This document shows positions 1 to 64,000 of a stretch of DNA of 64,000 nt, piece by piece. Source of the DNA: Dudresnaya verticillata (lineage: Eukaryota); contig OZ374562.1 in NCBI GenBank assembly GCA_977862235.1, positions 2,666,001 through 2,730,000 on the forward strand. Direction: 5' to 3'. The notes beneath the pieces were generated by a model. It was not told the DNA's origin. It saw nothing but the letters and a program-made list of their open reading frames with translations, and did no database searches. Both the position numbers and the translations under genes were made by a program. Positions within the stretch are counted from its first letter, which is position 1. Each line of letters starts with the position of its first letter.

Positions 1-1486
1 GCAGTCTGTCGCGGTAGTCGGCGAGTCGCAGGGCCGGCGGGGACACGAAGTCGTGGGGAGAGGAGCGGGGTGGCGCCCTGCCAGGGCTTCCTTCCAGACG
101 GAATTGCATTGCTGGACAAGGACGCGACGGGGGAGCGGGTTCTGTAGCGCCTCTTGTAATGTCTCATTGGGCACATGGCGGAGGGCACTTAATGTGTCTC
201 GAGCCTGCCAGGAGGGGCGCGATAGGCGCGGTTGGTGTCGAGCACGACGTTGGAGGGAGGCGATAAGCTTGCGCTGTAGGGCTCGTTGGCGCAGGAGAGG
301 CGGTTCAATCTGAAAGATCGCGCGGAGCTTCTGTAGCCGGGTACGGGGCATGCGTTCCGACGGCTGCGACAGCACTAGGCGGAAGAATGCAGCATCCAGG
401 CTGTCCATCGCGGCTTGCGTTTCAGCTGTATAGCTTGCCAGGGTGCAGCCATGCTCGTAAGTTGAGCGCATGAAGGTATTGTATATGAAACGGCAGGCAC
501 TGGCTGGCATTTTGGGTGATACGATGCCCAGTGCGGCTAGTGATCGAAGATTCTTCTGTGCTGAGCCAACACGAGTTAGCACAGTTGATGTTTGAGCTCC
601 GTCGGGGGAGATGTCCACTCCAAGGAATCGAGTCGTATCGCGATGGGGGACAGGCTGGCCAGCTACGCGGAACTGCGCAGAGCTACGGCGGCCTCTGTGG
701 CGGTGTGGGAGCAGCACAGCACATTTCTGTACAGACCAAGTCATTGCGTACTTCTGTGCCCAGTCGTCACAAACCAGGAGGGACTGCCGGAGTTCGTGAG
801 CCGAATTAACATGTATGAGGCAGTCGTCGGCAAGAAGCCGGCCCGGGGGGTTTGTGTCACGCCTTCCAAGCTTTTCGCACAGATCGTATGCCAGCGCATC
901 GATAAAAAGGTTGAAGAGGATTGGGTTGAGAGGCGACCCTTGAACCTCCACGGCGAATCTCTGTAATTGTGTTTGTAGCATCTCCGGCGGTGTAGACAGT
1001 CAGCGGGCCAAGCGTTGTCGAAATCATAGCGACGAGGTGCGGGGGGAGCCAGTTGGAACACGTTTGCAGCAGTTTGTGGCGGTAAACTCGATCATAAGCC
1101 CGTTTCATGTCCAGAACAGCAGTGTAGTCGTCGCCAGTTCCGTTGGCCACGATTTTCAACGCAATAGCTATATCAGCTCGCAAGTATCTCTGGAAGCCCA
1201 GCTGCATGTAGTGTGGTGAATAGACTGTGGCCACATAGACTCCCTCGATTTCGTAGGTGATTGCTCTGTCAATAACTTTTCCAAGATGGGAGAGCATAAA
1301 GAGGGGGCGGTGGTTGTCTGGATCTTCAACCGGTCCGGACTTGTGAACAGGAACCAGGACTCCCTCATTCCAGCCAGTTGGGAATATTTCAAATCGGCCA
1401 CAACACTGCCACACTGCAAAAAGCAAGTCAGCACAGAGGAAGAAACAGGGCTTCAGCATTTCCACGTGTGTGTTGTCTGGTCCAAC
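1..1486 (-). pseudogene. Non-LTR retrotransposon (LINE) reverse transcriptase, 3' part, frameshifted
   Basis: Minus-strand motifs GPDNTHVEMLK, FPTGWNEGVLVPVHKSGPVEDPDNHRPL, QLGFQ, VLDMKRAYDRV, GSPLSPTLFNLFID and LLADD (~822-836) are typical of LINE RT. Confidence 0.9.
1221..1240. other. TSD-flanked 10-bp palindrome: TAGAC-TGTGGCCACA-TAGAC
   Basis: Read directly. It adds 5 in-frame codons to the LINE RT (EGVY[VATVY]SPH). Confidence 0.9.
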
Positions 1487-2381
1487 TGTGGTATAAACGT
1501 CTGAAGACGGAACACCGCCGAGCAGTTCGGGGCTCGGTGGGTAGCTGCACCCGTGGCGGTGAGTAGCCTCGCCTTGGGCGGCTTGTGGTAGAGCAGAGGA
1601 CACGCCTTGGGCGGACTGTAGACGCCCGAGGCGGAAAGGAAGGAAAAAGGGAACAGAAAGGAAACACGCCAAGGACGGTGATAGACTTGGAGGAACGGGA
1701 GTTAGACGCTTGATCCGTAGGCAGCGGTAGGGTACGCGCGTGCGGCACGGGGAAGTCTGCACCAAGGCCGGCTTGCCCGGGGGTTTACTGCTACGTCTGG
1801 GACGGCTTACCTAAGTATAGTACGGCGGTGCGGCGGCGGTGGTGCGTGTGCGTAGCGCGGAAACTCGGGACACGTGTTGTCCCGAGGCGCGTCTGACAGA
1901 TCACCCATCGCATGCAGCCGCGCGCCTGACAGGTTGCCGTGCAACCCCCTGTGTGGGTGCTTACACACACACGTGGACGCGTGTGCCTTACAGCTGTGCG
2001 CGCGTCTGTACTGTAGAGCGTGCGCCTTGGATCTAATCCGATACTTGTCTGATCCCGATCGCATCCAGATCCGGGCCAGCAATGCGAACACTCGCAACCT
2101 TGCAGGCGCCTATCTTACAGCTCAGGCGATCCGGATAGTCAATCTGGATACCGGATTCGGATCCCATCGGGATCCGTATTACAGTGCCCCGGGGCGCCAT
2201 TTCGGCCCATCACCGTACAGTTCCCGCGTGGCGCGCAGCGTGCGCGCGCGCCCCAGTGAGCCGTCGATGACGTGTTCGCGCGCCAACGGCGGTGGTGAGC
2301 GCCGGTGGCGGTTTTTCCGTCGGTCGACGTATTTGTTTCTCCGCTTTCAGCGAAAAAGGGGCTCACCCTCTTTGCACCACA
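1487..2381 (-). repeat. 3' LTR of Gypsy-A (895 bp)
   Basis: 1875-2381 is near-identical to 10496-11009. The PPT GGAGGGGGGTCG (minus strand, 2382-2393) abuts it. Confidence 0.9.
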
Positions 2382-2778
2382 CGACCCCCCTCCAAAACGC
2401 GAACACGTCAGACCTCCAACCTCCCGCCGCGCGTTTGCCTCCGGCTGTGCCCGTGCCTGCGCTTCGTCTTGGTGTGTCTGCGCGCGCGTGCTGCGACTTC
2501 GGCTGTGCCGTGCGAAACCTCGATCGTGTTGCGCGCCGCGTGCCCTTGCATTACGCCGACATCATCGCCTGTGGCGCCTTGCGATCCCCGTCGTTGACGT
2601 CGTTCAGACTCCCTCGCCTGTTGGCGTCCTTCTTTGTGTATCGCCTAGGGCGTAGTAACTGAATCATCGTTGACGTGAGGTTGTAAGGTTTTCGCCAGTG
2701 GCGTTGTTGAGTAATCATCGTTGACGCACGCTTCGAGAACTTTCGCCATTGGCGCCGGATACGAGTCGTCCTTGACGT

Positions 2779-5162
2779 TTGTGGATTCATCACCAGCGGC
2801 GCGAACTTATTCTCGTCTTTGACGTGATGCCGACCTTCAATGGTATGCAGGTGGCGGCGCCCTCGGCCGCGCTGGTGTACGCGTCACCTGTCGACTTCGT
2901 CGGTAAGAACCCTCGCGATCACGCGCATTTCTTCACGCAGGCCCCCTGGTTTGACCAGGAGGCTTTGCGTGAGGATGGTTTGGTTTCCCATTACGCTACT
3001 AGCGGTTTCTTGCCAGGGGGTCTGCCCCTTGGAGTCGTCTGGACGTTAGAGTGGAAGTTGCGCTGCGCGGTTCCGGTGGGGTGGCTTTGGGTGCGAGCGG
3101 GACAATCGCGCGCGGACGCCCACGCGCAGTTCGTCTCAGACGTATATCGACGCTTTACGCGTTATCGCGGGTCGACGTTAACGCCACCCCTTTTCAATTT
3201 CGATGCAGGGCAATACTGTACAGCTGGCGAGGCCGAATACGGTGCTCGTCTCGGGACGTTGTCATTGAAGCACGTGAGCTTGTCCATTGAGCCTCGCATT
3301 TTTCAAGAGGCTTACCTCTTAGGTGTACGCTTAAAAGCGGATTTTCGTTACTTGCATCGTACGGGTACGTTCTTCTGGGAGCGTTGTATCCGCTGGGAAT
3401 GTTAAACGCGTCGCCGAAAGGGCGTGTTTGTGCCGTACCAGGATATGCAAGTCGATTGCATTGAGCGTAGCAAATTACCTTACTGTTTTGTGAAGGTGCC
3501 GCCTGTATGGCGTGAGTTCGAGATATGCGAAGGTTTCGCAGCAGAACTCCCCCCGTGTGTCACGTATCTTGGTTCCGAGCTGATGACCGACCCGTATTCC
3601 AGGTATTGGATCGTTTTCTACACCGAGTGGGTAGCCAACGTGGCTTATGCTTGGCTATGGGAGGTGTATGACACCTTCCGTATGTATCATCTACCACCGC
3701 GTGTGGTCGCCTACCTCGGTAGCCTCGAATTGGTCGAAATATTTGGTGGTGCCAGGAACTCCGAGGAGTTCTGGGACCTGCGCGCTATTGGGGATGAGAT
3801 GGATTGGAACGACCCTGTCGCCGTACCGTTAGCTAACAACCGCCGTAAGGCGAATCTTCCGCGTTACGCGATGAGTCGAACTCATTCCGCCTGTGGCGAT
3901 TGGATTTGGTGCAACCCTTGGACAAAGCGTCGTACGACGAAGAACATTGCCGAACGCCATCGTAATACCGATCGCTTCACGCCGGGTAATCACCCGCGCG
4001 GTTTACGGAAGACCTGCTACTTTGTCGGTGACTTTCCTCCTCACTTAAGCGCCTTAATGGCGGAGGAGGATGCTCTGCACGCCAACGGCGGACCAGGTAA
4101 CTCGTCTGGGACGGCTATTGTTACGCCTATGCCGATGGAGTCTTCCGCTGAAGCGGCTGTCCCGTCTGCAACGTTACCCACGGGCCCTTCTGCGGCGAGT
4201 GCGATGCCAACCGGCGTGGCCACTGTCGCCCCCTTGGACCTTGCGGCGCCCGTTGCGGACGACGAGGGTGACGTCATTATGGCAGTGCCAGTTTCTGAGC
4301 CACCCCCGTCCGCAATGGCAGCAGATGGAGCATCGAGCGTCATAGACGGTTCAGGGAAAGCTCCCAGCGTGCCGGTATGGACCGATGCTCCCAGCGTGCC
4401 GGTATGGACCGAATAACAGCGCCGTACGGTCCTCGCGTTGTTGCAGGCTGCCGGCGTCGCTACTAGCGATTTGAGCGACTCACCCACGGAGTGCCAAAAT
4501 CGACTATTGTCGTAGGCTCCGCATCGAATGGCGGTGTGGCAGCAAAGCCTTCATCGCCTAAGGCGAATGGTCCGGCGTCTAAAGACGTGAGTATGACTGT
4601 ACCGCCTGCGGCGAGCGAAGCAAATGCTGCTATAGCGTCGTTGACGGCTCAGGAGGGGCCAGGTGCTCCTGCGTCAGTGACGAGTGTCGGGTTAACAACT
4701 CCGAAGGCGAGTGAAGAGGCGACGTCAATCGAGGCGGTTTCTGAACTTACGCCAAAGGCGGTCGATGAGTCGTTGACTGCGCTTAAAGCGGATTGGGCTG
4801 TGCCTGCGCCTAAGGCGAACGATAGCTTGAGCTCTGCGCATATGGCGGATGTTGTTTCTTCATCGCCTATGGCGGATATTGTCGTGGCAGCGCCGGAGGC
4901 GAGTGACCGACTTGGTTCTACGCCATCGGCTGTTGTCAAAGCCAAAGAGGCTTCGCCGTCTAAGGCAGGCGGTGAGTCACATGCTTCGACAGCGGCGCGT
5001 GATACTCCTTCAGCGACAGTGGTGGCGGTGCCTTTGCGGCCCGTCCCAGCTGCTGCTGTGAGTGTGCCGTCGGTGACGAAAGATGGCCTCTATGAAGAGG
5101 CATTGAGGGAGTCCGCCGAGGGCGATGATGCGGTGGGCTCAGCGAAGCCGCCTGCGACGTGA
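2779..5162 (+). pseudogene. Antisense extra ORF of Gypsy-A: conserved unknown domain plus Ala/Pro/Ser-rich tail
   Basis: ORFs 2779-3405 and 3424-4416 are in the same frame, separated by one TAA. 4491-5162 is a low-complexity tail in another frame. Homologous to the ORFs in Gypsy-B and Gypsy-D. Confidence 0.75.
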
Positions 5163-6426
5163 CGTAGTCGGCGTCGTTTCGGGCGAAAGGCGGTGGTGAG
5201 CATGCGTGTTGTGGTACCTTGTCGGCTCCCTTGCGGAGTCGGCAGGTAGGAGATCATACGTCGTTGACGAATAACGTGGAATGTCCTGCGGCGTTAGCCG
5301 CCGTGGCTTGGAGTTTGGGTGCGGGGTTTCCCCGTTGCTTAGCCCAATAAATTGCATCGTTGGTAACGTAGTTTGTTTTTGTCTTGCTGCGGCCGTCGTG
5401 TCGTTGCCGACGAGTCTTGCGGGCGCGTTAGCGAAATCCTTGTCTCGTCGTGGCGACGTGATCTGGGCGTTGTACTTCCCCTCGTTGCTCGCTGCGTTAG
5501 CGTTGTGTAGTGCGCCTGAGGCGTTGTTCTCGTCGTCATTGGCGATTAGTGTAGCTGTAATGGTCGTTTGTTAGCGAGGTCGAGGGGTTGTCCCCGTCTG
5601 TTTTTAGCCCCGTAAACTTCGGCCATTGTCAGCGTCTTCCCGTGTCGCGTTTCGCGTCGCTCTTAAGGTGTGACCTGTGGTCCCACTTCGACTTTGCGTC
5701 GTGTTCGTGATTGCCCGCTACAGTAGCGTTGGCGTTTGATGCCATTAGCCTTTGCCGTGCGTTACGCTTCGGATGCGTTTGGCTAGTAGTGTCCGCTGTA
5801 GTAGCGTTTTTCTTCGTGTTGCACGTACGGCGGTTGGCGTATTTCCGCTGACTTATCGTTTTGGTAATGCGTGTGTCGCGCTGCGCCTTGGGCGTGGTTT
5901 GTCGGCGTCCTGAACGAGGGTCGCGAAGGCGGTGAGGTAGGTGTTGACGCCTTGGCGTTGCCGCCCCTTTCGTCTTCGACGTTCCTCCTTGGGGGTAGGG
6001 TAGGGAATGGTCGCGCTCGCGCGACTGAGACCGCGGCGGCCGCGGTCAGGGGCGGAGTCGTTGGCGACATGTTGGCGCGTCGTGCACGGAACCCACGGCA
6101 ACTGCGTCTTCAACCACCTTCCCCCCCCTTCGGGGGTGGGTTTGTCGGTGCGCCCCTTCTTTGGCGAGTTACGTCGGAGACGTTCAACGGGTGCTTTCGC
6201 GCGAGACCGTGGCCGGCAGGGTGGCGGTCTCAGGGACTTGGCCGTGGTGCGAGTGCACGTCTCGACGTCGGAGACGGTTGTTGCGCGCTGTCACTTGTGC
6301 CTGTCGTCGCTGGTGCTCGTAGCACCTGCTCAGTCACTTGGCATGATTGCGTTCGTCGTGCGTTGACGGCGGGGTGGTGCGCGTTGCCGTGATAGGAAAT
6401 TAAAAATTGACCAATTACTGCCTCCA

Positions 6427-9400
6427 TTAGGCGTCACCCTCTGAGCTCGGTGGTGGCGTGTCGGGGGTAGTCGTCCCTTCTTCTTGTGACGTGGGGTTGA
6501 CTGCGTCCTGCGCCGCAGGCGGGCCTGGTGGTACGACGATTGGAGTGGCGGCCTGATCCGGTGGGGTCGGCGCCCAGACCACGCAGTCTCGGGACAAACG
6601 TTCCCGCTCGTCACGTCCCTTGTCGACGGTTACTGTCTCGTTATCAACGTGCGTTACCCGATATGGTCCGTCCGCCACTGGTGCCAACTTATGCTTACGC
6701 TCTGCGCGATCCGTGCTCCCGCCTCGGGCGAAGTATTCCTTGCGTACGAATACGAAGTCGCCTACGGCGATTGCTTCCTTCGATTTCCTTAATCGGGTAT
6801 CGAAGTTTCGTTTGAAACGTGCTTGAGTTTTCTCTACCGACGCTTTAGCGGTTCCCATCAGTGCGGCCAGCCAGGTTCGCCACTTGGTGTAGTATTGCCC
6901 CGCGGTGGGTACGCTTTCGAGCGACGGTTCCGCTTCGAGCGACAATGGCCGTGGTGGCTTTGACAGCACCAATTCAATCGGAGCGAGATGCGTAGACGAA
7001 TGCAACTGTGTGTTGTATGCGAACGGCAAGGCATCCGTGCACAGGTCCCAGTCTCTCGGATGATCCGCAACGTAGTGACGCAGCGAGGCCAGGATAGTTC
7101 GATTGAATCGTTCTACCTGCCCATTGCATTGCGGATGGTACGTCGTGGTGAAGCGATTCTCCACTCCCAAAAGACGGCAGATATCCTGAAACAGCTTAGC
7201 CACAAACTGTGGTCCGTTGTCAGACAACAGTTTCTTGGGGGGCCCGTACACGAAGACCCAATGTCGTACAAACGCCTTAGCGATTTCCAATGCCGTAATA
7301 CTACGCAGTGGGACCGTCCGGACCAGTTTCGAGAAGCGGTCCACAATGACGAGTAGGAACTTGTTTCCTCGCTTCGCGCGTATGAGTTCGCCCAGGATGT
7401 CGATCGATACAAATTCGAGAGGCTCGGTTGCCGGGAATAACTTCAATTGCTTGGTGTTCTTTCGCAGCAATACGCGATTCTTAGCGCAAGTTACGCAGTT
7501 GCGGACGGTCGCATAATGTGGCCACACATAGCAGTCCACTGGCATCGATGGCCAATAGGATTCGCGTCGAAGCGTATGATGCAACTTACGCCCCCTGGGT
7601 GCCCTGCCAACTTGGCGTGGTGCCGGAGGTGGAGTAAGAGAGCGCGTAACGCGGAAGGTACGACCACCTGCGGCCAGACTTCCACTGTTCGGACCAACAG
7701 GCCCTGTTCATCCGTTTCGAACGGTAAGATGATCCCGTCATCCAGACGCTTCCTGATGTCGTTCAGTATTTTTCATCGCCTTGGGCGTGTGCCAACTCTT
7801 CATACGTCACTTGACGAAGTAGTACCTCACCCGCCGGCGGCGTGTTGTTGATCAACACTTGGTGGACCTCTTCGAACTCTCGTTCGGAGAAGTTGACCTC
7901 GCCTTCGGCGTCTGACAGATCGTCTTGTGACGTTTGATGGCCGTCTTCGACGTAGCTTCCGTGATAGCATGGTATATCATCGTCAATGGGCTCAACTGTT
8001 TCTCCCTTCGTCTGTAGACGCGAAAGGGCATCTGCCTGAGTATTCAGGTACCCCTTTTTGTACTTCACGATGAAGTCGAACTCGGAAAGGCGAAGGCGCC
8101 TCCGCATTAACCGTCCAGAGGGGTCGCTGATTTCCAGCAGCCACCTCAATGACGAATGGTCCGTATGGACTGTGAACGACTCCATCTGGAGGTAAGGTCG
8201 CAGCGTCATGACGGACCATACTACTGCGAGGCACCCCTTTTCGGAGACCGAGTAGTTACGCTCTGGAGCGGTGAGCGAGCGGGACCAGAAGCCGAGTGGC
8301 TTACGCTCCCCGTCGGGCTGCGTTTGAAAGAGAGCGCAGCCGACCTGATACTCGCTTGCGTCACAATCGACGGAATAGGGGAGACCCTGCTGTCGTAGCG
8401 CCAATATAGACGGATGAGTCACGGCCTCGACGAGCGTACTGAACGCTTTGGCTTGTGTCTCATCAAACGGTTGTAACCGGAAGTCCTGTTCCTTCCTCAG
8501 CAACGTCTTGAGGGGGGCAGCGACATGTGCGTATCGCGAGACGAACCGTCTGTAGACGTTACAAAGACCGAGGAAACTCCGTAGCTCCTTCTGATCCCGT
8601 GGATGCTTGGCTTCGCGTAGCGCGGCAGTGACAGTTCGGTCAACTTCTAACCGTCCTGGACGTATGACGTGACCCAAGTAGTTGACGGTCGGGGTGAAGA
8701 AGTCACACTTGGTCAACTTCAGAGTCACCCCGGCGCGGTGCAATGTCGAAAGGATCTCGTCAACATGACGGAAGTGACTGTCGATGTCGCTGGAGAAGAT
8801 TATTACGTCGTCGAGGTAGACGAGGCACGAACGCCATTTTTAACCAGCGAGCAGTATGTCCAACGTTCGTTGAAACGTAGCGGGTGCGTTCGTGAGACCG
8901 AATGGCATACGCTTATAGCGGAACAGTCCGGCGTGGCACGTGAACGCAGTCTTATCGCGGTCTCCCGGATTGATCGGCACCTGCCAGTACCCACTGTTAC
9001 AGTCTAGGGTGGTGAAGACGTTTGCTTCTCCTATACTGTCAATGCATTCATCGATACGCAGCAGCGGGTACGTATCCCGTACGGTTACTGCGTTTAAACG
9101 TCGGTATTCTACGCAAAAGCGGAGGGTCCCGTCTTTCTTGGGGGCGAAGACCACTGGTGAGGCTCACGGCGATTGTGCGGGCTCGATAACCCCTTGATGC
9201 AGCATGCGGTCCACTTCCGCTTGAGCGAGTTGTCTTTGCTTCGGCCCCGCTCGGTAGGGCGGGGACGATATCGGTCTAGAGCCGGGAAGCAAGTCGATGT
9301 AGTGCTCCGTGGTTGAGATTTCTCCCAACGAACCGTCCCAAATAGACGAATACTTGCGTAACATCTCCTTAAGCCGGCCTTGATGCTCGGCGGGGAGATG

Positions 9401-10320
9401 TCCCAGGTCCAAATCGTCTACTTACGGAGGCTTGGCAGTGGTTGCCTCGATAGACTTCGTGAAAGTATCCGGCTGTGCCGCAGTGTTATCGTTCGTTTGA
9501 AAACGGAAATCTTGGTTTGCCTTCGCTTCCTCGGCCTGTTCCTCTGTGAGGCCCAAAACATCGGCTAGACTTACGTGACTGGGGAACACTGCTGTCGGAT
9601 GTAGTAACGCCGTCGCGACGACTTGGACCTTGGCCAGCGCCTGTGGGCGGGGAGAGAAGTTGGCAACCAGAATGCGAAACGCTTTTAGCGGCTCCACTTG
9701 AGCAATCCCGTTCGTAACGGCCAGACCTTGTTTGTCGTACAGCGTTCCGAACGGTTGAATTGTGAAGATGCCGGCGCGCTCGGTGGTCACCGATACCCAT
9801 TGCTGCGCCTTAGGCGGGATGATCGCGCGCTCGGTTACTCGGATCTTGGGCGACGTCCTTCCTTCGGCCTTGCCGTATTCCTGTTCCGTTGGTAACGGAG
9901 GATACGACGGGGGTCGGCGCAGCGGGCGGCGCGTTATAGGGACACGAGTCCAGTCATCCAATTCAACCTCCCGACTTCGCGGATATATTGCTTCGACGAA
10001 GCGGTCGCAAAAGTCGCAGCCGAGCATAACCGGCGCAGCGAGTCGTTCGCAAACGATCAGTTCCAACTTGACGACTCTCCGTCCCAGACGAACGACCAGG
10101 TCGATAGTGCCTCTTGTCTGAATCGCCTTATTGTTGGCGTCGGCTATGACGGGGAGGCTCTTTGCCACGATGCGCGATCGCGCTTCCAGCGGAATGTCGT
10201 CAATGCGAATGAAATTCGGACCAGCCCCCTTGTCGAGGACAGTGAGTTTACGTGCCAAGGTACTAACGGTTGCGCCCAAATCGGCGTACACCTTATAGTT
10301 CCTTTTGGCCATTAGGAACA
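6427..10320 (-). pseudogene. pol: Gypsy-A pol (protease, RT, RNase H, integrase) with stops and frameshifts
   Basis: VLDKGAGPNF (protease), LDCNSGYWQV, MPFGLTNAPATFQR, YLDD, CDASEYQVG, TDHSSL, AGHPG...CVTC, IVDRFSK, SDNGPQF, GQVERFNRT, GPYRV. Confidence 0.95.
7512..7531. other. TSD-flanked 10-bp palindrome: CATAA-TGTGGCCACA-CATAG
   Basis: Read directly, with one mismatch in the TSD. It inserts 5 codons in the integrase zinc-finger region (DCY[VWPHY]ATV). Confidence 0.85.
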
Positions 10321-10495
10321 ACTGCCCCCGCGCCCGGGGGGGCTGGTACCTTCGCCATGGGCTTTGTAATGACGTCTGTGACGACTCTATCCGCCCGCTG
10401 GCGTCATCGGTAACTAACTTCGGGCGCTCCTTCCGTGTCAACACCCGAGGCCTAGGCCTCTCTTCACGGTGCGACACTCCAGTGTCAGGATTTGG

Positions 10496-11009
10496 TGTTG
10501 TCCCGAAGCGCGTCTGACAGATCACCCATCGCATGCAGCCGCGCGCCTGACAGGTTGCCGTGCAACCCCCTGTGGGTGCTTACACACACACACGTGGACG
10601 CGTGTGCCTTACAGCTGTGCGCGCGTCTGTACTGTAGAGCGTGCGCCTTGGATCTAATCCGATACTTGTCCGATCCCGATCCCATCCGGATCCGGGCCAG
10701 CAATGCGAACACTCGCAATCTTACAGGCGCATGTCTTACAGCTCAGGCGATCCGGATAGCCAATCTGGATACCGGATCCGGATCCCATCGGGATCCGTAT
10801 TACAGTGCCCCGGGGCGCCATGTCGGTCCATCACCGTACAGTGCCCGCGTGGCGCGCGGCGCGCAGCGTGCGCGCGCGCCCCAGTGAGCCGTCAATGACG
10901 TGTTCGCGCGCCAACGGCGGTGGTGAGCGCCGGTGGCGGTTTCTCCGTCGGTCGACGTATTTGTTGCTCCGCTTTCAGCGAAAAAGGGGCTCACCCCCCT
11001 TGCACCACA
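10496..11009 (-). repeat. Truncated 5' LTR of Gypsy-A
   Basis: Matches 1875-2381 only and directly abuts the protease region. Confidence 0.9.
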
Positions 11010-11470
11010 CCAACCGCTTTTTCGCTTGCCATGGAGGAGACGGCCCGAAGGATGGACTGCCGGAAGAAGGAGGTACATAAAATTCTTGGGAAGCTTGCAT
11101 GGGTGGGACAGTGGCGGGAGATCGCATGTGCCGGGTGAAGCGGGCTGGGACTAGGGAGGGTCCTGTAGCGATTTGGAGCCGAAGTCGTCGCTTGCGCTTC
11201 ATCTGTTGCGCACGTATCGCAGTAGCCAAGTCAGAATGAGGGTGCTGAAGCAACTTTTGCTGGGATCTCTCCTTCTGGCAACGTTTGATCGCTCGAACTC
11301 GGGAATGTATGACACGCTGTAGCTTACGGCATTCCTGCTCAGCAAAGGCGCGTTGGGGTTCTGCGGCAGAGCTCTTCATTTCCCGGAACGCACGGCGCCT
11401 ATTTCTTCGCATGCAGTCGAGCTCAATGGACCAGTGTGGCTTAAAACGATGGGGTCTTGCGGGTGCAACG
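11010..11470 (-). pseudogene. LINE ORF2 segment upstream of RT (continuation of 1-1486)
   Basis: KPHWSIELDCMRRNRRRAF is a basic pre-RT motif. It joins across the CCAAC TSD. Confidence 0.8.
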
Positions 11471-12137
11471 TGTAGTAGAATTTCCACGGGGCCAGGTAGA
11501 ACGGAAACAACCACGACACCTGTCCTATGGCCAACACTAGCTTTGGTAGCTCGGGGAAAAAGGGAATTGGTAGAGACTTGGGGAAAAAGGCACAAAGCCT
11601 AGGAAAAACGGGAAAAGGGAAGGGCTGTGGCCACAAGGGCGGCGCTACCCAGCTCGCGCAGAGCTTCCGTCGTGCGGATACAAGGCGCGTAGAGCGCCTG
11701 AAAGGGGAAAAAGGTACGGTGAGTCCATCGATTCCAGAAAAGGGCAAAAGACCCAAACCCACCGTAGGGTTCTATTCAGAAGGCCCCTGCTACTCAGGGG
11801 CTTATTAAGTATGGCAGAGCCGGAATTTCTCTTACCTCCTATGAGCTATTCTAAGCTATTCTAGCTGTAATTATTAATCTAATAGTACTGTTGTCAGTTA
11901 TAAATACGGATTAGTGCTAGTACCGCATCGGGCCGCGTGAGCGACCACAATAAGTTACCCAATGGCAATTCGCCATCACATTTGGTGCCAGCAGGGAATC
12001 CAGCGGGGCGCATCTTCCTTACAGCGCACGGTGCTTGTGCGCGCCTTAGAGCTTGATGCGAGTGGGCGTCTTACACCTTAATACGCACACATGACTTACA
12101 GTGCGCCAGCACTTCCACTGCGGCTCATTCTTCCACA
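11471..12137 (-). repeat. 3' LTR of Gypsy-B
   Basis: Ends TGTAGTAGAAT...ATTCTTCCACA (9/11 inverted match), followed by PPT-like GAGGGGCCG (minus, 12138-12146). No partner LTR in the window. Confidence 0.7.
11621..11640. other. TSD-flanked 10-bp palindrome: AGGGC-TGTGGCCACA-AGGGC
   Basis: Read directly, inside the Gypsy-B LTR. Confidence 0.9.
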
Positions 12138-12216
12138 CGGCCCCTCATTAAGGCTGAGAGACCCGCGAAGCCAGCAGGGCTATTTCTATTGGCCCCGTCT
12201 GGGCGAGGTTGCAATC

Positions 12217-12624
12217 TGTCGATTTGCACCCATCTGTGTCGCAGAGTCGCACTGTAAGATACCTTACAGTGCTTCCGGCGACCACCGCGCCGTCCGCGCG
12301 CGACGCGCGCGCCCGACTGCAACTGGCTAGGCTACTTCAAGCCCCGCTGACCACTACAGACCACCCCCGCTCCTCTGAGCACGATCGAAGTAGAAGAGTA
12401 AGCAGCGTTGACGAGAACGTCCGTTGCGTCAGCCGCGGTGGTCTGCCGTAGCCCTCTTCCCTTGCTTCGATAAACTTCGCCCACCTCTCTGACCCGCTCG
12501 CTCCGCTCGCGCCCCGCTCGCGCCCCTTTCCCCGTGTTCCGCGACCCTGCGCGCCGTGCCCGCAGAGCGGTGAATCTACACCACTCTCACGCCGCGCGCG
12601 CGTGTCGACCGGCTACGGACGCCA
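12217..12624 (+). repeat. Copia 5' LTR
   Basis: Direct repeat of 18934-19344. Confidence 0.9.
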
Positions 12625-12705
12625 ATCCGGATTCCTACCCGGTTCCACGCGCCGATTTCGTCGCTCAAGACTTTGTTACGATCGTAACCCATACCGTCTG
12701 AAAAA

Positions 12706-14781
12706 ATGGCTGCGAGCACGCGCAGTCATACCAAGGCTTCGGCCGCAGACAAGAAGACCCCAAGGAAGGAGTTCAAGACGAAGGCTGCCAACCTAATCCG
12801 CTGCCTCAGGAATTCCAACCTTACTGATGAGCTTTCGCAGAAGCTGATCAACGTTGCTATTTCTGTTCTCTCTTCCTACCCGCTTTCAGATGTCCCAGCG
12901 AGCAGTACAGGAGATTACGAAGACGTGGAAGCCAAGCCTCCTACCGAGAAGGCCGCAAGATTTGCGATGGAGCTTCTACCGCTCCCCAAGAAGATCTTCA
13001 CAGAAGACTTCTTCGAGGTGCCTACTTTCCCAGTCAACAGTCTGTTTGAGGTGGCCCGACTCTACGAGTTTGATGATGTCCCCCAACAGTATTGGGACAA
13101 AGCCAGCCTCTCAGACACTGAGCAGAAGAACAAAGGACTTGGCAGTCTCGTTTGGTTATGCTTCTTCACTGGATGCACGGCTGAGTTCTCCATCGATGCT
13201 GTACGCCAGTTCAAGGCTTGTCGTGGATCTCCGAACCCACTCATGCACCTTCCTTTCCAGAATAATGCTGTGAAAAGCTCAGTTGCTGAGGAGAGAGAAG
13301 ATACCATCTCCCGTCAAGACCAAGAAGCTCCGATGCTACAAGATATCCGAGTGGACAAGAACCAAGTTACCATTCACGGTGGTACCACCAACGCCGCTGA
13401 TCATCCCCGCCATCGCCCGGGAAACAACCAATTTGTTCGTGGCAACAACATGCAGCAGATTTACTCCTCCGCTGCAAACTCGTACCCCCATACGCAGGAT
13501 GAGGATATCGCGCACACGATGGCTCACGTCCCGGACGGGAGTTACTATCTGCGCGCCCCACCCGCCCAGAACAAAGAGGATCACGGTTATCCGAACATGG
13601 TACAGCGTCCGTATGGATCCAACGGAGGTCCAACGAAGTACGGCCCATCACCTGCCGAGCCCGGTAGTGGCGATCAGCCTCATGGTCCGCCGTTTCAAGG
13701 TTTTGGAAGAGGTCCTCATCGCCCGAACAGGGGACCCCCGCCGAACAACTTCGGAGATGGAGCAGGTCACAACGACCGAGGTCAAAACCCTCCCACCCGC
13801 TTCCCAGATCAACGTCGAGGCTACACTTCCAACGATGATCGTGACCAGCGCGATGAACCTCGCAAGGTTAACTACTTCCAGCAGATGTTCAAGGAATACA
13901 AGTTCTCCGGACACCTGGCTCAAGACATCCATCAAACCTTCAAGCTGTATGCAGTCTGCTCAAAGCAGTACAACCTCTCTCAGGCACACAAGGCAGAACT
14001 TCTTGTTCATGCATTCGATGGTGCTGCGCGTAAGTTCTACTTTGAACACACGCGAGAGGATATGTCGTATCAGGAGAAGACCCGAGTCATGATGAAGGAG
14101 TATGTTTCCGACGCTCGTCAGCTCCAAGTCAAAGGCACTCTTGAGACTCTTCGTCTCCGGACCTTCATGACCAAGAAAGACATTTCCGATGTCGCCCATG
14201 GCTTGACGAAGCTAGGTGAGACAATCAACGAGCTTGTACCTCAATGCCCCAAGGACGTTCGCTCTGATGCTCATAAGGTTGACTACCTCCGCCGAGCAGC
14301 GATTGAGTTCCAAGAATGGTCCCGCATTCCGATACAGAACATCACGTCCCAAGTTTACAGCTTCAACGCGTTCGTCACCACGCTTCACGAGTCCATCAAG
14401 AATCTTCGTCAGCTGGAGTGGCTCACAAGTGGAGATGCGCGCCAGTCTACCTTCACAGGACTCACCGAAGAAGACAACCTTCGGCACAGCAACAGTGTCC
14501 AGACTCATATGCTTCAGTACGGTCGGAACCCGCGCAAACTCTCGCGCTACAGTTCCAAAGGTGGTGATTCTGGTGCACAACTTCGGAGCCAGCAACGAAA
14601 TAATGCTGCACGCACATTCGCTGATGCTAGACGTCGCAATGAGTGCTTCCGCTGTGGTGCTGCCAATTGGAAGCCAGGGCATCGTTGCACGAAAGGAGCC
14701 ATGCAGTCCAACATCCGGGGCCGTATTGCTGGTGGTGAAGATGCCATGCACATCTTTGCTTCTCTTGTCGGAGACATGTAG
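12706..14781 (+). CDS. gag: Copia gag-like protein (691 aa to the first stop)
   Basis: Long ORF after the 5' LTR with a zinc knuckle CFRCGAANWKPGHRC. Confidence 0.8.
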   Translation: MAASTRSHTKASAADKKTPRKEFKTKAANLIRCLRNSNLTDELSQKLINVAISVLSSYPLSDVPASSTGDYEDVEAKPPTEKAARFAMELLPLPKKIFTEDFFEVPTFPVNSLFEVARLYEFDDVPQQYWDKASLSDTEQKNKGLGSLVWLCFFTGCTAEFSIDAVRQFKACRGSPNPLMHLPFQNNAVKSSVAEEREDTISRQDQEAPMLQDIRVDKNQVTIHGGTTNAADHPRHRPGNNQFVRGNNMQQIYSSAANSYPHTQDEDIAHTMAHVPDGSYYLRAPPAQNKEDHGYPNMVQRPYGSNGGPTKYGPSPAEPGSGDQPHGPPFQGFGRGPHRPNRGPPPNNFGDGAGHNDRGQNPPTRFPDQRRGYTSNDDRDQRDEPRKVNYFQQMFKEYKFSGHLAQDIHQTFKLYAVCSKQYNLSQAHKAELLVHAFDGAARKFYFEHTREDMSYQEKTRVMMKEYVSDARQLQVKGTLETLRLRTFMTKKDISDVAHGLTKLGETINELVPQCPKDVRSDAHKVDYLRRAAIEFQEWSRIPIQNITSQVYSFNAFVTTLHESIKNLRQLEWLTSGDARQSTFTGLTEEDNLRHSNSVQTHMLQYGRNPRKLSRYSSKGGDSGAQLRSQQRNNAARTFADARRRNECFRCGAANWKPGHRCTKGAMQSNIRGRIAGGEDAMHIFASLVGDM

Positions 14782-15104
14782 GAGGAACTCACAAGTCCTC
14801 ACGACCAGGAAGATGCAGACGTCCACTATGGTTAACCCGGAGAGTCTGAACTAGATCGCTTCGACGCAGCTGGAGCCAAAACCGGAATCCAGACCAACTT
14901 CGTAGACCCTATCGAGAACTTGGAAGGAGAGATTGTAACCGACCACATCTCGGCTGGTATGCCGCAGGATGTTTGGATAGGCGACAAGAGCATGTAATGC
15001 CTCAGCCTTGTCGTCAAGCGAACAAGCGATGACAGAAGCATCATCACAAAGCAGTCCCGAGGCACTCCCACCCATCCCAAAGCACCAAGCCACCAGACAT
15101 CTTC

Positions 15105-18100
15105 ATGGTAGATATCCACGTTGGTTCTCTTGGAAAGGAGATACGGAATACAAGACCAGCTCGCTTTTTTGTGGACATTGGGGCTCCAAAGTCTGTCGTA
15201 GGACGCAAAGAGATGCAGCGCATCCTTACTGCTGCAGGCATACATTCCCGAAGACTCATGCCCTCGCGCAACAGGTTTCGCTTTGCCGACGCCACGTACG
15301 AGTCACTCGGTCGCATTTCCATACCGCTGTTGACCCCACCAGGCATAACCAACATCGACGTTGAAATGAACATTGTCGAAGCCGACATCCCCGCACTTCT
15401 TGGCATGGACGTACTGGACAAACACTCCTTGACTCCATGCACTGTCTCGAACCAACTCATCAAGCGTACGAGACACACCGACAAAGAAGGGAAGCTGGTG
15501 CACCTCAACGAGTGGCAGGTGCCGTTGACCAGCTTTGGAAGCAACCACTTGTATGCTCAGATGCACTTTTCGACAGCCAGCTACTTCACGCGTCCACAGT
15601 TGCGAAGCCTTCACCGACAGTTCTTCCATGTAAGCGCACAGAAGCTGTACAATCTTATCAAGCGAGCACGTCCAGAGGAAGCTACACCTCAAACACTGGA
15701 AACTCTCAAAGACATCTCGAAACGTTGCGACCCGTGTCAACGAATACAACACGATCCTCATCGTTTCCGTGTATCGTTTGGTGCCGAAGACTTAAGATTC
15801 AATGAACTCATCCTCATTGACATCATGTCACTTGAATCAGCGCCTGTTCTCCACATCGTTGACGAAGCCACGAAGTTCAGCGCCGCACGATTCCCCCCTG
15901 ATGTGTCGACGCAGACGATCTGGAAAACCTTGATGTCATGCTGGGCTTTCGTCTACTGTGGACTTCCGAACAGGATTCTCACTGACCAAGGCTCACAGTT
16001 TGGACAACAGTTCATCCACATAGCCCAAGTCAAAACGTTTGAAGTCAACCGCACCGGCATTGAAGCCCACTCCAGTCTTGGACTGTGCGAGAGGTACCAT
16101 GAGCCGCTGCGAACGACATACCGCAAGCTCAGGCATGCTTATCCGCATGCAGGCAAGGAGATTCTTCTAGCTTCATCATTGAAGGCAATGAACGACACTC
16201 TTGGACCCGAAGTCCTAGTACCTTCTGCTCTTGTCTTTGGGGGATTTCCACAAATTGCCACCTTGTCTGAAGAACCCGGACCTCGACCCACGGTAGCTGA
16301 ACGCGCTTCTATTGCTACTGCTGCTCGTGAGGAGATGAAGAAGAGGATGGCTGAGCTCAAGGTCAGACGAGCTCTTCACTACGCTGTCCCACCTGCTTCC
16401 GAGCGCAGATATGAGCCTGGTGATCGCGTGCTTGTATTTCGCGAGAAGATCATTGCCAACCGCATTGGAGAATGGCTCGTACCTTTAGAAGTAGAATCGG
16501 TTGACTACTCCAAGAAGTTTGTGTTCATCCGAGACATCGAAGGAAGTCCCGCTCGGCCTTTCAGCGTCATGCAGGTGAAACCATACTTCACCCCCGAACT
16601 TCTTGCACAAACCTTCATGGCAGACATCGGCAAAAGTCTGAACCCGTTCAAGTCCCCGAAGATGGAAGAGGATGGGATATTCATGTCGGAAGTGCTTGAT
16701 CCGAACGATGAACGAGCCAAGCACTACGAGATGACTGAAGCCAAGAAGGTAGAACTCCGCAACTTCATGCAGCGCGGTACGTTCAAGGTGATACTCAAGG
16801 AAGACATCCCAAGAGACGCGAATGTTCTTCCAGGAAGATTTGTACTCGCGATCAAGTCCTCGCTGGACGGCAAGATCAAGTATAAGGCCCGATACGTCAT
16901 TGGAGGCCATCGCGAAAAGATGAAGGACATGATGGTGCACTCCACGACAACCTTGCAACCTCAGTCAGTAAGACTGCTTCTTGCGTTGGCAGGCATCTTT
17001 GGCTTTGACATCTGAACGGCAGATATCAGGCAAGCCTACCTTCAAGCTTCCGAACCATTGGCACGACACGTGTTCATCGGCAAGCCCGCTGCAGAGTTTG
17101 AACTTGAGCCTGACCAGTGTCTTCAACTCTTGAAGCCGTTATATGGACTATGCGATGCAGGAGATTTGTGGCATATCACACTTGACAAGCACCATCGCCT
17201 TGAGTTGGGAATGAAGCCGATGCGCATTGATCCCGCACTGTACTACCTGCTGAGTGAAGGAGTACTACAAGGCTTGAGTGGGTGCTATGCTGACGACCTG
17301 ATCCGCTGCGGAAGCGAAAAGTTTCGAAAACGCTCGCAGCAAACCAACGCACGCTTCGAGGTGACGGACGAGTCCAAGCTTCCAGCAGAGTTCACAGGAT
17401 TTGTCATCGATCGCGATAAGGATGGCACGATGTACATCGACCAGAACGCGTACCTCCGCAAGCTGGAATGTCTGCACCCAGATGCAACCTTTCGCGAATT
17501 CCGGTTCATGTGCATGAAGCTGGCATGGTTGTCTAACTCACGCCCTGACTGCCTTTTCGAAGTATCTCAGCTCGCACAAGTCACAGAGGAAGACTTCTTC
17601 AAGAACAGGCAAGCCAATATCCGACGTCTCAACAAGGCTGTAACGTACGCGGTTGACCATCGAGTCCGCCTACGCGTCCCAAGGTTGAAGGCAGACACCA
17701 TTAAGGTGATTGGATTCTCGGATGCCTCGTTCGCCAACAACAGGGATCTCAGTTCCCAGCTTGGCCACGTTGTGCTTCTCACTGACGACAGTGGATCTTC
17801 AGTCCCGGTCAGCTTCAAGTTGTACAAGTCAAGACGGGTGACTCGCTCAGCAATGTCCGGGGAAGTTATCGCATTCTCCGACATGTTCGACATCGCCATC
17901 GCCATCGCAGGTGAGCTTGGAGTTCTTCTCAACAAGACTGTCCCGGTCCAACTTCTAACCGACAGCAAGAGTCTCATCGACGTCATATCCAAAGGCTCCA
18001 GAACTTCTGAGAAGAGGATGACGCTTTACATCGCTGCGGCACGCGAAGGGTTCCGCGATAAGACGATCTCGGACATCGGGTTTGTCCGCAGTAGCTCCAA

Positions 18101-18206
18101 CATCGCTCATGGCTTGACAAAGATGATGAGTCAAGCACAGTTGCGAGAAGTTGTCGTTTCCGGTTCGCTAAACATTCAGCCGGAGCAGTGGATCGCTCGC
18201 AAATAG
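15105..18206 (+). pseudogene. pol: Copia pol (PR-INT-RT-RNase H), nonsense codon at 17013-17015
   Basis: FVDIGAPKS, LHRQFFH...CDPC, TDQGSQF, YKARYVIGGH, KPLYGL, YADDLI, FSDASFA, TDSKSL. Confidence 0.93.
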
Positions 18207-18676
18207 ACAGAGACGCACATGACTGCATTATCTTTCGCGAAAAAAAGAAAGAAATTGTCGGTATCCTGTGGCATTTTCGCAAGTGTCACATTGTTTCGCA
18301 TACCCACGAACAAGAATAAGACGTTGCAAACACCCCAAGCGTCCAAGATGGTTGAAGCCCCCCAACTTGCAACTGGGACCCGGCACGAGGCCTTTAGGGC
18401 CCCGAACCAGATGACGTTTGGATGGCGTTAAGGAATTGGACCTCTCCCATTGGGATTTCCCCGCAAGGTTGAGCGCGAAGCTGCGGACCGGCACAACATA
18501 GGTGTCTTGTAGCCCGCCGCATGGGTCAATCGGCAAGAAGGAGTGGTAGCAAGCTACCATTTGAGTGAAGACGAGTCCACAAGCGATCCAGGACGCCATA
18601 GGGTGCTGCGCGGTCAGGTTGGTTCGTGAGCAGAGCAGGGGAGGGGAAGGAAGGCACACCCGGTGGCCTCTTAAAT

Positions 18677-18874
18677 CCCGCCTGATGATTATCACAGTTG
18701 GTAATTTCTACCCGACCATTTGGCGCACGATTTCCCGCCCCGGAATTGCCGCCCTGGGCCCGATTTATCTGCCCGCCTCATGATTATCATAGTGTGCAAT
18801 TTCTACCCGACGATTTAGGCGCCAGCATTTGGGCCCGGAAATTGCCGCCCTGCGCCCGACTATTCTTCCCGCCT
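18677..18874. repeat. Two diverged ~95-bp tandem units in the Copia 3' UTR
   Basis: CCCGCCT(G/C)ATGATTATCA...TTTCTACCCGAC...AATTGCCGCCCTG at 18677 and 18772. Confidence 0.75.
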
Positions 18875-18933
18875 ATGTCTAATGCAAATTAGCTATGCGC
18901 GCATCGCCGACGACCGTTCTGCGACAGGGGGAG

Positions 18934-19344
18934 TGTCGATTTGCACCCATCTGTGTCGCAGAGTCGCACTGTAAGATACCTTACAGTGCTCCCGCCGTCG
19001 GCGACCACCGCGCCGTCCGCGCGCGACGCGCGCGCCCGACTGCAACTGGCTGGGCTACTTCAAGCCCCGCTCCTCTGAGCACGATCGAAGTAGAAGAGTA
19101 AGCAACGTTGACGAGAACGTCCGTTGCGTCAGCCGCGGTGGTCTGCCGTAGCCCTCTTCCCTTGCTTCGATAAACCTCGCCCACCTCTCTGACCCGCTCG
19201 CTCCGCTCGCGCCCCGCTTCGCCCGGCTTCGCCCCGCTCGCGCCCCTTTCCCCGTGTTCCGCGACCCTGCGCGCTGTGCCCGCAGAGCGGTGATTCTACA
19301 CCACTCTCACGCCGCGCGCGCCATTCGACCTGCTACGGACGACA
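18934..19344 (+). repeat. Copia 3' LTR
   Basis: Direct repeat of 12217-12624, preceded by the PPT. Confidence 0.9.
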
Positions 19345-19799
19345 AAATCCCAGTGGGACATTGGGCCAACGTCTCACTTGTAACCGCAGCCACGGGCGGC
19401 CGTTTTGCAGCGGTTCACAATAGTGACAAATCACTTGGTTCGCTGTCCCAATCTTGTCGGCGCCAGTCTCATTATTCCGGCGAACTTCGTGCGCTTTCGC
19501 GCGGAAAGCCCCAAGCGGCTGCATACTTCAACGGCATCACAGCGGCTTCCGCTGCAGTTCCCTCTGCCCGCCCACACTTCGCTCCACCATCTCCAACCAC
19601 CTCCGCGCCCTGCGCTTTCCTTCCCTCTCAAACCTACCGCCACGCGGTGTTCAAACCGCTCATCTTAACGAGCCGCAGTGGCTGTGCGTAGGTACAAGCG
19701 CCAATCTTCGGCTGCGGTCTCCGGTGTCCTAGGCTGACAGACTGTCATCCTACGGCTGCGCCGTCGAGTTTCGTTCGGAAAGAAGAGTCATCGTGACTA

Positions 19800-20465
19800 T
19801 TGTGGTCGATTCGTTCGTCCCTTCGAAGTCGGATGAGTAACAGCCAGATGGCTTATGGGGCCGTCGGTTCAAGCGTCGGTGTGCTAGGCGTGGACTTGGA
19901 CCATTTTGGCGTCCCCTTCTCCGTTAAGGAGAGTCACGACTGGAGGGTGCGCACCGACTTGGCGCACCTGAAAGCGCATGCTGGCGCTGACCGCACGGAT
20001 ATCCGCCGGCATGGAATGCGCAAGGCGCAGCGTCGCACGTGGTATTCGCATGCCCGTTCCCGCGTGAGCCTATTAACTTGATTAACTCGTGGTCTTCCCA
20101 CCCTCACGGGGCCGTGACAGTGGGATCTAGCACACCCGCGCTTCCGTCATGAGGTGCGCTATACAGCCGCCTTATGTAATAAGCTCAATTATGCTAGAAC
20201 AAATCCAACGCGTTCATGACGTTGGGGAATTCGACCTTGTTATTGTGGTACACGAGCGCCCGCTGATCCGCAGCGGCAGGGACAACTACCCTTACACCAC
20301 AGCCCCGGTTGTCCGTTGGGATGAAACTTCAAACTTCAAGTATGCCCCGGACAGCCCCCAAACGGCAATGCCGTCCGACTTAGTACGTTTCGAACGTCGT
20401 AACCGCCACCGCACCGGCTGTTTCGTGCCGGCGCATTGCCAAGAGGTTCTCTCTATCCGACCGGA
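19800..20465 (+). pseudogene. Gypsy-B antisense ORF, N-terminal part
   Basis: SHDWRVRTD and RFERRNRHRTGCFVP match the Gypsy-A and Gypsy-D ORFs. It continues in frame at 34464 once the DNA transposon is removed. Confidence 0.7.
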
Positions 20466-21585
20466 AACACTAATTTCGCCGGCTACAGAATTTCCAAAAC
20501 GGAACAGAATTTTTTGAGGGTCCTTGAATCCCGTCGTTCGATAGCGCGTTGGAAGGGGGCGCTACCGTGAGAATAGTGGTGCAAACAGATCGGAGCAAAC
20601 GCAAATAGTTTCGGAGTTATGCGCTCCGGCATATGGGCCCCCCCGGGGTCGAAAGTTCCCGAAAGTTGTGATTTTTCCGAAAAGTTCCAATTAAAAATTC
20701 TCCAGAAATTGATTCTGCCCCGTCCCGCCGCCCGCGCCCCCGCCCCCGACCGCACACCGCATTCTGGCGACTTCCCACCGCATTCCGACGTGCTCGGACT
20801 TGTCTTCCCACCGCATTCCGACGCGCGCTCGGCCACCTCCTCACGTTCGACAGCCACTCCCACCATCACCCTTCCTGGTGCTGCTACTGGCCCACACATT
20901 CGGCATTCCGGCGCGTGCGCACGCGCTCTGCTTCTGCCTTGCGCGTAATGAGGCGTGCTTCCCCATCCCCTCCCAGACCCGTAGTGCCGCTCCCCGCCCC
21001 AGTCCGGACTGTGACCGCGCTCTGTCTCACGTTCCCTGCCGTTCACCGACACCTCGCCGTCACCCTTCCCCGCGCTCCTGCGCACCGCGCCCGGCCGCAT
21101 TCTGACACGTCCACATCAAGTTGCCGCATTCGGGCGCACGGTCAGCCCCTCCCAGCAGTCTCCTGACACGCCTCCCTCACCCTTCCCTGCGCTCCTGCGC
21201 ACCGCGCCCGGCCGCATTCTGACACGTCCACATCAAGTTGCCGCATTCGGGCGCACGGTCAGCCCCTCCCAGCAGTCTCCTGACACGCCTCCCTCACCCT
21301 TCCCTGCGCTCCTGCGCACCGCGCCCGGCCGCATTCTGACACGTCCTCATCAAGTGCCCACATTCTGACGCACGGTCAGCCCCGCCCAACAGTCCCCCGA
21401 CAAGCCTCCCTCACCCCTACCTCGCTCCCGTGCGGCACGGGCACCCGCATTCTGACCCGGCCTCACAACTGGGCCCACAACCCGCCCGACCTGGTACACT
21501 ACCAGGTAGCTAAGCCGCTTGTGCACCCGCGGTTCGGACTTAGCTTGTGGCGTAGACGGGCGCTACAGGCGTCGAATGGTCTTGC
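20466..21585 (+). repeat. Left TIR (~1.1 kb) with 3 x 117-bp tandem units
   Basis: Reverse complement of 33303-34459. Units start at 21061, 21178 and 21295, with a partial unit at 21412. Confidence 0.93.
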
Positions 21586-21693
21586 ATTTCTCGTGTGCTG
21601 CATCAACCTGAGAGTAGAATTTACTGGTTGTAGCTGTTTCTCGTATCAAGATCCGGCATCTCTAACTAACAACAGCAATTCTCTGATTCTCTT

Positions 21694-24623
21694 CTAGACG
21701 AGCTGCGGTAGACTTCTCTTCGTAAGAGCTTCGAATTCGACCATTACGGTCGCGACGCCGACAGTACCAGTCCATGGCTGCTTAGTCGCTGAGTATATGG
21801 ATGTCTTGTACTTTCCGTCCCAAACACCCTTACCGTGATACGCCTCGTACCATCTTATATACAGCTCAGTAGCCTTTCCCGCAGCGTCCTGCACAACATC
21901 TAGAATCTGTCCAACCCAAAATGGGCATCGTGCGGTGGCGTTTTCCCTCACAACGGCAACGAAGTAGTTCTTCGTGTACTGCAGGTCTGGAGAGGGGGTC
22001 ACAGTCTCCTCCTCACCTTCATCTCCTTCCGGTACGTTCTCCAGCGCCGCTCTTCCGCTGTACTTTACCCTTGTCTCAAACATGTGCCCCATATCCCAAT
22101 GAAACGTTTCCAGCCTATCTCTGCCCACGTGGTCCCGCAATTCCTGCAGCTCCCTCATCTTTCCCGTGTCATTCACACGTGTATCTTCAGAACGAAACCT
22201 GTCGTTGACTTCCTTCAAATCTTGCGGCGATTTGACCACTGTTGCTGGGTTCTTGCCAAGGTCAGGAGGAGATAGTATGAACCCCTTATGCTCTCCTCCT
22301 GTCTGCAACGGAACCCAGTCATCCGCGCATGTCATTCTCAATTGACAGCCTGTCACGAAAGCTGCAACAGATTCTGCCTCTTCCGTCGCAGCTGGACCCA
22401 CACGGTGGAATCTGAAATAGCGATAGGTCGTGAATGCCTCAACATTACCAATGCATCCTTCCTGTCGACACAGGCCTGAGAAATTCGCAATTTGAAGCAT
22501 GCGACTGACAACTGGTTCTGGACTTTACGACTGCCGAAGCTCTTCCATCAATTCAGTCATTGTGACTGCGTCCCAAACTTTAAGCCGGCGTGCCGTGCAC
22601 GAAAAGGCCTGATCTATATCTTTGTGAGTGTGCCCGACAGGCAGGAAAGACACGAAGACCTCTTGGAACACACCCCATGCAACGAGACTCTCCAGGTATG
22701 AGAACAAAAAGGTATCTTTGTTCTCTCTCGAACAGTTGTCTACTTGTAGAAATAGAGTCCCTTGCAGCTCTCCTCTGGACTTTTTGCCCGAAAGTGTTCT
22801 GTGCAACGCCTCGATAATGTGGTTCGCGCCGGTCTCGAACTCACCGGTCATTGTGTACAAGTGCAGACGCTTCTCAGCCCTGTGTTCAAGCACCCCAATA
22901 AGTTTCGCTTTCATGGCATGCCCAATGCTGGCTTTGGACGACACCACAAAATGGGGAAGTCCAAATGCAGACTGATCAGCACCATCCACTATGAGGGAGC
23001 AATACTCTTGCGGCAATAGTATCGCCTTCTCACATTTTTTCTGATATTCACGTCTCTCTGCCTGTATGAATTTCAAGTGAATGTTGCGCCGCTCATGCAG
23101 GTGTTCAGTGCCTGCTCCAGAGGTCCCTGCCTGAGCAGGTCGCTCGCGAATGAGTTCGCATTCGCTGCACTTTGCAAATCGGTGTGTCTTTCGCACCTTA
23201 ATGCGTGAGCAACTGTGTTTCCATACAAAGTAAAAGTAACTCTGACACGGAATATCCCTGTTTCTGTACAGCCTGGTGTGGTCCAATTTGAAGATGTCGT
23301 ACACAACTGATTTCTGAAAGTAGGGGAGGTGTGACTCCCCATTATCGGGCATTGGTTCAGCAGTGCTGTCTGCAAGACGTTCAAGGAAGCAAATGATAGT
23401 ATCCTGCTGATGGGATGAGGTATCACGCCTCGCATTGTTTGGGAGTTGCAGCTTCCGGCACTGCCTCGTGCCTTTTACAGAGGTCTGTAAGTCGCGGGAG
23501 AATCCAAAGGCCTGCTCCAAAAAGCTGTAACAGACAGGCAGGCGGTTGAAAAAGTATTTCATCTTGCTCGTGTCCAACAGATTGCAAAGATACGTTCGCC
23601 TTGCTTCTACGTTCATTCCGGCAATTCTGCGCGCCTCCGCCTTTAATTACACTTGCTCCACACTTTGGAAGCACTTTTCCCGATGCAGCATCTCATTGAC
23701 TGTGTTTTTGCGCGTTCCAGTTCTTGGAAGAGGTGTTTACGTCTCTTCTGAAGACTTCCTCTCTCACTGAATGTCTGCTGCTTTCTCTTCCTGTAAGTAT
23801 ACTTTCGCTTCATCCTGACCTGCACCTTCCGAAAAGGGTCATACGCATCGTCATCACTTTCCAACACGGCGTCCGCATCATCATGGCTGGCCTCCCTCAA
23901 ATGCTCTCTCGGTTCACTCAATTCCTCACTGCTCGGAGCATTGCCAGGCGGGGGTGTTGTTCGAATTGACCGCGCTGCGGCATCCGCTTGCGTCCCCGCA
24001 CTTTGTGGGAGGGGTGATGCTGGCCTGGTCGCGTCAACTGGTGTCATCTGCTGGGGTGATGCCGTAGGGGCCACCGCTGCGGCAGTGTTTTCTGCAGTTG
24101 ACGTTGGGGGGCAATTGCTCAGTATTGGGTAAATTCTGCGACGAACTATGCCCTGTCGTGGAGAGTAAAACCATCTCTGGCACAACAGCGCGATTTCTCG
24201 ATTGCCGAGCTCCTGAATGTAGTTCACATCCCATGCATGAAAACCACCACCCATCTCCCCAAGTTTGTGCGGAACTGAGTCCGTTGTCTTGTACTTGTAT
24301 TTGTACTGAAGTTTCTCATACGGTTGCATGATTTGTGCTCGGTAAACCACAACCAGCTTCTCCCCTTTTTTCTGACTGGGAGACAATTTGTGGCCATGCA
24401 GGGTGCCACAATACCTGCCAGACTGGTCTGCGTCCTCTTTTATCCCCTGTCTCTTGACAATAGCAGTACCGACCATTTCCCTGTCATACAGAAGAGCAAC
24501 ACGCCCTTCATCGCGCGCGTTGCCTCCTCCTTTCTTTGCTTCATTTTCTCGCTCAGCACAATCCGTAGTTGACGGGCTCATTTCCATGTCGTTCAAAATG
24601 TATTTCCGCGACGGCATCTGCAC
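21694..24623 (-). pseudogene. Sola-like DDD transposase (~975 aa reconstructed; 1 frameshift, 2 stops)
   Basis: RCC..KCF, FAKCSEC...H, LIVDGADQ, LQVDNCSRENK, FLPVGHTHKDIDQAFS. ORFs 22525-23616 and 21694-22500 are in frame across a TAA. Confidence 0.85.
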
Positions 24624-25559
24624 CCAGCTTGTGAGAGTGCCACTCGTTCTGTCTTCCCTTCACGCTCTAAGCAGAGCGCCCGCTTTGCAGTCTGTTAAGG
24701 CACCTGGCCGACCTGGCGGGGAGGCGCAGCCCTTCGCAGCAAAACGCTTGCGCATTAAATACCCTCTGTGATACCGCGGCGGGCCGCCTGTTGCCTGCTC
24801 TTGAGGCTTCACACCCGTGGAGCTGCATGAGTGGCTACACGGTGTGCATCTGGGTTATCTTCTGCAACCCAGATTCTGTTTGTGATCAGATTCTGGTTCT
24901 GCACTTGGCCAATTACATTTCAGGACAAGTCTCCACATGCATGCGGAGCCACACAAGCTGCAGCTTCTGGGAGGCGGACACATACAGCTGACGGTCTCCG
25001 CAGCTTCTGAGAGGCGCTCTCTCAGCTGCTTTGCGATTCGATATGCGCGGTCATATGCTTCCCTGTAGCCCTCATTGTACGCCTTTGCTGCATACGCGCC
25101 CAACCCGTTGCCTCCTTCCTTGAAATAGTCTCGCGGTCCAAGAACAGGGACGCCCCATACCCATGCACTGCAGGAATGTTCAACGATTGGAAATCAGGGA
25201 CTCACCGCTTCAGGCCCGTCTTCTGATCCGGCTGCACCAACCCCATCTACCTCAACTCTGCGTCGTTTCAACCCAGCACAACTCGAGTATTATTTTGCGT
25301 TGTCAGCCAAGGCACCGATTTCATCCGCATCTTCGCCCTGCGTTCCAGACCCATCAACAACACGCGTTGCTCCCCTTCCCTGTAACCACTTGTCAGCACC
25401 AGCCGCCCTCAGCGCTGACTCAATATGCATCTCCTTCATCCAAAAGCCGAGGACCCTATCCAACCCACCAACAATGGGCTCTTCCTCATCTCCAGAGTAC
25501 ATGAGTACAGAAAGCCCGTGCTTCCCGAATCACCCGGCTCTGCCCACTCGGTGGCGGCA

Positions 25560-25988
25560 AAGTTCAACATCTCCCCGAGCGATGCCTACGGCCGCCGATG
25601 GATGCCTCCGGTTATTCCTGGCAATGCAGCACTGACATTTGAGATTGAGTTTGCAGACTTCAAGGGCGGCGGACGCGAAGATGTCAAGAAAGTCGCAGAG
25701 TTCAATCCTGAGGTGGCCAGGACTCCCATTGAAATTGCCACAGAATATGATGCCGGACTTGAAACGCAAGAGGAGCGAAGGAAGAACATGTCCTTGCTAG
25801 AACGCTTTTACCTCATGAGCCCATTTTCCAGCCGAACGGGAGAACGCCCGCCTTGGTGGAGCAATCCGATTATTACTTTCGTTGCAATAGCGGTGTTCTG
25901 TGCACTTGACTTCTATCCCGTTGTTGTAGCAGGTGGCATTCATGTGGGCTATGTTGATCAGCCTGTGTATGTGACCATCTTTAAGTAG
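25560..25988 (+). pseudogene. Captured fragment: C-terminal half of an FKBP-type peptidyl-prolyl isomerase with a hydrophobic tail
   Basis: ISPSDAYGRRWMPPVIPGNAALTFEIE matches the FKBP C-terminal signature. The N-terminal half is absent. Confidence 0.75.
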
Positions 25989-26269
25989 CCTTGCTTTTTC
26001 ACTGCTTTACTCCATGTAAATACTGTGCTAACTTCGTGTTGACAGAGAATGAAAATGCGTTTAGGCCAGGTGATGGTAACAATCGGGTGAGAAAGAAATC
26101 ACCCGAGAAAACGCAGCGCCTAAATCACTCAGTGCGAGGTCATGGGTTGATAACTCTCGCGCGACCTCGAGAAGCATTTCGCGACCGAATGCTTGTATCA
26201 TGGGAGCATTCTAGCCTTCTACCTCCTCTGTGAATCTTTCAAATCTGAGACGCTGCCCGGTCGCACATC

Positions 26270-27720
26270 CCGTGCCACCACGTATTACTCTTTCATCGAA
26301 GTAAGCGTTTAGAATTTGTTTTCGGGACTGGGAATGTGTTCTGCAGACTGAAATATCATTCTCGAAACGTCCTGGGCGGAGACGTGCATCATCCAGAAGG
26401 TCTAGGGGTCGCGTCGTCCCCGCAAGAAAAACAGGCTCACCCGAAGAACGGTTGTTGGTGCCGTCTATTTCGGTGAGAAATGTTCCCAGAATGCTATTGA
26501 ATGCTTAAGAAGCGGATTCCTCATCAGTGCAACCTACAGATGCACGACCACGACTCGGAGCGAGAAAATCGACATTCTCAATGACGATGACTGTTTAGAG
26601 TAGGGCCCTCGCTGTAGCGAACAGTTCTGATAGCCGTCTCTCACCATCGCCGACAATGCTGCTTATAATAGATGTGCCTTCAACGCATAGATTGTTTATG
26701 CTCCCATGGGTAACTGTCTGCGACGCCAGTCGCGCGATTGCGGACTTTTCAGATCCTGTTGCACCATAAGAGATTAAACACTTCCATATCCCTAGCGTTT
26801 GCAGTGCTTCCTGGCTGCTATCAGCCGAATGAGGGCCACTCCGAGCCCGAAGCACTGTTGTCAGACATTCTTGAAATCGCTTGATTGGCGAATCCAAGCC
26901 ATGCAAGGCCTTGATAAACTCAGGATCAAAAAGCTCGTCGGCTGGGGTTTCTTTCACGACCGACAGCAAGGATGCCTTTGTCATTTTGACGGAGCCCCAA
27001 AACTACGGAGCAGAAAGAAGGTCATGCGGTTCGAGCGAGGAATTCCTCGCTTAAGAATTGATCGTTGGTCTTCACCAGGCTCGTTCCAGTGTAGAGAACA
27101 AACTTGTCATGTCGCCATGCATGAACCCAGGTCTAACGACGGCAACCCTTTCTGCCATACGTCTCAAATCAGCATGGCTCTTGTTGCTAAAGATATTCGA
27201 GATCCAGTGGAGGGACAGTTTCCTCCTCTCGATGAATGCAAGTGCATGCAAACTGATCACTTCCGATGTACGCTTGCAACCAAATAAACTCGGGCATACA
27301 TCCTGTTGATTAAGTGCAGTAGTAATAAAGACTACAGGGATATGGCTTTCGTCATGCAATGCGGAAAGCTCTTCACGGAGTGCAGCAACGAATTAGTTCG
27401 CTTAAGCGAACGTCACGGGATGACAAAAGTTTGGCTGGTGCCCATACGTCGAGCACACCAATAAGGATTGCAACTGGGACACAAGCAGTACTCAGCATAG
27501 ACTCATTACCAAATATATCGTTTTCAAGACCAACAGCTTCCGAGAAAGGTTCCGAAATAGCACCTCCTATGAACCCAGCATCATCAACTGCTATAACTCT
27601 TGGACACGAGCACACTACCCAAACGCCGGCGAAACGTGCCCCTTGTGCAGCAAGTGTAATATTCCTTGATGCGGAAGTCTTTCATGCGGCAGTCCAGAGC
27701 ACTTGAATGGCTAGAGGTGA
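26270..27720 (-). pseudogene. Captured, decayed AAA+ ATPase (CDC48-family-like)
   Basis: Degenerate Walker A YGATGSEKS, SIISSIVGDGERRLSELFATAR, VIVIENVDFL, FLTEIDG and SRH LDDARLRPGRFE (~26360-26400). Confidence 0.75.
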
Positions 27721-29064
27721 CCTGCGTACCGCTTGTAGAATGCCAATGAGTTCTGGACACGATAAGGGAATGATGAATATGAATAGCAAGCGAGGGCTAT
27801 GGGAGCATCTGAGAGACGTGCGGTTGTCCAATACGACGATCACGGCTCGCATTTAAACGTTTTTCGGTTCGGGAAGGGGTTGGGAGCAATAATACCATGA
27901 TGACCATGATGACAGGCTGAATGATGGCAGGCTGAATTATGGTTTTCAAGGCAAGCGAGAATTTGCGTGTCAGAAGCGAACGTAGGACGGTAAGCAGGCA
28001 GGGAAGCACAACGGCGGTATTACGCAGCGGAGAGGAAGGGGAGTGGAGGAAGATACCGTGAGTGATGGATTCGCGGGGCGGGAGTCGTCGTGGAGAGGGT
28101 AACGGCGTTTGTGAGGCAGTGTGTTTTGGCAGTCATTCTTGTGTCCGCATTCTGGGAATTCATCTCGTGAGCTCGCAGCGCCGAGGCCAGATAGATTGTG
28201 GAGTTTGCGGGCTCTCAGGACCTGTTCCCCGATACTGATATTGCACTTTGGGCTCCTGCGTTCCCGTGAAGCGCAATATCTGTTCTCATAGCAATGTGAC
28301 TTGGCCGCATTCAGAAGCTGTAAAGGTGTTGACGGCGGCCCCATGGAAAGACCCTTTTACAAGCTTACTCAATATCATTGGACAGAAAATCTATACAGGT
28401 AGCGCGCAATTTGCCACATCAAATGAACAGCTATTTGGCCCGGCGCTCTCGCCCTACCTGTTCCCTGATACTGATATTGCACCCACAGGTGTTGACACCT
28501 CCCACCCCCGAGAACCTATTCCTCGTAAATTGACCGCGGCTCCCCCGCTGGCACGGCGCTGGAAACGGTGTGCCAGTACTCACCGAAACCGTGTGTGGCA
28601 TGCTAGTTTACTCGCAGTATCAGCACCTGGCCAGGCCGGCCTCAACTTCAAAGCCCAGCCAAGTCGGCTGGGACAGCAAGCAGCATGCCCTAATTGACTT
28701 TGTTACATCTCGCCCTGCAGGTCCGGTGAAACCTGCATTCTGCCAATTCCAACTGTACGGCCTGTGCTAAGAATAGTTCTGATGGAGACTGCCCACACCC
28801 GGTGAACAATCCACGTGACCTCCCGTGCCATCTCAGAATTTGCGGCACATCCATGTCGTACTCCCGCCGTCCAGTTTGTCGAAAGCCCGTATGGTGTCAG
28901 TCGAAAACGGCACCCGGCAAACATGAGCTGGGGACGTAAAGAACTTCTTGCGGAAGGTTTTCTGAACAGAATCTGGACAACTCGTCGGACATGCAGTACC
29001 CCTTTCCGTACTCTTTCAAGGAGAGCGGTTTTCACGTGCACAGTGAATCTTTCTCTCGCACACC

Positions 29065-32000
29065 ATGTCGAAGCGCAAGAAGCGGAGCAGGGGCTCAAGT
29101 GAGCCCTTGAGGAAGGAGGAGATGGCACAGGCACTGTTTGGAGATGTCATGGAGGGGTCTACCAACATTCGAATAGACCCCAGGTCCTGTGTTCCGATGA
29201 CTGATATAAGGGAATCTCGAGATCCGGTGTTTAGAGGCTCAAGAAGATTTTCAGGGGTGGTGGGACGAGGAGTGGTAACTACAACAACGGGTACATTGCA
29301 GGTTCTGATGCGCCCATACTGGCTCGCCTAACGGGTCCCTTCAGGAGTTTAATTTTTGAGTTTCTACGAGCTAAATGGAATGCGGATGGGACAGAGTACA
29401 CAGAGAAACAGGTGAAAGAAGAGGCCTCCAGTCGGTCGGAGTGGTTCGGAGTTGTTGATGGCATGCATAGACTTATCAACATTATGGAGCTAATCGATGA
29501 AGACCGGGAGACATGGAAGGGGTTTGCTTTGACTGCCACTGTGCTTAAGGGGGGCACAACATCCAGATTCTGAAGCAACTGGCTCGTCATCAGAACAGAA
29601 AGCACGACTCCAGCTTTTTGTAGAGATCACGTTTTACGATCAGATATGCGGTCTGAGGAAAGAGGCAGACCGTCTCGAAGCCAGTAATGGGAAGACTCCG
29701 ACTGCGACGGCAGTTGCCGAAGCATGTGATGGATGCAGTCACCTATCGTAAAACACTATCAAACAGACAGCGGCAACCGTTCTTCGTCTTGACCGTCGCG
29801 TTATCGATGTAATTGGGAAGATAATGAAGGAGGAGGTCCCTGAACTAACAACTATACAACTGTTGACTGCTTCCGGAAAGGCCATAGACTCAAATGTTGC
29901 GATGCAGAATCTGGATTGCAGAGTATACAGACGCTTCATTCACGTCAGTTCCATCAAGTCTTCCAAGGCCTTTATGAATGCAGGCAGCTCTGATAACGGC
30001 ATTACTGTTCAAATAGCTACCCTGTACAGGCTTCGAGAGGTGTCAAGGACACACAATTTCAAACCTATTTCGGCCAAACACACGCAAGAGCAATTCGTGA
30101 AAGCTTCAGCCGCCCTTTCCGAGACTCGGAAGTTTGAAGCGATGAGGGAGAGGACAGAATGGCCGTCAGGCATGAGTACATTAAGAGAAAACCTGTTACA
30201 GACTACAAAGCTGGACGTCGAGGTCATCATGAATCGAGGTAATGACCGTACACTGTTGAAAACAATAGTTGAAATGTACAGAGAGTGTTGTCCGGAAGAG
30301 GCCCCAGTGAAGTTGCAGAAGTACAAAGATCTGCAAACTGTGATGGATTCGACAGAAGGCAGACGTGATGACGCTGTCATGACCCGCCCGGGTTCCAATG
30401 AATGTGGAGCAAAAGATTCTGACGGTCAACAGAATTTGGACTGCACGTTGTCACCGCAGGTGGACGCTACCGGAATCTGTAACGACGACGAGGTTTTAGC
30501 CTTAGTAACATCAACCAATTCGAAAAGGGCAGAAGGTCGCTAACCAGCAGAATCTGTACAGGCACCCGTCCAGAACGCATACCCTAAAGCTGCATGTGCA
30601 GCCAAATACCTTTCTGTACCGGAAAAGAGTCCCACAGACCCCATTGTATCAACTGTGTCATCAAAGCAGTCTGTTCGCCTCAACATGGGTACTAAGCCTG
30701 TGCCGGTGGAGGACGGATCGCTTTCTGTTCCAATAGATTATCTTGCGGAAATGAAACTGACATGCTTTCAGATGATATGGCAGAGCTACGACAGTACCGT
30801 AAGGAAGGAAGGTGACAAACGATTCGATTTCATCCTCACTGATCCACCATACGGTACACCGAAATCGCAGTCTAAGTCGGGGAGGTCATTCGATAATTAC
30901 CTCAGCGAGGAAGACATTAAGAATATAGTTGAGTTCTCGAGGCGCGTACTTGTAGCAGGGGGTGGTTGTTTGTTTTCACGTCATTCCTGAACGCCAGTGT
31001 ATTCCACGATGCTATGAAGAAGGCACAATTCATGTGCCCAGCATACCCATTCGTATTCTCCAAAAACCCCAAGACCATGCAGGAACATCGGGGGAGCGAT
31101 ATGCCCCAGAACTGCGTGGAAATAGCTGTCATGGCGCGTGCCCCAGGTCAGCATGGCAGAGGGTTCTCGCTCGACCTTAGGAGCGAGTATCACTGCATCC
31201 CCTCCCCAGAAAAGCGGAAATTCGCGTGCATGTCCTCTCTACCAACACCAAAACACAAGTTGCTACGCCCAGGCATCAAGTCCCCAGTTCTGGTCGAAGA
31301 GAAGTCTCCCAAAGTACTTGTGGAGATAATGACAACATTCTGTCCGGAGGGCGGGTCAGTTCTGGATATGAACAGCGGAACCATGACGACTGGGATTGCA
31401 GCTCTCAGAACAGATCGTCGGTGTACACTAATCGAATCACAGGTCGAAACATTCAAGCTGGGGGCTGAACGTTTGCGTAGGCTTGCCACGGAAGCATATG
31501 AAATGAAGACAGATCGTAAACGTTTGGAATCAAGTGCTCATGACGAAATGAATGGTATCGGTGAGGCAGCAAGAGGTAGTGTTGTCAAAACAGATTCTGG
31601 TCAACCAACAAACCATTCCGTAACAAGGAAGGGACCTGAAATGTCCCATCTGACGACACCGTCCGAGCACGTATTGGATGACCCCGAAGAGAGTATCGAG
31701 AAGCACGGCAGGAGTGAAGACACAGTTGTAGGAAGTGTGGAGCTGAATGAAAAGTGCAGGAGAAGGAAAAAACCTGAACCTTGTGCAATGCCCAAGGCCG
31801 GAGACAGAATCACGCTTCTTGCAGATGATAAGGAAGTGGAGGAGGCCGTGTTGCATCCTGAAAAGACTCCAGGAGGGAATTGGAATGAACGCTTGCACGG
31901 CCACGATCTGTCAGAATCTGCCAAACCAGGGGAGCATCTTGTGGTCGTGTACAGTTTGAAGGTCATGGCGGAGTATGAGCTAAGTTCGTATCCGTATATA

Positions 32001-32093
32001 TTCAAGGGAGTAGAGGACCCTCCTGCCAATCTCAAGGGCCTAAACGGCTTGTTGTTCTCGTGGGACTTGCACAACATGAAGAAGATTGGGTAG
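29065..32093 (+). pseudogene. ParB/Srx domain + HTH + beta-class DNA amino-methyltransferase (DPPY) + C-terminal domain shared with the transposase; ~1000 aa, several frameshifts and stops
   Basis: VVDGMHRL at 29451-29474. HTH-like KTPTATAVAEA..G.S near 29690-29790. FDFILTDPPY (DPPY at 30841-30852) precedes EKSPKVLVEIMTTFCPEGGSVLDMNSGTMTTGIAA...IE. Confidence 0.85.
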
Positions 32094-32601
32094 GAATTAT
32101 AGTCAGTACAGTACTATTGCCATAGGCCGAATTGAACATTTCTCGAGCATCCCTATTCTGAACATGTCTTTGCGTCTTGCTTCCGCCATGGTCCATGAAT
32201 TCGACGTCATTCAGGCACCATTTACTCGAATAACGCCAGTGCTTCCACGTGCCGTACTATGAACGCGGGGGTTATATTTGGTCCACCAAACAGAATCTGT
32301 CACGGAAGGCTGTCGCGAGTGTGGCACATGTACCGTACTGCTGCAGCTGTTGGCAACGTTGCGGCATATTGGCAGTAAGTGATTGATCGACTACGTACCG
32401 GAGTGCGCCCAGGGCTGTCTCCAACGCATATGAAATGGACACCCGTGAGCTCGTGGAAAGATGGACCATGTATTGTCCAGGCACGCAGTGATCCTGTCGC
32501 AGTTAAAGGCCTCGGCCATTTCGGAAAGAGAGCTGAGATGAAACGAAGTTTTCGTTCACCACCATAATCTGCTGTGACCAGAATACCGCTGTATTGAGAC
32601 C

Positions 32602-33123
32602 TTGGATGACTTGATTCTGGATGTGGAAAAGCTGTACAACGCCGTTAAACGTCGGATGGAGGAAGATCTTAATCGTGAGGCACGAAATTGGACGCACCAA
32701 AGCCCTAGCAGTGACGACGACATTCTAGACAACCACAATGACGTGGATCGTGCCCAAATGGCTTGGGAATCATCACAGCAATTTTACGCAGGTAAGACGA
32801 TGATGGAGCATTCCCACCATCAGAAAGCTTTGGAAAAATTGTACAGGTTGTTGCTGAAGAAAATCTTTCTCGTGGGAAGGGTCAAGTACGTACACGGTGC
32901 AGCCCATGCTATAGACTTCGCGATTGTCGAAACGCTGCACAGGGGCGGAGAGAACTCGTATCAACTGGACCGCTACACACGTCTGCTTTGCACCAAATTC
33001 TACATGTCCAACAGCCGCGCAATGAAACCGGAGGTGAGGATGTGCATCATGAGGAGCCTGAGCAATGAACTGTCTAGTTGTGAAGGGCTGTATATGCGGA
33101 AGCATGATAGCAGCGATTGCTAA
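32602..33123 (+). CDS. Hypothetical protein inside the DNA transposon
   Basis: 173-aa open frame with protein-like composition. No motif recognised. Confidence 0.35.
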   Translation: MDDLILDVEKLYNAVKRRMEEDLNREARNWTHQSPSSDDDILDNHNDVDRAQMAWESSQQFYAGKTMMEHSHHQKALEKLYRLLLKKIFLVGRVKYVHGAAHAIDFAIVETLHRGGENSYQLDRYTRLLCTKFYMSNSRAMKPEVRMCIMRSLSNELSSCEGLYMRKHDSSDC

Positions 33124-33302
33124 CTTTAGAGATAGTAAATTGGTGGCCTTCTCCCACGAGCACAGCAATGCGCTTCATTCCATTTGGCGGCCTACAATCG
33201 GGGATGTGCCCCATTGAAGTATGGCATGGTCCTCAGCTGCGGCGCAATAAACGCGGCGCAGACAACAGAATGCAATGGGGTCAGGCTGGCATTGTGCAGA
33301 AC

Positions 33303-34459
33303 CGCAAGGGAAATCGACGCCGGTAGTGTCAGTCTACGTCACAAGTTAAGTCCGAACCGCGGGTGCGCAAGTGGCTTAGCTACCTGGTAGTGTACCAGGT
33401 CGGACGGGTAGTGGGCCCAGTTGTGAGAACGGGTCAGAATGCGGGTGGCCGTGCCGCACGGGAGCGGGGTAGGGGTGAGGGAGGCGTATCGGGGGACTGC
33501 TGGGTGGGGCTGAACATGCGTCAGAATGCGGGCACTTGATGAGGACGTGTCAGAATGCGGCCGGGCGCGGTGCGCAGGAGCGCGGGGAAGGATGAGGGAG
33601 GCGTGTCGGGGGACTGCTGGGAGGGGCTGACCATGCGCGCGAATGCGGCAACTTGATGTGGACGTGTCAGAATGCGGCCGGGCGCGGTGCGCAGGAGCGC
33701 GGGGAAGGGTGAGGGAGGCGTGTCGGGGGACTGCTGAGAGGGGCTGACCGTGCGCCCGAATGCGGCAACTTGATGTGGACGTGTCAGAATGCGGCCGGGC
33801 ACGGTGCGCAGGAGCGCGGGGAAGGGTGACGGCGAGGTGTCGGTGAACGACAGGGAGCGTGAGACAGAGTGCGGTCACAGGCCGGACTGGGGCGGGGAGC
33901 GGCACTACGGGTCTGGGAGGGGGTGGGGAAGCGCACCTCATTACGCGCAAGACAGAAGCAGAGCGCGTGCGCACGTGCCGGAATGCGGAATGTGTGGGCC
34001 AGTAGCAGCACCAGGAAGGGTGATGGCGGGAGTTGCTGTCGGACGTGAGGAGGTGGCCGAGCGCGCGTCGGAATGCGGTGGGAAGCCAAGTCCGAGCGCG
34101 TCGGAATGCGGTGGGAAGACAAGTCCGAGCGCGTCGGAATGCGGCGGGAAGTCGCCAGAATGCGGTGTGCGGTCGGGGGGCGGGGGCGCGGGCGGCGGGA
34201 CGGGTCAGAATCAATTTCTGGAGAATTTTTAATTGGAACTTTTCGGAAAAATCACAACTTTCGGGAACTTTCGACCCCCGGGGGGGTCCATATGCCGGAG
34301 CGCATAACTCCGAAACCATTTGCGTTTGCTCCGATCTGTTTGCACCACTATTCTCAGGGTAGCGCCCCCTTTCCAACGCGCTATCGAACGCCGAGATTCA
34401 AGGACCCTCAAAAAGTTCTGTTCTGTTTTGGAAATTCTGTAGCCGGCGAAATTAGTGTT
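33303..34459 (-). repeat. Right TIR (~1.15 kb)
   Basis: Inverted copy of the left TIR, with one extra ~31-bp unit near 34060-34140. Confidence 0.93.
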
Positions 34460-34463
34460 CGGA

Positions 34464-36114
34464 GTTTTATAGGGTCAAGTACCCTCAAATCGCCGGGGAC
34501 CACACGGACCTTGAAGTGTCCTACTCCATGCCAGTGGGGACGCCCACCATCGTAGCCTACCTTGGCTTGGAGATGATGGACGGTCACGCAGACGAGAGTT
34601 TCTTGTGGTCGATATGCCGCGACGAATGGATCGTCCTGGTGACGCAGGTGTTGGTGTACGAAGCCCGTCGGGGGCTGCTGTATTTCATCAATTCCCGACT
34701 TCGAGGGGCCATCCGCACTATAGGCGCATCTGCCTTTTGCGCCACCGCGGAGGATGCTCAGGACCTGGACCAACTCTTGCTATATGTAGAGCGCATTCGC
34801 TGGAGCGGCATTTCAAAGCGCAATAGGCACTTGCCTGAGAATACCGGCCACGTGACGCCTGTATACGACCGCGGCGACTGGGTAGACTTCGACGCCGCCA
34901 AGTGGCACTCAGTCCTTCCGGACTACCTAATGGCCCCTATACCCGAAGAGAGTGAGTCCATCTTATTGGATGAGTGCGAGCGTCGGTCTGGTTATACCAG
35001 GGGGTGTGTCAGCGTCCCCTGCCGGGATGAAGGGCCTAAACACCCTGATGCCGTGCCTCCCTTCGACGACTCTGTGGACGGGGACCCTCAGGGGCCGTAC
35101 GTCCCAGTATTGACTCACCACCATCGAGCCGACAGTGAGATCCGAGATCTATTTGGACGTCGTGGCTTAGCCATCCGGCTCGCTGCCCATTGGGGTATCT
35201 ACTCCGTCAACCTTCACAGTCTCGCTGACTGGGTTGAGGAGGTCCTAGCCGAGTATGAGGCTCACTGGGTTGGGACACCGGGTCCCATTGACCGCCTTTT
35301 GACTCACCTGAATAAGTTGCCCCCGCTGGGCGGGGTCAAGGTTAAAGTTGAGCCTGGAGTGAAGATCAAGAAAGAGGCGGACTCTAAGGTCCGCCGCGGC
35401 ATCGGCTACGGTAAGCCGGGTACTTCTGCCCAGGGCTCTTCTGGTGCCATTCTAGCGCCAGGTGCTCGTGAAGCTATTGAGGATAACGAGTCTAAGATTC
35501 CGAGCGAAAAGCCTTTGGCTGGGGCTTCCAGCGAGGGTGGAACTGCCGGGCCGCCGGCTGCGGCAAATATATCATCCATGGCTCAGCCATCGGCTTCTCG
35601 AGTTGGCGTCCCTCTGCGCTCCGTGCTTCCAGGCACCGTGCCTACTTCCACCGTGGCGCCATCCGGGCCGTTGCAGCCGAATCCGCCTGCTACCAGCGAG
35701 GTATTGAAGGCTTCGTCAGGGCTAGGCCCTACAGTAGCGCCGCCGCCTATGCCGGGTCAGGCTGAGCTGCCTTTAGGTGCAGCCGAGGAGGTTTCCTCGG
35801 CGCCGACGAGCGATGAGCCGAAGGCTAATGACGACTTGATCGTCAAAACGGAAGTGGTCCTCAAGGAGGAGGAGGAGTTGGAGCCTAATGAGGGCGGAGG
35901 TGTTGCACCTATAGCCGCGCCTATGGACGTTGAACTTCCAGCCAGTGAGGCTCGTGGTGCCACAATGGAGGGTATGCGCCGAGGCCGCGGTCCGCGTCGT
36001 GGTCAAGGTCGGCTAATTGTTCGCGGAGTTCGTCGCATCGTGTCGGCACAAGCTCCCGCGGCTCCGAACCCGCCTCTTGACGGAGATGAAGTCATTGACC
36101 TTCTCTCAGATTAG
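34464..36114 (+). pseudogene. Gypsy-B antisense ORF, C-terminal part
   Basis: TPTIVAYLGLEM...LWSICRDEWI...GDWVDFD followed by an Ala/Pro/Glu-rich tail. Confidence 0.75.
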
Positions 36115-37657
36115 CTGAGCCAAGTCCTTAATGGCTTGAGGCACCGAGCCAAATATGGGTGAGAAGCCTATCCCAGCGGCTTAACCGCTTATCAATATAC
36201 CTCGTCTTGTATTCTTAACCCAACGCCTTGGTAGGCTTCGAGCCTTCACGTCCTGTGCCACTTCCCTTACTAGGGAGACAGTGGTGCCCTTGCCTGTTCG
36301 GACACCGTGGGACAGTCTATTATTGGTTGACCAATACTCTTCCACAGCGTCTGTCGCGGCTTGAGAGCGTGCCAGCAATGTCAGCAGTTGCTCTACAGTA
36401 TTGAGCGACGCACTGTAGCGTATTTTTGCGCGAAAGCCTTTATGGCTGCCAATTGGCCACACCGCTCCGCCACCTTGCTGTAGCCCTTCCGTGGGCTTTG
36501 GTCTCTCGTTGCAAGCACAATTTGGGTGCCAGCGCCATGGGCTTTACCCATCGCCACTACCACGAGGTAGAGGTTAGCGGCATCGGCTTCAAGCCCGCGT
36601 GGCCTCCAGAGTTTTCAGAATCAATACGCTTGATGCTTATTCCTCCCATTCAATGGGGTCTCACGCGATTTTCCACGGCTGTCCCAACAGGGGTGGGAGT
36701 CGTGGTATCAAGACTCATGAGTCTGGGATTGGCGTCTTTTTGGCCTTACGCCCTCACTGGGCTTGGCGCTAGCGCCCTTTTCGTGGGAGGTAGTTAGCAA
36801 ACCTTCGGGCTTAATGCCCCGTCCAGGTTGCAGCGTCGGCATCGCTTTTCGCAGTCCAGCTGCAATCAAGCACCATCTCGCTGGTAGTTATTGTTGTAGT
36901 AAATTACGAGTTAGCCATTGCCACTGTTCCTTACCTGCACCGAGGGGAGAGTGGTCGCCATAGCTTTTGCCTTTCAGGATTGTTTCCTTGGGGTAGCTAT
37001 GTTCTGGCAACTCTGCCTAACGATAGCCTCTGTGCTCGAGGTTGGCCTCATTTCTTAATCCGGCCTTGAGTAAGGTCGCCAACCTTATGAATAGCGATAG
37101 TTGCTGTACTGTACACCTTCACTCTGCTAACGTAGGATCGACGCCTAGCTCTGAAGCGCACGATAGCTTTGGTAGAACACATCTTACAGAGTTCACCTCT
37201 TGATTACATCAATCCATTTCCATTCATGTATCCACGATCCAATCCTTCTGACATCTATCCATGTTATACATCTATCCAGAGTCTTGACTCTTCTTTCATC
37301 TATCCAATTTCACATCTATCCAGAGGCTTGACTCTTCTTTCATCAGTCCATATTTTAAATCTATCCAAGGTCCTCCCTTCTGTAGCCGTATACATTGGCT
37401 CATCTCTTGAGAGGTTAACCCCTGCTTCCGTGTGCTCGGTAATCAGCGAATTCCGTCCTTATCCCCTAGGCTGAATTCATATAGGCGCGAGGGTGCCCCT
37501 TTCGAAACGGAAACAAGGTTCTATCTCAACGCATAAAAGATTGTATCTCATAGTCGGGAGATCTGACTGCATACAGCATAACTACTGCTTGGTTCTGCGT
37601 GTCCGATTGAGATCACTCGTAGGTCCGTTGCCTTACTCAGTGCGGTTATTCAACACG

Positions 37658-38450
37658 CTAATTGTCAGGGAAAGGTATCCCTTTTAGGCAGTGGTACCCT
37701 GCAACCAAATTGTGAGGTAGATGCCCTTTTCGCTCCCATGTGTCCTTTGAAGCCGGGCTCTGGAACCACCGCAAGCGATAGAGGTGTGTGTCAGGGTCAT
37801 AGGAAACGATCCTTTCATACACGTGTTCGCGTGGTGGTGCCTTCTTGAAGCGCGAGAATTTGCGGGTTGACGTCCCTTCAGCCACTATCGGCGTAGGCGA
37901 TGGCGCGTCCCCTTCCTCGTTCATAGGAGCAGTCTCCTGTCGCTGTGGGGCAACATGCGCTGTATGGGCACCGCTAGGTTGCACAACCCCGCTTTGTTAG
38001 TTTTTTAGCCAGTGTCTCGCCTTCAGCACCAGGTGCTTCGGGGTGCGCCGGTTCATCACCGCCTGATGCGGTGTTCATCGGAGGGCCAGTGGCATTTGTG
38101 TTGAGCCCGTCGGTTGGCCCAGTCGGGCTACTTAAAGGTGCTGCACCTGTCTCCGGTGGCAATCCCACTACAGTGGGACTCATTTCTAGTGCCAGCGGCG
38201 CTTCATATGGAGATGGAGCCAAAGTGACTCGATCCAAAGAGATTGTTTCTCGGTCGACCTTAATTTCGAGAACCACCACATGGGTTCCTCTCTTGAGAAC
38301 CTTATATGGCCCAAGGGCTTTCGGGAACAGTTTCCCTTCTCTCGCCACACCTGAAGCATCCTTCACTTTGGTTTCCCGTTCGAGGAATACACATGACCCA
38401 AAACGTACCTTTTGGTTGGCCGGTCTAATGCGGTTATTGAAGTTGGTTTC
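37658..38450 (-). pseudogene. Gypsy-B integrase C-terminus (GPY/F) and chromodomain
   Basis: KLFPKALGPYKVL...ISLDRVTLAP and VYERIVSY...YRLRWFQSPASKDTWE. Confidence 0.85.
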
Positions 38451-38451
38451 A

Positions 38452-38959
38452 TGTGCTGGAGAGGTAGAACCGGGGGAAATGAAGCGAGCCGAGCGCGGCG
38501 CGGGGAGGAGCAGCAGGGAGGTGCGCGTAGGGAGCGTCGGGCACGCGGTTGGCACAGGTTGCGCTAGCCTTAGCCGGCGGTGACGCCGAGCAACGAGCTC
38601 GTGGGTCAGACGCGGGGGAACTCAGCTGCAGAGCCCATGTTTGGGGTTAGTTTACTGAGGGTGGCCGGCGCTACTCGCCGTAAGTCCCTGGCCACGGCGG
38701 TAGGATAGCCAGGGCTACCATACAGTACCTACAATAAACTAACACTGACACCTCAGTGTACCTAGTGTACACTGAGTGTCGACTACTGTAAAGGGAAATG
38801 TAATTAATAGGAGCGCGCGAGGTCATGCCCAGAATGGGCTGCGCGCGTCCGAAGTGGGCCGGCGTGGCCACGTGTGATACCTAACGAGCACACGTGTGTA
38901 TCGCGAGAAACGCGCTGATCACGTGGTAACATGAAAAGGGGCAATATTGTTGCACTACA
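38452..38959. repeat. LTR-like fragment at a rearrangement junction
   Basis: Non-coding, ends in GCACTACA like the Gypsy-D LTR, and has the GTTTACTG motif seen in other LTRs here. No TSD; left boundary uncertain. Confidence 0.5.
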
Positions 38960-39831
38960 ACTACTTCGCAACTCCGGGGTTTCGCTCAAAATCAAGAAGT
39001 GCTTCCTTTTCCGCAAACGAGTCGACTATCTTGGACACGTAATTTACCCGGGGAAGCGGAGTATGGCCAAGATGAGCTCCGAGGCATCCCGATACGCGAA
39101 GTTCCCGAAGACAGTCACGCAAGTCCGTTCGTTCCTCGGCGCGTGTAACGTATACCGAAGATTCGGGAAAGACTTCGCGAAAATTGCGCGACCGTTGACG
39201 AACATGACACGAAATGACGCGAATCCAGACTACGAGAATCCCACGGAGGACCAGGTTACCGCATTCGAAACGCTCAAACGGAAGCTCGTGTCACCGCCGA
39301 TACTCTGGCTACCGCAACTCGGGAAACGCTACATCATCGATACGGAAGCGTCTGCGTATCAACTCGGGTGCGCGTTGCTACATGAGCAAGATAACGAAGA
39401 GTTCCAACCGGCGGGATACTGGTCTTATTCGTTAAACGATGCCGAGAAGAACTACTCCGCGACCGAGCGCCTATGCTACGCAGTCGTATGGGCGGTTACT
39501 TCGTCACCTCCGTATATCGAAGGGACCCGGTTCACCGTGCGTACGGACCACGACGCTCCGCTGGCTTCTTTCTCTCACCGATTCGTCCGGGCGACTCACG
39601 CGATGGAGGCTGCGGTTAGCTGAATTCGACTTCGAAATCATGTATCGCCCCGGTCGCGTCCACCATATTCCCGATGCCCTTTCGCGGTTGCTACTTCCAC
39701 ATCGCGAACAACCCGCAGTCGACGACGAAGTGCCTACGTTGGATTCGGATCAAAACTCCAAAGAACGAAGCACGCTTCAGAAACGACGTCGCAAAAGCTA
39801 TCGAAAACGCAAGCGAACCGGTTCTCATCAC
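38960..39831 (+). pseudogene. RT/RNase H segment of the Gypsy-C family, inverted near-identical copy of ~42615-43513
   Basis: Translations match those of the minus-strand ORFs at 42532-43309, including the same frameshift after TDHDA. Confidence 0.9.
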
Positions 39832-39947
39832 CGCAGCAATCGAAATGAGCACTTCGTAGTCGGCACGTGATGCAAAAACGTAGTGGGGCGCCGGGGCCAT
39901 TCGGGTAATGAGCTTCGGGTGCCGCACAGCTCGAGTGGGCGTAGGTG

Positions 39948-42900
39948 TTATTCGGGCTGCGGATTGCGGATCACGAAGTCGGGGCAACGGATCCACACGG
40001 GCTCCCAGTCGGAGAGCCATTCGTGGGCGATTAGCACGGGATCAAGCGGGTCTGCTTGGCTTCGAAGCCTTGCGAAGTAGCGCGAAACGAGTTCTTCGGG
40101 CACGTGCGTACGGGGTTCCCACGTAGGCGTCGCGTAGCCGTCCCACTTGATACGAAACACGAATTTCCCGTCTTTGTCTGTCGAGTGATCGACGATATGA
40201 TCGACAACGTACTCGGGGCCTTCGTTGACCTTTTCCGCAATGTCTTCGGGTCGCGTAATCGACGGCCGCGAATTCGTAGGTGGTGGCGCGTAGATACAGC
40301 GGTCCGCGGAGACGCGTTCAACGAGGCCCTTGCGATCGATCACGAGTGTACGCGTATAGTTGAAGACCACTTTGTACGGCCCCTCCTCGGGGGATTTCAA
40401 CTTCGGAAGTTCCTTTTTGCCATCGTGGGTATCGAGCAACACGTAATCTACGGGTTTGACGCAGCTCTTCGTGCGTCGGATGCGTTTGTCGAAGTCGCGC
40501 TTGTATCGGTTTTGCACGCGTTGTAACGAAGTTCTTGCGGAGGTGATTGCGACATCGAGTCACCTAACGAAATCATTTCGAATGTCCTCCGTGGGTTTCG
40601 GTCGGTGCTTACGGGAGCGATGCTTGACGATGAATTCGGGCGGCGGTCGCGATAAAACGAGGTTGAACGGATTTGTCTTCGTAGACCGATGAACGTGGCA
40701 ATTGTACGAATACGTTAACGCGGAGATATAGCGGTCCGAATCGTTTTGGTGGTCGTTCACGTAGTTACGAAGCATGGCGAGGATAGTCCGGTTTTATCGT
40801 TCGGTTTGTCCTGTAGTATAGACGTCGGGTCGATCCGACGTCTAATACTTGCTGATCCGGAGCCGCCACACAGACCCCTCGATGGGTAGCTGTTGGGGTT
40901 GGTAGAGCGGTATCGGCCGCGTGCGCCCCGCAGGTGTGGATCGACGGAGTCGATGCCGGAGTGCGCACGGGGCGTATCGTACGCAGGTAGGCAGGGGCCG
41001 GATCCCAGCGTCCCTGTCGAAGGGCGGCACGAAGCCGACGGAAAGGAAAAGGAAAGGGGAAAAGCCTAGCGAGGCAAGGGGAAAAAGGGAAACCGCCCGC
41101 TGGCGAAAGGCAAAGGGATCGAACCCGAAAAGGCTGGGGGCAAGCTTCAGCGCGAGTTGTTGCTTGCCTGGTTTACTGAGCCGTCAATGGCCGACGGTCT
41201 TAAATACCCTACACTATGTGCACTACGACTACTTCTACAGTAGGTGCGCCCCACAACACCAACGCGGGAGGTGTGCGAGCGCGCGCCCATACACGTGTAG
41301 ACACGTCCGGGTAACGGCTACGCGTGGGCGCGCGAAGGGCGTAACGGGCAGCGGCCGTCTCAAAGGCTCGATGCCGGAGAGCGTCACAGGGGCGCGCCGT
41401 GTGCGGCACGGCGCGCGGCAGCTGCCGGCAGAAATGTGGTCGACCGCTACTAAATCAACGAAAAAACTAAGGGCACGCTGCCCAACCACGACTCGCCAGC
41501 GGGCGTCGTCGTGTGCACCATTACAGTGCGGGGCTGCCAGCATGCCTTACAGCCGCTGCTGATAGTGTGCTGACAGCTGTACTACATGTCCATTCGTTTG
41601 CGGATGATATGCGGAGGTGAACACGTTGATAACCCGAGTAGGCGGCAGACGCCATGAAAGAACTTCGAAGTAAATTGTTTTACGTTATCCGAGAGCACCG
41701 AGGCTGGCGGTCCGTATTTGAAGATCCAAACTTCGCAAAACGCGACTGCGACGTGATACGCGGTTATGACTCGTAGTGCAGCCACCTGGACCAACTTCGT
41801 AAATCGATCCGTAATCACGAGGATGAACTTGCGTCCGGATTTCGTTCATTGCAACGGGCCTAAGATGGCAATCGCAACCGATTCAAGTGGGCGCGTAGCG
41901 GGGAAGGGATTCAAGCGATGAAGGTTCCTTCGTAAGCGAATCCGATTTCTCGCGCAGTGCTTGCAACTTCGAACCGTAGATGCGATATTAGCAGCCATGT
42001 AAGGCCAGTAATACGTTTCAAGAAGTGAGCAGAACATGCGATTCTGCCCCGGGTGGCCAGCGAGTAACGAATGATGCGCTAGCGTAAGTTACCGGGGTCG
42101 GAACGTTTCGGGCAATACGATTTGCGTTAACTTCGGAATTGTCGGATGCGTTCGTCGCAGGAGACCGTCTCCATCTTCGTGAAAGAGACAATCCTTCGTT
42201 TTCGATTGTCTTGCTTGCAACGTTTGGGAGAACGAATCAATACGCTGTCCCTAGAGGATCGCGGATACGGTAATCGGCGCGGATAGGTCTGCGGGTTTGA
42301 CATCGGTTAGGTCACGCGGTTCTTCGTTAGGATCGATTCGATAAAGGTCAAACGGATCATCGTCATGGATATCGTCCCATAAATCGCAGTCATCGTAGAC
42401 ATCGTTTTGTCCTGCGTATTCATCACGTAGTGCTTCGTCGTGTACGCGGGCGCAACCTTTGTGGCGGTGAGGATGGTGAGCTCCGTAATCTTTCGGGACC
42501 TCCGTGGGTCTTTGCGTAGTACCTGCTCGAATTACCCCTTTTGCGGGCGTAGTCGTCCGCGTGGAGTCGTGGCGAATCGCGGTAACTTTCGATTGACGTT
42601 TGCGAGATTGCGTAGTGATGAGAACCGCTTCGCTTGCGTTTTCGATAGCTTTTGCGACGTCGTTTCTGAAGCGTGCTTCGTTCTTTGGAGTTTTGATCCG
42701 AATCCAACGTAGGCACTTCGTCGTCGACTGCGGGTTGTTCGCGATGTGGAAGTAGCAACCGCGAAAGGGCATCGGGAATATGGTGGACGCGACAGGGCAT
42801 CGGGAATATGGTGGACGCGACCGGGGCGATACATGATTTCGAAGTCGAATTCAGCTAACCGCAGCCTCCATCGCGTGAGTCGCCCGGACGAATCGGTGAG

Positions 42901-45900
42901 AGAAAGAAGCCAGCGGAGCGTCGTGGTCCGTACGCACGGTGAACCGGGTCCCTTCGATATACGGAGGTGAAGAAGTAACCGCCCATACGACTGCGTAGCA
43001 TAGGCGCTCGGTCGCGGAGTAGTTCTTCTCGGCATCGTTTAACGAATAAGACCAGTATCCCGCCGGTTGGAACTCTTCGTTATCTTGCTCATGTAGCAAC
43101 GCGCACCCGAGTTGATACGCAGACGCTTCCGTATCGATGATGTAGCGTTTCCCGAGTTGCGGTAGCCAGAGTATCGGCGGTGACACGAGCTTCCGTTTGA
43201 GCGTTTCGAATGCGGTAACCTGGTCCTCCGTGGGATTCTCGTAGTCTGGATTCGCGTCATTTCGTGTCATGTTCGTCAACGGTCGCGCAATTTTCGCGAA
43301 GTCTTTCACGAATCTTCAGTATACGTTACACGCGCCGAGGAACGAACGGACTTGCGTGACTGTCTTCGGGAACTTCGCGTATCGGGATGCCTCGGAGCTC
43401 ATCTCGGCCATACTCCGCTTCCCCGGGTAAATTACGTGTCCGAGATAGTCGACTCGCTTGCGGAAAAGGAAGCACTTCTTCATTTTGAGCGAAATCCTGG
43501 AGTTGCAAAGTAGCGAGAGGACTTGATCGAGATACGCGATGTTTTCACGAAGGTTCGCGGAGAAAACGACCACGTCATCGGCATAAACGACCCAGCAGTG
43601 CCCACGGACTCCGGATATAATGATATTGAGTGCACGTTGAAACGTAGCGGGCGCGTTTTTCAAATCGAAAGACATACGAAGATAACGATAAGTTCCGAGA
43701 AACGAAGTAAAAGTAGTCTTGTCGCGGTCTTCCGGGGCAACCGGAATCTGCCAGTACCCGCTGTTACAATCGAGTGTCGAGAAAATAGAAGCGTCTCCGA
43801 GTGAATCGATACAATCTTCCATCCGGGGAAGCGGGTACGCGTCAGATAGTGTCTTCGTATCGATTCTTCGGCAATATTTGCAAAAACGAAATGTTCCGTC
43901 TTTTTCGGTGCGAGGACTACGGGGGACGCCCTCTCCGAGGTGGCTGGTTCGATTACTCCGGCTGCGAGCATACTGTTGATTTCGTTACGGACGATTTCGC
44001 GTATTGAGAGCCCTTGACGGTAGGGCATCGAGCGAATAGGTCGAGTCCCGGGTTTTAGCTCGATCCGATGCTCCGTGGCTGCGATCGTTCCGATATCTCC
44101 ATTCCACATCGATTCGTGCTTACGTAGCATCTCGAGGACCTCGTTTTGCATAGTTTCGTCGGGTATGTTCGAAAGGTCTACGAGTTCTTCCCAATCGCGG
44201 GAACTAGAATTGGCTTCGGCCGCTGCAGTCGCGGCGCCCTTCATGAGCGGTTTTTCCTTCGTGGATAGGGATTATTCGGGTAACTTCGAGTCGTCGCGAT
44301 CACGTAGCGTAGAGATGTTTAGCACCTTGGCAAACGAATCCGCGACTGCACGATCGGGTGTCAAAATCGCGAGCGGGTTTCGAGCTGCGTATCCGATGAC
44401 GGTTCTCTTCGGTAGAGCTCGAGGCTTATCCGTGAAGTTCGCCATCAACACCGAAAACTCGCCATTCGGACTGACTTCGTGTATCCCGTTCGTTAACCGT
44501 ACTCCGTGTTGGTGTTGTAACGAAGGTTTCGGTTCGATATCAATGAGTCCGAGTGCTTCCGAGGTCACGGTGACTAGCTTCTGCGAATAACTCGGTATTG
44601 TGACGCGGCGGTTCAAACGAATGGTACGGGTGTCTCGGTCCCAATCGTGGAGCTCGCGTCGATGTCGCTTCGATAGCGTTTTCTCGAATTTCTGCTTCGG
44701 ATTTTTCGAATTAGTCGCGGGCGGAGCAGATCCAGCAATGCGGTTGATAATCGGAATCGTGCTTCCACTCTTCGTGATGAGCCTCCGTGGGCTGAGCTCG
44801 ATGCTTCGTAAAGGCGCGTCCATCCACGAAGTTCCAAGGAGAACGTCGACTGCGAGTTTCTCCGCAACCACGAAGGGTACGCGGTATCGAACGATCCCAA
44901 GGCGGACTGTCAGGTAAACGATACCATCCAGTCGCAACGGGGTGCGATTAGCGGATGCGAGCCTCGGAGCTGATTCCATCGTGGACGCCTTCGCTTCCGA
45001 ACCGGTGGGTAAGGCAGCCCGGGCTATTAGTTTGTAACCGGAACAAGTATCAATTGCAATCGTATGCGGCGTCATTACGTAGGCATCGAGGCCAATGGAT
45101 CCGCTCACGAGGAAGATCTCCGAAGTCATCAAGCAAACGTATCCCTCGGTGGTGACTTCGGGTTCGATCTTCGAGATCGGTATCTTCTTCAAATTGTTTT
45201 CGCACGAAGCAGCTTTCGCGAGGACTCGACATCTCTTTCGGTATCGTCGTCGCGCAGCGCGCTTCCTTCGCATCGCAGCGGCTCTCGGAATCGGAATATG
45301 CGGATTGTCTCGGGGAACGGGTTCAAACGAAGTACGTGACACAACGGGTGTCCTCGGCTTTACTCGTTTTCCGAACTCGAACTAGAATCCGAATTACGAG
45401 CGTCCGCGTCGAAAAGGGGTGGTTGATCGATCATCTCTTCCGTTATTCGCGGAGTCTTTGTAAGCCTCCGAGGGCAGGTTCGGGTGACTCAGCTCAATCA
45501 CGTCAACGTTTTTACGGACTGCGAGAACCGGTTGACGGCCCGGGGCCTGCGCGTGTCTCGGATTGCGGAGGACGGTCGGCGGCCCTCGACGCTCAAAGCT
45601 GACTTGACGCTGGGCTCGGTCCCTCGGATAGCGCGTATCGCCTTGACGAAGGTCTCGGTTTACGCGATTGGCACGCGAGCCTCGGGAGGCTTGTCCACGG
45701 TGACTTCGATTGTCAACGGACGCGAACGAATTCCCTCTTGCGGCACCGCGATTCACGAAGTTATTACGCGTATACGGTCTCGTCTCGAGTTGATAGAGAT
45801 AGTTAGTTCTGATACGCGCAGTAGAGTTGTTGCTCCTTCGTGAGATACGGACAAGAATACATCAGGTGACCGATTTCGCCGCAGAACCAACACGGCCACG

Positions 45901-47828
45901 CATCCGGGTTCTTCGGGATCATCGAACGTGCCATCTCGATTTCCTCCGGGGTCATCGGGGGGACACGCGCGGGTACGAAACGCTCGATGCGACTCGTGAG
46001 ATCTAATGTATCGTCCACGGAGACCGTTGTCGAAGTAGTCGATGTAGCGGATGTGGACCTGGTTCCTGAACGAATCATCATCACGGCCATTTGCGGATCT
46101 TCGTTCATCGGGTACTCGTATTCACTCCCGCGAGTGTCGCACACTTCGATAAGCATCGTGCATCCGGGCGCTTGGCGACTCTTCGGGTACGTAGCGGAAG
46201 CTTGGCTCTTCGAATCACGCGACTGTTGGGCCGCGGTGTCACGTTATTCGCGAGCTCGGAATTTCGTACCTTCGGCTTGCGCGATTCGTTGTACGCTCAT
46301 GAAGTTCTTTTGCTCGGACAACGGTAAAAGGAGAACCTGTTCGGCCACGATAGGATACGTAGTGGGTAGAAGTCCACGAATAAATTGGTGCGTTAACGAA
46401 GAATCAGCATAGAAACCGGAGCAGACATCCGCGTAGCCTTGTAGACGAGTCGCGAACTCCATCTCGGTTTCTTCGGACTTCTGCTTCGCGGTAATCACGC
46501 GATCGTGTGCGTCAGCGATTACGTATTCCGTGAGAAATAGTTGTAGCAATACGTTCACGATAGCAGACCAGCAAACCGGGTTGCCAGTACGAACGCCTAC
46601 GAAGGCATAGTGTTGATACACCTTGAGCACGGTCTCGTCGAGGAACCACGAAATCTTTCGAACTGCTGCTCCTTCGGTGAGCCCGACTCCGTTCAGCGCT
46701 TGTCTAATATCACGAATAAATACGAGAACCTTAATCGGATCGCGTCCCATAAACTTCTCGAATCTCGGCATCATCGAACGCATGCGCGAAACGGTTTTTG
46801 ACGTTTTACCTCGGAATACTTCGTGTTGTTTATCCTGAGGTGACTAATTCGTGATTCGATACGATCGATAGCTTACAGCCTGCGCCAATTCGGTGATGAG
46901 CGTCGGTATCGGTTGACGCCCGGCTCGAGCGGTCCCCAGTGCCAGAAAGATGACACGGGTCCCGCGAGCGATCACGGAGTTTTGATTACGGATCCTCCGG
47001 GGGACATCGGTGGTTGAAGTGAAGCTCGGAATACTGCGGGGTTGATACGGGGGGTTTCGGAGGCATCGGTTGCCTGATGCGATAAAGGGTGCAGGGACTG
47101 ATTCGGATACGTGTTTTTCGGTAACGTAGATTGGGCACCCGGGCCTTGCACGGGTTGAACTAGCGGTATTGCAATTGAATTGCGGGGGTCAGGACGGGCA
47201 TCGGGACGATCTTCGCGAATTCGAGTCTTTTCATTCGGTAATGCTGCGGACACGATGTCACGTATAGCGTTCAACTGTTCCTCCGTAGACGTGTGCGAGC
47301 TGCGAACGGGAAGCGGGTGACTCGCGTTGTCCACGGGGGCGGTTGCGTTGCGCTCGAGCACGAGGAAACGGTTGCTGACTCCCAAGACGAGATCCCGGAG
47401 ACTCTCGAGTGAGTCTTCGATCTACTGACCTTGCCAGCGCGGAAATTTTCGAGCTCTGCGTGAACGCGATTATGCGTATTACGAATTGAAAGCTGCGTGA
47501 TACGGTACGCAGTGGAAAGCGCGTCGATGACCTCTTCGTAGAGTAAACGTCGTTCTGCACCGGAGACTTCCTTCATCGAGAATAGTCGATCGACGGTATC
47601 CGAGGGAACGATTTCCAACGGAGTGTACGTATACGAAAGGTCGGACGGGCTACCGTGAGCCTGCGAACGCGAGTCTGTGCGAAGATCGGGTACCGTTATA
47701 CGTGAAGCGCGAGTGCGAGAAAACGGTTCAAAGTCACTCGCGTTCGAGTCGAACAACGGGAGCTCCGGAATCGGTACGTCACCGGGGTTCGGTACCAACG
47801 AATCGGGACGACTCGGAGCGTGACACAT
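39948..47828 (-). pseudogene. Gypsy-C gag-pol with chromodomain, heavily disrupted
   Basis: gag KFMGRDPIKV and CWFCGEIGHLMYSC; IDTCSG (protease); LDCNSGYWQI; YADD; ITDRFTK; EYVVDHIVDH...IKWDGYATPTWEP. Confidence 0.9.
40812..41586. mobile_element. Solo LTR (775 bp) inserted in the Gypsy-C integrase
   Basis: TGTAGTA...TACTACA termini with perfect TSD TGTCC (40807-40811, 41587-41591). Its start resembles the Gypsy-A LTR. Confidence 0.92.
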
Positions 47829-47880
47829 CGTGTCTCGGATAGAAACGAATTACGAATAAATGCGAAACCTCGGAACCACG

Positions 47881-47898
47881 TTCTAGGTCGGGAGACCA
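47881..47898 (-). promoter_or_regulatory. Primer-binding site TGGTCTCCCGACCTAGAA (probably tRNA-Tyr)
   Basis: 18-mer starting TGG, 1 nt from the LTR, identical to the Gypsy-D PBS. Confidence 0.8.
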
Positions 47899-48303
47899 GT
47901 GTGGTATACCGAAGTCCACGGTGACGCGGGGAAGTCTCGCACTGTAAGGAATGGCCTCGGAGCCTAAGGAATGGCTTCGTAACCTAACGGAGAAAGGAAA
48001 AGGGGTGGTAGCGTGGTAGAGCGGAGCGACCAACACGAAGGACCACGGTTTCAACGTATTCGTGAGCGGAAGGTAGAACTCGAGCGATCGATCCCCGGGG
48101 ATGACTCCGGGTACGCAGGGCGATCGAAAGCGAGGCTCGACCGTATCCGCGGCCACGAAGACGAAGACACCGAACTCGAAGAAACAGGGGTTTACCGAAG
48201 ACTCCGAGGTCCGGGCGCTAGTCGCTTGCCGGAAACCCTCGGAGATTGTGCCAGACGACTGGCTAAGTAATACTAAGTGAGCACGAATACACGTCAAAGC
48301 GGG

Positions 48304-48836
48304 TGTGGAGCACTCACAATCCACCAAAACAGGTCCCGATGGAGGGACAAGCAAGGCCTGATCGTAAGGCCACCCGCGCAGTCCGGGCGCGGTGCGGGAG
48401 ACCACCCTGCAAAGGATAGGGTGCAGGGACCCAAAGGAAAAGGGAAAAGGCAGAGGAAAAGGGAAAAAGGTAGACAGTAGAGATAGGTTAGCGGTAGCTT
48501 AGGCGTGAGGCTACTCGGGTTCCGCGCGACTCCAAGCTTTGCACCGAAGTGTTAGGCCCGAGGGTGGATGCCCCTCCGTTTACCAGATGTGCAGCCCTAG
48601 GTGGCTAAGTACTACCGCCGCCGGCACGGAGGCGCTGGCAGGCACACCTACACTACTGTAGGGTGTAAGCGCTAGAGCTCGATCTAGATCTAAAGTGGAG
48701 AGCTGAATTGGCCTGCTCGTGCTTACTGTAGACTGTGCTGTCAGTCAGTCGGCAAGGACGCGCCTGTAAAGCGCGCCTGTAAGGCAAAGGATCCGGAATT
48801 GGGTCAGACGAATGGGGCGAGTGCTAGTGTACTACA
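48304..48836 (-). repeat. Gypsy-D 3' LTR (~95-bp deletion relative to the 5' LTR)
   Basis: Direct repeat of 60098-60735. Confidence 0.93.
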
Positions 48837-49236
48837 GATCCCCCTTCGTAGCGTTGAACGCCCACGCTCAAAAATCAAGTGAAAAGGTCTTCGCGAGGCA
48901 CCATTCGTCGTCGGTGCTGTACCTGAACGCGGTGCGCGACGGAGGCCATATCAAAGCCAAGGAGTAACTCCCATTGTCGGTGGAGCCCGACCAGAACACA
49001 GTCGTCATCACTGTTTCGTGTGAGGTTGCCATTTCTCGCTTTTGTCCTGCGCGTTTGCTGCTCTGCGCTGCATGTTGCTCTGCGCTTCGTGTTGCCCGTG
49101 TGCCCGGGCTTTCGTGTCGGAGTCTCCCGACGGTGCTGTGCACCTGTTTTGGTATACCCAACTTGCGTAGTCGCTCGTGTGAACGCGACAAGTCCGTGGA
49201 CTGACGTACTGAGATACTTCAGCTTCTTTTGGCGAG

Positions 49237-50971
49237 ATGGACCGTTTCCATATTCGCCTGGTGTTTCAAGCTGGATCTGTGACCGTCCCTGAGTCGAGCC
49301 GGTTCGCAACCGAGGCTCAATTGCGTGGGAAGTCAATGCGACATCACCCGCTGCTCTTAGAGAGAGCAGCATGGTTTCACAAGGAGTCCGTTCGCACCCC
49401 GGACATTCTCGAGGCTTACATGGGCACCTCTGGATCGTTGCACGGAGGGCTACACGTGCTCGCTGTCACTAGTCGTGACTGGGTGTTCCGTATTGACGTG
49501 AACCCCGAGGCGTTGGCGTTCCGCCATAGGCGTACCTCTGAGGAGAGGCGCCGAGCCTTTGTGCGGCTCTTGGTCGACCGCGTGGGGCGCACCCCGTGCA
49601 ACGAACTCATCCCGCAAGGGATGGACGTTGATACGTGGGCGTATTGCACGCTGGGCGACGTCGATTATCTCGATGTGTTGGTCTAGATCTTGGATGGCGA
49701 CATTGGGGACACAGTCCATAAGTCGCTTTGGGCGTGGTGCCGCCCCATTCTGCCAGCGAATTACCGCTCGTTCGTAGAGCGGGAGAGCGCGGCGAGCTAT
49801 TGGCATCAGCTCAAATGGGAGCGCCGTGAGCGCAATCGCTACGGCGTCTTCCTGGTATACCAGTGGGTGGAGGTTCACACCTTTAAGGCGAGTGAGCTCT
49901 CCACCCGCTATCCCAGCCTGGTTCGACCAGTGGGAGGCGCCATTAGACTTCACGGCTGAAGCGCCGCCGGTCCTGACCTACTTTGGTTTGAGGCTGGCGG
50001 CTGACCCGAGAGACAAGTTATGGGTCTTGTTCCTAGCCGAGTGGGGTGCTATTACTGCGAAGCGCTGGACATGGAGCGCAGTGGACGGGCGGTTGTACCT
50101 CATGCCCTATATGCTTCTAGAGAAATACGAGAAGCTGGACTTCACAGCAGTTCTTGGTGGTGCGGCGGTGCATTTTCCGCGGCTTATTGAAGCCCATGGC
50201 CTGGTTAACTGGCCTGATGTGCCCAGTCGGCAAGGCCGGCGTGGTACACGACAGGTAAATCGCTCACCGGGTGGGGGTTTCGATATGGGGACCCCCACCT
50301 GCGGAACCTGGGTTCGGTTCGACTTTGACCATTTCGAGGTCACACAGCCGGAGCTGCTGAAGGGGGCCGTTACACCTCAAGCTCAGGATGAGGCTGTGGC
50401 GCCTCCGAATGGTGAAGCTGGTAACGCTTCTGAAGCAGCTCTTGCATCGAAGGCTGCTTCTGGTGCCACGGTGAGTAGTGGCCCGGGTGATTGGGGTGAC
50501 AATCATGGCTACCCACCCCTGTCGGGGCATGTTCGCCGTCGCGGTAGCGCGACATCGGGGCAGCCCACGCGTCGTCGTGGTCGCTACGGCCTGGGCCATG
50601 CGCGTTCGTATGCGGCGGCTGCCACGCAGGCGGTCGCTGGACCTGCGAAAGGTGCGGGCTGCGTTGGGGGCCGAGGTGTCGCGGCGTCAGCGACTGTGGC
50701 TGCTCCTGCCTCGGCAGTGGCAGCTGGCGAGGATCCTGTCGCGATGGATGTGGACGTGCCTACACGTCAGAGTTCTGGGGCGTCAACATCCCCAGCGACC
50801 GTAGGAGCAGTTCTGGCTCCGAAAGGCGTTGGGGCGGCTGCGGGTGCCGCTCCAGCAGCTGCAGCGGCTGCTGAGCCCAAGGTGGGGTCTGGCGTTTCAA
50901 TCGCGACGACGCCTACCAGTGAGCCGGTAGGCGGTGAAGGGGAGATCGATTCCCAAGAGTACATTGAGTAG
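49237..50971 (+). pseudogene. Gypsy-D antisense extra ORF
   Basis: ORFs 49237-49686 and 49690-49959 are in frame across a TAG, then frameshift into 49826-50971. Homologous to the Gypsy-A and Gypsy-B ORFs. Confidence 0.75.
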
Positions 50972-52829
50972 AAAACTCCTCCTCCAGAGTCTGGGCCGTT
51001 TGCGGGCGCTGGTGGTGGCGACGGCATGCTGCCGTCGTCCGCTGGCAAGTCTTAATTGCCTTGCAAAAAGGGACCCGAAGTTCGGGGTCATCGTTCGTAG
51101 CCGCGATGAGCGGCGCTCGGTGCGGCAAGTTGGCACGAGCGAGCGTGGACCGGAAGCATGGTAAATAGAGCGCTGGGTTAAAAGCGCATGGTGGGAGCGG
51201 GCGTTGTAGGCCGGCTTCAACCACGGGCACATGCGTTCGCGCCATTGTGTTGTCAATAAACACACCCTTGCCGGGGTTGTTGCAGCTAATGGGTTTGCCG
51301 CTCTGCGTCGCGGCGCGGTCATGGCGCGCGGCGTCGTTGCGGGGCGCGGTTAGCGTGCGCCATGGTCGTGGGACCAAGGAGGGGGCGTGCGCGAGCCGCG
51401 GTGCCATGGTGGTATCATGCCCGTTGCGTGCGGACCTCGGCGGGAGATGCAGGCATTGCTGTCACATGCTGCAAGCGCGCTGTCAGCCAAGCGCCTTAAT
51501 TGTCCAATAAAATCGGCCGTGCGCCATTTGCAAATCAAGGCAGAAAATTATCAGAAATTAACCTGCGCCAGGCGTGCGTGCGCGCGCGCGCACAAGCGCA
51601 GGCGCCGATCTGAAAGTCGCGCAGAAATTGATGCGCCAATCACTGGCCAGAGTATGGCCCTCGTGCGCGCGCTGGCGCACAGCGTTGCCGCGTCGCAATT
51701 TGGTCGCAAATCGCGCGACGTGTGCTACAGGCATGAGAGTACCTCCTCTCGGCGCGCGCGCTGCAGTACCACAGCGGCGCGCAGCATAGCGCGAAGTCCT
51801 GTTGCAAACGGACACCTGCACGGGGCTAGAGCGTCGGTTCAGTGCTGGTCAGCGCGCATGCGCGGACCAGTAGCGCCGTTCTAGGCGCGCGCAAAGTTAC
51901 GCGGGCGCCGTTTTCTGCGCTGATTCACGGGCGCGCTTGTGTTGGCGCTTCGGCTTTCGCGTCGCGGCGTGTGCGCGCGCCCCGCCCGGGGCGCACTCAT
52001 TGTTGCGCTTGCTTCGGGCGCTTGCTCGGGGGAACCCCAAGCTTAGCAGCTTGTATCGCTGCACGGTGATGGCGCTGTATTCGCGCCCGTTTGGCAATTT
52101 TCCAATGTTGCGCCTAATTCGGCGCCGGGGGTGGACACCCGTTGCGTCACGTATTGCGACGTCGGTCCTGACGACCAAGGGTCGTGTGGTGGTGTGCCGA
52201 CGATTGCGCCTGCTTTGGCGCGTGGGCCTATTTGGACTGACGCCATACTCGGGTCCACGATGGGTGCGGTACTCGCACGGAGCATTATCCGCTCCTGGTA
52301 GCTGGTGGTGCCCAGCAGGTGTTGCGCACCATGGGGTGCGTAACAATCGGTGCCTCGAGGGCACGATCATGACGCTGACCCTATGTTCGCGTCCAAATGG
52401 GTGCTGCTGTTGAAGCACCGACTCCGTAGTCGTGTTGCACGATGGTTGTCACTGTCGTTCTGAACGACCGCTGTGCACCGCACATTGAGCGTTAATCGCT
52501 CCCTGCAGGCTGTCTTGGACACAGCATGGTGAGCACCGAAGAGGAGCAATCACAGAGGCTCTTTGACCTCATGTCGCCAGCAGTGGGCGTTGCGAGCCAC
52601 GGTTGGGACTTGACGCTATATTAGCGTCCATACCGTGGTGGTCGCGTGCATGGAGGCTCGATCGCCTCATATCGGGGTGCGCCTTGTGATTCTGCACCAC
52701 TGGCTGTCGCTGTTGTCGCGGCTTATTGAGTGAGGCTGAAAGCCTCCACCAACCATCCCCATAACGCCAGCCGGCTAGAGGTGGTTTGACGCTTATACTC
52801 GTCCAAAGCGCTTTCGGCTTGCGATGCGT

Positions 52830-55800
52830 CTAGTTGTCCAGACCAACGGACTCCGGACGTTGCCAAAGGGCACGATCCGGTATGCGGAGTTTCTTCCGCC
52901 GATAGTAACGTGTGACAGTATTATATATAATATATATAGTACATACATGACTATAGTCAATGTGGTGGGCTGGTTCCCACGTCGCCTCTGCGACGGGATA
53001 GCCATACCACTTGACCCTGAACATCGGGCCTCCATCTTCATCCTCACCATGGGAGAGGATGGATTCGATGACGAATTCCTCGTCCCGACCCGCGGGCGTG
53101 GCGCTGGTAGGCGTCTCCATCGGTGCTGATGGCTTGATGGGAGACTCGAAAAGAGTCATATCGAAGGCCATGGAGCTAGCCGATCCTGTTGGGTCTGGGA
53201 TGACGCTGGGTTTGGAAGCATCGCGTCGGGGAGCGTCTCGCGCTCTTTCAAGTCATTCGGTCACGACCTCTCGAGGGCGCTGAAGCTCAGCCTGGCTGGC
53301 ATGAGCCAAAGCGGCCGCTTGCGCGGGTGAGGATCTGATTTCCTCCCATGTGACCAGGCGGCGTGGTGGTGCCCGCTGGGTGTCAAATCCACCGTCCGAA
53401 CCGTCTCCGGTTCCTGATGGCTGGGTTCCGGCCGGCGCTCGGAGCCTGCCGCCTCTTTCCGAAGGTCGTCCGAAATTTTTGGCAGACTAAAAACTCGCGC
53501 CTCCCGCACCGACTGGGGTATCTCGGCGCTCTGCCCGCGGGTGGCGGTTGTGCTTCCACCGCTCCGCGCCCTGGATGCCCTTGTTTGGACGCCGGGCGTC
53601 TCTTGCGGTGGCTCTTCAATACCCGCCATTCCGCGACCGGTGCCGACCCTCAGCCACGATCCGGGGGTCTTCATCGTTCTTGCGCGTACCTCCTGCGCTT
53701 CTTCCCCCTTCGTAGGGTGTGGCTCGTCACCGCCACTGTTTGCGCTTCCCCGATCATCAGCGTGCGCAGTCGTGGCGCACACCGCGTCTAGCGATCGATC
53801 TTGCGTGTCTCTTCGGGAGACTTCTGTTCGTTGACGCTGCGTCGCGTCTTTGTCTTGGCCATCGAGTTCGGCCCTGTCTGTTCCCTTCCGGCGGGAATCC
53901 TCATCGTTAAGAGGTTGCGCATCTGTCTGAGCTTGGAAAACCGGGGATATCTGCGGTTCTTCACTCACCGCTTGCTGTGGACCATCCGTACTGGTCAATG
54001 GGGGTCGGGGTGCCTTGACGACACGTTCCCTCGACACCCGGTCCTTGAGACCATTCCGCAACACAGTAACTGTGTGGGGATCTGATGCCACCACCTCACA
54101 GGGGCCTTCCGCGCGGGGTACAAGCTTGTTGTTGACCCGATCGCGTGCCGTTTTCTCATCGGCCCTCATCTTCCGTTCGCGTTCGACGAACACGAAGTCA
54201 CCTTCCTCATACGACGGCAGGTGCTTCGGGACTTTCCTATTGAAGTCACGCCTATAGCGTTCTTGACCCTCGTTCAAGGTCTGTCTCGCCGTAGACATCA
54301 GCGCTTTCAACCAGCGCAGGTACTTTGCCTTGTATCGGCGAAGGGGTACCTCTGGACCAAGTTTCGGGTCCTGCTTGATTGACAGTGCTCCTGGCTGACG
54401 TGACAGGACCAAGTCAAAGGGCTTAAGCCCGGTCATCCGACTGACCGTACAGTTGTATGCGTACGTCAACGCATCGCTGAAGAAATCCCAATCTTTCTGA
54501 TGATCCGCGAGGTAATGCCTCAACGCGGACGTCAGCGTTCTATTGAAACGCTCCACCTGCCCATTAGTTTGGGAGTAGTACGCCGTTGTGAAGGCGTTGT
54601 TCACTCGCAGCAGTTTGCACACTGCAAGGAAGAACCTTGACTGGAACTGAGATCCATTGTCGGATAACAAGGTTACGGATATACCGTATACGAAGACCCA
54701 ATGGGTCACGAAAGCCTGCGCAACTGGCTCAGCAGTGATGCGCTTCAGTGGGATGGTACGGACCAGTTTGGAAAAGCGATCCGTAATCACCAACAAGTAC
54801 CGGTTACGCAACTTGGTACGGGGCAATTCCCCTAGGATGTCGATTGAGACGTACTCTAACGGCGCCGTGGCCGGAAAGAGTTTAAGCTTCGCTCCATGCT
54901 TACGGAGCTTAACCCCAGCCCTTTCACAACCAGGGCAAGACGCTACCGTTTGCTATCCGTGGACCGACATTCCCGGCCAATAGTATACACCTCGAAGAGT
55001 GTAGAACAACCGCCTACCTCCCGGGTGACCAGCGGACACCGGGTAGTGATGGGCATGCAGAAGCCGATCGCGAAGCGATTTCGACACAACCTTTTGTATT
55101 GTTACATCCAAGCGAGCCTTTCTGCAGAGGATACCCTCCTCATTGCAGAGGAAGTGGCTCTTCCCCTCCCCCTTCTCAAGGCGAGAGGCGAGCTCTCTGC
55201 AGTAAGGATCGTTCACCTGCTCTCGGTGAAACTCCTCAATGAAGATAGCCGTTGTACTCGGCGTGGACTCTAAGGCGAGTAAGCCTTCAGCGACGATGTC
55301 GTCGAACTCTGAATCAAAGAGCATCGCCTCGGTTTCCGGATCTTCATCCACCGGGGAGAGGTGTTCACACAAGGTGAAGCAAGGGAGTTCTTCGTCAATC
55401 GGAACAGTGGTATGCCCGGCAGTGGGCAACCGACTCAAGGAGTCGGCAAGGCAATGCTTGATGCCTTTCACATACTTGACTTCAAAGTCAAACTCCGATA
55501 GTCGGAGTCGCCATCTCGCGAGGCGACCCGATGCGTCGGCGAGGTTAAGCAACCACCTCAATGCGTGGTGATCGGTATTCACCGTGAAGCGCTCCCTCTC
55601 GAGGTAGGGCCGGAGCGTCTGGAAGGCCCAGACGATGGCCAAGCATTCTCGTTCCGATGTGGAGTAGTTCCTCTCGGCTTGAGAGAGTTGGCGTGACCAA
55701 TAGCCAGTAGGGTACAGCTGCTTGTCCTCATGGGTCTGCGGCAAGGTACAGCCGATCTGTTCGGCAGACGCATCGGTGTACAATGCGTATGGAAGTCCTC

Positions 55801-58800
55801 TGCGTGGCAACTTCAGGACAGGGGGTGAGATCAAAACACCCTTCAATGTCGCATAGGCGCTGAGTTGCTCCTCGACCAAGGGGCGGAGCTTGTCGGGTTA
55901 TCCTTTACGGAGAAGCCGTGTTAGCGGAGATGCTATCCGCGCGAAGTGCGCGGCAAAGCGTCGGTACACGTTGCACATGCCAAGAAAAGAGCGAAGCTCT
56001 GTCTGGGTGCGCGGTGGCTTGGCCTCTTTGAGGGCCGCGATGTTCCGCGGGCGGACTTTAAGTTCGCCCGGGCGGATGACGTGGCCGAGGTACTCGACCC
56101 TGTCCGAAAAGAAGCGACACTTCTTCAACTTGAGGCTAATAACCGCCTCCTTCAAAGAGGATAAGATCTCCTCAACGTCCCTCAAGTGGGACGCGTGGTC
56201 TTTCGAAAAGACAATGATGTCGTCCAAGTAGACGAGGCAACTCTTCCAGCGGTACTCGCTCAACAAAATATCGAGTGTACGCTGGAAGGTTGCTGGGGAG
56301 TTAATAAGCCCAAAGGGCATTCGGTTGAACTGATACGTACCTGCATGACAGGTGAACATAGTCTTTGGATGATCCTCTGGGTGAACTGGGACTTGCGAGT
56401 ACCCGGAGTTACAGTCAAGGGTTGTAAAAACCTTCGCGTCACCAAGCGAATCGATACACTCGTCCATGCAAGGTATCCGGTACGTGTCCCGTACAGTAAT
56501 GGAATTGAGCCGGCGGTAGTCAACACAAAACCACAACGTGCCGTCATGCTTGGGAGCCAAAACGACTGGCGACGCCCACTCTGACTGGGACTTGGAGATT
56601 TCTCCTTGCGCTTCCCTCTCGCGCACCGTTTGCTCTTCGAACTCACGAGCCTTAGGTCCTGCCCGATATAGTTTACTTCGGTAGGGCCTCGAGCCTTCCT
56701 TGAGCTCAATTTGATGCGTCGTCGCCCGGATCTCTCCGAGTCGGCCGTTCCAAATGGACGCAAACGGCCGCAGCATTTTTCGAACGCTGCGCTGTACACC
56801 AGGTTCCAAATGGTCAAGGGGGACGGCGTCGACTGGATCGCCTTCGCCAACCTGGGGATTTGTCACCTCCCCCTTCTCAAGCGCCGTGCTGGGCGCAACT
56901 GGTTGTGAGTCTTGAAACTCAACCGCCAAGAGCGGTTCTAGTTCCACCACGGTGGAGACTAACGCCCTTGGGTGTGGCAGCACCGAACCAATTTCTTGGT
57001 TCCGCTGCAGCCGCTTCTCATGTGAAGAGAAGTTCGCCACAGGCACTTTAAACTCCCGAAGTGGTTTTATGTGCACCACGCCGTTGGACACTAACAACTG
57101 ATGGTTATCATACAACGCGGGAGATGGCTCGAGTACTGAGAGTCCAAGTCGTCCACTGGTTACATGGACCCAGGCCTGTGTACTGGCCGGTATCGTGACT
57201 GTTCTAGTCACCTTGAGCTTCGGTGAAGCTCGACCGTTAATTTCGGTCTCGTCCTTAGATGCTCCGGGCATCGGGGGCGCGCCTTGCAAACGGGCAATCG
57301 GCTTCCGGACAATCGGAACTTGGGTCCCGTCGTCGAGCTCGACCACACGCTTGCGAGGAAAAATCGCCTCAACGAAGCGATCATTGAAATCGCAACCCAG
57401 AATCATGGGCGCTGCGAGTCTTTCGCAAACAAGGAACGTGGTGTTAACCGTTCGTGTTCCAAGTCTCACGCAAAGAGACACATGGCCCAGGAGCTTCAAG
57501 GGCTTGCCATTCGCATCAGAGACACCTGGAAGATGGTCGCTCTTCTTAATGAGCTTCTCGTGGTCCTTAGGCAGGACGTCGGCGCTGACAAAGTTTGGTC
57601 CTGCCCCGGTATCGAGGATAGTCAACAACCTCACGAGCATCGATGGTCTGGTGCCTACATCGGCATAGACCTTGTAGTTCCTCCTTGAGAGGCTAGAAAG
57701 CGGATCGGTCTCCGCAAACAAACGTCGATCTCGGCTTCGATGCCAAGGTCGGCGAAGGGCAGCCGCTTCATGCGGCGGGTTGTCAGTTGTATCACCAGCA
57801 ACCCTGTTGCGCGTCAATATGCGCTTAGATCCGAAAGGATCTAACCTTGCGGTCTCGAAACCGACAGGGACCCTTATTTTTGGGTCGGGCTTCACTTGGT
57901 CATGGGTCCCACCAGCATGCAGGGTGGGGTGCTGAAACCCCGAGGGAGCTTGCCCTACCTGGGCACTCCCGTCCCCTTTCAGGGACTGATTGGCCTGGAA
58001 GTTCAGCAGTGCCAATGAATTCATGCAGGAGTCAGCAGGAACCCGGGCCTTGTCCTTAGCAGACAACTTGTTGTAGTTCATAACTACTTGTGCAATGTCT
58101 GCCAAAGGCAACTTACAATCTGGGCTGATGTGATCGCCCGCCACGTAGCAACCATGGCAGATGATCTGCACATGGGGTCCACGCAGGCGAGGGTCACCAA
58201 AGACAGCCCTATCGCCTGGCCTGCCGGGTCTCCCCGGCGGCCGATGCAGCTCGCGTCGCTGCGGAGGTGGGTACCTACTCTGCCTCCTGTGCTCTTGGTA
58301 GAGCGGGTCGTCTTCCCGGTCGGAGGGAATATCAGTGGGGGGCTTGGCCGATGAATCGGCCTCACTAATCCCACCGAAGAGGAAACATCCCCCCTCACGG
58401 GAGTCAACCGTGCCGGCACGTGTCTGCGTTCGCAGAGTACTGCCATAGTGGCTCGTCGGGTCTTCATCCAACTCCATGAAAAGGAATTTCCTTGCCATTT
58501 GTTGCTTGAACGCAACACCCTTAATGGGTTTGCAGCCTTGGGCGGCTTGAAGTGCCTCGCCTCGCGAACGGGCTTGGGCAATGAGCTGATGATAGCTCAA
58601 CCGGGGGTTATCCTCCCTGGCCTGGAGAACCAACGGCCTGATTTGCGGTACGACTCCCTCGATATACATCGTGGAGACCTCGTAAAGTGAATGCACATCA
58701 CCATAATTCGTGACTGCTTTGTCCAGTCTGGTGGCGTACACCTGCTCCGCCTCACCAGGGAGCTGCTTGACCTCCCGCAGTTCGCGAACTGCTTCCTGGA

Positions 58801-59999
58801 TCGCCGCATTCGTTGCATACGTCCTGAGAAACCAGTTAACTGCTTCGGGTCAGTTCCTAAGGCCATATCCTCGGCGGAAGTGACCTTCCTGGGCTTCATA
58901 AGCCTCCTTTGCTTGTTTCAGTAATACGTACGGCAGGGCGACGAATGCCATTGCCTCCGAGAGGTCCGCGGCGTTGAAGTACCGCTTGCATAGAGCTAAG
59001 AAGCTGATGACCTTGATCGGGTCCTTGCCCGAGAACTTGTGGTCCTTCATGGTAACCTCCAAGATCTTGACACGTTTGTGAGTGTCGTGGATAACCGTTT
59101 TGGCTACCTTCTGGCTACGTATCTCCAGCCTGTACACGCGGTAATTGAAAACCGGCTGGAAGCGATGATCGGTCGGCTTCCACCGACTCAAACCATGCTG
59201 CCAGGACCCAAGGTCGGGTCAGGGACGAGGAATTGCTCCTCCTCTTCGTGGTCGCTCCATTCATCGGAGGACGACGACGAAGATGATGAAGGTGAACCCT
59301 TCTTACGACGGTCCTTCCGTCGTCGACGCTTATCGCGTCTATCCTTCCGGCGTTTGGACCCGCCATCTGAATCGTCAGATGACGATGGATCCTCATCCGG
59401 ATCACCCGCCCCGTCGGCCTTGCGGCCGGCGCTGGGTGGGGGTGGAGACTTTGCGTCTCTATTGTCAGGTGTTTGTCGGCTGACGCCGAGACCACGGGTG
59501 GTGTGTCACGCGCAGGCGTGCCCACCTGCGGGACGTCATTCCCCGCCTGACGTAGCGCTTCAGTTGTCACTGACGACAACAGCGCATCTGCCGGCAAAGC
59601 CGGCGCCACGATAGGTGACACAGGCGCGGCCGGGGGGTTTCCACCCCCAGGCTTCGCCTGCGAAGCTGCTTCCATGGCAGCAATCCTCATCTTGAGGTTC
59701 TTGTCCTCATCAAGGAGTCGACGGTTGTCCTCCTTGACTGGTCCAAAGTAAGAGAGTAATGAGCTCTCAAGTTCGGCCCGGAACTGGGCCTCCAGCTTCT
59801 TGGAAAGACCATCAAGCTGGTCACGACTCTGGCTCGAGACGACTTCGGCTTGTGCAGACAGTCGCTTCTCGAGCAGGTCGCTTGCGGCGTTACGAGCCGC
59901 TACGAGGGTGTCGTTCTTGACACGGCGTACCCAAGCCGCTACAGGAGGCGGCACACCCGGGGGAGCACGAAGCTCGCGCTGGGAGCCACTTTCCGGCAT
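52830..59999 (-). pseudogene. Gypsy-D gag-pol (gag, PR, RT, RH, INT, chromodomain)
   Basis: KFSGKDPIKV, CHGCYVAGDHISPDC, ILDTGAGPNF, YLDD, TDASAEQIG, ITDRFSK, EEFVIESILSH...VKWYGYPVAEATWEP. Confidence 0.95.
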
Positions 60000-60097
60000 G
60001 GCAAGGATTTGAAGGCGTGTGTATCCACGCAAAGCGAAGCTCTTACAGTCTGAGCAAAGATCGGTTCGACCCGTTCTAGGTCGGGAGACCAAATAAG

Positions 60098-60735
60098 TGT
60101 GGAGCACTCACAATCCACCAAAATAGGTCCCGATGCAGGGACAAGCAAGGCCTGATCGTAAGGCCACCAGCGCAGTCCGGGCGCGGTGCGGGAGACCACC
60201 CTGCAAAGGATAGGGTGCAGGGACCCAAAGGAAACGGGAAAAGGTAGAGGAAAAGGGAAAAAGGTAGACAGTAGAGATAGGTTAGCGGTAGCGTACCTAT
60301 CTCGCGGTAGAACTGGTAAACGGGTGTCGATCTGCGTTCACGGAGGTCCACGAGCAGATAGGCTCACGTGGACTCGGTCGGCACCGATGTCCTAGGCGTG
60401 AGGCTACTCGGGTTCCGCGCGACTCCAAGCTGGGCACCGAAGTGTTAGGCCCGAGGGTGGAAGTCCCTCCGTTTACCAGATGCGCAGCGCTAGGTGGTTA
60501 AGTACTACCGCCGCCGGCGCGGTGGCGCCGGCAGGCACATCTACACTACTGTAGGCTGTAAGCGCTAGAGCTCGATCTAGATCTAAAGTGGAGAGCTGAA
60601 TTGGCCTGCTCGTGCTTACTGTAGACTGTGCTGTCAGTCAGTCGGCAACGATGCGCCTGCGCCTGTAAAGCGCGCCTGTAAGGCAAAGGATCCGGAATTG
60701 GATCGGACGAATGGGGCGAGTGCCAGTGCACTACA
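60098..60735 (-). repeat. Gypsy-D 5' LTR
   Basis: Direct repeat of 48304-48836, adjacent to the PBS. Confidence 0.93.
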
Positions 60736-61179
60736 GTGGGAGACGGTTCGTACTCGAATGATTCGTAACGGCCTCGGTGCCAACGAACGGTCGTCTCACG
60801 TATGGTGGCGGTTACGAAGTGCGCCAGCGATGCATACGGAGGTGCACGCGCGTCGTCGGCCTCGGTGCCGTTACGCGCAGGAAACAACCGGAAGATCACG
60901 AAGGTGTCAGCGATTTCGTATCGAGTGCGCACTGTAATGCGAATGCCATCGTGGCGCGCGGGTTCACGAAGTCAGTTCGGAATTCGTCCGGAGGTGTCAG
61001 CGATTTTGTATCGCGTGCGTGCTGTAATGTGAATTCCATCGTGGCGCGCGCACAGTATGCGCACTGTAATACGCTTGCCATCGTGGCGTGCGCATTCACG
61101 GAGTCACTTCGAAATTCGTATTTCTCGATTATTTTCACGTAGACCACCGAATCGTTTTGCGCACAGCGTTTGTACCACA

Positions 61180-61323
61180 GTCCTTCGTGTTGGTCGCTCC
61201 GCTCTACCACGATGCCACCCCTTTTCCTTTCTCCGTTAGGCTACGAGGCCAAAAATTAGGCTCCAAGGCGATTCCTTACAGTGAGAGACTTCCCCGCGTC
61301 ACCGTGGACTTTGTTATACCACA
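61180..61323 (+). repeat. Terminal 144 bp of an oppositely oriented Gypsy-C-family LTR
   Basis: Reverse complement of 47900-48043 at roughly 90% identity by eye. Ends TATACCACA. Confidence 0.85.
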
Positions 61324-61650
61324 GATCCGCCTTGCCTATATAACATGCGCTCTCTCATGTACGTTGAGAGAGCTTCTTCTATCTCAGGGAAATTTCCGTT
61401 CTTGATCCTTCTCATCTTGCGGGCCTTACGCGTGTAAAGATCTGGCGCCATTATCTTTTTTGCATTCTTTTTCCAGCGGAAAATGGAATCCTTCGAGACG
61501 CCATGGAGTTTAGGCAATTCTAGTATTGTCCATGGAGAAGTCGTTGCGTCGTTCTGCTCGGCGTTTCCAAACGCCCCATATGGCAGAGCTCCAAAAATAA
61601 CGTATTATGCTTAGTTTCGAGCGTTGTTTGCGCCTGCTTTTTTGCGGTCA
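61324..61650 (-). pseudogene. pogo/Tigger (CENP-B-like) transposase N-terminal HTH fragment
   Basis: HGVSKDSIFRWKKN...RRIKNGNFPEIEEALSTYMRE resembles tandem HTH_psq and CENP-B HTH domains. Confidence 0.65.
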
Positions 61651-62551
61651 TCGTTGCCACTTGAGATGATACACGACTCTGTTCCACGTTTGTTGGCGGA
61701 AGGGTGAGAAAGAGTTTGTGCACAAACCCACCGACCACGTGAACAATGCTCTCTACATTGTCCCAACATCCTTTAAAGATTTACAACTTTAATCTTTAAT
61801 GGGTAAAGCAGCAATCTTACTGTTGTTAATCTTAAACAGATCGAATTGCTGTAAACGGATCACTGTCTGATATCTCCGTACCGTATGATATGCAGTCGTA
61901 CTCGTTCGTGATGCAAGGTTTGTGAGATCGCTTACGTCAGTGCCCTTCCTGAGGCCTCTAGGCCTGATTTTATACACGCTTCTCTTCAGGCTAGGGGAGG
62001 AGTGCAACGGGAATGGAATTTTTCTGCACGCCTTTCCTATGATATGTTTATTTCTGGGGCTATTGGAGCTTCCCGCCACGTTTCCACCGCATGTGATGAG
62101 CGCCAGCTCCACTTTTATCCGTGTTTTACTTTCACATCCTTATCAGATAGACTTCACCCCTTTGTTTGGGCCCTCTGATGTTACAAACAGTAGCAAAACT
62201 GCACAGTGGCAAAATTACAAAGCGCCATAATAGCAGCTGACCTCAGCATTTTTTAATGAATTTTCAATCTACAAACGTGTTAGTCTTTATTGTAGTCCTT
62301 TACTTAGTCTATAGACTAATAGCTAGTTTTAGTAAGTTCCATCAAGCTTTCTCTAACCACTAGAATTCTATAAAGGAGGTCTGCTCTGAACTCTCTCAGA
62401 GAAAGGGGGGCAGGCCGCAAACGTCTGAAGCAAAAACCTCTGAGTCGGCGAGTTGCAAGCAGTGTATCAAAAGAACCGCGTGCTTTCATCAACCACCCAA
62501 AAAACCCAACAGTAAGTTTATTCATTACAGTGCAATCTGAGCCGCGACAAA

Positions 62552-63196
62552 TTGGTACCATCGCCTACTCGGTCGTTAAAATGTTTTTTCTTGTGCGCAG
62601 TGAGCGCCAGTCCGCCCAGCAGTGAGCCAAATAAGGCTGAGCAGCCTCTGAAAACAGCAGCACAGAATACGTCAAATACCGAGAAAACAATTGAAAAAAC
62701 AGAAAGTGAAAAACCAGGAAAAGAGAAGCTAACAAACGTGGAAAATAAGGACAAACTTTTGGCAAAATTACCGAGTGCTTTAACGGGACCTACATTCAAT
62801 ATTACCCCCAAGCCTAATTACAGTAACAAAAAGTGTTTCCAGTGCGGTCACACTAAATTTGCCAACCAATCCTGGGACGACCATAACACATCCAAATTAC
62901 ACCTGGAAGAAATATTCAAGAGAGAAGGATTTAATACGGCTGTAAGCCATTTAGATCGCCAATACGACCGTTTTGTTAACATTAACTGCGACCTTTGTGG
63001 AACGCGTTAGAGTAGCAAAATATTGTTCAAAAATCACCAGTACGGTGGGGAACATATTAGGCGAGGAAATCAGCTTCGTGACCTAGTTAAGTCAGCTGCT
63101 GAGAGTGGCTATATTGAGAAGTGGCACATCATAGCTAAGCCACGAAAAGTCTACGTTCGGGAGATTTCTAAGGTGCTCAGAAACTGCAAAAAATAA
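62552..63196 (+). pseudogene. Pre-gag ORF with two C-x2-C-x12-H-x5-H (matrin/JAZ-type) zinc fingers; in-frame TAG at 63008
   Basis: CFQCGHTKFANQSWDDHNTSKLH and CDLCGTR*SSKILFKNHQYGGEH. The frame stays open to TAA at 63194-63196. Confidence 0.7.
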
Positions 63197-63248
63197 GAAA
63201 TAAATTGATCTTTGTGGGTTTGAGAAAATATATATTGCAACTACGAAA

Positions 63249-64000
63249 ATGGACACCACACAACAGGTCCAAAATTTACAGAATCAAGTAGCCGCCTTAC
63301 AGCAACAGCTTGGACAGGCTAACCAGACCTTGCAAGAAGCAACACAGACATATCAAAATGTGACGCAATCAAACATCGGCAATAACCTAAGAACGGGTAA
63401 ACCTGATAAGTTCAGAGGTAAATTTGCTCGGAGTTGGGTTAAAAGCCTTGAAAATATTTTCAATAGCCAGAACAATCCTGTAACTGAAGATAAAAAGGTT
63501 AAGTATGCCGTAAGCTATATGACTGGTGCTGCAATACAATGGTGGGAGTTAATAAGTTTAAATAACATTGATATACCAACATTTGAGGTATTTAAGACTA
63601 AATTGTTGGAACACTTTGAATCTGTAAACAGAGAGTTGAATGCACGTAAGATGCAAAATGAATTAAAACAAATGGGAAGCCTCAACACAGTTAGAAAATA
63701 CAACCAAGAGTTCTCTAAGTGGTTGTTACAAATACCGAGCATGGCTCCAGCAGAACAGATATTTCACTACAGTCAGGGCCTGGAACACAGGACCAGGGTG
63801 GAAGTGGAAAGGGCTTACCCCAATACCGTACAAGAAGCTATGCAAATAGCGGATAGACTAGACAGTCTATATACTCCACGATTTGGGGGCAATGGTTTCC
63901 GCAATGGAAATGGAAATGGAAACCCATCAGATGGGCCAGTACCTATGCAGATTGGAATAATACCCCAGAGACGAGGAAATCGCCTATCACCAGCAGAATG
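63249..64000 (+). CDS. gag: Gypsy-E gag (runs off the window end)
   Basis: Own translation from ATG 63249: KPDKFRG...YAVSYMTGAAIQWW...LKQMGSLNTVRKYNQEF...YSQGL...GPVPMQIG. Confidence 0.9.
   Translation, partial: MDTTQQVQNLQNQVAALQQQLGQANQTLQEATQTYQNVTQSNIGNNLRTGKPDKFRGKFARSWVKSLENIFNSQNNPVTEDKKVKYAVSYMTGAAIQWWELISLNNIDIPTFEVFKTKLLEHFESVNRELNARKMQNELKQMGSLNTVRKYNQEFSKWLLQIPSMAPAEQIFHYSQGLEHRTRVEVERAYPNTVQEAMQIADRLDSLYTPRFGGNGFRNGNGNGNPSDGPVPMQIGIIPQRRGNRLSPAE

Follow-up and report, generated by a model that had tools for sequence, protein, structure and literature searches.

Decayed copies of a probable antisense accessory gene in Gypsy elements of Dudresnaya verticillata

The window, which is the whole stretch of DNA analysed here, covers 64,000 nt of Dudresnaya verticillata contig OZ374562.1 (2,666,001–2,730,000, forward strand). 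It is a nest of insertions, with a Copia element, a 14-kb DNA transposon and an inverted duplicate. Three plus-strand open reading frames (ORFs), designated ORFx-A, ORFx-B and ORFx-D, are described in this work (Table 1). Gypsy-A and Gypsy-D are both minus-strand elements. Purine tracts on the minus strand, GGAGGGGGG (2383–2397) in Gypsy-A and GAAGGGGGA in Gypsy-D, abut the left-hand LTRs directly upstream; the left-hand LTRs are therefore the 3' LTRs. In both elements ORFx falls within the LTR pair, in the space that separates the 3' LTR from the end of pol.

Table 1. Features of the three ORFx copies and of the surrounding elements (window coordinates)
Feature	Position	Strand	Basis or remark
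3' LTR of Gypsy-A	1874–2382	-	94.4% identity to 10495–11010 over 518 aligned nt
ORFx-A	2827–4416	+	Core ~2845–4050 and start of tail; terminal stop 4414
Ala/Ser/Pro-rich open frame, 231 aa	4467–5162	+	ORF list; frame differs from ORFx-A
Gypsy-A pol remnants (RT end, RNase H, integrase)	6427–10579	-	Pfam RVT_1, RT_RNaseH 7.6e-31, rve 9.1e-14
5' LTR of Gypsy-A	10495–11010	-	Pairs with 1874–2382
ORFx-B N-terminal part, two frames	19797–20081 and 20131–20465	+	Family HMM
DNA transposon, 13,994 bp, splitting ORFx-B; outside the ORFx family	20466–34459		TIRs and target duplication
ORFx-B C-terminal core (to ~35313) and tail	34460–36114	+	HMM E 8.7e-33, profile 218–422
Integrase C-terminal remnant, convergent with ORFx-B	37661–38621	-	Sub-threshold SH3_Tf2-1, E 0.00085
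3' LTR of Gypsy-D	48303–48837	-	93–97% identity to 60097–60736
ORFx-D N-terminal part	49237–49899	+	In-frame stop 49684–49686; HMM matches
ORFx-D C-terminal core and Ala/Gly/Pro-rich tail, past frameshift	49910–50971	+	HMM E 1.4e-39, profile 223–513
Gypsy-D pol (RT, RNase H, integrase) and C-terminal chromodomain	52830–58849	-	Pfam
5' LTR of Gypsy-D	60097–60736	-	Pairs with 48303–48837

ORFx-A is composed of two stop-to-stop ORFs (2776–3405 and 3406–4416) in a single plus-strand frame, with one in-frame stop codon at 3403–3405. Its first Met codon, at 2827, is 445 nt inward of the 3' LTR. The family HMM matches 2776–3402 with an E-value of 7.3e-46 (profile 6–192) and 3406–4413 with an E-value of 2.8e-71 (profile 195–439). 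The Ala/Ser/Pro-rich frame that follows does not match the family profile; with 12.7% Ala, 10.9% Ser, 9.8% Gly and 9.5% Pro it resembles the tails of the family, and it is likely the remainder of the ORFx-A tail past a frameshift. Neither chromodomain nor gag is detectable in Gypsy-A, which is decayed or truncated. In Gypsy-D, the stop-to-stop ORFs 49213–49686 and 49687–49959 share one plus-strand frame, followed by a frameshift into 49778–50971; the Met codon of ORFx-D is 400 nt inward of the 3' LTR. Its N-terminal part matches the family HMM at 3.4e-32 (profile 14–141) and 2.2e-19 (profile 156–225). Gypsy-D pol matches RVT_1 (7.6e-33), RT_RNaseH (1.5e-33) and rve (1.9e-09), and its chromodomain matches Chromo (3.6e-10) at 52830–53252.

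ORFx-B is interrupted by the DNA transposon, which has TIRs of ~1.1 kb (20466–21591 and 33298–34459), carries a DUF7869 ORF (2e-39) and is flanked on either side by the 4-bp target duplication CGGA. The insert and one target duplication sum to 13,998 nt, a multiple of 3, and 34460–36114 is in the same frame as 20131–20465. The two N-terminal pieces, B1a and B1b, match the family HMM with E-values of 0.0014 and 1.8e-14, and the three ORFx-B pieces are colinear on the profile (64–118, 144–218 and 218–422). The convergent integrase remnant has a weak tblastx match to Gypsy-D integrase (28–36% over ~40 aa) and no Chromo match; the element carrying ORFx-B is decayed or truncated, and no LTR pair for it was found within the 64-kb window. 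Since all three ORFx copies are broken by stops, frameshifts or the transposon, none of them is functional now.

A sequence-only reading of this window had assigned the three ORFs to one family, and the similarity is indeed beyond chance. Built from 65 database proteins, with the window rows left out, the family HMM has its only window matches in ORFx-A, -B and -D, with E-values from 2.8e-71 to 1.8e-14 and 0.0014 for the weakest piece. ORFx-A finds ORFx-D by tblastn at 3e-23. The Smith–Waterman z-score is ~25 for A against D, 4.9 for B2, the C-terminal piece of ORFx-B, against A and 7.1 for B2 against D, and 0 of 500 shuffles reached the observed score in each comparison; the short B1 pieces are weak in such pairwise tests (z 1.0–3.7). 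The peptide blocks listed in that reading, e.g. TSGFLPGGL/TSGSLHGGL and YCTAGEAEY/YCTLGDVDY, are all found in the A, B and D translations. It had further described the LTRs as different and each ORF as pointing inward from the 3' LTR, opposite to pol. Because no LTR pair for ORFx-B was found in the window, both statements are borne out for Gypsy-A and Gypsy-D only; the LTR and spacer of these two share no similarity (best E 0.11), while for ORFx-B only the convergence with the integrase remnant is seen. The amino acid identity between A and D is 51–58% in pol versus 27–31% in ORFx. We are fairly confident that the three ORFs are decayed copies of one Gypsy-borne gene, placed antisense between pol and the 3' LTR, and that the elements likely have in it a third gene with an accessory role.

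The ORFx core is ~370–400 aa in size, and AlphaFold2 gives high-confidence models in which it is a globular, mainly helical domain. The model of relative P0002 has a pLDDT of 92.9 and a pTM of 0.90; in relative P0018 the pLDDT is at least 95 in the core, below 50 in the linker and 85–94 in the C-terminal hairpin. With 17 Trp among 408 residues (4.2%), the ~400-aa core deserves the name Trp-rich given to it earlier, and it is near neutral (median pI 6.4). The disordered Ala/Pro-rich tail noted behind it is confirmed: the tail is acidic and rich in Ala, Ser, Gly and Pro. Many relatives contain an additional C-terminal helix-loop-helix of ~35 aa, which may resemble the SAP (PF02037) or HeH helix-extended-helix motifs; this motif is not detectable in the window copies.

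As that reading had it, ORFx has no recognisable domain: Pfam scans gave no match in 7 window pieces (E<=1), 70 alignment members (E<=0.01) or 17 full-length relatives (E<=10). An assignment to TRP28 (Transposase_28) was rejected, PF04195 being unreported in the same three sets. Neither a solved structure nor any known domain, fold or motif matched ORFx, which gives no sign of one particular activity. The D, R, E, Y, E-R..R, E, Y, W, E and G-D positions are invariant, which would be compatible with an enzymatic site. The Kyte–Doolittle 19-mer maximum of the window copies is 1.20–1.27, with none reaching 1.6; 19-mers of at least 1.6 occur in 21 of 153 family proteins, at non-conserved places, in agreement with the earlier remark that an env-like membrane segment is lacking.

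An exhaustive HMMER search gave 738 cluster representatives with E<=1e-3; of these, 303 have E<=1e-10 and 77 have E<=1e-30. Among the best 150 of the 738, 45 span the profile from position 40 or earlier to 400 or later, and 43 of these 45 begin with Met; several 90% clusters contain members of identical length. ORFx-A, -B and -D fall in three separate clades, each well supported (SH-aLRT 94.5, 100 and 99.5) and 3.3–3.9 substitutions per site apart, within a large, deeply diverged family; the family is old, as had been proposed. The only named relatives, from 2 of 30 clusters looked up and one further match, belong to Gracilariopsis chorda, Gracilaria domingensis and Agarophyton chilense, all of them red seaweeds in the Gracilariaceae. 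Genomic context was verified at four loci: the three window copies and L002, an unrelated metagenome contig. There, the ORFx C-terminus is on the plus strand at 1–627, and Chromo (1.4e-06), integrase and RNase H are on the minus strand at 805–4062, with Chromo behind rve; the two converge as in the window. Across A, B, D and L002, the pol domains are thus encoded by the minus strand and ORFx by the plus strand. It is also a many-copy gene, occurring in three diverged window elements, at loci L001 and L002, and in the 738 representatives.

Could ORFx be a host gene family, captured by or adjacent to Gypsy elements? Its named relatives are ordinary 'hypothetical proteins' on long contigs of 70–695 kb, the four loci of verified context stand against 738 representatives, and LTR elements are described in PMC7264820 as able to transduce genes. 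However, ORFx keeps the same place and orientation in three diverged window elements and in L002, and the transduced genes described in PMC7264820 are seen in one or few copies only. Being anciently diverged from one another, the window copies are not recent copies of one host gene. We therefore regard this origin as improbable, although a capture long ago, when the family arose, would be compatible with an accessory gene of the elements.

Between A and D, identity at codon positions 1, 2 and 3 is 0.44, 0.56 and 0.28 in one comparison and 0.47, 0.55 and 0.34 in the other: third positions are randomised, positions 1 and 2 are kept. The A–D tblastx matches are in plus frames (60+44+29 bits), minus frames giving only E 0.004. 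Over 120 codons of the two related loci L001 and L002, dN is 0.41–0.43 and dS is 1.4–1.6; the resulting dN/dS of 0.25–0.31 is rough, since dS is saturated. These sequence patterns, with a rough dN/dS of ~0.3, point to selection on the ORFx protein, in line with the earlier proposal of a selected protein whose dN/dS is not near 1. The antisense RNA itself might instead be the selected product, pairing with genomic RNA to feed or dampen silencing, with an incidental open frame. Owing to the layout, a transcript of ORFx would along its whole length be the complement of the 3' part of the genomic RNA, and PMC7264820 discusses antisense transcripts with regulatory roles in retroelements. However, the amino acid blocks persist although identity at third positions is down to chance level, the 738 members include intact ORFs of 400–900 aa, and the core is modelled at a pLDDT of 93, all of which make the RNA reading very improbable; an RNA role may come on top of the protein role.

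Still less credible is that each Gypsy copy contains a nested insertion of some other mobile element or virus, of which ORFx would be what is left. The window is full of insertions (Copia, the 14-kb DNA transposon and the inverted duplicate), and PMC7264820 considers nested insertion as a source of antisense aORFs; however, ORFx in A and D is flanked by neither repeats nor target duplications, it has no transposase, RT or capsid domain, and independent, diverged elements share its arrangement. Neither the IMG/VR viral contigs nor BFVD yielded a relative. Third ORFs behind pol are commonly taken for env-like genes (PMC5408684). For ORFx, an envelope-like or movement protein is hardly credible, given that ORFx is on the strand opposite to pol rather than in sense orientation, no window 19-mer reaches 1.6, those of 21/153 family proteins are at non-conserved places, and no env family is among the Pfam matches.

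As an accessory gene of the elements, ORFx would have a promoter of its own, located in the 3' LTR or just inside it, and its transcript would run against the genomic RNA, as documented for maize Grande gene23 and HTLV-1 HBZ. The regions upstream of ORFx in Gypsy-A and Gypsy-D were found to share no promoter-like motif and no TATA. Such an mRNA would by necessity be able to base-pair with the 3' part of the genomic RNA. The ORFx protein would work in trans on the cycle of the element itself, most likely as a regulator or adaptor through protein contacts of its tail and C-terminal hairpin; an anti-silencing or targeting role, as once suggested, is pure conjecture. The chromovirus order of RT, RNase H and integrase with a C-terminal chromodomain is found in Gypsy-D and L002. 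More tentatively, and rather unlikely in our estimate, ORFx may be the hallmark third gene of an ancient red-algal chromovirus clade, with an unseen fold and an HBZ-like antisense transcript from the 3' LTR, which the elements would need to control their own transcription, silencing or integration. If so, no antisense retrotransposon gene before it would have had a globular domain modelled with confidence, and ORFx would therefore be accessible to structural and biochemical study.

The large size and deep divergence of the family make ORFx conservation informative, and many natural copies are intact. Because the core is modelled at a pLDDT of 93, the invariant residues can be mapped onto a structure for testing; if the fold is truly new, ORFx is a target for structure determination. 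The family is absent from Pfam, and its named members are annotated as 'hypothetical protein' or 'unnamed protein product'; red seaweed annotations therefore probably count many TE genes as host genes, and a family model would clean them up.

Since Grande and RIRE2, LTR retrotransposons have been known to carry extra genes in antisense, none with an established function in the accounts of PMC7264820 and PMC11963269. The plant Ty3/Gypsy 'aORF-3R' group described in PMC7264820 comprises maize Grande gene23, rice RIRE2, Silene Retand and Phaseolus PvRetro13. Like ORFx, these occupy the stretch from pol to the 3' LTR, run antisense to pol, and are conserved among copies and among related families (PMC7264820); like the ORFx-bearing elements, Retand-type elements have a long pol-to-3' LTR region (PMC11963269). 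According to PMC11963269, antisense ORFs in 97% of Retand clusters encode TRP28 (PF04195), known only in flowering plants, and Retand is a non-chromovirus lineage, whereas at least Gypsy-D and L002 have a chromodomain. The likeness to plant Tat/Retand elements drawn earlier thus extends to the layout, but not to the protein: TRP28 in Retand stands against no PF04195 or other Pfam match in ORFx, and the named ORFx hosts are red algae. Outside land plants, brtn of the Botrytis cinerea Boty-like Gypsy element is, by the title cited in PMC7264820, likewise an antisense extra gene. In HTLV, the antisense promoter is within the 3' LTR and the antisense proteins are encoded on the minus strand (PMC7264820); according to PMC11963269, HTLV-1 HBZ and HTLV-2 APH-2 are nuclear proteins and HBZ is critical to the life cycle of the virus. 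HBZ and APH-2 may serve as a model for ORFx expression, with no sequence or fold relation to ORFx. HBZ is a small bZIP protein and brtn is much shorter than ORFx, which has a ~390-aa globular core without matched fold. Bdelloid rotifer LTR elements carry sense-strand ORF3s (GDSL esterase, DEDDy exonuclease, env-like), and like ORFx these include extra family-specific non-envelope genes behind pol (PMC5408684). Their sense orientation and identifiable enzyme domains set the rotifer ORF3s apart from ORFx, which is antisense and has no recognisable domain. ORFx is a new, non-homologous case of an antisense aORF between pol and the 3' LTR, assigned to that class by layout and set apart from the Retand proteins by the lack of a TRP28 match; the family represents an independent instance of an antisense gene in another eukaryotic kingdom.

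The antisense protein family of the window, ORFx, is an element-borne, protein-coding and long-conserved gene that lies between pol and the element's 3' LTR. The window itself consists of nested eukaryotic transposable elements and has a G+C content of ~55%; the main features are listed in the table. Inside the LTR pairs of both Gypsy-A and Gypsy-D, Pfam identified reverse transcriptase, RNase H and integrase on the minus strand; in Gypsy-D, a chromodomain (3.6e-10) comes next after the pol domains. In both retrotransposons, the left-hand LTR is adjoined by a purine tract on the minus strand. Taken together, the minus-strand pol domains and the purine tracts indicated that the two elements run from right to left, and that their left LTRs are the 3' LTRs.

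Features of the window related to the ORFx copies
Feature	Position	Strand	Remarks
Gypsy-A LTR pair	1874-2382 / 10495-11010	minus-strand element	94.4% identity over 518 nt
ORFx-A	Met at 2827, to 4416	plus	begins 445 nt inside 3' LTR; one in-frame stop at 3403
Ala/Ser/Pro-rich frame, likely continuing ORFx-A	4467-5162	plus	
Copia-like LTR element	12217-19345		RVT_2, weak rve; LTRs 12217-12625 / 18934-19345
ORFx-B	19797-20081, 20131-20465, 34460-36114	plus	three pieces; the last two share one frame and are separated by the DNA transposon
DNA transposon	20466-34459		13,994 bp; terminal inverted repeats ~1.1 kb, 94-98% complementary
Gypsy-D LTR pair	48303-48837 / 60097-60736	minus-strand element	93-97% identity
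ORFx-D	Met at 49237, end 50971	plus	begins 400 nt inside LTR; stop 49684, frameshift near 49900

The interior of Gypsy-A is ~3 kb shorter than that of Gypsy-D (9530-10494 vs 56903-60096). Just 180 nt separate the start of A's homology to D from the 5' LTR of A, and this start is well within the long pol ORF of D; most of gag therefore seems to be missing from Gypsy-A. In Gypsy-D, ~100 nt of the 5' LTR (60295-60393) are missing from the 3' LTR, so that the two copies of the LTR differ by an indel. All three ORFx copies of the window are dead. Immediately before its stop codon, ORFx-A carries one perfect 27-nt tandem duplication (4360-4412; two copies, in frame).

The sequence-only reading had proposed one conserved antisense ORF family in three Gypsy lineages, and every peptide block that it quoted is present in the window translations. 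Copies A and D match each other with a tblastn E of 3e-23 and a Smith-Waterman z of ~25 against 500 shuffles; the tblastx signal is located in the plus frames. Copy B is much more distant. In the same type of comparison, the part of B after the DNA transposon (B2) gave z of 7.1 with D and 4.9 with A, and the short pieces before the transposon (B1) are unconvincing pairwise (z 1.0-3.7). Decisive was one profile of 65 database relatives and zero window sequences, which was run on the ORFs of all six reading frames in the window. This profile matched A (2.8e-71 and 7.3e-46), D (1.4e-39, 3.4e-32 and 2.2e-19) and B (8.7e-33, 1.8e-14 and 0.0014), and no ORF beyond these copies, which confirmed the shared family. 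Of the three-lineage proposal, the membership of A, B and D thus holds, but no LTR pair for B was found in the window; the sole context seen for B is its convergent orientation to one integrase remnant (37661-38621).

The three pieces of ORFx-B correspond to profile positions 64-118, 144-218 and 218-422, indicating that ORFx-B is interrupted by the DNA transposon at a single position. The transposon is flanked on both sides by the 4-bp target duplication CGGA, and each of its terminal inverted repeats contains 3-4 copies of one 117-nt tandem repeat. It encodes a DUF7869 ORF (PF25273, 2e-39; 22528-23646, minus); below threshold, it also matched the DNA methylase N6_N4_Mtase (E 0.0016; 30933-32090, plus), FKBP_C (E 0.001) and AAA (E 0.0096). 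The Copia-like element, which has a near-perfect 5-bp target duplication (CAATC / AAATC), is located immediately upstream of ORFx-B; its place is probably within or beside the missing 3' LTR of B. The pol remnant of B is ended by one inverted duplication (38961-39831 / 42615-43513; 98-99% identity) that spans a stretch coding for RNase H. In appearance, this is a second, truncated and oppositely oriented copy of the chromodomain Gypsy element at ~39951-47000; a rearrangement or an artefact of the assembly could be its origin.

The claim that ORFx is a selected protein is supported by codon-position identities and by one rough dN/dS value. At codon positions 1, 2 and 3, copies A and D have identities of 0.44, 0.56 and 0.28 (N half) and of 0.47, 0.55 and 0.34 (C half). 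For all pairs of A, B and D, dS is saturated and no dN/dS is computable. Over 120 codons of two metagenome loci, L001 and L002, dN is 0.41-0.43 and dS 1.4-1.6, giving a ratio near 0.3, which is rough owing to saturated dS. The identity between A and D is 51-58% in pol and 27-31% in ORFx; ORFx therefore evolves faster than pol, yet it has been retained. Trees were built from 96 core sequences, leaving out rows >90% identical and rows with <60% coverage of the core; in them, A, B and D fall into three clades (SH-aLRT 94.5, 100 and 99.5) and are 3.3-3.9 substitutions per site apart.

To find relatives of ORFx, we searched several databases. One word-indexed protein search scored none of 3216 candidates with copy A as query, and only three matches with the 70-row alignment; ESM Atlas gave no usable match for A 3406-4050 or the database relative P0007. 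With the A/D/B alignment as query, an exhaustive HMMER search identified 738 cluster representatives at E<=1e-3, 77 of them at <=1e-30 (best 2.9e-76). Among the best 150 relatives, 45 span the core, with a median length of 630 aa; 43 of these 45 start with Met. Two of the 30 clusters looked up carry names, which are four Gracilariopsis chorda paralogues and one Gracilaria domingensis protein, all annotated as 'hypothetical protein'; another named match is an 'unnamed protein product' of Agarophyton chilense. These three species are agar-producing red seaweeds of one family, Gracilariaceae. The host range rests on them, the other relatives being derived from ENA, Logan and JGI assemblies. In several of the 90% clusters, the members are equal in length (637, 648, 701 and 708 aa), consistent with young intact copies; many such members are on contigs that barely exceed the ORF itself, as would fit transcripts. 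Among IMG/VR viral contigs, 114 pattern matches contained no relative of ORFx.

The genomic context of ORFx is established for four loci, namely the three window copies and L002. L001 and L002 were retrieved through a related-locus search with 10 alignment rows. L001 is a frameshifted ORFx copy. In L002, the C-terminus of ORFx is on one strand; convergent to it, ~180 nt past the ORFx stop, is a chromodomain (1.4e-06) together with integrase and RNase H. L002 is an unrelated element with the same layout as the window copies.

Using AlphaFold2 and a 70-row alignment, the database relative P0002 was modeled with a mean pLDDT of 92.9 and a pTM of 0.90. The predicted core is ~390 aa in size and mostly helical, with a few short strands. 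In the model of full-length P0018, another relative, the core (pLDDT >=95) is followed by one linker (413-459, <50) and one C-terminal helix-loop-helix (461-505, 85-94). Near-invariant positions of the family are PW, W, D, R, E, Y, ER..R..G, E, Y, W, E and GD. The ~35-aa C-terminal motif '[VI]RxFLRxxGV ... ELRGYVRGRL', in which F, L and G are nearly or fully invariant, occurs in 35 of the 170 retrieved proteins, frequently as their last part; no match to it was found in window copies A, B and D. The cores are near neutral (median pI 6.4), and the tails, which are rich in Ala, Ser, Gly and Pro, are acidic (median pI 4.9). In line with the sequence-only reading, which saw no env-like membrane segment, no conserved hydrophobic segment was found in the family.

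That reading had also recognised no domain, and our searches agree. Pfam gave no match for the window pieces, for 70 family members or, at E<=10, for 17 full-length relatives, and NCBIfam gave no relevant match. Against PDB sequences, the best match of the family profile was a xyloglucanase (E 0.068, 44 positions), counted as no match. Foldseek, in which models of more than ~400 residues can miss single-domain matches, returned no match at E<=0.001 in PDB (best E 1.6, TM <=0.13) or in BFVD (best E 4.1). The MAP kinases filling the PDB list are noise (rmsd ~20 Å). Herpesvirus UL32/ORF68 appeared in both lists (E 5.7-9, TM ~0.1). ORF68 binds zinc via Cys; this likeness was rejected, because the ORFx alignment has none of the conserved Cys expected of an ORF68-like protein. 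For the C-terminal motif, a SAP-like assignment has no Pfam match, and the only matches of the motif profile to PDB sequences, a designed ankyrin repeat with a per-stretch E of 420 and a response regulator with E 0.011, were both rejected. The predicted core is thus without a detectable solved relative in whole-model comparison, in which single-domain matches can hide above ~400 residues.

Transcription of ORFx would start at a promoter of its own, located within the 3' LTR or immediately interior to it. For Grande gene23, an own promoter has been reported, and for HTLV an antisense promoter in the 3' LTR (PMC7264820). Once translated, ORFx may provide a factor acting in trans on the cycle of the element. 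Owing to the acidic disordered tail and the predicted terminal helical hairpin, a regulator or adaptor acting via protein contacts is favoured; the invariant acidic and basic residues leave room for an enzyme, which is possible. As the ORFx mRNA and the 3' part of the genomic RNA would necessarily be complementary, an RNA-level effect may be added to that of the protein.

This kind of antisense-ORF layout is already known. The antisense ORFs of Retand encode TRP28 (PF04195), which is described as restricted to flowering plants (PMC11963269). Different from Retand, ORFx is not TRP28 and belongs to no Pfam family, its named hosts are red algae, and it is present in at least two chromodomain-bearing elements. 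Among the papers listed by full-text search of the literature, none describing the ORFx gene in red algae was found. On these grounds, we judge ORFx to be new within a known architecture: the protein is unrelated and seems to be unclassified, and the host lineage is new.

Follow-up and report, generated by a model that had tools for sequence, protein, structure and literature searches.

The window analysed here, a 64-kb stretch of DNA, contains a 13,994-bp CACTA-type element (20466-34459) that houses both a transposase ORF and a methyltransferase ORF (Table 1). The element ends in 1.1-kb inverted repeats whose arms are 94-98% complementary and whose outermost bases are AACACTA, with CACTA at 20468-20472 in the left end and TAGTG at the opposite end. 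The motif CCGCATTCYG was matched 19 times in the window against 0.41 matches expected, and 17 of these matches fall in the two subterminal regions in inverted orientation. Maize En/Spm likewise has CACTA termini, inverted arrays of short subterminal motifs and two element proteins (TnpA and TnpD) acting on its ends; it differs in having a 3-bp target-site duplication, apparently 4 bp here, and the second protein here is a predicted methyltransferase. The putative duplication CGGA, within the 2-5 bp of CMC transposons, was observed in one element only, against a chance level of 1 in 256. When compared by its ends only, the element also resembles Chapaev/CMC transposons, which have target-site duplications of 3-4 bp and CAC...GTG termini (PMC4079192). 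It departs from these in that the maximal inverted repeat runs two bases (AA/TT) beyond the CMC-type 5'-CAC...GTG-3' end on each side, so that CAC begins at its third base.

Table 1. Features of the CACTA-type element, in positions of the 64-kb window.
Feature	Positions	Strand	Evidence and remarks
Putative 4-bp target-site duplication CGGA, left copy	20462-20465	.	Directly outside maximal inverted repeat
Left terminal inverted repeat	20466-21591	+	Begins AACACTAATTTCG; inverted-repeat search and end alignment
Subterminal motif CCGCATTCYG, left end, seven copies	20757-21454	+	Motif count
117-bp tandem array in left inverted repeat	21060-21479		Tandem-repeat search
Transposase gene, DUF7869 DDE type, pseudogene here	21694-24623	-	Pieces 24623-23643, 23616-22525 and 22500-21694; tblastn with P0007
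Pfam DUF7869 (PF25273) match	22528-22920	-	E 1.9e-39, 135.7 bits, cut-off 26; profile positions 7-136 of 192
Shared barrel domain, transposase copy	24204-24503	-	ORF residues 41-140; BLASTP, tblastn, shuffles, AlphaFold2 model
Long methyltransferase gene (ParB-like N-terminal region, PF01555, barrel), pseudogene here	29065-32093	+	tblastn with P0150
ParB/sulfiredoxin-like stretch	29137-29555	+	Aligned to P0150 residues 19-147
Catalytic motif IV, DPPY	30841-30852	+	Translation of ORF 30655-30990; kept in 6/6 aligned relatives covering the site
AdoMet-binding motif I region (VLDMNSGT)	31359-31382	+	Downstream of motif IV, i.e. permuted (beta-class) order
Shared barrel domain, methyltransferase copy	31806-32090	+	ORF residues 281-375, very C-terminus; BLASTP, tblastn
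Right terminal inverted repeat	33298-34459	-	Inverted-repeat search, end alignment, tandem repeats
117-bp array, right end	33424-33843
Subterminal motif CCGCATTCYG, right end, ten copies	33435-34165		Motif count
33-bp repeats, right end	34063-34151
Putative target-site duplication CGGA, right copy	34460-34463	.	Directly outside maximal inverted repeat

Frameshifts and stops disrupt both genes in this copy of the element. P0007 aligned by tblastn from residue 14 to residue 975; the reading frame changes near 23676, stop codons lie near 23649 and at 22525-22527, and the DUF7869 match ends at an in-frame stop. The ORF labelled as the transposase in the first-pass annotation is only the N-terminal piece of a gene that is broken into three ORFs. 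No Pfam transposase family besides DUF7869 was matched in any of 20 relatives at E up to 10, a search in which HMMER filters lose weak matches, and a profile of 20 transposases, searched against solved structures, retrieved no RAG1 or Transib chain. The methyltransferase gene is much longer than had been annotated. P0150 (967 aa) aligned by tblastn as four pieces that together span its residues 19-963; the frame changes close to 29211, 29555-29587 and 30960, and one in-frame stop falls within 29208-29555. The element copy is dead, a fossil without function of its own.

By sequence, the N-terminal region of the long methyltransferase gave a weak DndB match alone (E 0.014). The homologous region of P0233 (residues 1-400) was modelled with a pLDDT of 80.1, and this model matched ParB, Noc and KorB with a Foldseek probability of 1.00 (E 3.5e-4 to 1.5e-3) and sulfiredoxin with a probability of 0.99; a VDG-x-HR motif of the DGxHR type is visible in the alignment of the long methyltransferases. 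The Pfam N6_N4_Mtase match covers residues 112-164 of the methyltransferase ORF. Owing to the frame change that divides the gene, the two ORF pieces in the window score 18.9 and 15.2 bits against PF01555, below the curated cut-off of 26.7, while the intact relatives P0001, P0150 and P0155 score above it (51.9, 60.2 and 57.5 bits, respectively). Among solved structures, those closest in sequence are adenine methylases (DpnA, E 7e-13; CcrM, E 1e-5), with the PvuII N4-cytosine methylase at E 0.47, and a DPPY rather than SPPY motif is itself a pointer to adenine. The second gene is predicted on this basis to encode a ParB-like, PF01555 amino-methyltransferase whose closest solved relatives are adenine-specific. 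Neither a SET domain nor a 2OG-oxygenase was matched in six long methylases (E up to 1) or in the scanned element ORFs.

The N-terminal part of the transposase and the C-terminus of the methyltransferase share a domain of about 100 residues, called the barrel below after its predicted fold. BLASTP of the ORFs at 24623-23643 (minus strand) and 30966-32093 (plus strand) aligned the two stretches with 34/100 identities, 52% positives and 5 gap positions (63.9 bits, E 7e-16), at the positions where the first-pass annotation had claimed a similarity. The pairwise statistics leave this claim on firm ground: a Smith-Waterman score of 149 compares with a mean of 26.3 (sd 4.45, maximum 47) when one partner was shuffled 2000 times, which gives a z of 27.6. 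When either domain was searched by tblastn against the six frames of the window, only the other copy was found (E 2.7e-14), the next best match having an E of 0.019. The two stretches are, as judged from these alignments, homologous. The domain is also present in methyltransferases of relatives: P0001 is 37% identical to the window's methyltransferase ORF over 99%, barrel included, a query lacking the barrel retrieved three long methylase relatives that all carry it, and all full-length methylase relatives seen have it.

A search of 1.84 billion proteins with a profile built from the two sequences gave 87 matches at E<=0.001, two of them repetitive and false, and with a second-round profile the barrel was located in 94 of the 204 proteins collected. 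It lies at the C-terminus of a methylase in 20 of these and at the N-terminus of a DUF7869 transposase in 18; the other 56 are unassigned, mostly fragments of <260 aa, and the reverse placement (methylase N-terminus or transposase C-terminus) occurs in none of the 94. Pfam N6_N4_Mtase matched 16 of the 46 scanned proteins from the barrel-profile search. Methylase and transposase barrels are only 25-40% identical, yet they keep a common signature of H47, Y78, P79, Y80, P89, W102 and D103 (numbered by the modelled stretch), with W102 conserved in 62/62 barrels, P89 in 60, D103 in 59 and H47 in 58. A likeness to the Tnp1/TnpA-associated domains of En/Spm had been suggested earlier and found no backing in Pfam: at E up to 1, no family of that type (Transposase_23/24 and the like) matched any of the 62 barrels, and no family at all was matched by more than two members. 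These proteins define a domain family, as yet without a name, that has some 90 members at the least.

On the transposase side, the barrel was present in 12 of 120 proteins among the matches listed. Barrel-bearing transposases form two supported clades, in which the domain is found in 12 of 13 rows (clade A) and 3 of 9 rows (clade B); it occurs in none of the rows of an 86-row clade. P0113, the clade A member that appears to lack it, does so because of a split ORF: P0113 and the barrel fragment P0175 come from the same source, both on a contig of length 4580, and P0175 is the neighbour of P0113 in the barrel tree. The window's transposase belongs to clade B, six of whose nine members have no barrel. 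Clade B transposase barrels, including that of the window, group with methylase barrels and not with those of clade A (SH-aLRT 89). The barrel was probably a part of the methylase/ParB-like protein primarily and copied onto transposases in two clades, a methylase-to-transposase direction that rests on one branch (SH-aLRT 89) of a midpoint-rooted tree of 105 columns.

An AlphaFold2 model of the transposase copy (m83b7cb980018; pLDDT 85.8, pTM 0.78) folds as a small SH3-like barrel. It superposes best on peptide-binding SH3 domains (Pex13 SH3, Z 4.6, rmsd 3.1, 64 aligned); domains of the chromobarrel/Tudor, KOW, integrase C-terminal and KorB C-terminal types come next, at Z 3.4-3.7. None of the 48,161 chains searched reached Z >=5, values below 5 being common by the search tool's own account, and the best Foldseek E values were 0.19 (PDB) and 0.67 (BFVD). 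Since all structural matches are this weak, the barrel fold tells little about function.

Three methylase/DUF7869-transposase pairs were found on same-source, same-length contigs of at least 8 kb, where 0.0075 were expected by chance, which supports the methyltransferase as a recurrent partner of DUF7869 transposases. The first-pass annotation had proposed that the methyltransferase is an integral, co-evolved gene of the element. The two barrels of this element are 34% identical to each other but 37-40% identical to barrels from elsewhere, and thus show no sign of concerted evolution inside the element. The transposase ORFs of the linked pairs as called (P0013, P0015 and P0029) start with Met and lack the barrel, though the similar apparent loss in P0113 came from a split ORF; together with the barrel-less members of clade B, this suggests that the transposase may not need it.

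We tentatively favour the shared SH3-like barrel as a common docking module for transposase and methylase, and put the probability of this reading at roughly 40%. Through the barrel, both enzymes would be recruited to a common protein or chromatin partner located on the element or close to it, and the barrel's ligand would be a protein or peptide and not the DNA backbone. To bind the element repeats sequence-specifically, the methylase would then rely on its ParB-like region and the transposase on a cysteine-rich region of its own, and the methylase may mark element DNA with N6-methyladenine. Against a common partner, clade B transposase barrels are basic (pI >8 in 2/3), unlike those of methylases, so that the ligands of the two may differ.

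The barrel could instead be an oligomerisation module, forming methylase-transposase hetero-dimers, or self-dimers in the manner of ParB-family C-terminal domains, and recruiting the methylase into the transposition complex. Transposases work as multimers, the modelled N-terminal region of the methylase is ParB/KorB-like, the same signature residues recur in the barrels of both proteins, and the barrel's neighbours include the KorB C-terminal domain (1igq; Z 3.4, rmsd 3.6, 54 aligned), which we take to be a dimerisation domain. The KorB match is, however, no better than those to dozens of unrelated SH3-like barrels, linked methylases are found beside transposase ORFs without a barrel, and the limited identity of this element's two barrels and their strong difference in charge, with pI values of 9.3 (transposase) and 5.2 (methyltransferase), neither favour nor exclude their pairing; we consider oligomerisation unlikely. 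We rate as lower still the chance that the barrel binds DNA, as the first-pass annotation had proposed as one option, in a sequence-specific manner and brings both enzymes to the subterminal CCGCATTCYG arrays. Transposase N-terminal domains commonly bind ends, the 17 inverted motif copies in the two ends would offer a target, the transposase barrel of the window is basic, and SH3-like C-terminal domains of retroviral integrases are among the structural neighbours (RSV integrase 4fw1; Z 3.6, rmsd 3.1, 53 aligned). Most barrels are nevertheless acidic, with a median pI of 5.7, a mean net charge of -4.2 in the methylase group and a pI >8 in only 10 of 62 (<=8 in 52), which speaks against binding of the DNA backbone, and no conserved column of the barrel alignment holds a basic residue. 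The methylase, moreover, already has a ParB-like region, a fold type known to bind DNA, and at least 90 of the 120 family transposases have an N-terminal extension of at least 100 aa without a barrel, so that the family must recognise its ends by other parts.

Nor do we see better odds for a barrel that reads a modification, either a histone mark, as chromo and Tudor barrels do, or the DNA product of the methylase itself, with the transposase acting at marked chromatin. The conserved Tyr, Tyr, Trp, His and Asp are similar in make-up to aromatic cages, and the barrel has chromobarrel and Tudor domains as structural neighbours (RBBP1 2lcc, Z 3.4; PHF19 6wau, Z 3.5), but these structural scores are not above background and the Pfam chromo, Tudor, PWWP and MBT models matched none of the 62 barrels. 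A precedent for a PF01555 methylase with a C-terminal chromodomain is the bdelloid rotifer N4CMT (PMC8885841). That the barrel reads a mark written by the element's own methylase, or a linked chromatin state, and that the transposase cuts or inserts only there would be a long shot; if true, a eukaryotic DNA transposon would be marking itself and would use the mark to distinguish its own, or permissive, DNA from all other DNA. We think it just as improbable that the barrel has no shared function, having been duplicated from gene to gene by recombination in an ancestral element and persisting by descent. Ectopic exchange is easy when both genes reside in one element, and the transposase apparently manages without the barrel. 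Against this, the signature residues are kept in both settings despite the low identity and the barrel is retained throughout the 13-member clade A, which points to purifying selection in both settings.

The kind of element to which the docking module would belong is already known, as methylase- and ParB-bearing EnSpm elements occur in red algae. A 2025 preprint describes red-algal EnSpm/CACTA ('Plavaka') elements with accessory genes PAG1-3 (bioRxiv 10.1101/2025.02.11.637652); like the element here, these are large EnSpm-superfamily transposons with a PF01555 methylase gene, a ParB-like domain and internal tandem repeat arrays, and most copies are degenerate. The PF01555 methylase gene sits between the inverted ends here as in the red-algal PAG cassette, and PDB 7BNR, the best match of the ParB-like domain in the preprint, ranks fifth for our model. 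P0131, whose barrel is the closest relative of the transposase barrel in the window, has a red alga as its source label. The published layout differs from the fusion found here: PAG2 joins the methylase to SET and PAG3 the ParB-like domain to a 2OG-oxygenase, whereas ParB-like region, methylase and barrel form one protein in this element. The main text of the preprint contains neither 'SH3' nor 'chromodomain', and its section 8 describes no domain that is shared with the transposase. We found no description in the literature of the shared barrel or of a ParB-methylase-barrel fusion.

Other eukaryotic systems share parts of this arrangement. N4CMT is also a bacterial-type, permuted PF01555 methyltransferase with a small C-terminal beta-barrel domain of reader type, but it is a host gene with an HP1-type chromodomain and produces N4-methylcytosine (PMC8885841), whereas the barrel here falls into no known family and adenine methylases are the nearest relatives of the catalytic domain. 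Fungal cut-and-paste DNA transposons, EnSpm/Plavaka lineages included, carry TET/JBP dioxygenases as regular DNA-modification accessory genes, in a clade with 5'-CA...TG-3' termini and target-site duplications of 2-5 bp (PMC12730594). Their enzyme removes or oxidises methyl marks, unlike the methyltransferase here, and the available portion of that article describes no domain shared between transposase and accessory protein. Prokaryotic-type adenine methyltransferases, sometimes accompanied by chromodomains, are found in eukaryotic retrotransposons (bioRxiv 10.64898/2026.05.21.726589); these differ in being retroelements with Dam-type enzymes, and the terms N6_N4, PF01555, CACTA, EnSpm and transposase do not occur in the available text of that preprint.

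DNA-modification enzymes borne by mobile elements are a recent theme: fungal transposons carry TET, retrotransposons Dnmt and Dam, and red-algal EnSpm elements the PAG genes. The shared barrel bears on the question of what ties such enzymes to the transposition machinery. Confined to these two element proteins, at fixed positions and with the same residues, it provides a concrete handle that can be expressed, or removed from either protein.

Residues 41-140 of the transposase ORF and residues 281-375 of the methyltransferase ORF align by BLASTP over 100 positions, 34 of them identical (63.9 bits, E = 7e-16), and the homologous stretches claimed for these two genes by the first-pass annotation therefore exist. 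Pairwise alignment statistics were clearly significant: the real pair had a local alignment score of 149, 27.6 standard deviations above the shuffled mean, and none of 2000 shuffles scored more than 47. In a six-frame translation of the whole window, either copy of this SH3-like domain (hereafter the barrel) recovered just its partner (E = 2.7e-14), the next match being at 0.019. The two barrels of the element are 34% identical to each other versus 37-40% to foreign barrels; the pair is thus not unusually close, and nothing points to recent exchange or concerted evolution. One element thus encodes two DNA-acting enzymes that each bear this accessory barrel at a free terminus, with a single conserved residue signature retained in both copies.

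Among 1.84 billion representatives, a profile built from both window copies found 87 proteins at E ≤ 0.001, 2 of which are repetitive false matches. After one further round the barrel was present in 94 of 204 proteins. It is C-terminal in 20 of the 94, with the remainder matching the methylase, and N-terminal in 18, with the remainder matching the transposase; in the other 56 the remainder matches neither, most of these being shorter than 260 aa and fragment-like. Among the 94 carriers the barrel is never N-terminal in a methylase nor C-terminal in a transposase. A third architecture is seen in three longer proteins (P0130, P0187 and P0194): their N-terminal barrel precedes a region in which the three resemble one another. 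In P0130 this region holds an IDGRHR motif resembling the ParB-type motif of the methylase N-terminus, and an hhalign comparison of the methylase ParB-like region with P0130 was not significant (E = 0.21).

Individual scans of 62 members at a limit of E = 1 showed no Pfam family that covers the barrel, and any one family is matched by at most 2 members. The likeness to Tnp1/TnpA proposed in the first-pass annotation fails at this sensitivity, as none of the 62 matches a transposase-associated family; what stood of its interpretation is the homology and the standing of the methylase as an integral accessory gene, and its coupling of the methylase to the transposase or the TIR repeats stays a proposal. 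Against sequences of solved structures the barrel profile gave a lone, meaningless match (E = 0.85). The barrel is an undescribed domain family within an element of known kind.

A confident AlphaFold2 model of the domain from a 62-sequence alignment (pLDDT 85.8, pTM 0.78) shows a small barrel with five main strands and one short helix. Structural matches were weak, with a best Foldseek E of 0.19 (ribosomal eL27 and SH3 domains); among 48,161 chains compared by VIA-align none reached Z 5, the best being a Pex13 SH3 domain (Z 4.6, rmsd 3.1, 64 residues aligned), followed at Z 3.4-3.7 by chromobarrel, Tudor, KOW, retroviral integrase C-terminal and KorB C-terminal domains. Comparison with viral models returned nothing. 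The lists favour no single family, with chromo, Tudor, KOW, integrase C-terminal, KorB C-terminal and CcrM C-terminal domains appearing alike, and the modelled fold is SH3-like and nothing more specific. Conserved columns comprise the hydrophobic core and H47, Y78, P79, Y80, P89, W102 and D103 (numbered along the modelled stretch). At two of these signature columns the transposase barrel of the window is off consensus, as befits a decayed copy.

The methyltransferase gene is far longer than the ORF first quoted for it, as residues 19-963 of a 967-aa relative (P0150) align along the window. Its frame changes were considered as introns and this was rejected: the gene is one continuous ORF in the relatives, and the aligned pieces meet or overlap, so the interruptions are lesions. 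In its catalytic portion the gene encodes a permuted PF01555 amino-methyltransferase, the DPPY motif lying upstream of motif I; the window's pieces fall under the Pfam cut-off and intact relatives lie above it. The closest solved sequences are the adenine methylases DpnA (E = 7e-13) and CcrM (1e-5), with the N4-cytosine enzyme PvuII at 0.47. A profile of the N-terminal region found nothing among solved structures, and its ParB character was visible only by fold search: a model of the ~400 N-terminal residues of the long form, built from the relative P0233 with 8 sequences (pLDDT 80.1), matches structures of ParB, Noc and KorB (Foldseek probability 1.00, E from 3.5e-4 upwards) as well as sulfiredoxin. 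The protein therefore consists of a ParB-like region, a methylase and the barrel.

The minus-strand gene encodes a DDE transposase (Pfam DUF7869, E = 1.9e-39), a family of which the literature searched made no mention. It covers residues 14-975 of the 978-aa relative P0007, and since the alignment begins at residue 14 the barrel stretch is truly the N-terminus of the transposase gene. With one frame change and two in-frame stops, the gene is dead in the window copy. A profile of 20 transposases gave low-complexity matches only against solved structures, and no sequencing runs were listed for a search with window positions 21600-24700. The C-terminal 268 aa are kept in most relatives and belong to no Pfam family; one relative shows a faint BAH match (E = 0.14), and this part may form another small barrel, at the end opposite the N-terminal one.

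The 13,994-bp element encloses both ORFs between inverted-repeat ends of ~1.1 kb each with 94-98% complementarity, and a 117-bp tandem array is present in both. The ends begin AACACTAATTTCG, with CACTA from the third base, and CGGA immediately outside the repeat on both flanks is a putative 4-bp target-site duplication, seen in one copy of the element only. The window contains 19 copies of the 10-bp motif CCGCATTCYG versus 0.41 expected; 17 are subterminal, with 7 plus-strand copies in the left end and 10 minus-strand copies in the right. Of the other two, one lies inside the element and one 6 kb to its left. Termini of CA/CAC and target-site duplications of 2-5 or 3-4 bp are given in the accessible text of PMC12730594 and PMC4079192, and the element's features are compatible with the EnSpm/CACTA-Mirage-Chapaev group. 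Its surroundings are a repeat-rich stretch with retrotransposon remains, and the window copy itself is a fossil.

Features of the element and its surroundings (window positions)
Feature	Position	Strand	Remark
Element	20466-34459		CACTA-type transposon
Transposase, C-terminal part	21694-22500	-	268 aa
Transposase lesions	22525-22527; near 23649; near 23676	-	in-frame stop; in-frame stop; frame change
Transposase ORF	24623-23643	-	contains barrel
Methyltransferase gene	29137-32081	+	aligned to P0150
Methyltransferase lesions	near 29211; 29555-29587; near 30960	+	frame changes
Methyltransferase lesion	within 29208-29555	+	one stop
DPPY motif	30841-30852	+	
Motif I	31359-31382	+	
Methyltransferase ORF	30966-32093	+	contains barrel
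CCGCATTCYG copy	28145-28154	+	inside element
CCGCATTCYG copy	14322-14331	+	left of element
ORF	25425-25988	+	short, between the two genes
ORF	26595-26984	-	short, between the two genes
ORF	32602-33123	+	173 aa, inside element, downstream of methylase; no Pfam match
ORF	34516-36114	+	532 aa, Pro/Ala/Ser-rich; no Pfam match
LTR retrotransposon remains	53261-58741; 6427-8743; 15105-18206	-; -; +	two Ty3/gypsy-type sets (RVT_1, RNase H, integrase), one copia-type set (RVT_2, rve)

That the methylase is an integral gene of the element, as first proposed, was supported indirectly by linkage and independently by red-algal precedent. Outside the window, linkage was judged by matching contig sizes alone: three methylase/transposase pairs share source and contig size (P0150/P0013, 8751; P0233/P0015, 8109; P0148/P0029, 17291), against a chance expectation, estimated from near misses, of 0.0075 for such pairs at 8 kb or more. 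Within these pairs, the methylases P0150 and P0233 are related to each other, and the transposases P0013 and P0015 are sisters. A fourth pair, P0183/P0039 (4334 bases), was dropped as chance, as the two genes need ~6 kb. Relatives' loci were also sought in metagenome and viral contigs, which gave pattern matches and no confirmed relative. The accessible text of a 2025 preprint (bioRxiv 10.1101/2025.02.11.637652) describes giant EnSpm ('Plavaka') elements of a red alga with three accessory genes, one combining PF01555 with SET and another a ParB-like domain with a 2OG-oxygenase; its authors propose that the ParB-like protein binds the repeats of its own element. For another red alga, an older review mentions enlarged En/Spm families having 4-5 ORFs; a red-algal genome paper gives a count of 66 PF01555 genes; and one barrel relative is labelled as red-algal in its source. 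The kind of element is thus already known. In Plavaka, however, the methylase is joined to SET and the ParB-like domain to the oxygenase, whereas here ParB-like region, methylase and barrel form one protein. This fusion has no mention in the accessible main text of the preprint, and the main texts of the literature on methylase-bearing DNA transposons gave no description of a domain common to transposase and methylase.

The barrel looks constant in the methylases: it is present in P0001, retrieved with the window's ORF, and in 3/3 long relatives retrieved by a barrel-free query. Among the 120 transposase relatives listed, 12 carry it and at least 90 have an N-terminal extension of at least 100 aa without it. 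In a tree of 123 transposases, carriers make up 12/13 rows of one clade (A, support 97) and 3/9 rows, including the window, of another (B, support 99); an 86-row clade includes no carrier. The remaining row of clade A, P0113, matches a barrel fragment, P0175, in source and contig size (4580), and the two are neighbours in the barrel tree; the barrel there lies on a separate ORF, and ORF-level absences are therefore soft. In the barrel tree (105 columns, midpoint root), clade A barrels form their own group and clade B barrels fall among methylase barrels (SH-aLRT 89). This grouping hints that the methylase/ParB-like protein may be the original home of the barrel, from which transposases would have acquired it by copying, perhaps on two occasions.

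We tentatively favor, with a probability of about 0.4, the view that the barrel is a module docking both enzymes onto a shared protein or chromatin ligand, since the nearest shapes are peptide-binding barrels, the domain is acidic without conserved basic residues, and repeat binding would better suit the ParB-like region of the methylase and the cysteine-rich region of the transposase. A rotifer PF01555 methylase, according to the accessible text of PMC8885841, is likewise thought to reach chromatin by a terminal reader barrel, which also speaks for docking. That the barrel reads a modification, a proposal that overlaps with docking, is doubtful; chromobarrel and Tudor domains appear among the structural matches alongside families of other function. 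Direct binding of the subterminal repeats is equally doubtful: the window's transposase barrel is exceptional in having a pI of 9.3, the barrels being mostly acidic (median pI 5.7, net charge of the methylase group -4.2, pI >8 in 10/62), and no basic residue is found among the conserved columns.

A KorB-like oligomerisation module is somewhat more plausible and still unlikely. The KorB C-terminal domain is one of several comparable matches, and a complex prediction for the two barrels (score 0.01, mark 0.34), run without alignments and with the partner's fold uncertain, counts neither way. The transposase ORFs as called in the three linked pairs (P0013, P0015 and P0029) lack the barrel. It is nevertheless improbable that the barrel occurs in both proteins without a shared function: methylase barrels (21) and those of the two transposase clades, the window's (3) and the other (12), retain the signature residues to a similar degree. 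With the barrel as a docking module, the methylase would mark the element, most likely with N6-methyladenine. The mark might time transposition; Dam times the transposition of bacterial IS10. It might also let the element escape silencing, as proposed for Dam-carrying retrotransposons in the accessible text of bioRxiv 10.64898/2026.05.21.726589.

The 532-aa ORF starts 57 bases beyond the element's right end. Weak similarity to the end of an FKBP domain (E = 0.00097) and an AAA ATPase (E = 0.009) was seen in the two short intergenic ORFs, and may reflect captured host gene fragments or chance. The 173-aa ORF may be a further accessory gene.

What the first reader, a model, noticed from the sequence alone, without database searches (positions are those of the whole stretch)
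29065..32093. Eukaryotic TIR transposon carrying a ParB-fused DPPY DNA amino-methyltransferase
Seen: inside the TSD-bounded 14-kb element, divergent from the transposase, a broken ~1000-aa frame reads VVDGMHRL (ParB/Srx core), an HTH-like segment, FDFILTDPPY, then EK...VLDMNSGTMTT. Known: catalytic motif before SAM motif is the beta class (N6_N4_Mtase family), DPPY usually indicates N6-adenine activity, and ParB-MTase fusions are typical of phages and prokaryotic mobile elements. Inference: this is an element-encoded epigenetic system that marks its own DNA or targets, perhaps to regulate transposition or evade host silencing, and is of prokaryotic origin. TE-borne adenine MTases are reported in other eukaryotic TE classes, so novelty rests on the ParB fusion in a Sola-like element. 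This copy is decayed.
Basis: partly seen in the sequence, partly recalled or inferred. Interest (0 to 1): 0.9.

Follow-up and report, generated by a model that had tools for sequence, protein, structure and literature searches.

The report
Transposon carrying its own DNA methylase
A 14-kb jumping gene, probably from a seaweed, carries a broken copy of a bacterial-style DNA-methylase gene whose intact relatives appear to travel with the same kind of transposase, and the element alone is studded with one 9-letter palindrome that the protein likely binds and marks; this gene design was already reported in a brown alga, and I found no report of a test.

Summary
Window 20466-34459 is a cut-and-paste element with ~1.1-kb inverted ends and a real 4-bp target duplication (CGGA). 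It carries a decayed ~1000-aa gene (4 frameshifts, 3 stops) opposite a DUF7869/Sola1-like transposase.

Intact relatives have a beta-class amino-methyltransferase domain (Pfam E 2e-15; fold Z 19.9) behind a ParB/Srx-fold domain. The ParB call rests on fold only (Z 9.4).

It is not a one-off capture. 67 of 157 examined relatives have both domains. 11 of 14 homolog contig lengths of 7 kb or more equal those of close transposase relatives. The two genes co-diverge (r 0.93, p 0.0012).

Added here:
- A palindrome, CAGAWTCTG, occurs 10 times, all inside the element (chance 0.46). It is a candidate binding and methylation site.
- An SH3-like barrel is shared by the methylase C-terminus and the transposase N-terminus.
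- The catalytic motif is lost in whole subclades (canonical in 24 of 67).

Activity, target base and purpose are untested.

The parts
20466..34459 (.). TIR DNA transposon, 13,994 bp, AACAC...GTGTT ends, 4-bp TSD CGGA at 20462-20465 and 34460-34463
   Evidence: empty-site frame of 661 aa
20466..21575 (+). left inverted end with 33- and 117-bp subrepeats and 9 CCGCATTC motifs (likely transposase sites, inferred)
33314..34459 (-). right inverted end, 91.8% identical to the left, 12 CCGCATTC motifs
21646..24614 (-). decayed DUF7869 (Sola1-like) DDE/D transposase; frameshift near 23676, stops at 22525 and 21694; ends approximate
24207..24578 (-). N-terminal barrel of the transposase, homologous to the methylase C-terminal domain
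   Evidence: blastp E 8e-16, 34% over 100 aa
29065..32093 (+). decayed ParB-like + helical + beta-class amino-MTase + SH3-like barrel gene, about 1000 codons
29119..29614 (+). ParB/Srx-fold domain with VVDGMHRL (fold-level assignment)
   Evidence: weak DndB and GmrSD_N hits
30742..31500 (+). beta-class MTase domain: DPPY at 30841, motif I DMNSGT at 31365 (the family has Y/F where this copy has N)
31791..32090 (+). C-terminal SH3-like beta barrel, no family assigned
22368..32299 (.). ten exact CAGAWTCTG palindromes at 22368, 24870, 24887, 28967, 29564, 29905, 30548, 31591, 31912, 32291; candidate binding and methylation sites
25200..25988 (+). captured, decayed FKBP-type peptidyl-prolyl isomerase-like host gene (bounds approximate)
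   Evidence: Pfam FKBP_C E 0.00098, below the curated cut-off; frames
26100..27800 (-). captured, decayed AAA+ ATPase-like host gene (bounds approximate)
   Evidence: Pfam AAA E 0.0096, below the curated cut-off; frames
20131..36114 (+). 661-aa ORF of unknown family interrupted by the element (pieces 20131-20465 and 34464-36114)

Best explanation
This is a dead copy of a likely regular accessory gene of a Sola1-like transposon clade, whose intact product is predicted to recognise the element's own DNA through a ParB-like domain, likely at the CAGAWTCTG palindromes, and would then methylate adenine in or near them. Shown: the element, its TSD, the broken gene, the beta-class MTase domain of intact relatives, and the restriction of the palindrome to the element within this window. 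Shown indirectly: long association with the transposase (about 0.9). Predicted: the ParB/Srx fold (about 0.9). Inferred: the DPPY clade, to which this copy belongs, is an active enzyme (about 0.7); it works as a dimer like other beta-class enzymes; it binds the palindrome (about 0.5); it writes 6mA rather than 4mC (about 0.65). The palindrome's core GAWTC is a GANTC-type site like that of the beta-class enzyme CcrM. The most likely purpose (about 0.35) is to keep the element's divergent genes expressible against host silencing, as VANDAL accessory proteins do by another chemistry.
For: Intact 887-1015-aa relatives carry N6_N4_Mtase at E 2e-15. The model matches M1.HpyAVI at Z 19.9 (rmsd 3.5, 190 aligned) and CcrM at Z 17.1; CcrM is the top Foldseek row (E 8e-11). 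Residues 11-345 match seven ParB/Srx-type chains: PadC Z 9.4 (rmsd 3.0, 97 aligned), Pnob8 ParB 8.0, plant Srx 7.4, KorB 6.7, SerK 6.3, Atu1540 6.2, human Srx 5.8. Atlas structure neighbours are ParB_N, DndB and RepB clusters. Cluster members add six more, giving 11 of 14 lengths of 7 kb or more. Seven MTase/transposase pairs co-diverge, r 0.93, Mantel 6 of 5040. CAGAWTCTG: 10 of 10 window copies lie in the element, chance mean 0.46, largest 3 in 100 shuffles. With up to one mismatch there are 22 in 11,671 bp of interior against 6 in 50,006 bp outside, p 1.4e-11. Five exact sites lie in the MTase coding sequence in two frame offsets; at four of them relatives do not keep the same residues.
Against: No activity, binding or methylome data. 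Only one copy of the element was seen, and no DNA of any relative, so the palindrome could not be checked in related elements. Shared contigs are inferred from equal lengths, not seen, and they collapse to six independent pairs. The canonical (D/N/S)PP(Y/F/W) motif is present in only 24 of 67 two-domain relatives; 14 have EPPx and 29 other variants. The ParB DGxHR motif is kept in 25 of 65. No sequence profile links the N-terminus to canonical ParB (hhalign 0.4% against one ParB; no ParB among the 8 weak rows). GAWTC by itself is not enriched in the element (32 vs 26.8 expected). The TIR motif CCGCATTCTG shares the half-site ATTCTG with the palindrome, so the transposase could be the binder.
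Confidence: 0.5

Rival explanations
1. The protein is mainly a DNA-binding or clamp-like accessory factor. The ParB-like half does the work and the MTase domain is a SAM-binding scaffold or pseudo-enzyme in much of the family.
For: Whole clades carry EPPx or fully eroded motif IV while keeping motif I (D 55 of 56, G 50 of 56). METTL14 has an eroded EPPL (PMC7544214 passage). The N-terminal half has many near-invariant residues. Red algal PAG3 joins a ParB-like domain to a different enzyme.
Against: This copy and the nine closest full-length relatives form an all-DPPY clade at about 40-67% identity among the paired members, which points to selection on catalysis in this lineage.
Confidence: 0.22
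2. The enzyme is active but the palindromes are transposase or host-factor sites. The methylase acts on other sequences or on transposition intermediates, for example timing transposition as Dam does for IS10.
For: The palindrome shares ATTCTG with the subterminal motif. GAWTC alone is not enriched. The barrel shared with the transposase could bring the two proteins together.
Against: Exact sites are absent from the inverted ends and cluster around the methylase gene (7 of 10 in 28967-32299). The barrel was found in only 10 of 120 transposases and in 1 of the 6 partner transposases.
Confidence: 0.2
3. A host gene captured once by this element, like the FKBP and AAA+ fragments beside it.
For: The element does capture host genes. 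No second copy of the element was seen (no genome held).
Against: Contig-length matches and co-divergence with the transposase. A domain shared with the transposase. Exact palindromes lie in the methylase gene but not in the cargo genes (5 vs 0). 262 clusters at 50% identity score E <= 1e-30.
Confidence: 0.04
4. A bacterial or phage ParB-methylase contaminant or very recent transfer.
For: Phage ParB_N + N6_N4_Mtase fusion clusters are among the structural neighbours.
Against: The gene sits inside a TSD-bounded element in a nest of Copia- and Gypsy-like DNA (names recalled from motifs). Best phage matches are 24-27% over the MTase only. No close relative in viral contigs or prokaryote genomes.
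Confidence: 0.02

Closest known systems
Sola1-1_Ec32 accessory gene of Ectocarpus (PMC12477816; passages and supplement rows read, FASTA supplements unreadable)
   Same: Giant Sola1-type element, 4-bp TSD biased to end in A, AAC- termini, opposite-strand gene of about 1100 aa with ParB-like and N4/N6 MTase domains, same self-modification hypothesis
   Different: 14 kb against 21.5 kb; 1.1-kb against 282-bp TIR; apparently intronless and decayed here. The palindrome and the shared barrel are not mentioned in the passages read. Sequence homology to the Ectocarpus protein could not be tested.
PAG2 and PAG3 of red algal Plavaka elements (10.1101/2025.02.11.637652; passages and section 8 read)
   Same: Transposon accessory genes with an N6_N4_Mtase (PAG2) and a ParB-like domain next to inverted-repeat arrays (PAG3)
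   Different: There the MTase is fused to SET and the ParB-like domain to a 2OG oxygenase, in separate genes of a CACTA-type element. Here ParB-like and MTase are one protein and the palindromes are dispersed, also inside coding sequence.
Phage ParB_N + N6_N4_Mtase fusions (ParB-terminase loci)
   Same: Same domain order; among the Atlas structural neighbours (536-member cluster, 98% viral)
   Different: About 440 aa, no long helical region or barrel; no detectable sequence link outside the MTase domain
Beta-class MTases CcrM, M1.HpyAVI, M.BceJIV and bdelloid N4CMT
   Same: Motif IV before motif I, same fold; CcrM methylates GANTC
   Different: Not fused to ParB. N4CMT has SPPY, writes 4mC and is a host silencing gene (PMC8885841 passages).
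Other TE-borne DNA methylases: DIRS Dam-like, DNMT retrotransposons, viral Mariner MTases
   Same: Methylase carried by a eukaryotic mobile element
   Different: Other MTase classes and other element classes; no ParB/Srx domain described in the passages read

Membership tests
beta-class amino-MTase (PF01555) | motif IV before motif I, N6_N4_Mtase profile over cut-off | tested here: met
   intact relatives 57.8 bits vs cut-off 26.7; window pieces alone below cut-off
beta-class amino-MTase (PF01555) | catalytic (D/N/S)PP(Y/F/W) | tested here: met
   DPPY in this copy and its clade; 24 of 67 family-wide; consensus from PMC7544214
beta-class amino-MTase (PF01555) | methyl transfer to N6-adenine or N4-cytosine | not testable with these tools
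   no assay or methylome; domain structure does not fix the base (PMC8885841 passage)
ParB/Srx superfamily | ParB/Srx core fold | tested here: met
   predicted model matches PadC at Z 9.4 (rmsd 3.0, 97 aligned) and six more ParB/Srx-type chains at Z 5.8-8.0; Atlas TM 0.51 to a ParB_N cluster. Z is moderate.
canonical ParB CTPase (PF02195) | sequence profile match and GxRR-type nucleotide motif (motif recalled) | tested here: not met
   no PF02195 hit; hhalign 0.4%; DGxHR in 25 of 65, DG nearly fixed. Weak DndB (best E 5e-4) and GmrSD_N hits.
ParB/parS-like system | repeated palindromic site confined to the replicon or element | tested here: met
   CAGAWTCTG 10 of 10 in the element; 9 bp, shorter than a typical parS (recalled)
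ParB/parS-like system | the protein binds that site | not testable with these tools
   inferred only
Sola transposons | 4-bp TSD and TIRs | tested here: met
   4-bp TSD as a Sola feature
Sola2 | DF(A/S)EN, SDG...YKN, HGK..CD transposase motifs | tested here: not met
   0 of 120 relatives carry them (against the alignment, part 1 of 2 read)
Sola1 | transposase homology to Repbase Sola1 | tested here: inconclusive
   no reference sequence available. DG.D(Q/K) 106, DNC..EN(K/R) 116, GHTH.DID 118 of 120; likeness to Sola1 motifs is recalled. AAC ends as in Sola1-1_Ec32.
algal ParB-like + N4/N6 MTase transposon accessory proteins (Sola1-1_Ec32 type) | two domains in one gene of about 1000-1100 aa opposite the transposase | tested here: met
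algal ParB-like + N4/N6 MTase transposon accessory proteins (Sola1-1_Ec32 type) | sequence homology to the Ectocarpus protein | not testable with these tools
   FASTA supplements could not be read

The most novel reading that the evidence does not exclude
A eukaryotic transposon clade runs a bacterial-type self-recognition system. A ParB-like dimer loads on element-specific palindromes (here CAGAWTCTG), the fused beta-class enzyme writes 6mA at their GAWTC core to keep the element active, a barrel shared with the transposase couples marking to transposition, and EPPx paralogs act as METTL14-like inactive partners.
Probability: 0.25. Interest if true: 0.85.

Novelty: new member of a known kind. 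Interest (0 to 1): 0.52.

Why it matters
Self-marking by transposon accessory proteins has been proposed for brown and red algal elements in a few sentences of two 2025 papers. In the passages I read it is untested, and VANDAL is named as the only proven case. This element offers what a test needs: a candidate site, intact DPPY-bearing relatives, and evidence that methylase and transposase have stayed together down to about 40-45% identity. If confirmed, it would be a source of 6mA or 4mC in seaweed genomes that is written by transposons. It could also explain the unexplained 66 N6_N4_Mtase genes of Asparagopsis (PMC12115072; link untested). The window copy itself is dead.

Tried and rejected
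- No whole genome is held. No sequencing run was listed, which is no evidence either way.
- No locus of the methylase family was found in metagenome or viral contigs. The single prokaryote hit is an ordinary solitary methylase at 22%.
- Eleven distant transposase loci held no methylase match and no palindrome; most are short. There was no transposase relative and no match to the element end in viral contigs.
- GATC depletion as a methylation footprint was rejected: z -2.5 inside and -2.7 outside under a maximal-order Markov model.
- A CACTA reading of the ends was rejected: no 3-bp TSD, and the 4-bp TSD restores the frame.
- Sequence searches for ParB homology failed.
- The barrel has no clear fold match (best Z 4.7 among KOW, Tudor and BAH barrels; no Foldseek hit at E <= 0.001) and no Pfam hit. 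A recalled likeness to plant TNP1/EnSpm accessory domains was not confirmed.
- Complex prediction for the two barrels was not available, so binding is untested.
- The host taxon could not be determined with a tool.
- The original Sola paper and the Yuan and Wessler paper were not held. Iyer 2011, cited by the Ectocarpus paper for similar proteins, was not seen.
- None was aimed at the palindrome or the barrel, so their absence from print is not established.

Full report
1. The element. The window holds one pair of long inverted repeats at 20466-21575 and 33314-34459. The outer 25 nt are identical and flanked by CGGA on both sides. Removing the element and one CGGA leaves a 661-aa open frame, 111 aa left and 550 aa right of the junction, while the other two frames close within 57 and 23 aa. 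The insertion and its 4-bp duplication are therefore real. No other copy lies in the window and no genome is held. The ends differ at 55 of 1108 aligned columns.

2. The transposase. It lies on the minus strand at about 21646-24614, with one frameshift and two stops, and hits DUF7869 at 2e-39. 240 relatives were found and 120 listed. They keep DG.D(Q/K), DNC..EN(K/R) and GHTH.DID in 106, 116 and 118 of 120, and none of three Sola2 motifs. With AAC ends and a 4-bp TSD ending in A it resembles Sola1-1_Ec32. Direct homology to Sola1 references was not testable.

3. The gene. ATG 29065 to TAG 32093, broken by four frameshifts and three stops. Intact relatives of 887-1015 aa cover its whole length. 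A profile of 11 of them finds 262 clusters at E <= 1e-30 among 1.84 billion representatives, of which 150 were listed. Of 157 proteins examined (146 new ones plus the 11), 67 have both the N-terminal and the MTase domain, and 22 of these also have the C-terminal domain. The MTase is beta-class by profile, by PDB sequence and by fold. The N-terminal domain matches ParB/Srx chains only by predicted fold: PadC Z 9.4, and six more at 5.8-8.0, with ParB_N, DndB and RepB clusters as Atlas neighbours. Sequence profiles give only weak DndB or GmrSD_N hits and nothing against a canonical ParB. The full model has mean pLDDT 60, higher in the domain cores.

4. Element gene or captured gene? The element does carry decayed host cargo, FKBP-like and AAA+-like, so this mattered. 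I could not see the relatives' DNA, but the tools give contig lengths. Six of 39 distinct lengths of methylase contigs equal the length of a transposase contig from the same source, all among the 16 closest transposases. Jittered lengths never gave six in 100,000 trials. Members of ten transposase clusters add six more, read by eye, so 11 of 14 lengths of 7 kb or more match. These collapse to six cluster pairs. With the window pair, methylase and transposase distances correlate at r 0.93 (Mantel 6 of 5040), and both trees share the groups (c,d) and (b,e,f), differing only at weak nodes. Shared host ancestry could also give such a correlation, so the same-contig inference carries the weight. 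In addition, the last 100 aa of the methylase are homologous to the first domain of the window's transposase (E 8e-16). This domain is found at the N-terminus of 10 of 120 transposases, but of only one of the six partners. It folds as an SH3-like barrel (pLDDT 77.5) with no specific match. One-off capture is unlikely.

5. A candidate site. After earlier findings of this scan mentioned palindromes in similar elements, I counted words. CAGAWTCTG occurs 10 times in 64 kb, all inside the element (chance mean 0.46, largest 3). It is the top palindrome class tested; the next has 5 inside and 7 outside; in 200 Markov simulations no such class exceeded 3. Near-matches are enriched too (p 1.4e-11), and exact sites are absent from the inverted ends and the cargo genes. 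Five lie in the methylase coding sequence in two frame offsets, four of them at residues that relatives do not keep, so the signal is at DNA level. The core GAWTC is of the GANTC type that CcrM methylates, but GAWTC alone is not enriched. The ends carry a different motif, CCGCATTC, 9 and 12 times, which shares ATTCTG with the palindrome.

6. Catalytic state. This copy and its nine closest full-length relatives keep DPPY. Family-wide, 24 of 67 are canonical, 14 have EPPx and 29 other forms, and the losses fall in whole clades while motif I stays. So the family mixes likely enzymes and likely pseudo-enzymes. The window copy has N where the family has Y/F in motif I and is dead in any case.

7. 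Mechanism. Most likely the intact protein dimerises, as beta-class enzymes are argued to need (PMC7544214 passages), finds its element through the ParB-like and helical half at the palindromes, and methylates adenine there, helping the element stay expressed. Binding, activity, base and purpose are all inferred. I put the whole at 0.5, a non-catalytic role at 0.22, and an active enzyme with other targets at 0.2.

8. What is known. The Ectocarpus TE paper describes a 1104-aa ParB-like plus N4/N6 MTase gene opposite the transposase of the 21.5-kb Sola1-1_Ec32 and proposes self-binding and self-modification (PMC12477816, passages and supplement rows). The Bostrychia paper describes PAG2 (N6_N4_Mtase + SET) and PAG3 (ParB-like + 2OG oxygenase) with inverted-repeat arrays (section 8 read). 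A search with five terms from 2024 on returned only these two. Iyer 2016 does not list this family in the passages and section 8 that I read. Asparagopsis has 66 N6_N4_Mtase genes against 4-6 in other red algae (section 7 read); whether they belong to this family is untested. Other papers were seen as passages only. Supplements that I could not see (Ectocarpus FASTA files, Bostrychia supplements) may already hold this family or the palindromes.

9. Origin and host. The 25 listed best phage matches are 24-27% identical over the MTase only, and phage ParB-MTase fusions are structural neighbours. A prokaryotic or phage origin is plausible but old, and the donor is not identified. The host is probably a red seaweed, inferred from intronless TE genes in a retroelement nest and from the literature above; no tool confirmed it.

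10. Verdict. A real and well-supported feature, a new member of a recently described and untested kind. The palindrome, the co-divergence and the shared barrel make the published hypothesis directly testable. Interest 0.52.

Noticed in passing
window 25200-25988 (+) and 26100-27800 (-): Decayed FKBP-like and AAA+-like host genes carried inside the element, Pack-MULE style.
   Followed up: partly
window 32578-33123 (+) and 24855-25193 (-): Two further open frames inside the element (181 and 112 aa); the first has no Pfam hit, the second was not scanned.
   Followed up: partly
window 20131-36114 (+): The interrupted 661-aa ORF has no Pfam hit and no tblastn relative in the window. Similar-looking low-complexity ORFs lie at 3406-4416 and 49778-50971 within LTR-like elements.
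   Followed up: partly
window 21697-22100 (-): The transposase C-terminus looks like a BAH or chromo-type barrel; one relative hits Pfam BAH at E 0.043.
   Followed up: partly
window 20466-21575 vs 33314-34459: Of 55 substitutions between the inverted ends, 40 are transitions, and 34 of these are at C followed by G or C. This could reflect host cytosine methylation; no background test was made.
   Followed up: no
window 1874-11015, 12217-19345, 48303-60736: Three LTR retrotransposons with paired direct repeats of 89-99% identity; two Gypsy-like and one Copia-like by recalled motifs.
   Followed up: no
window 38961-43513: A 98-99% identical inverted duplication of about 900 bp inside a Gypsy-like pol region.
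   Followed up: no
proteins P0259, P0262, P0266, P0268: A divergent clade with DPFQ in motif IV, NGG(Y/F)EH in the ParB motif of three, and N-terminal extensions of 100-160 aa in three.
   Followed up: no
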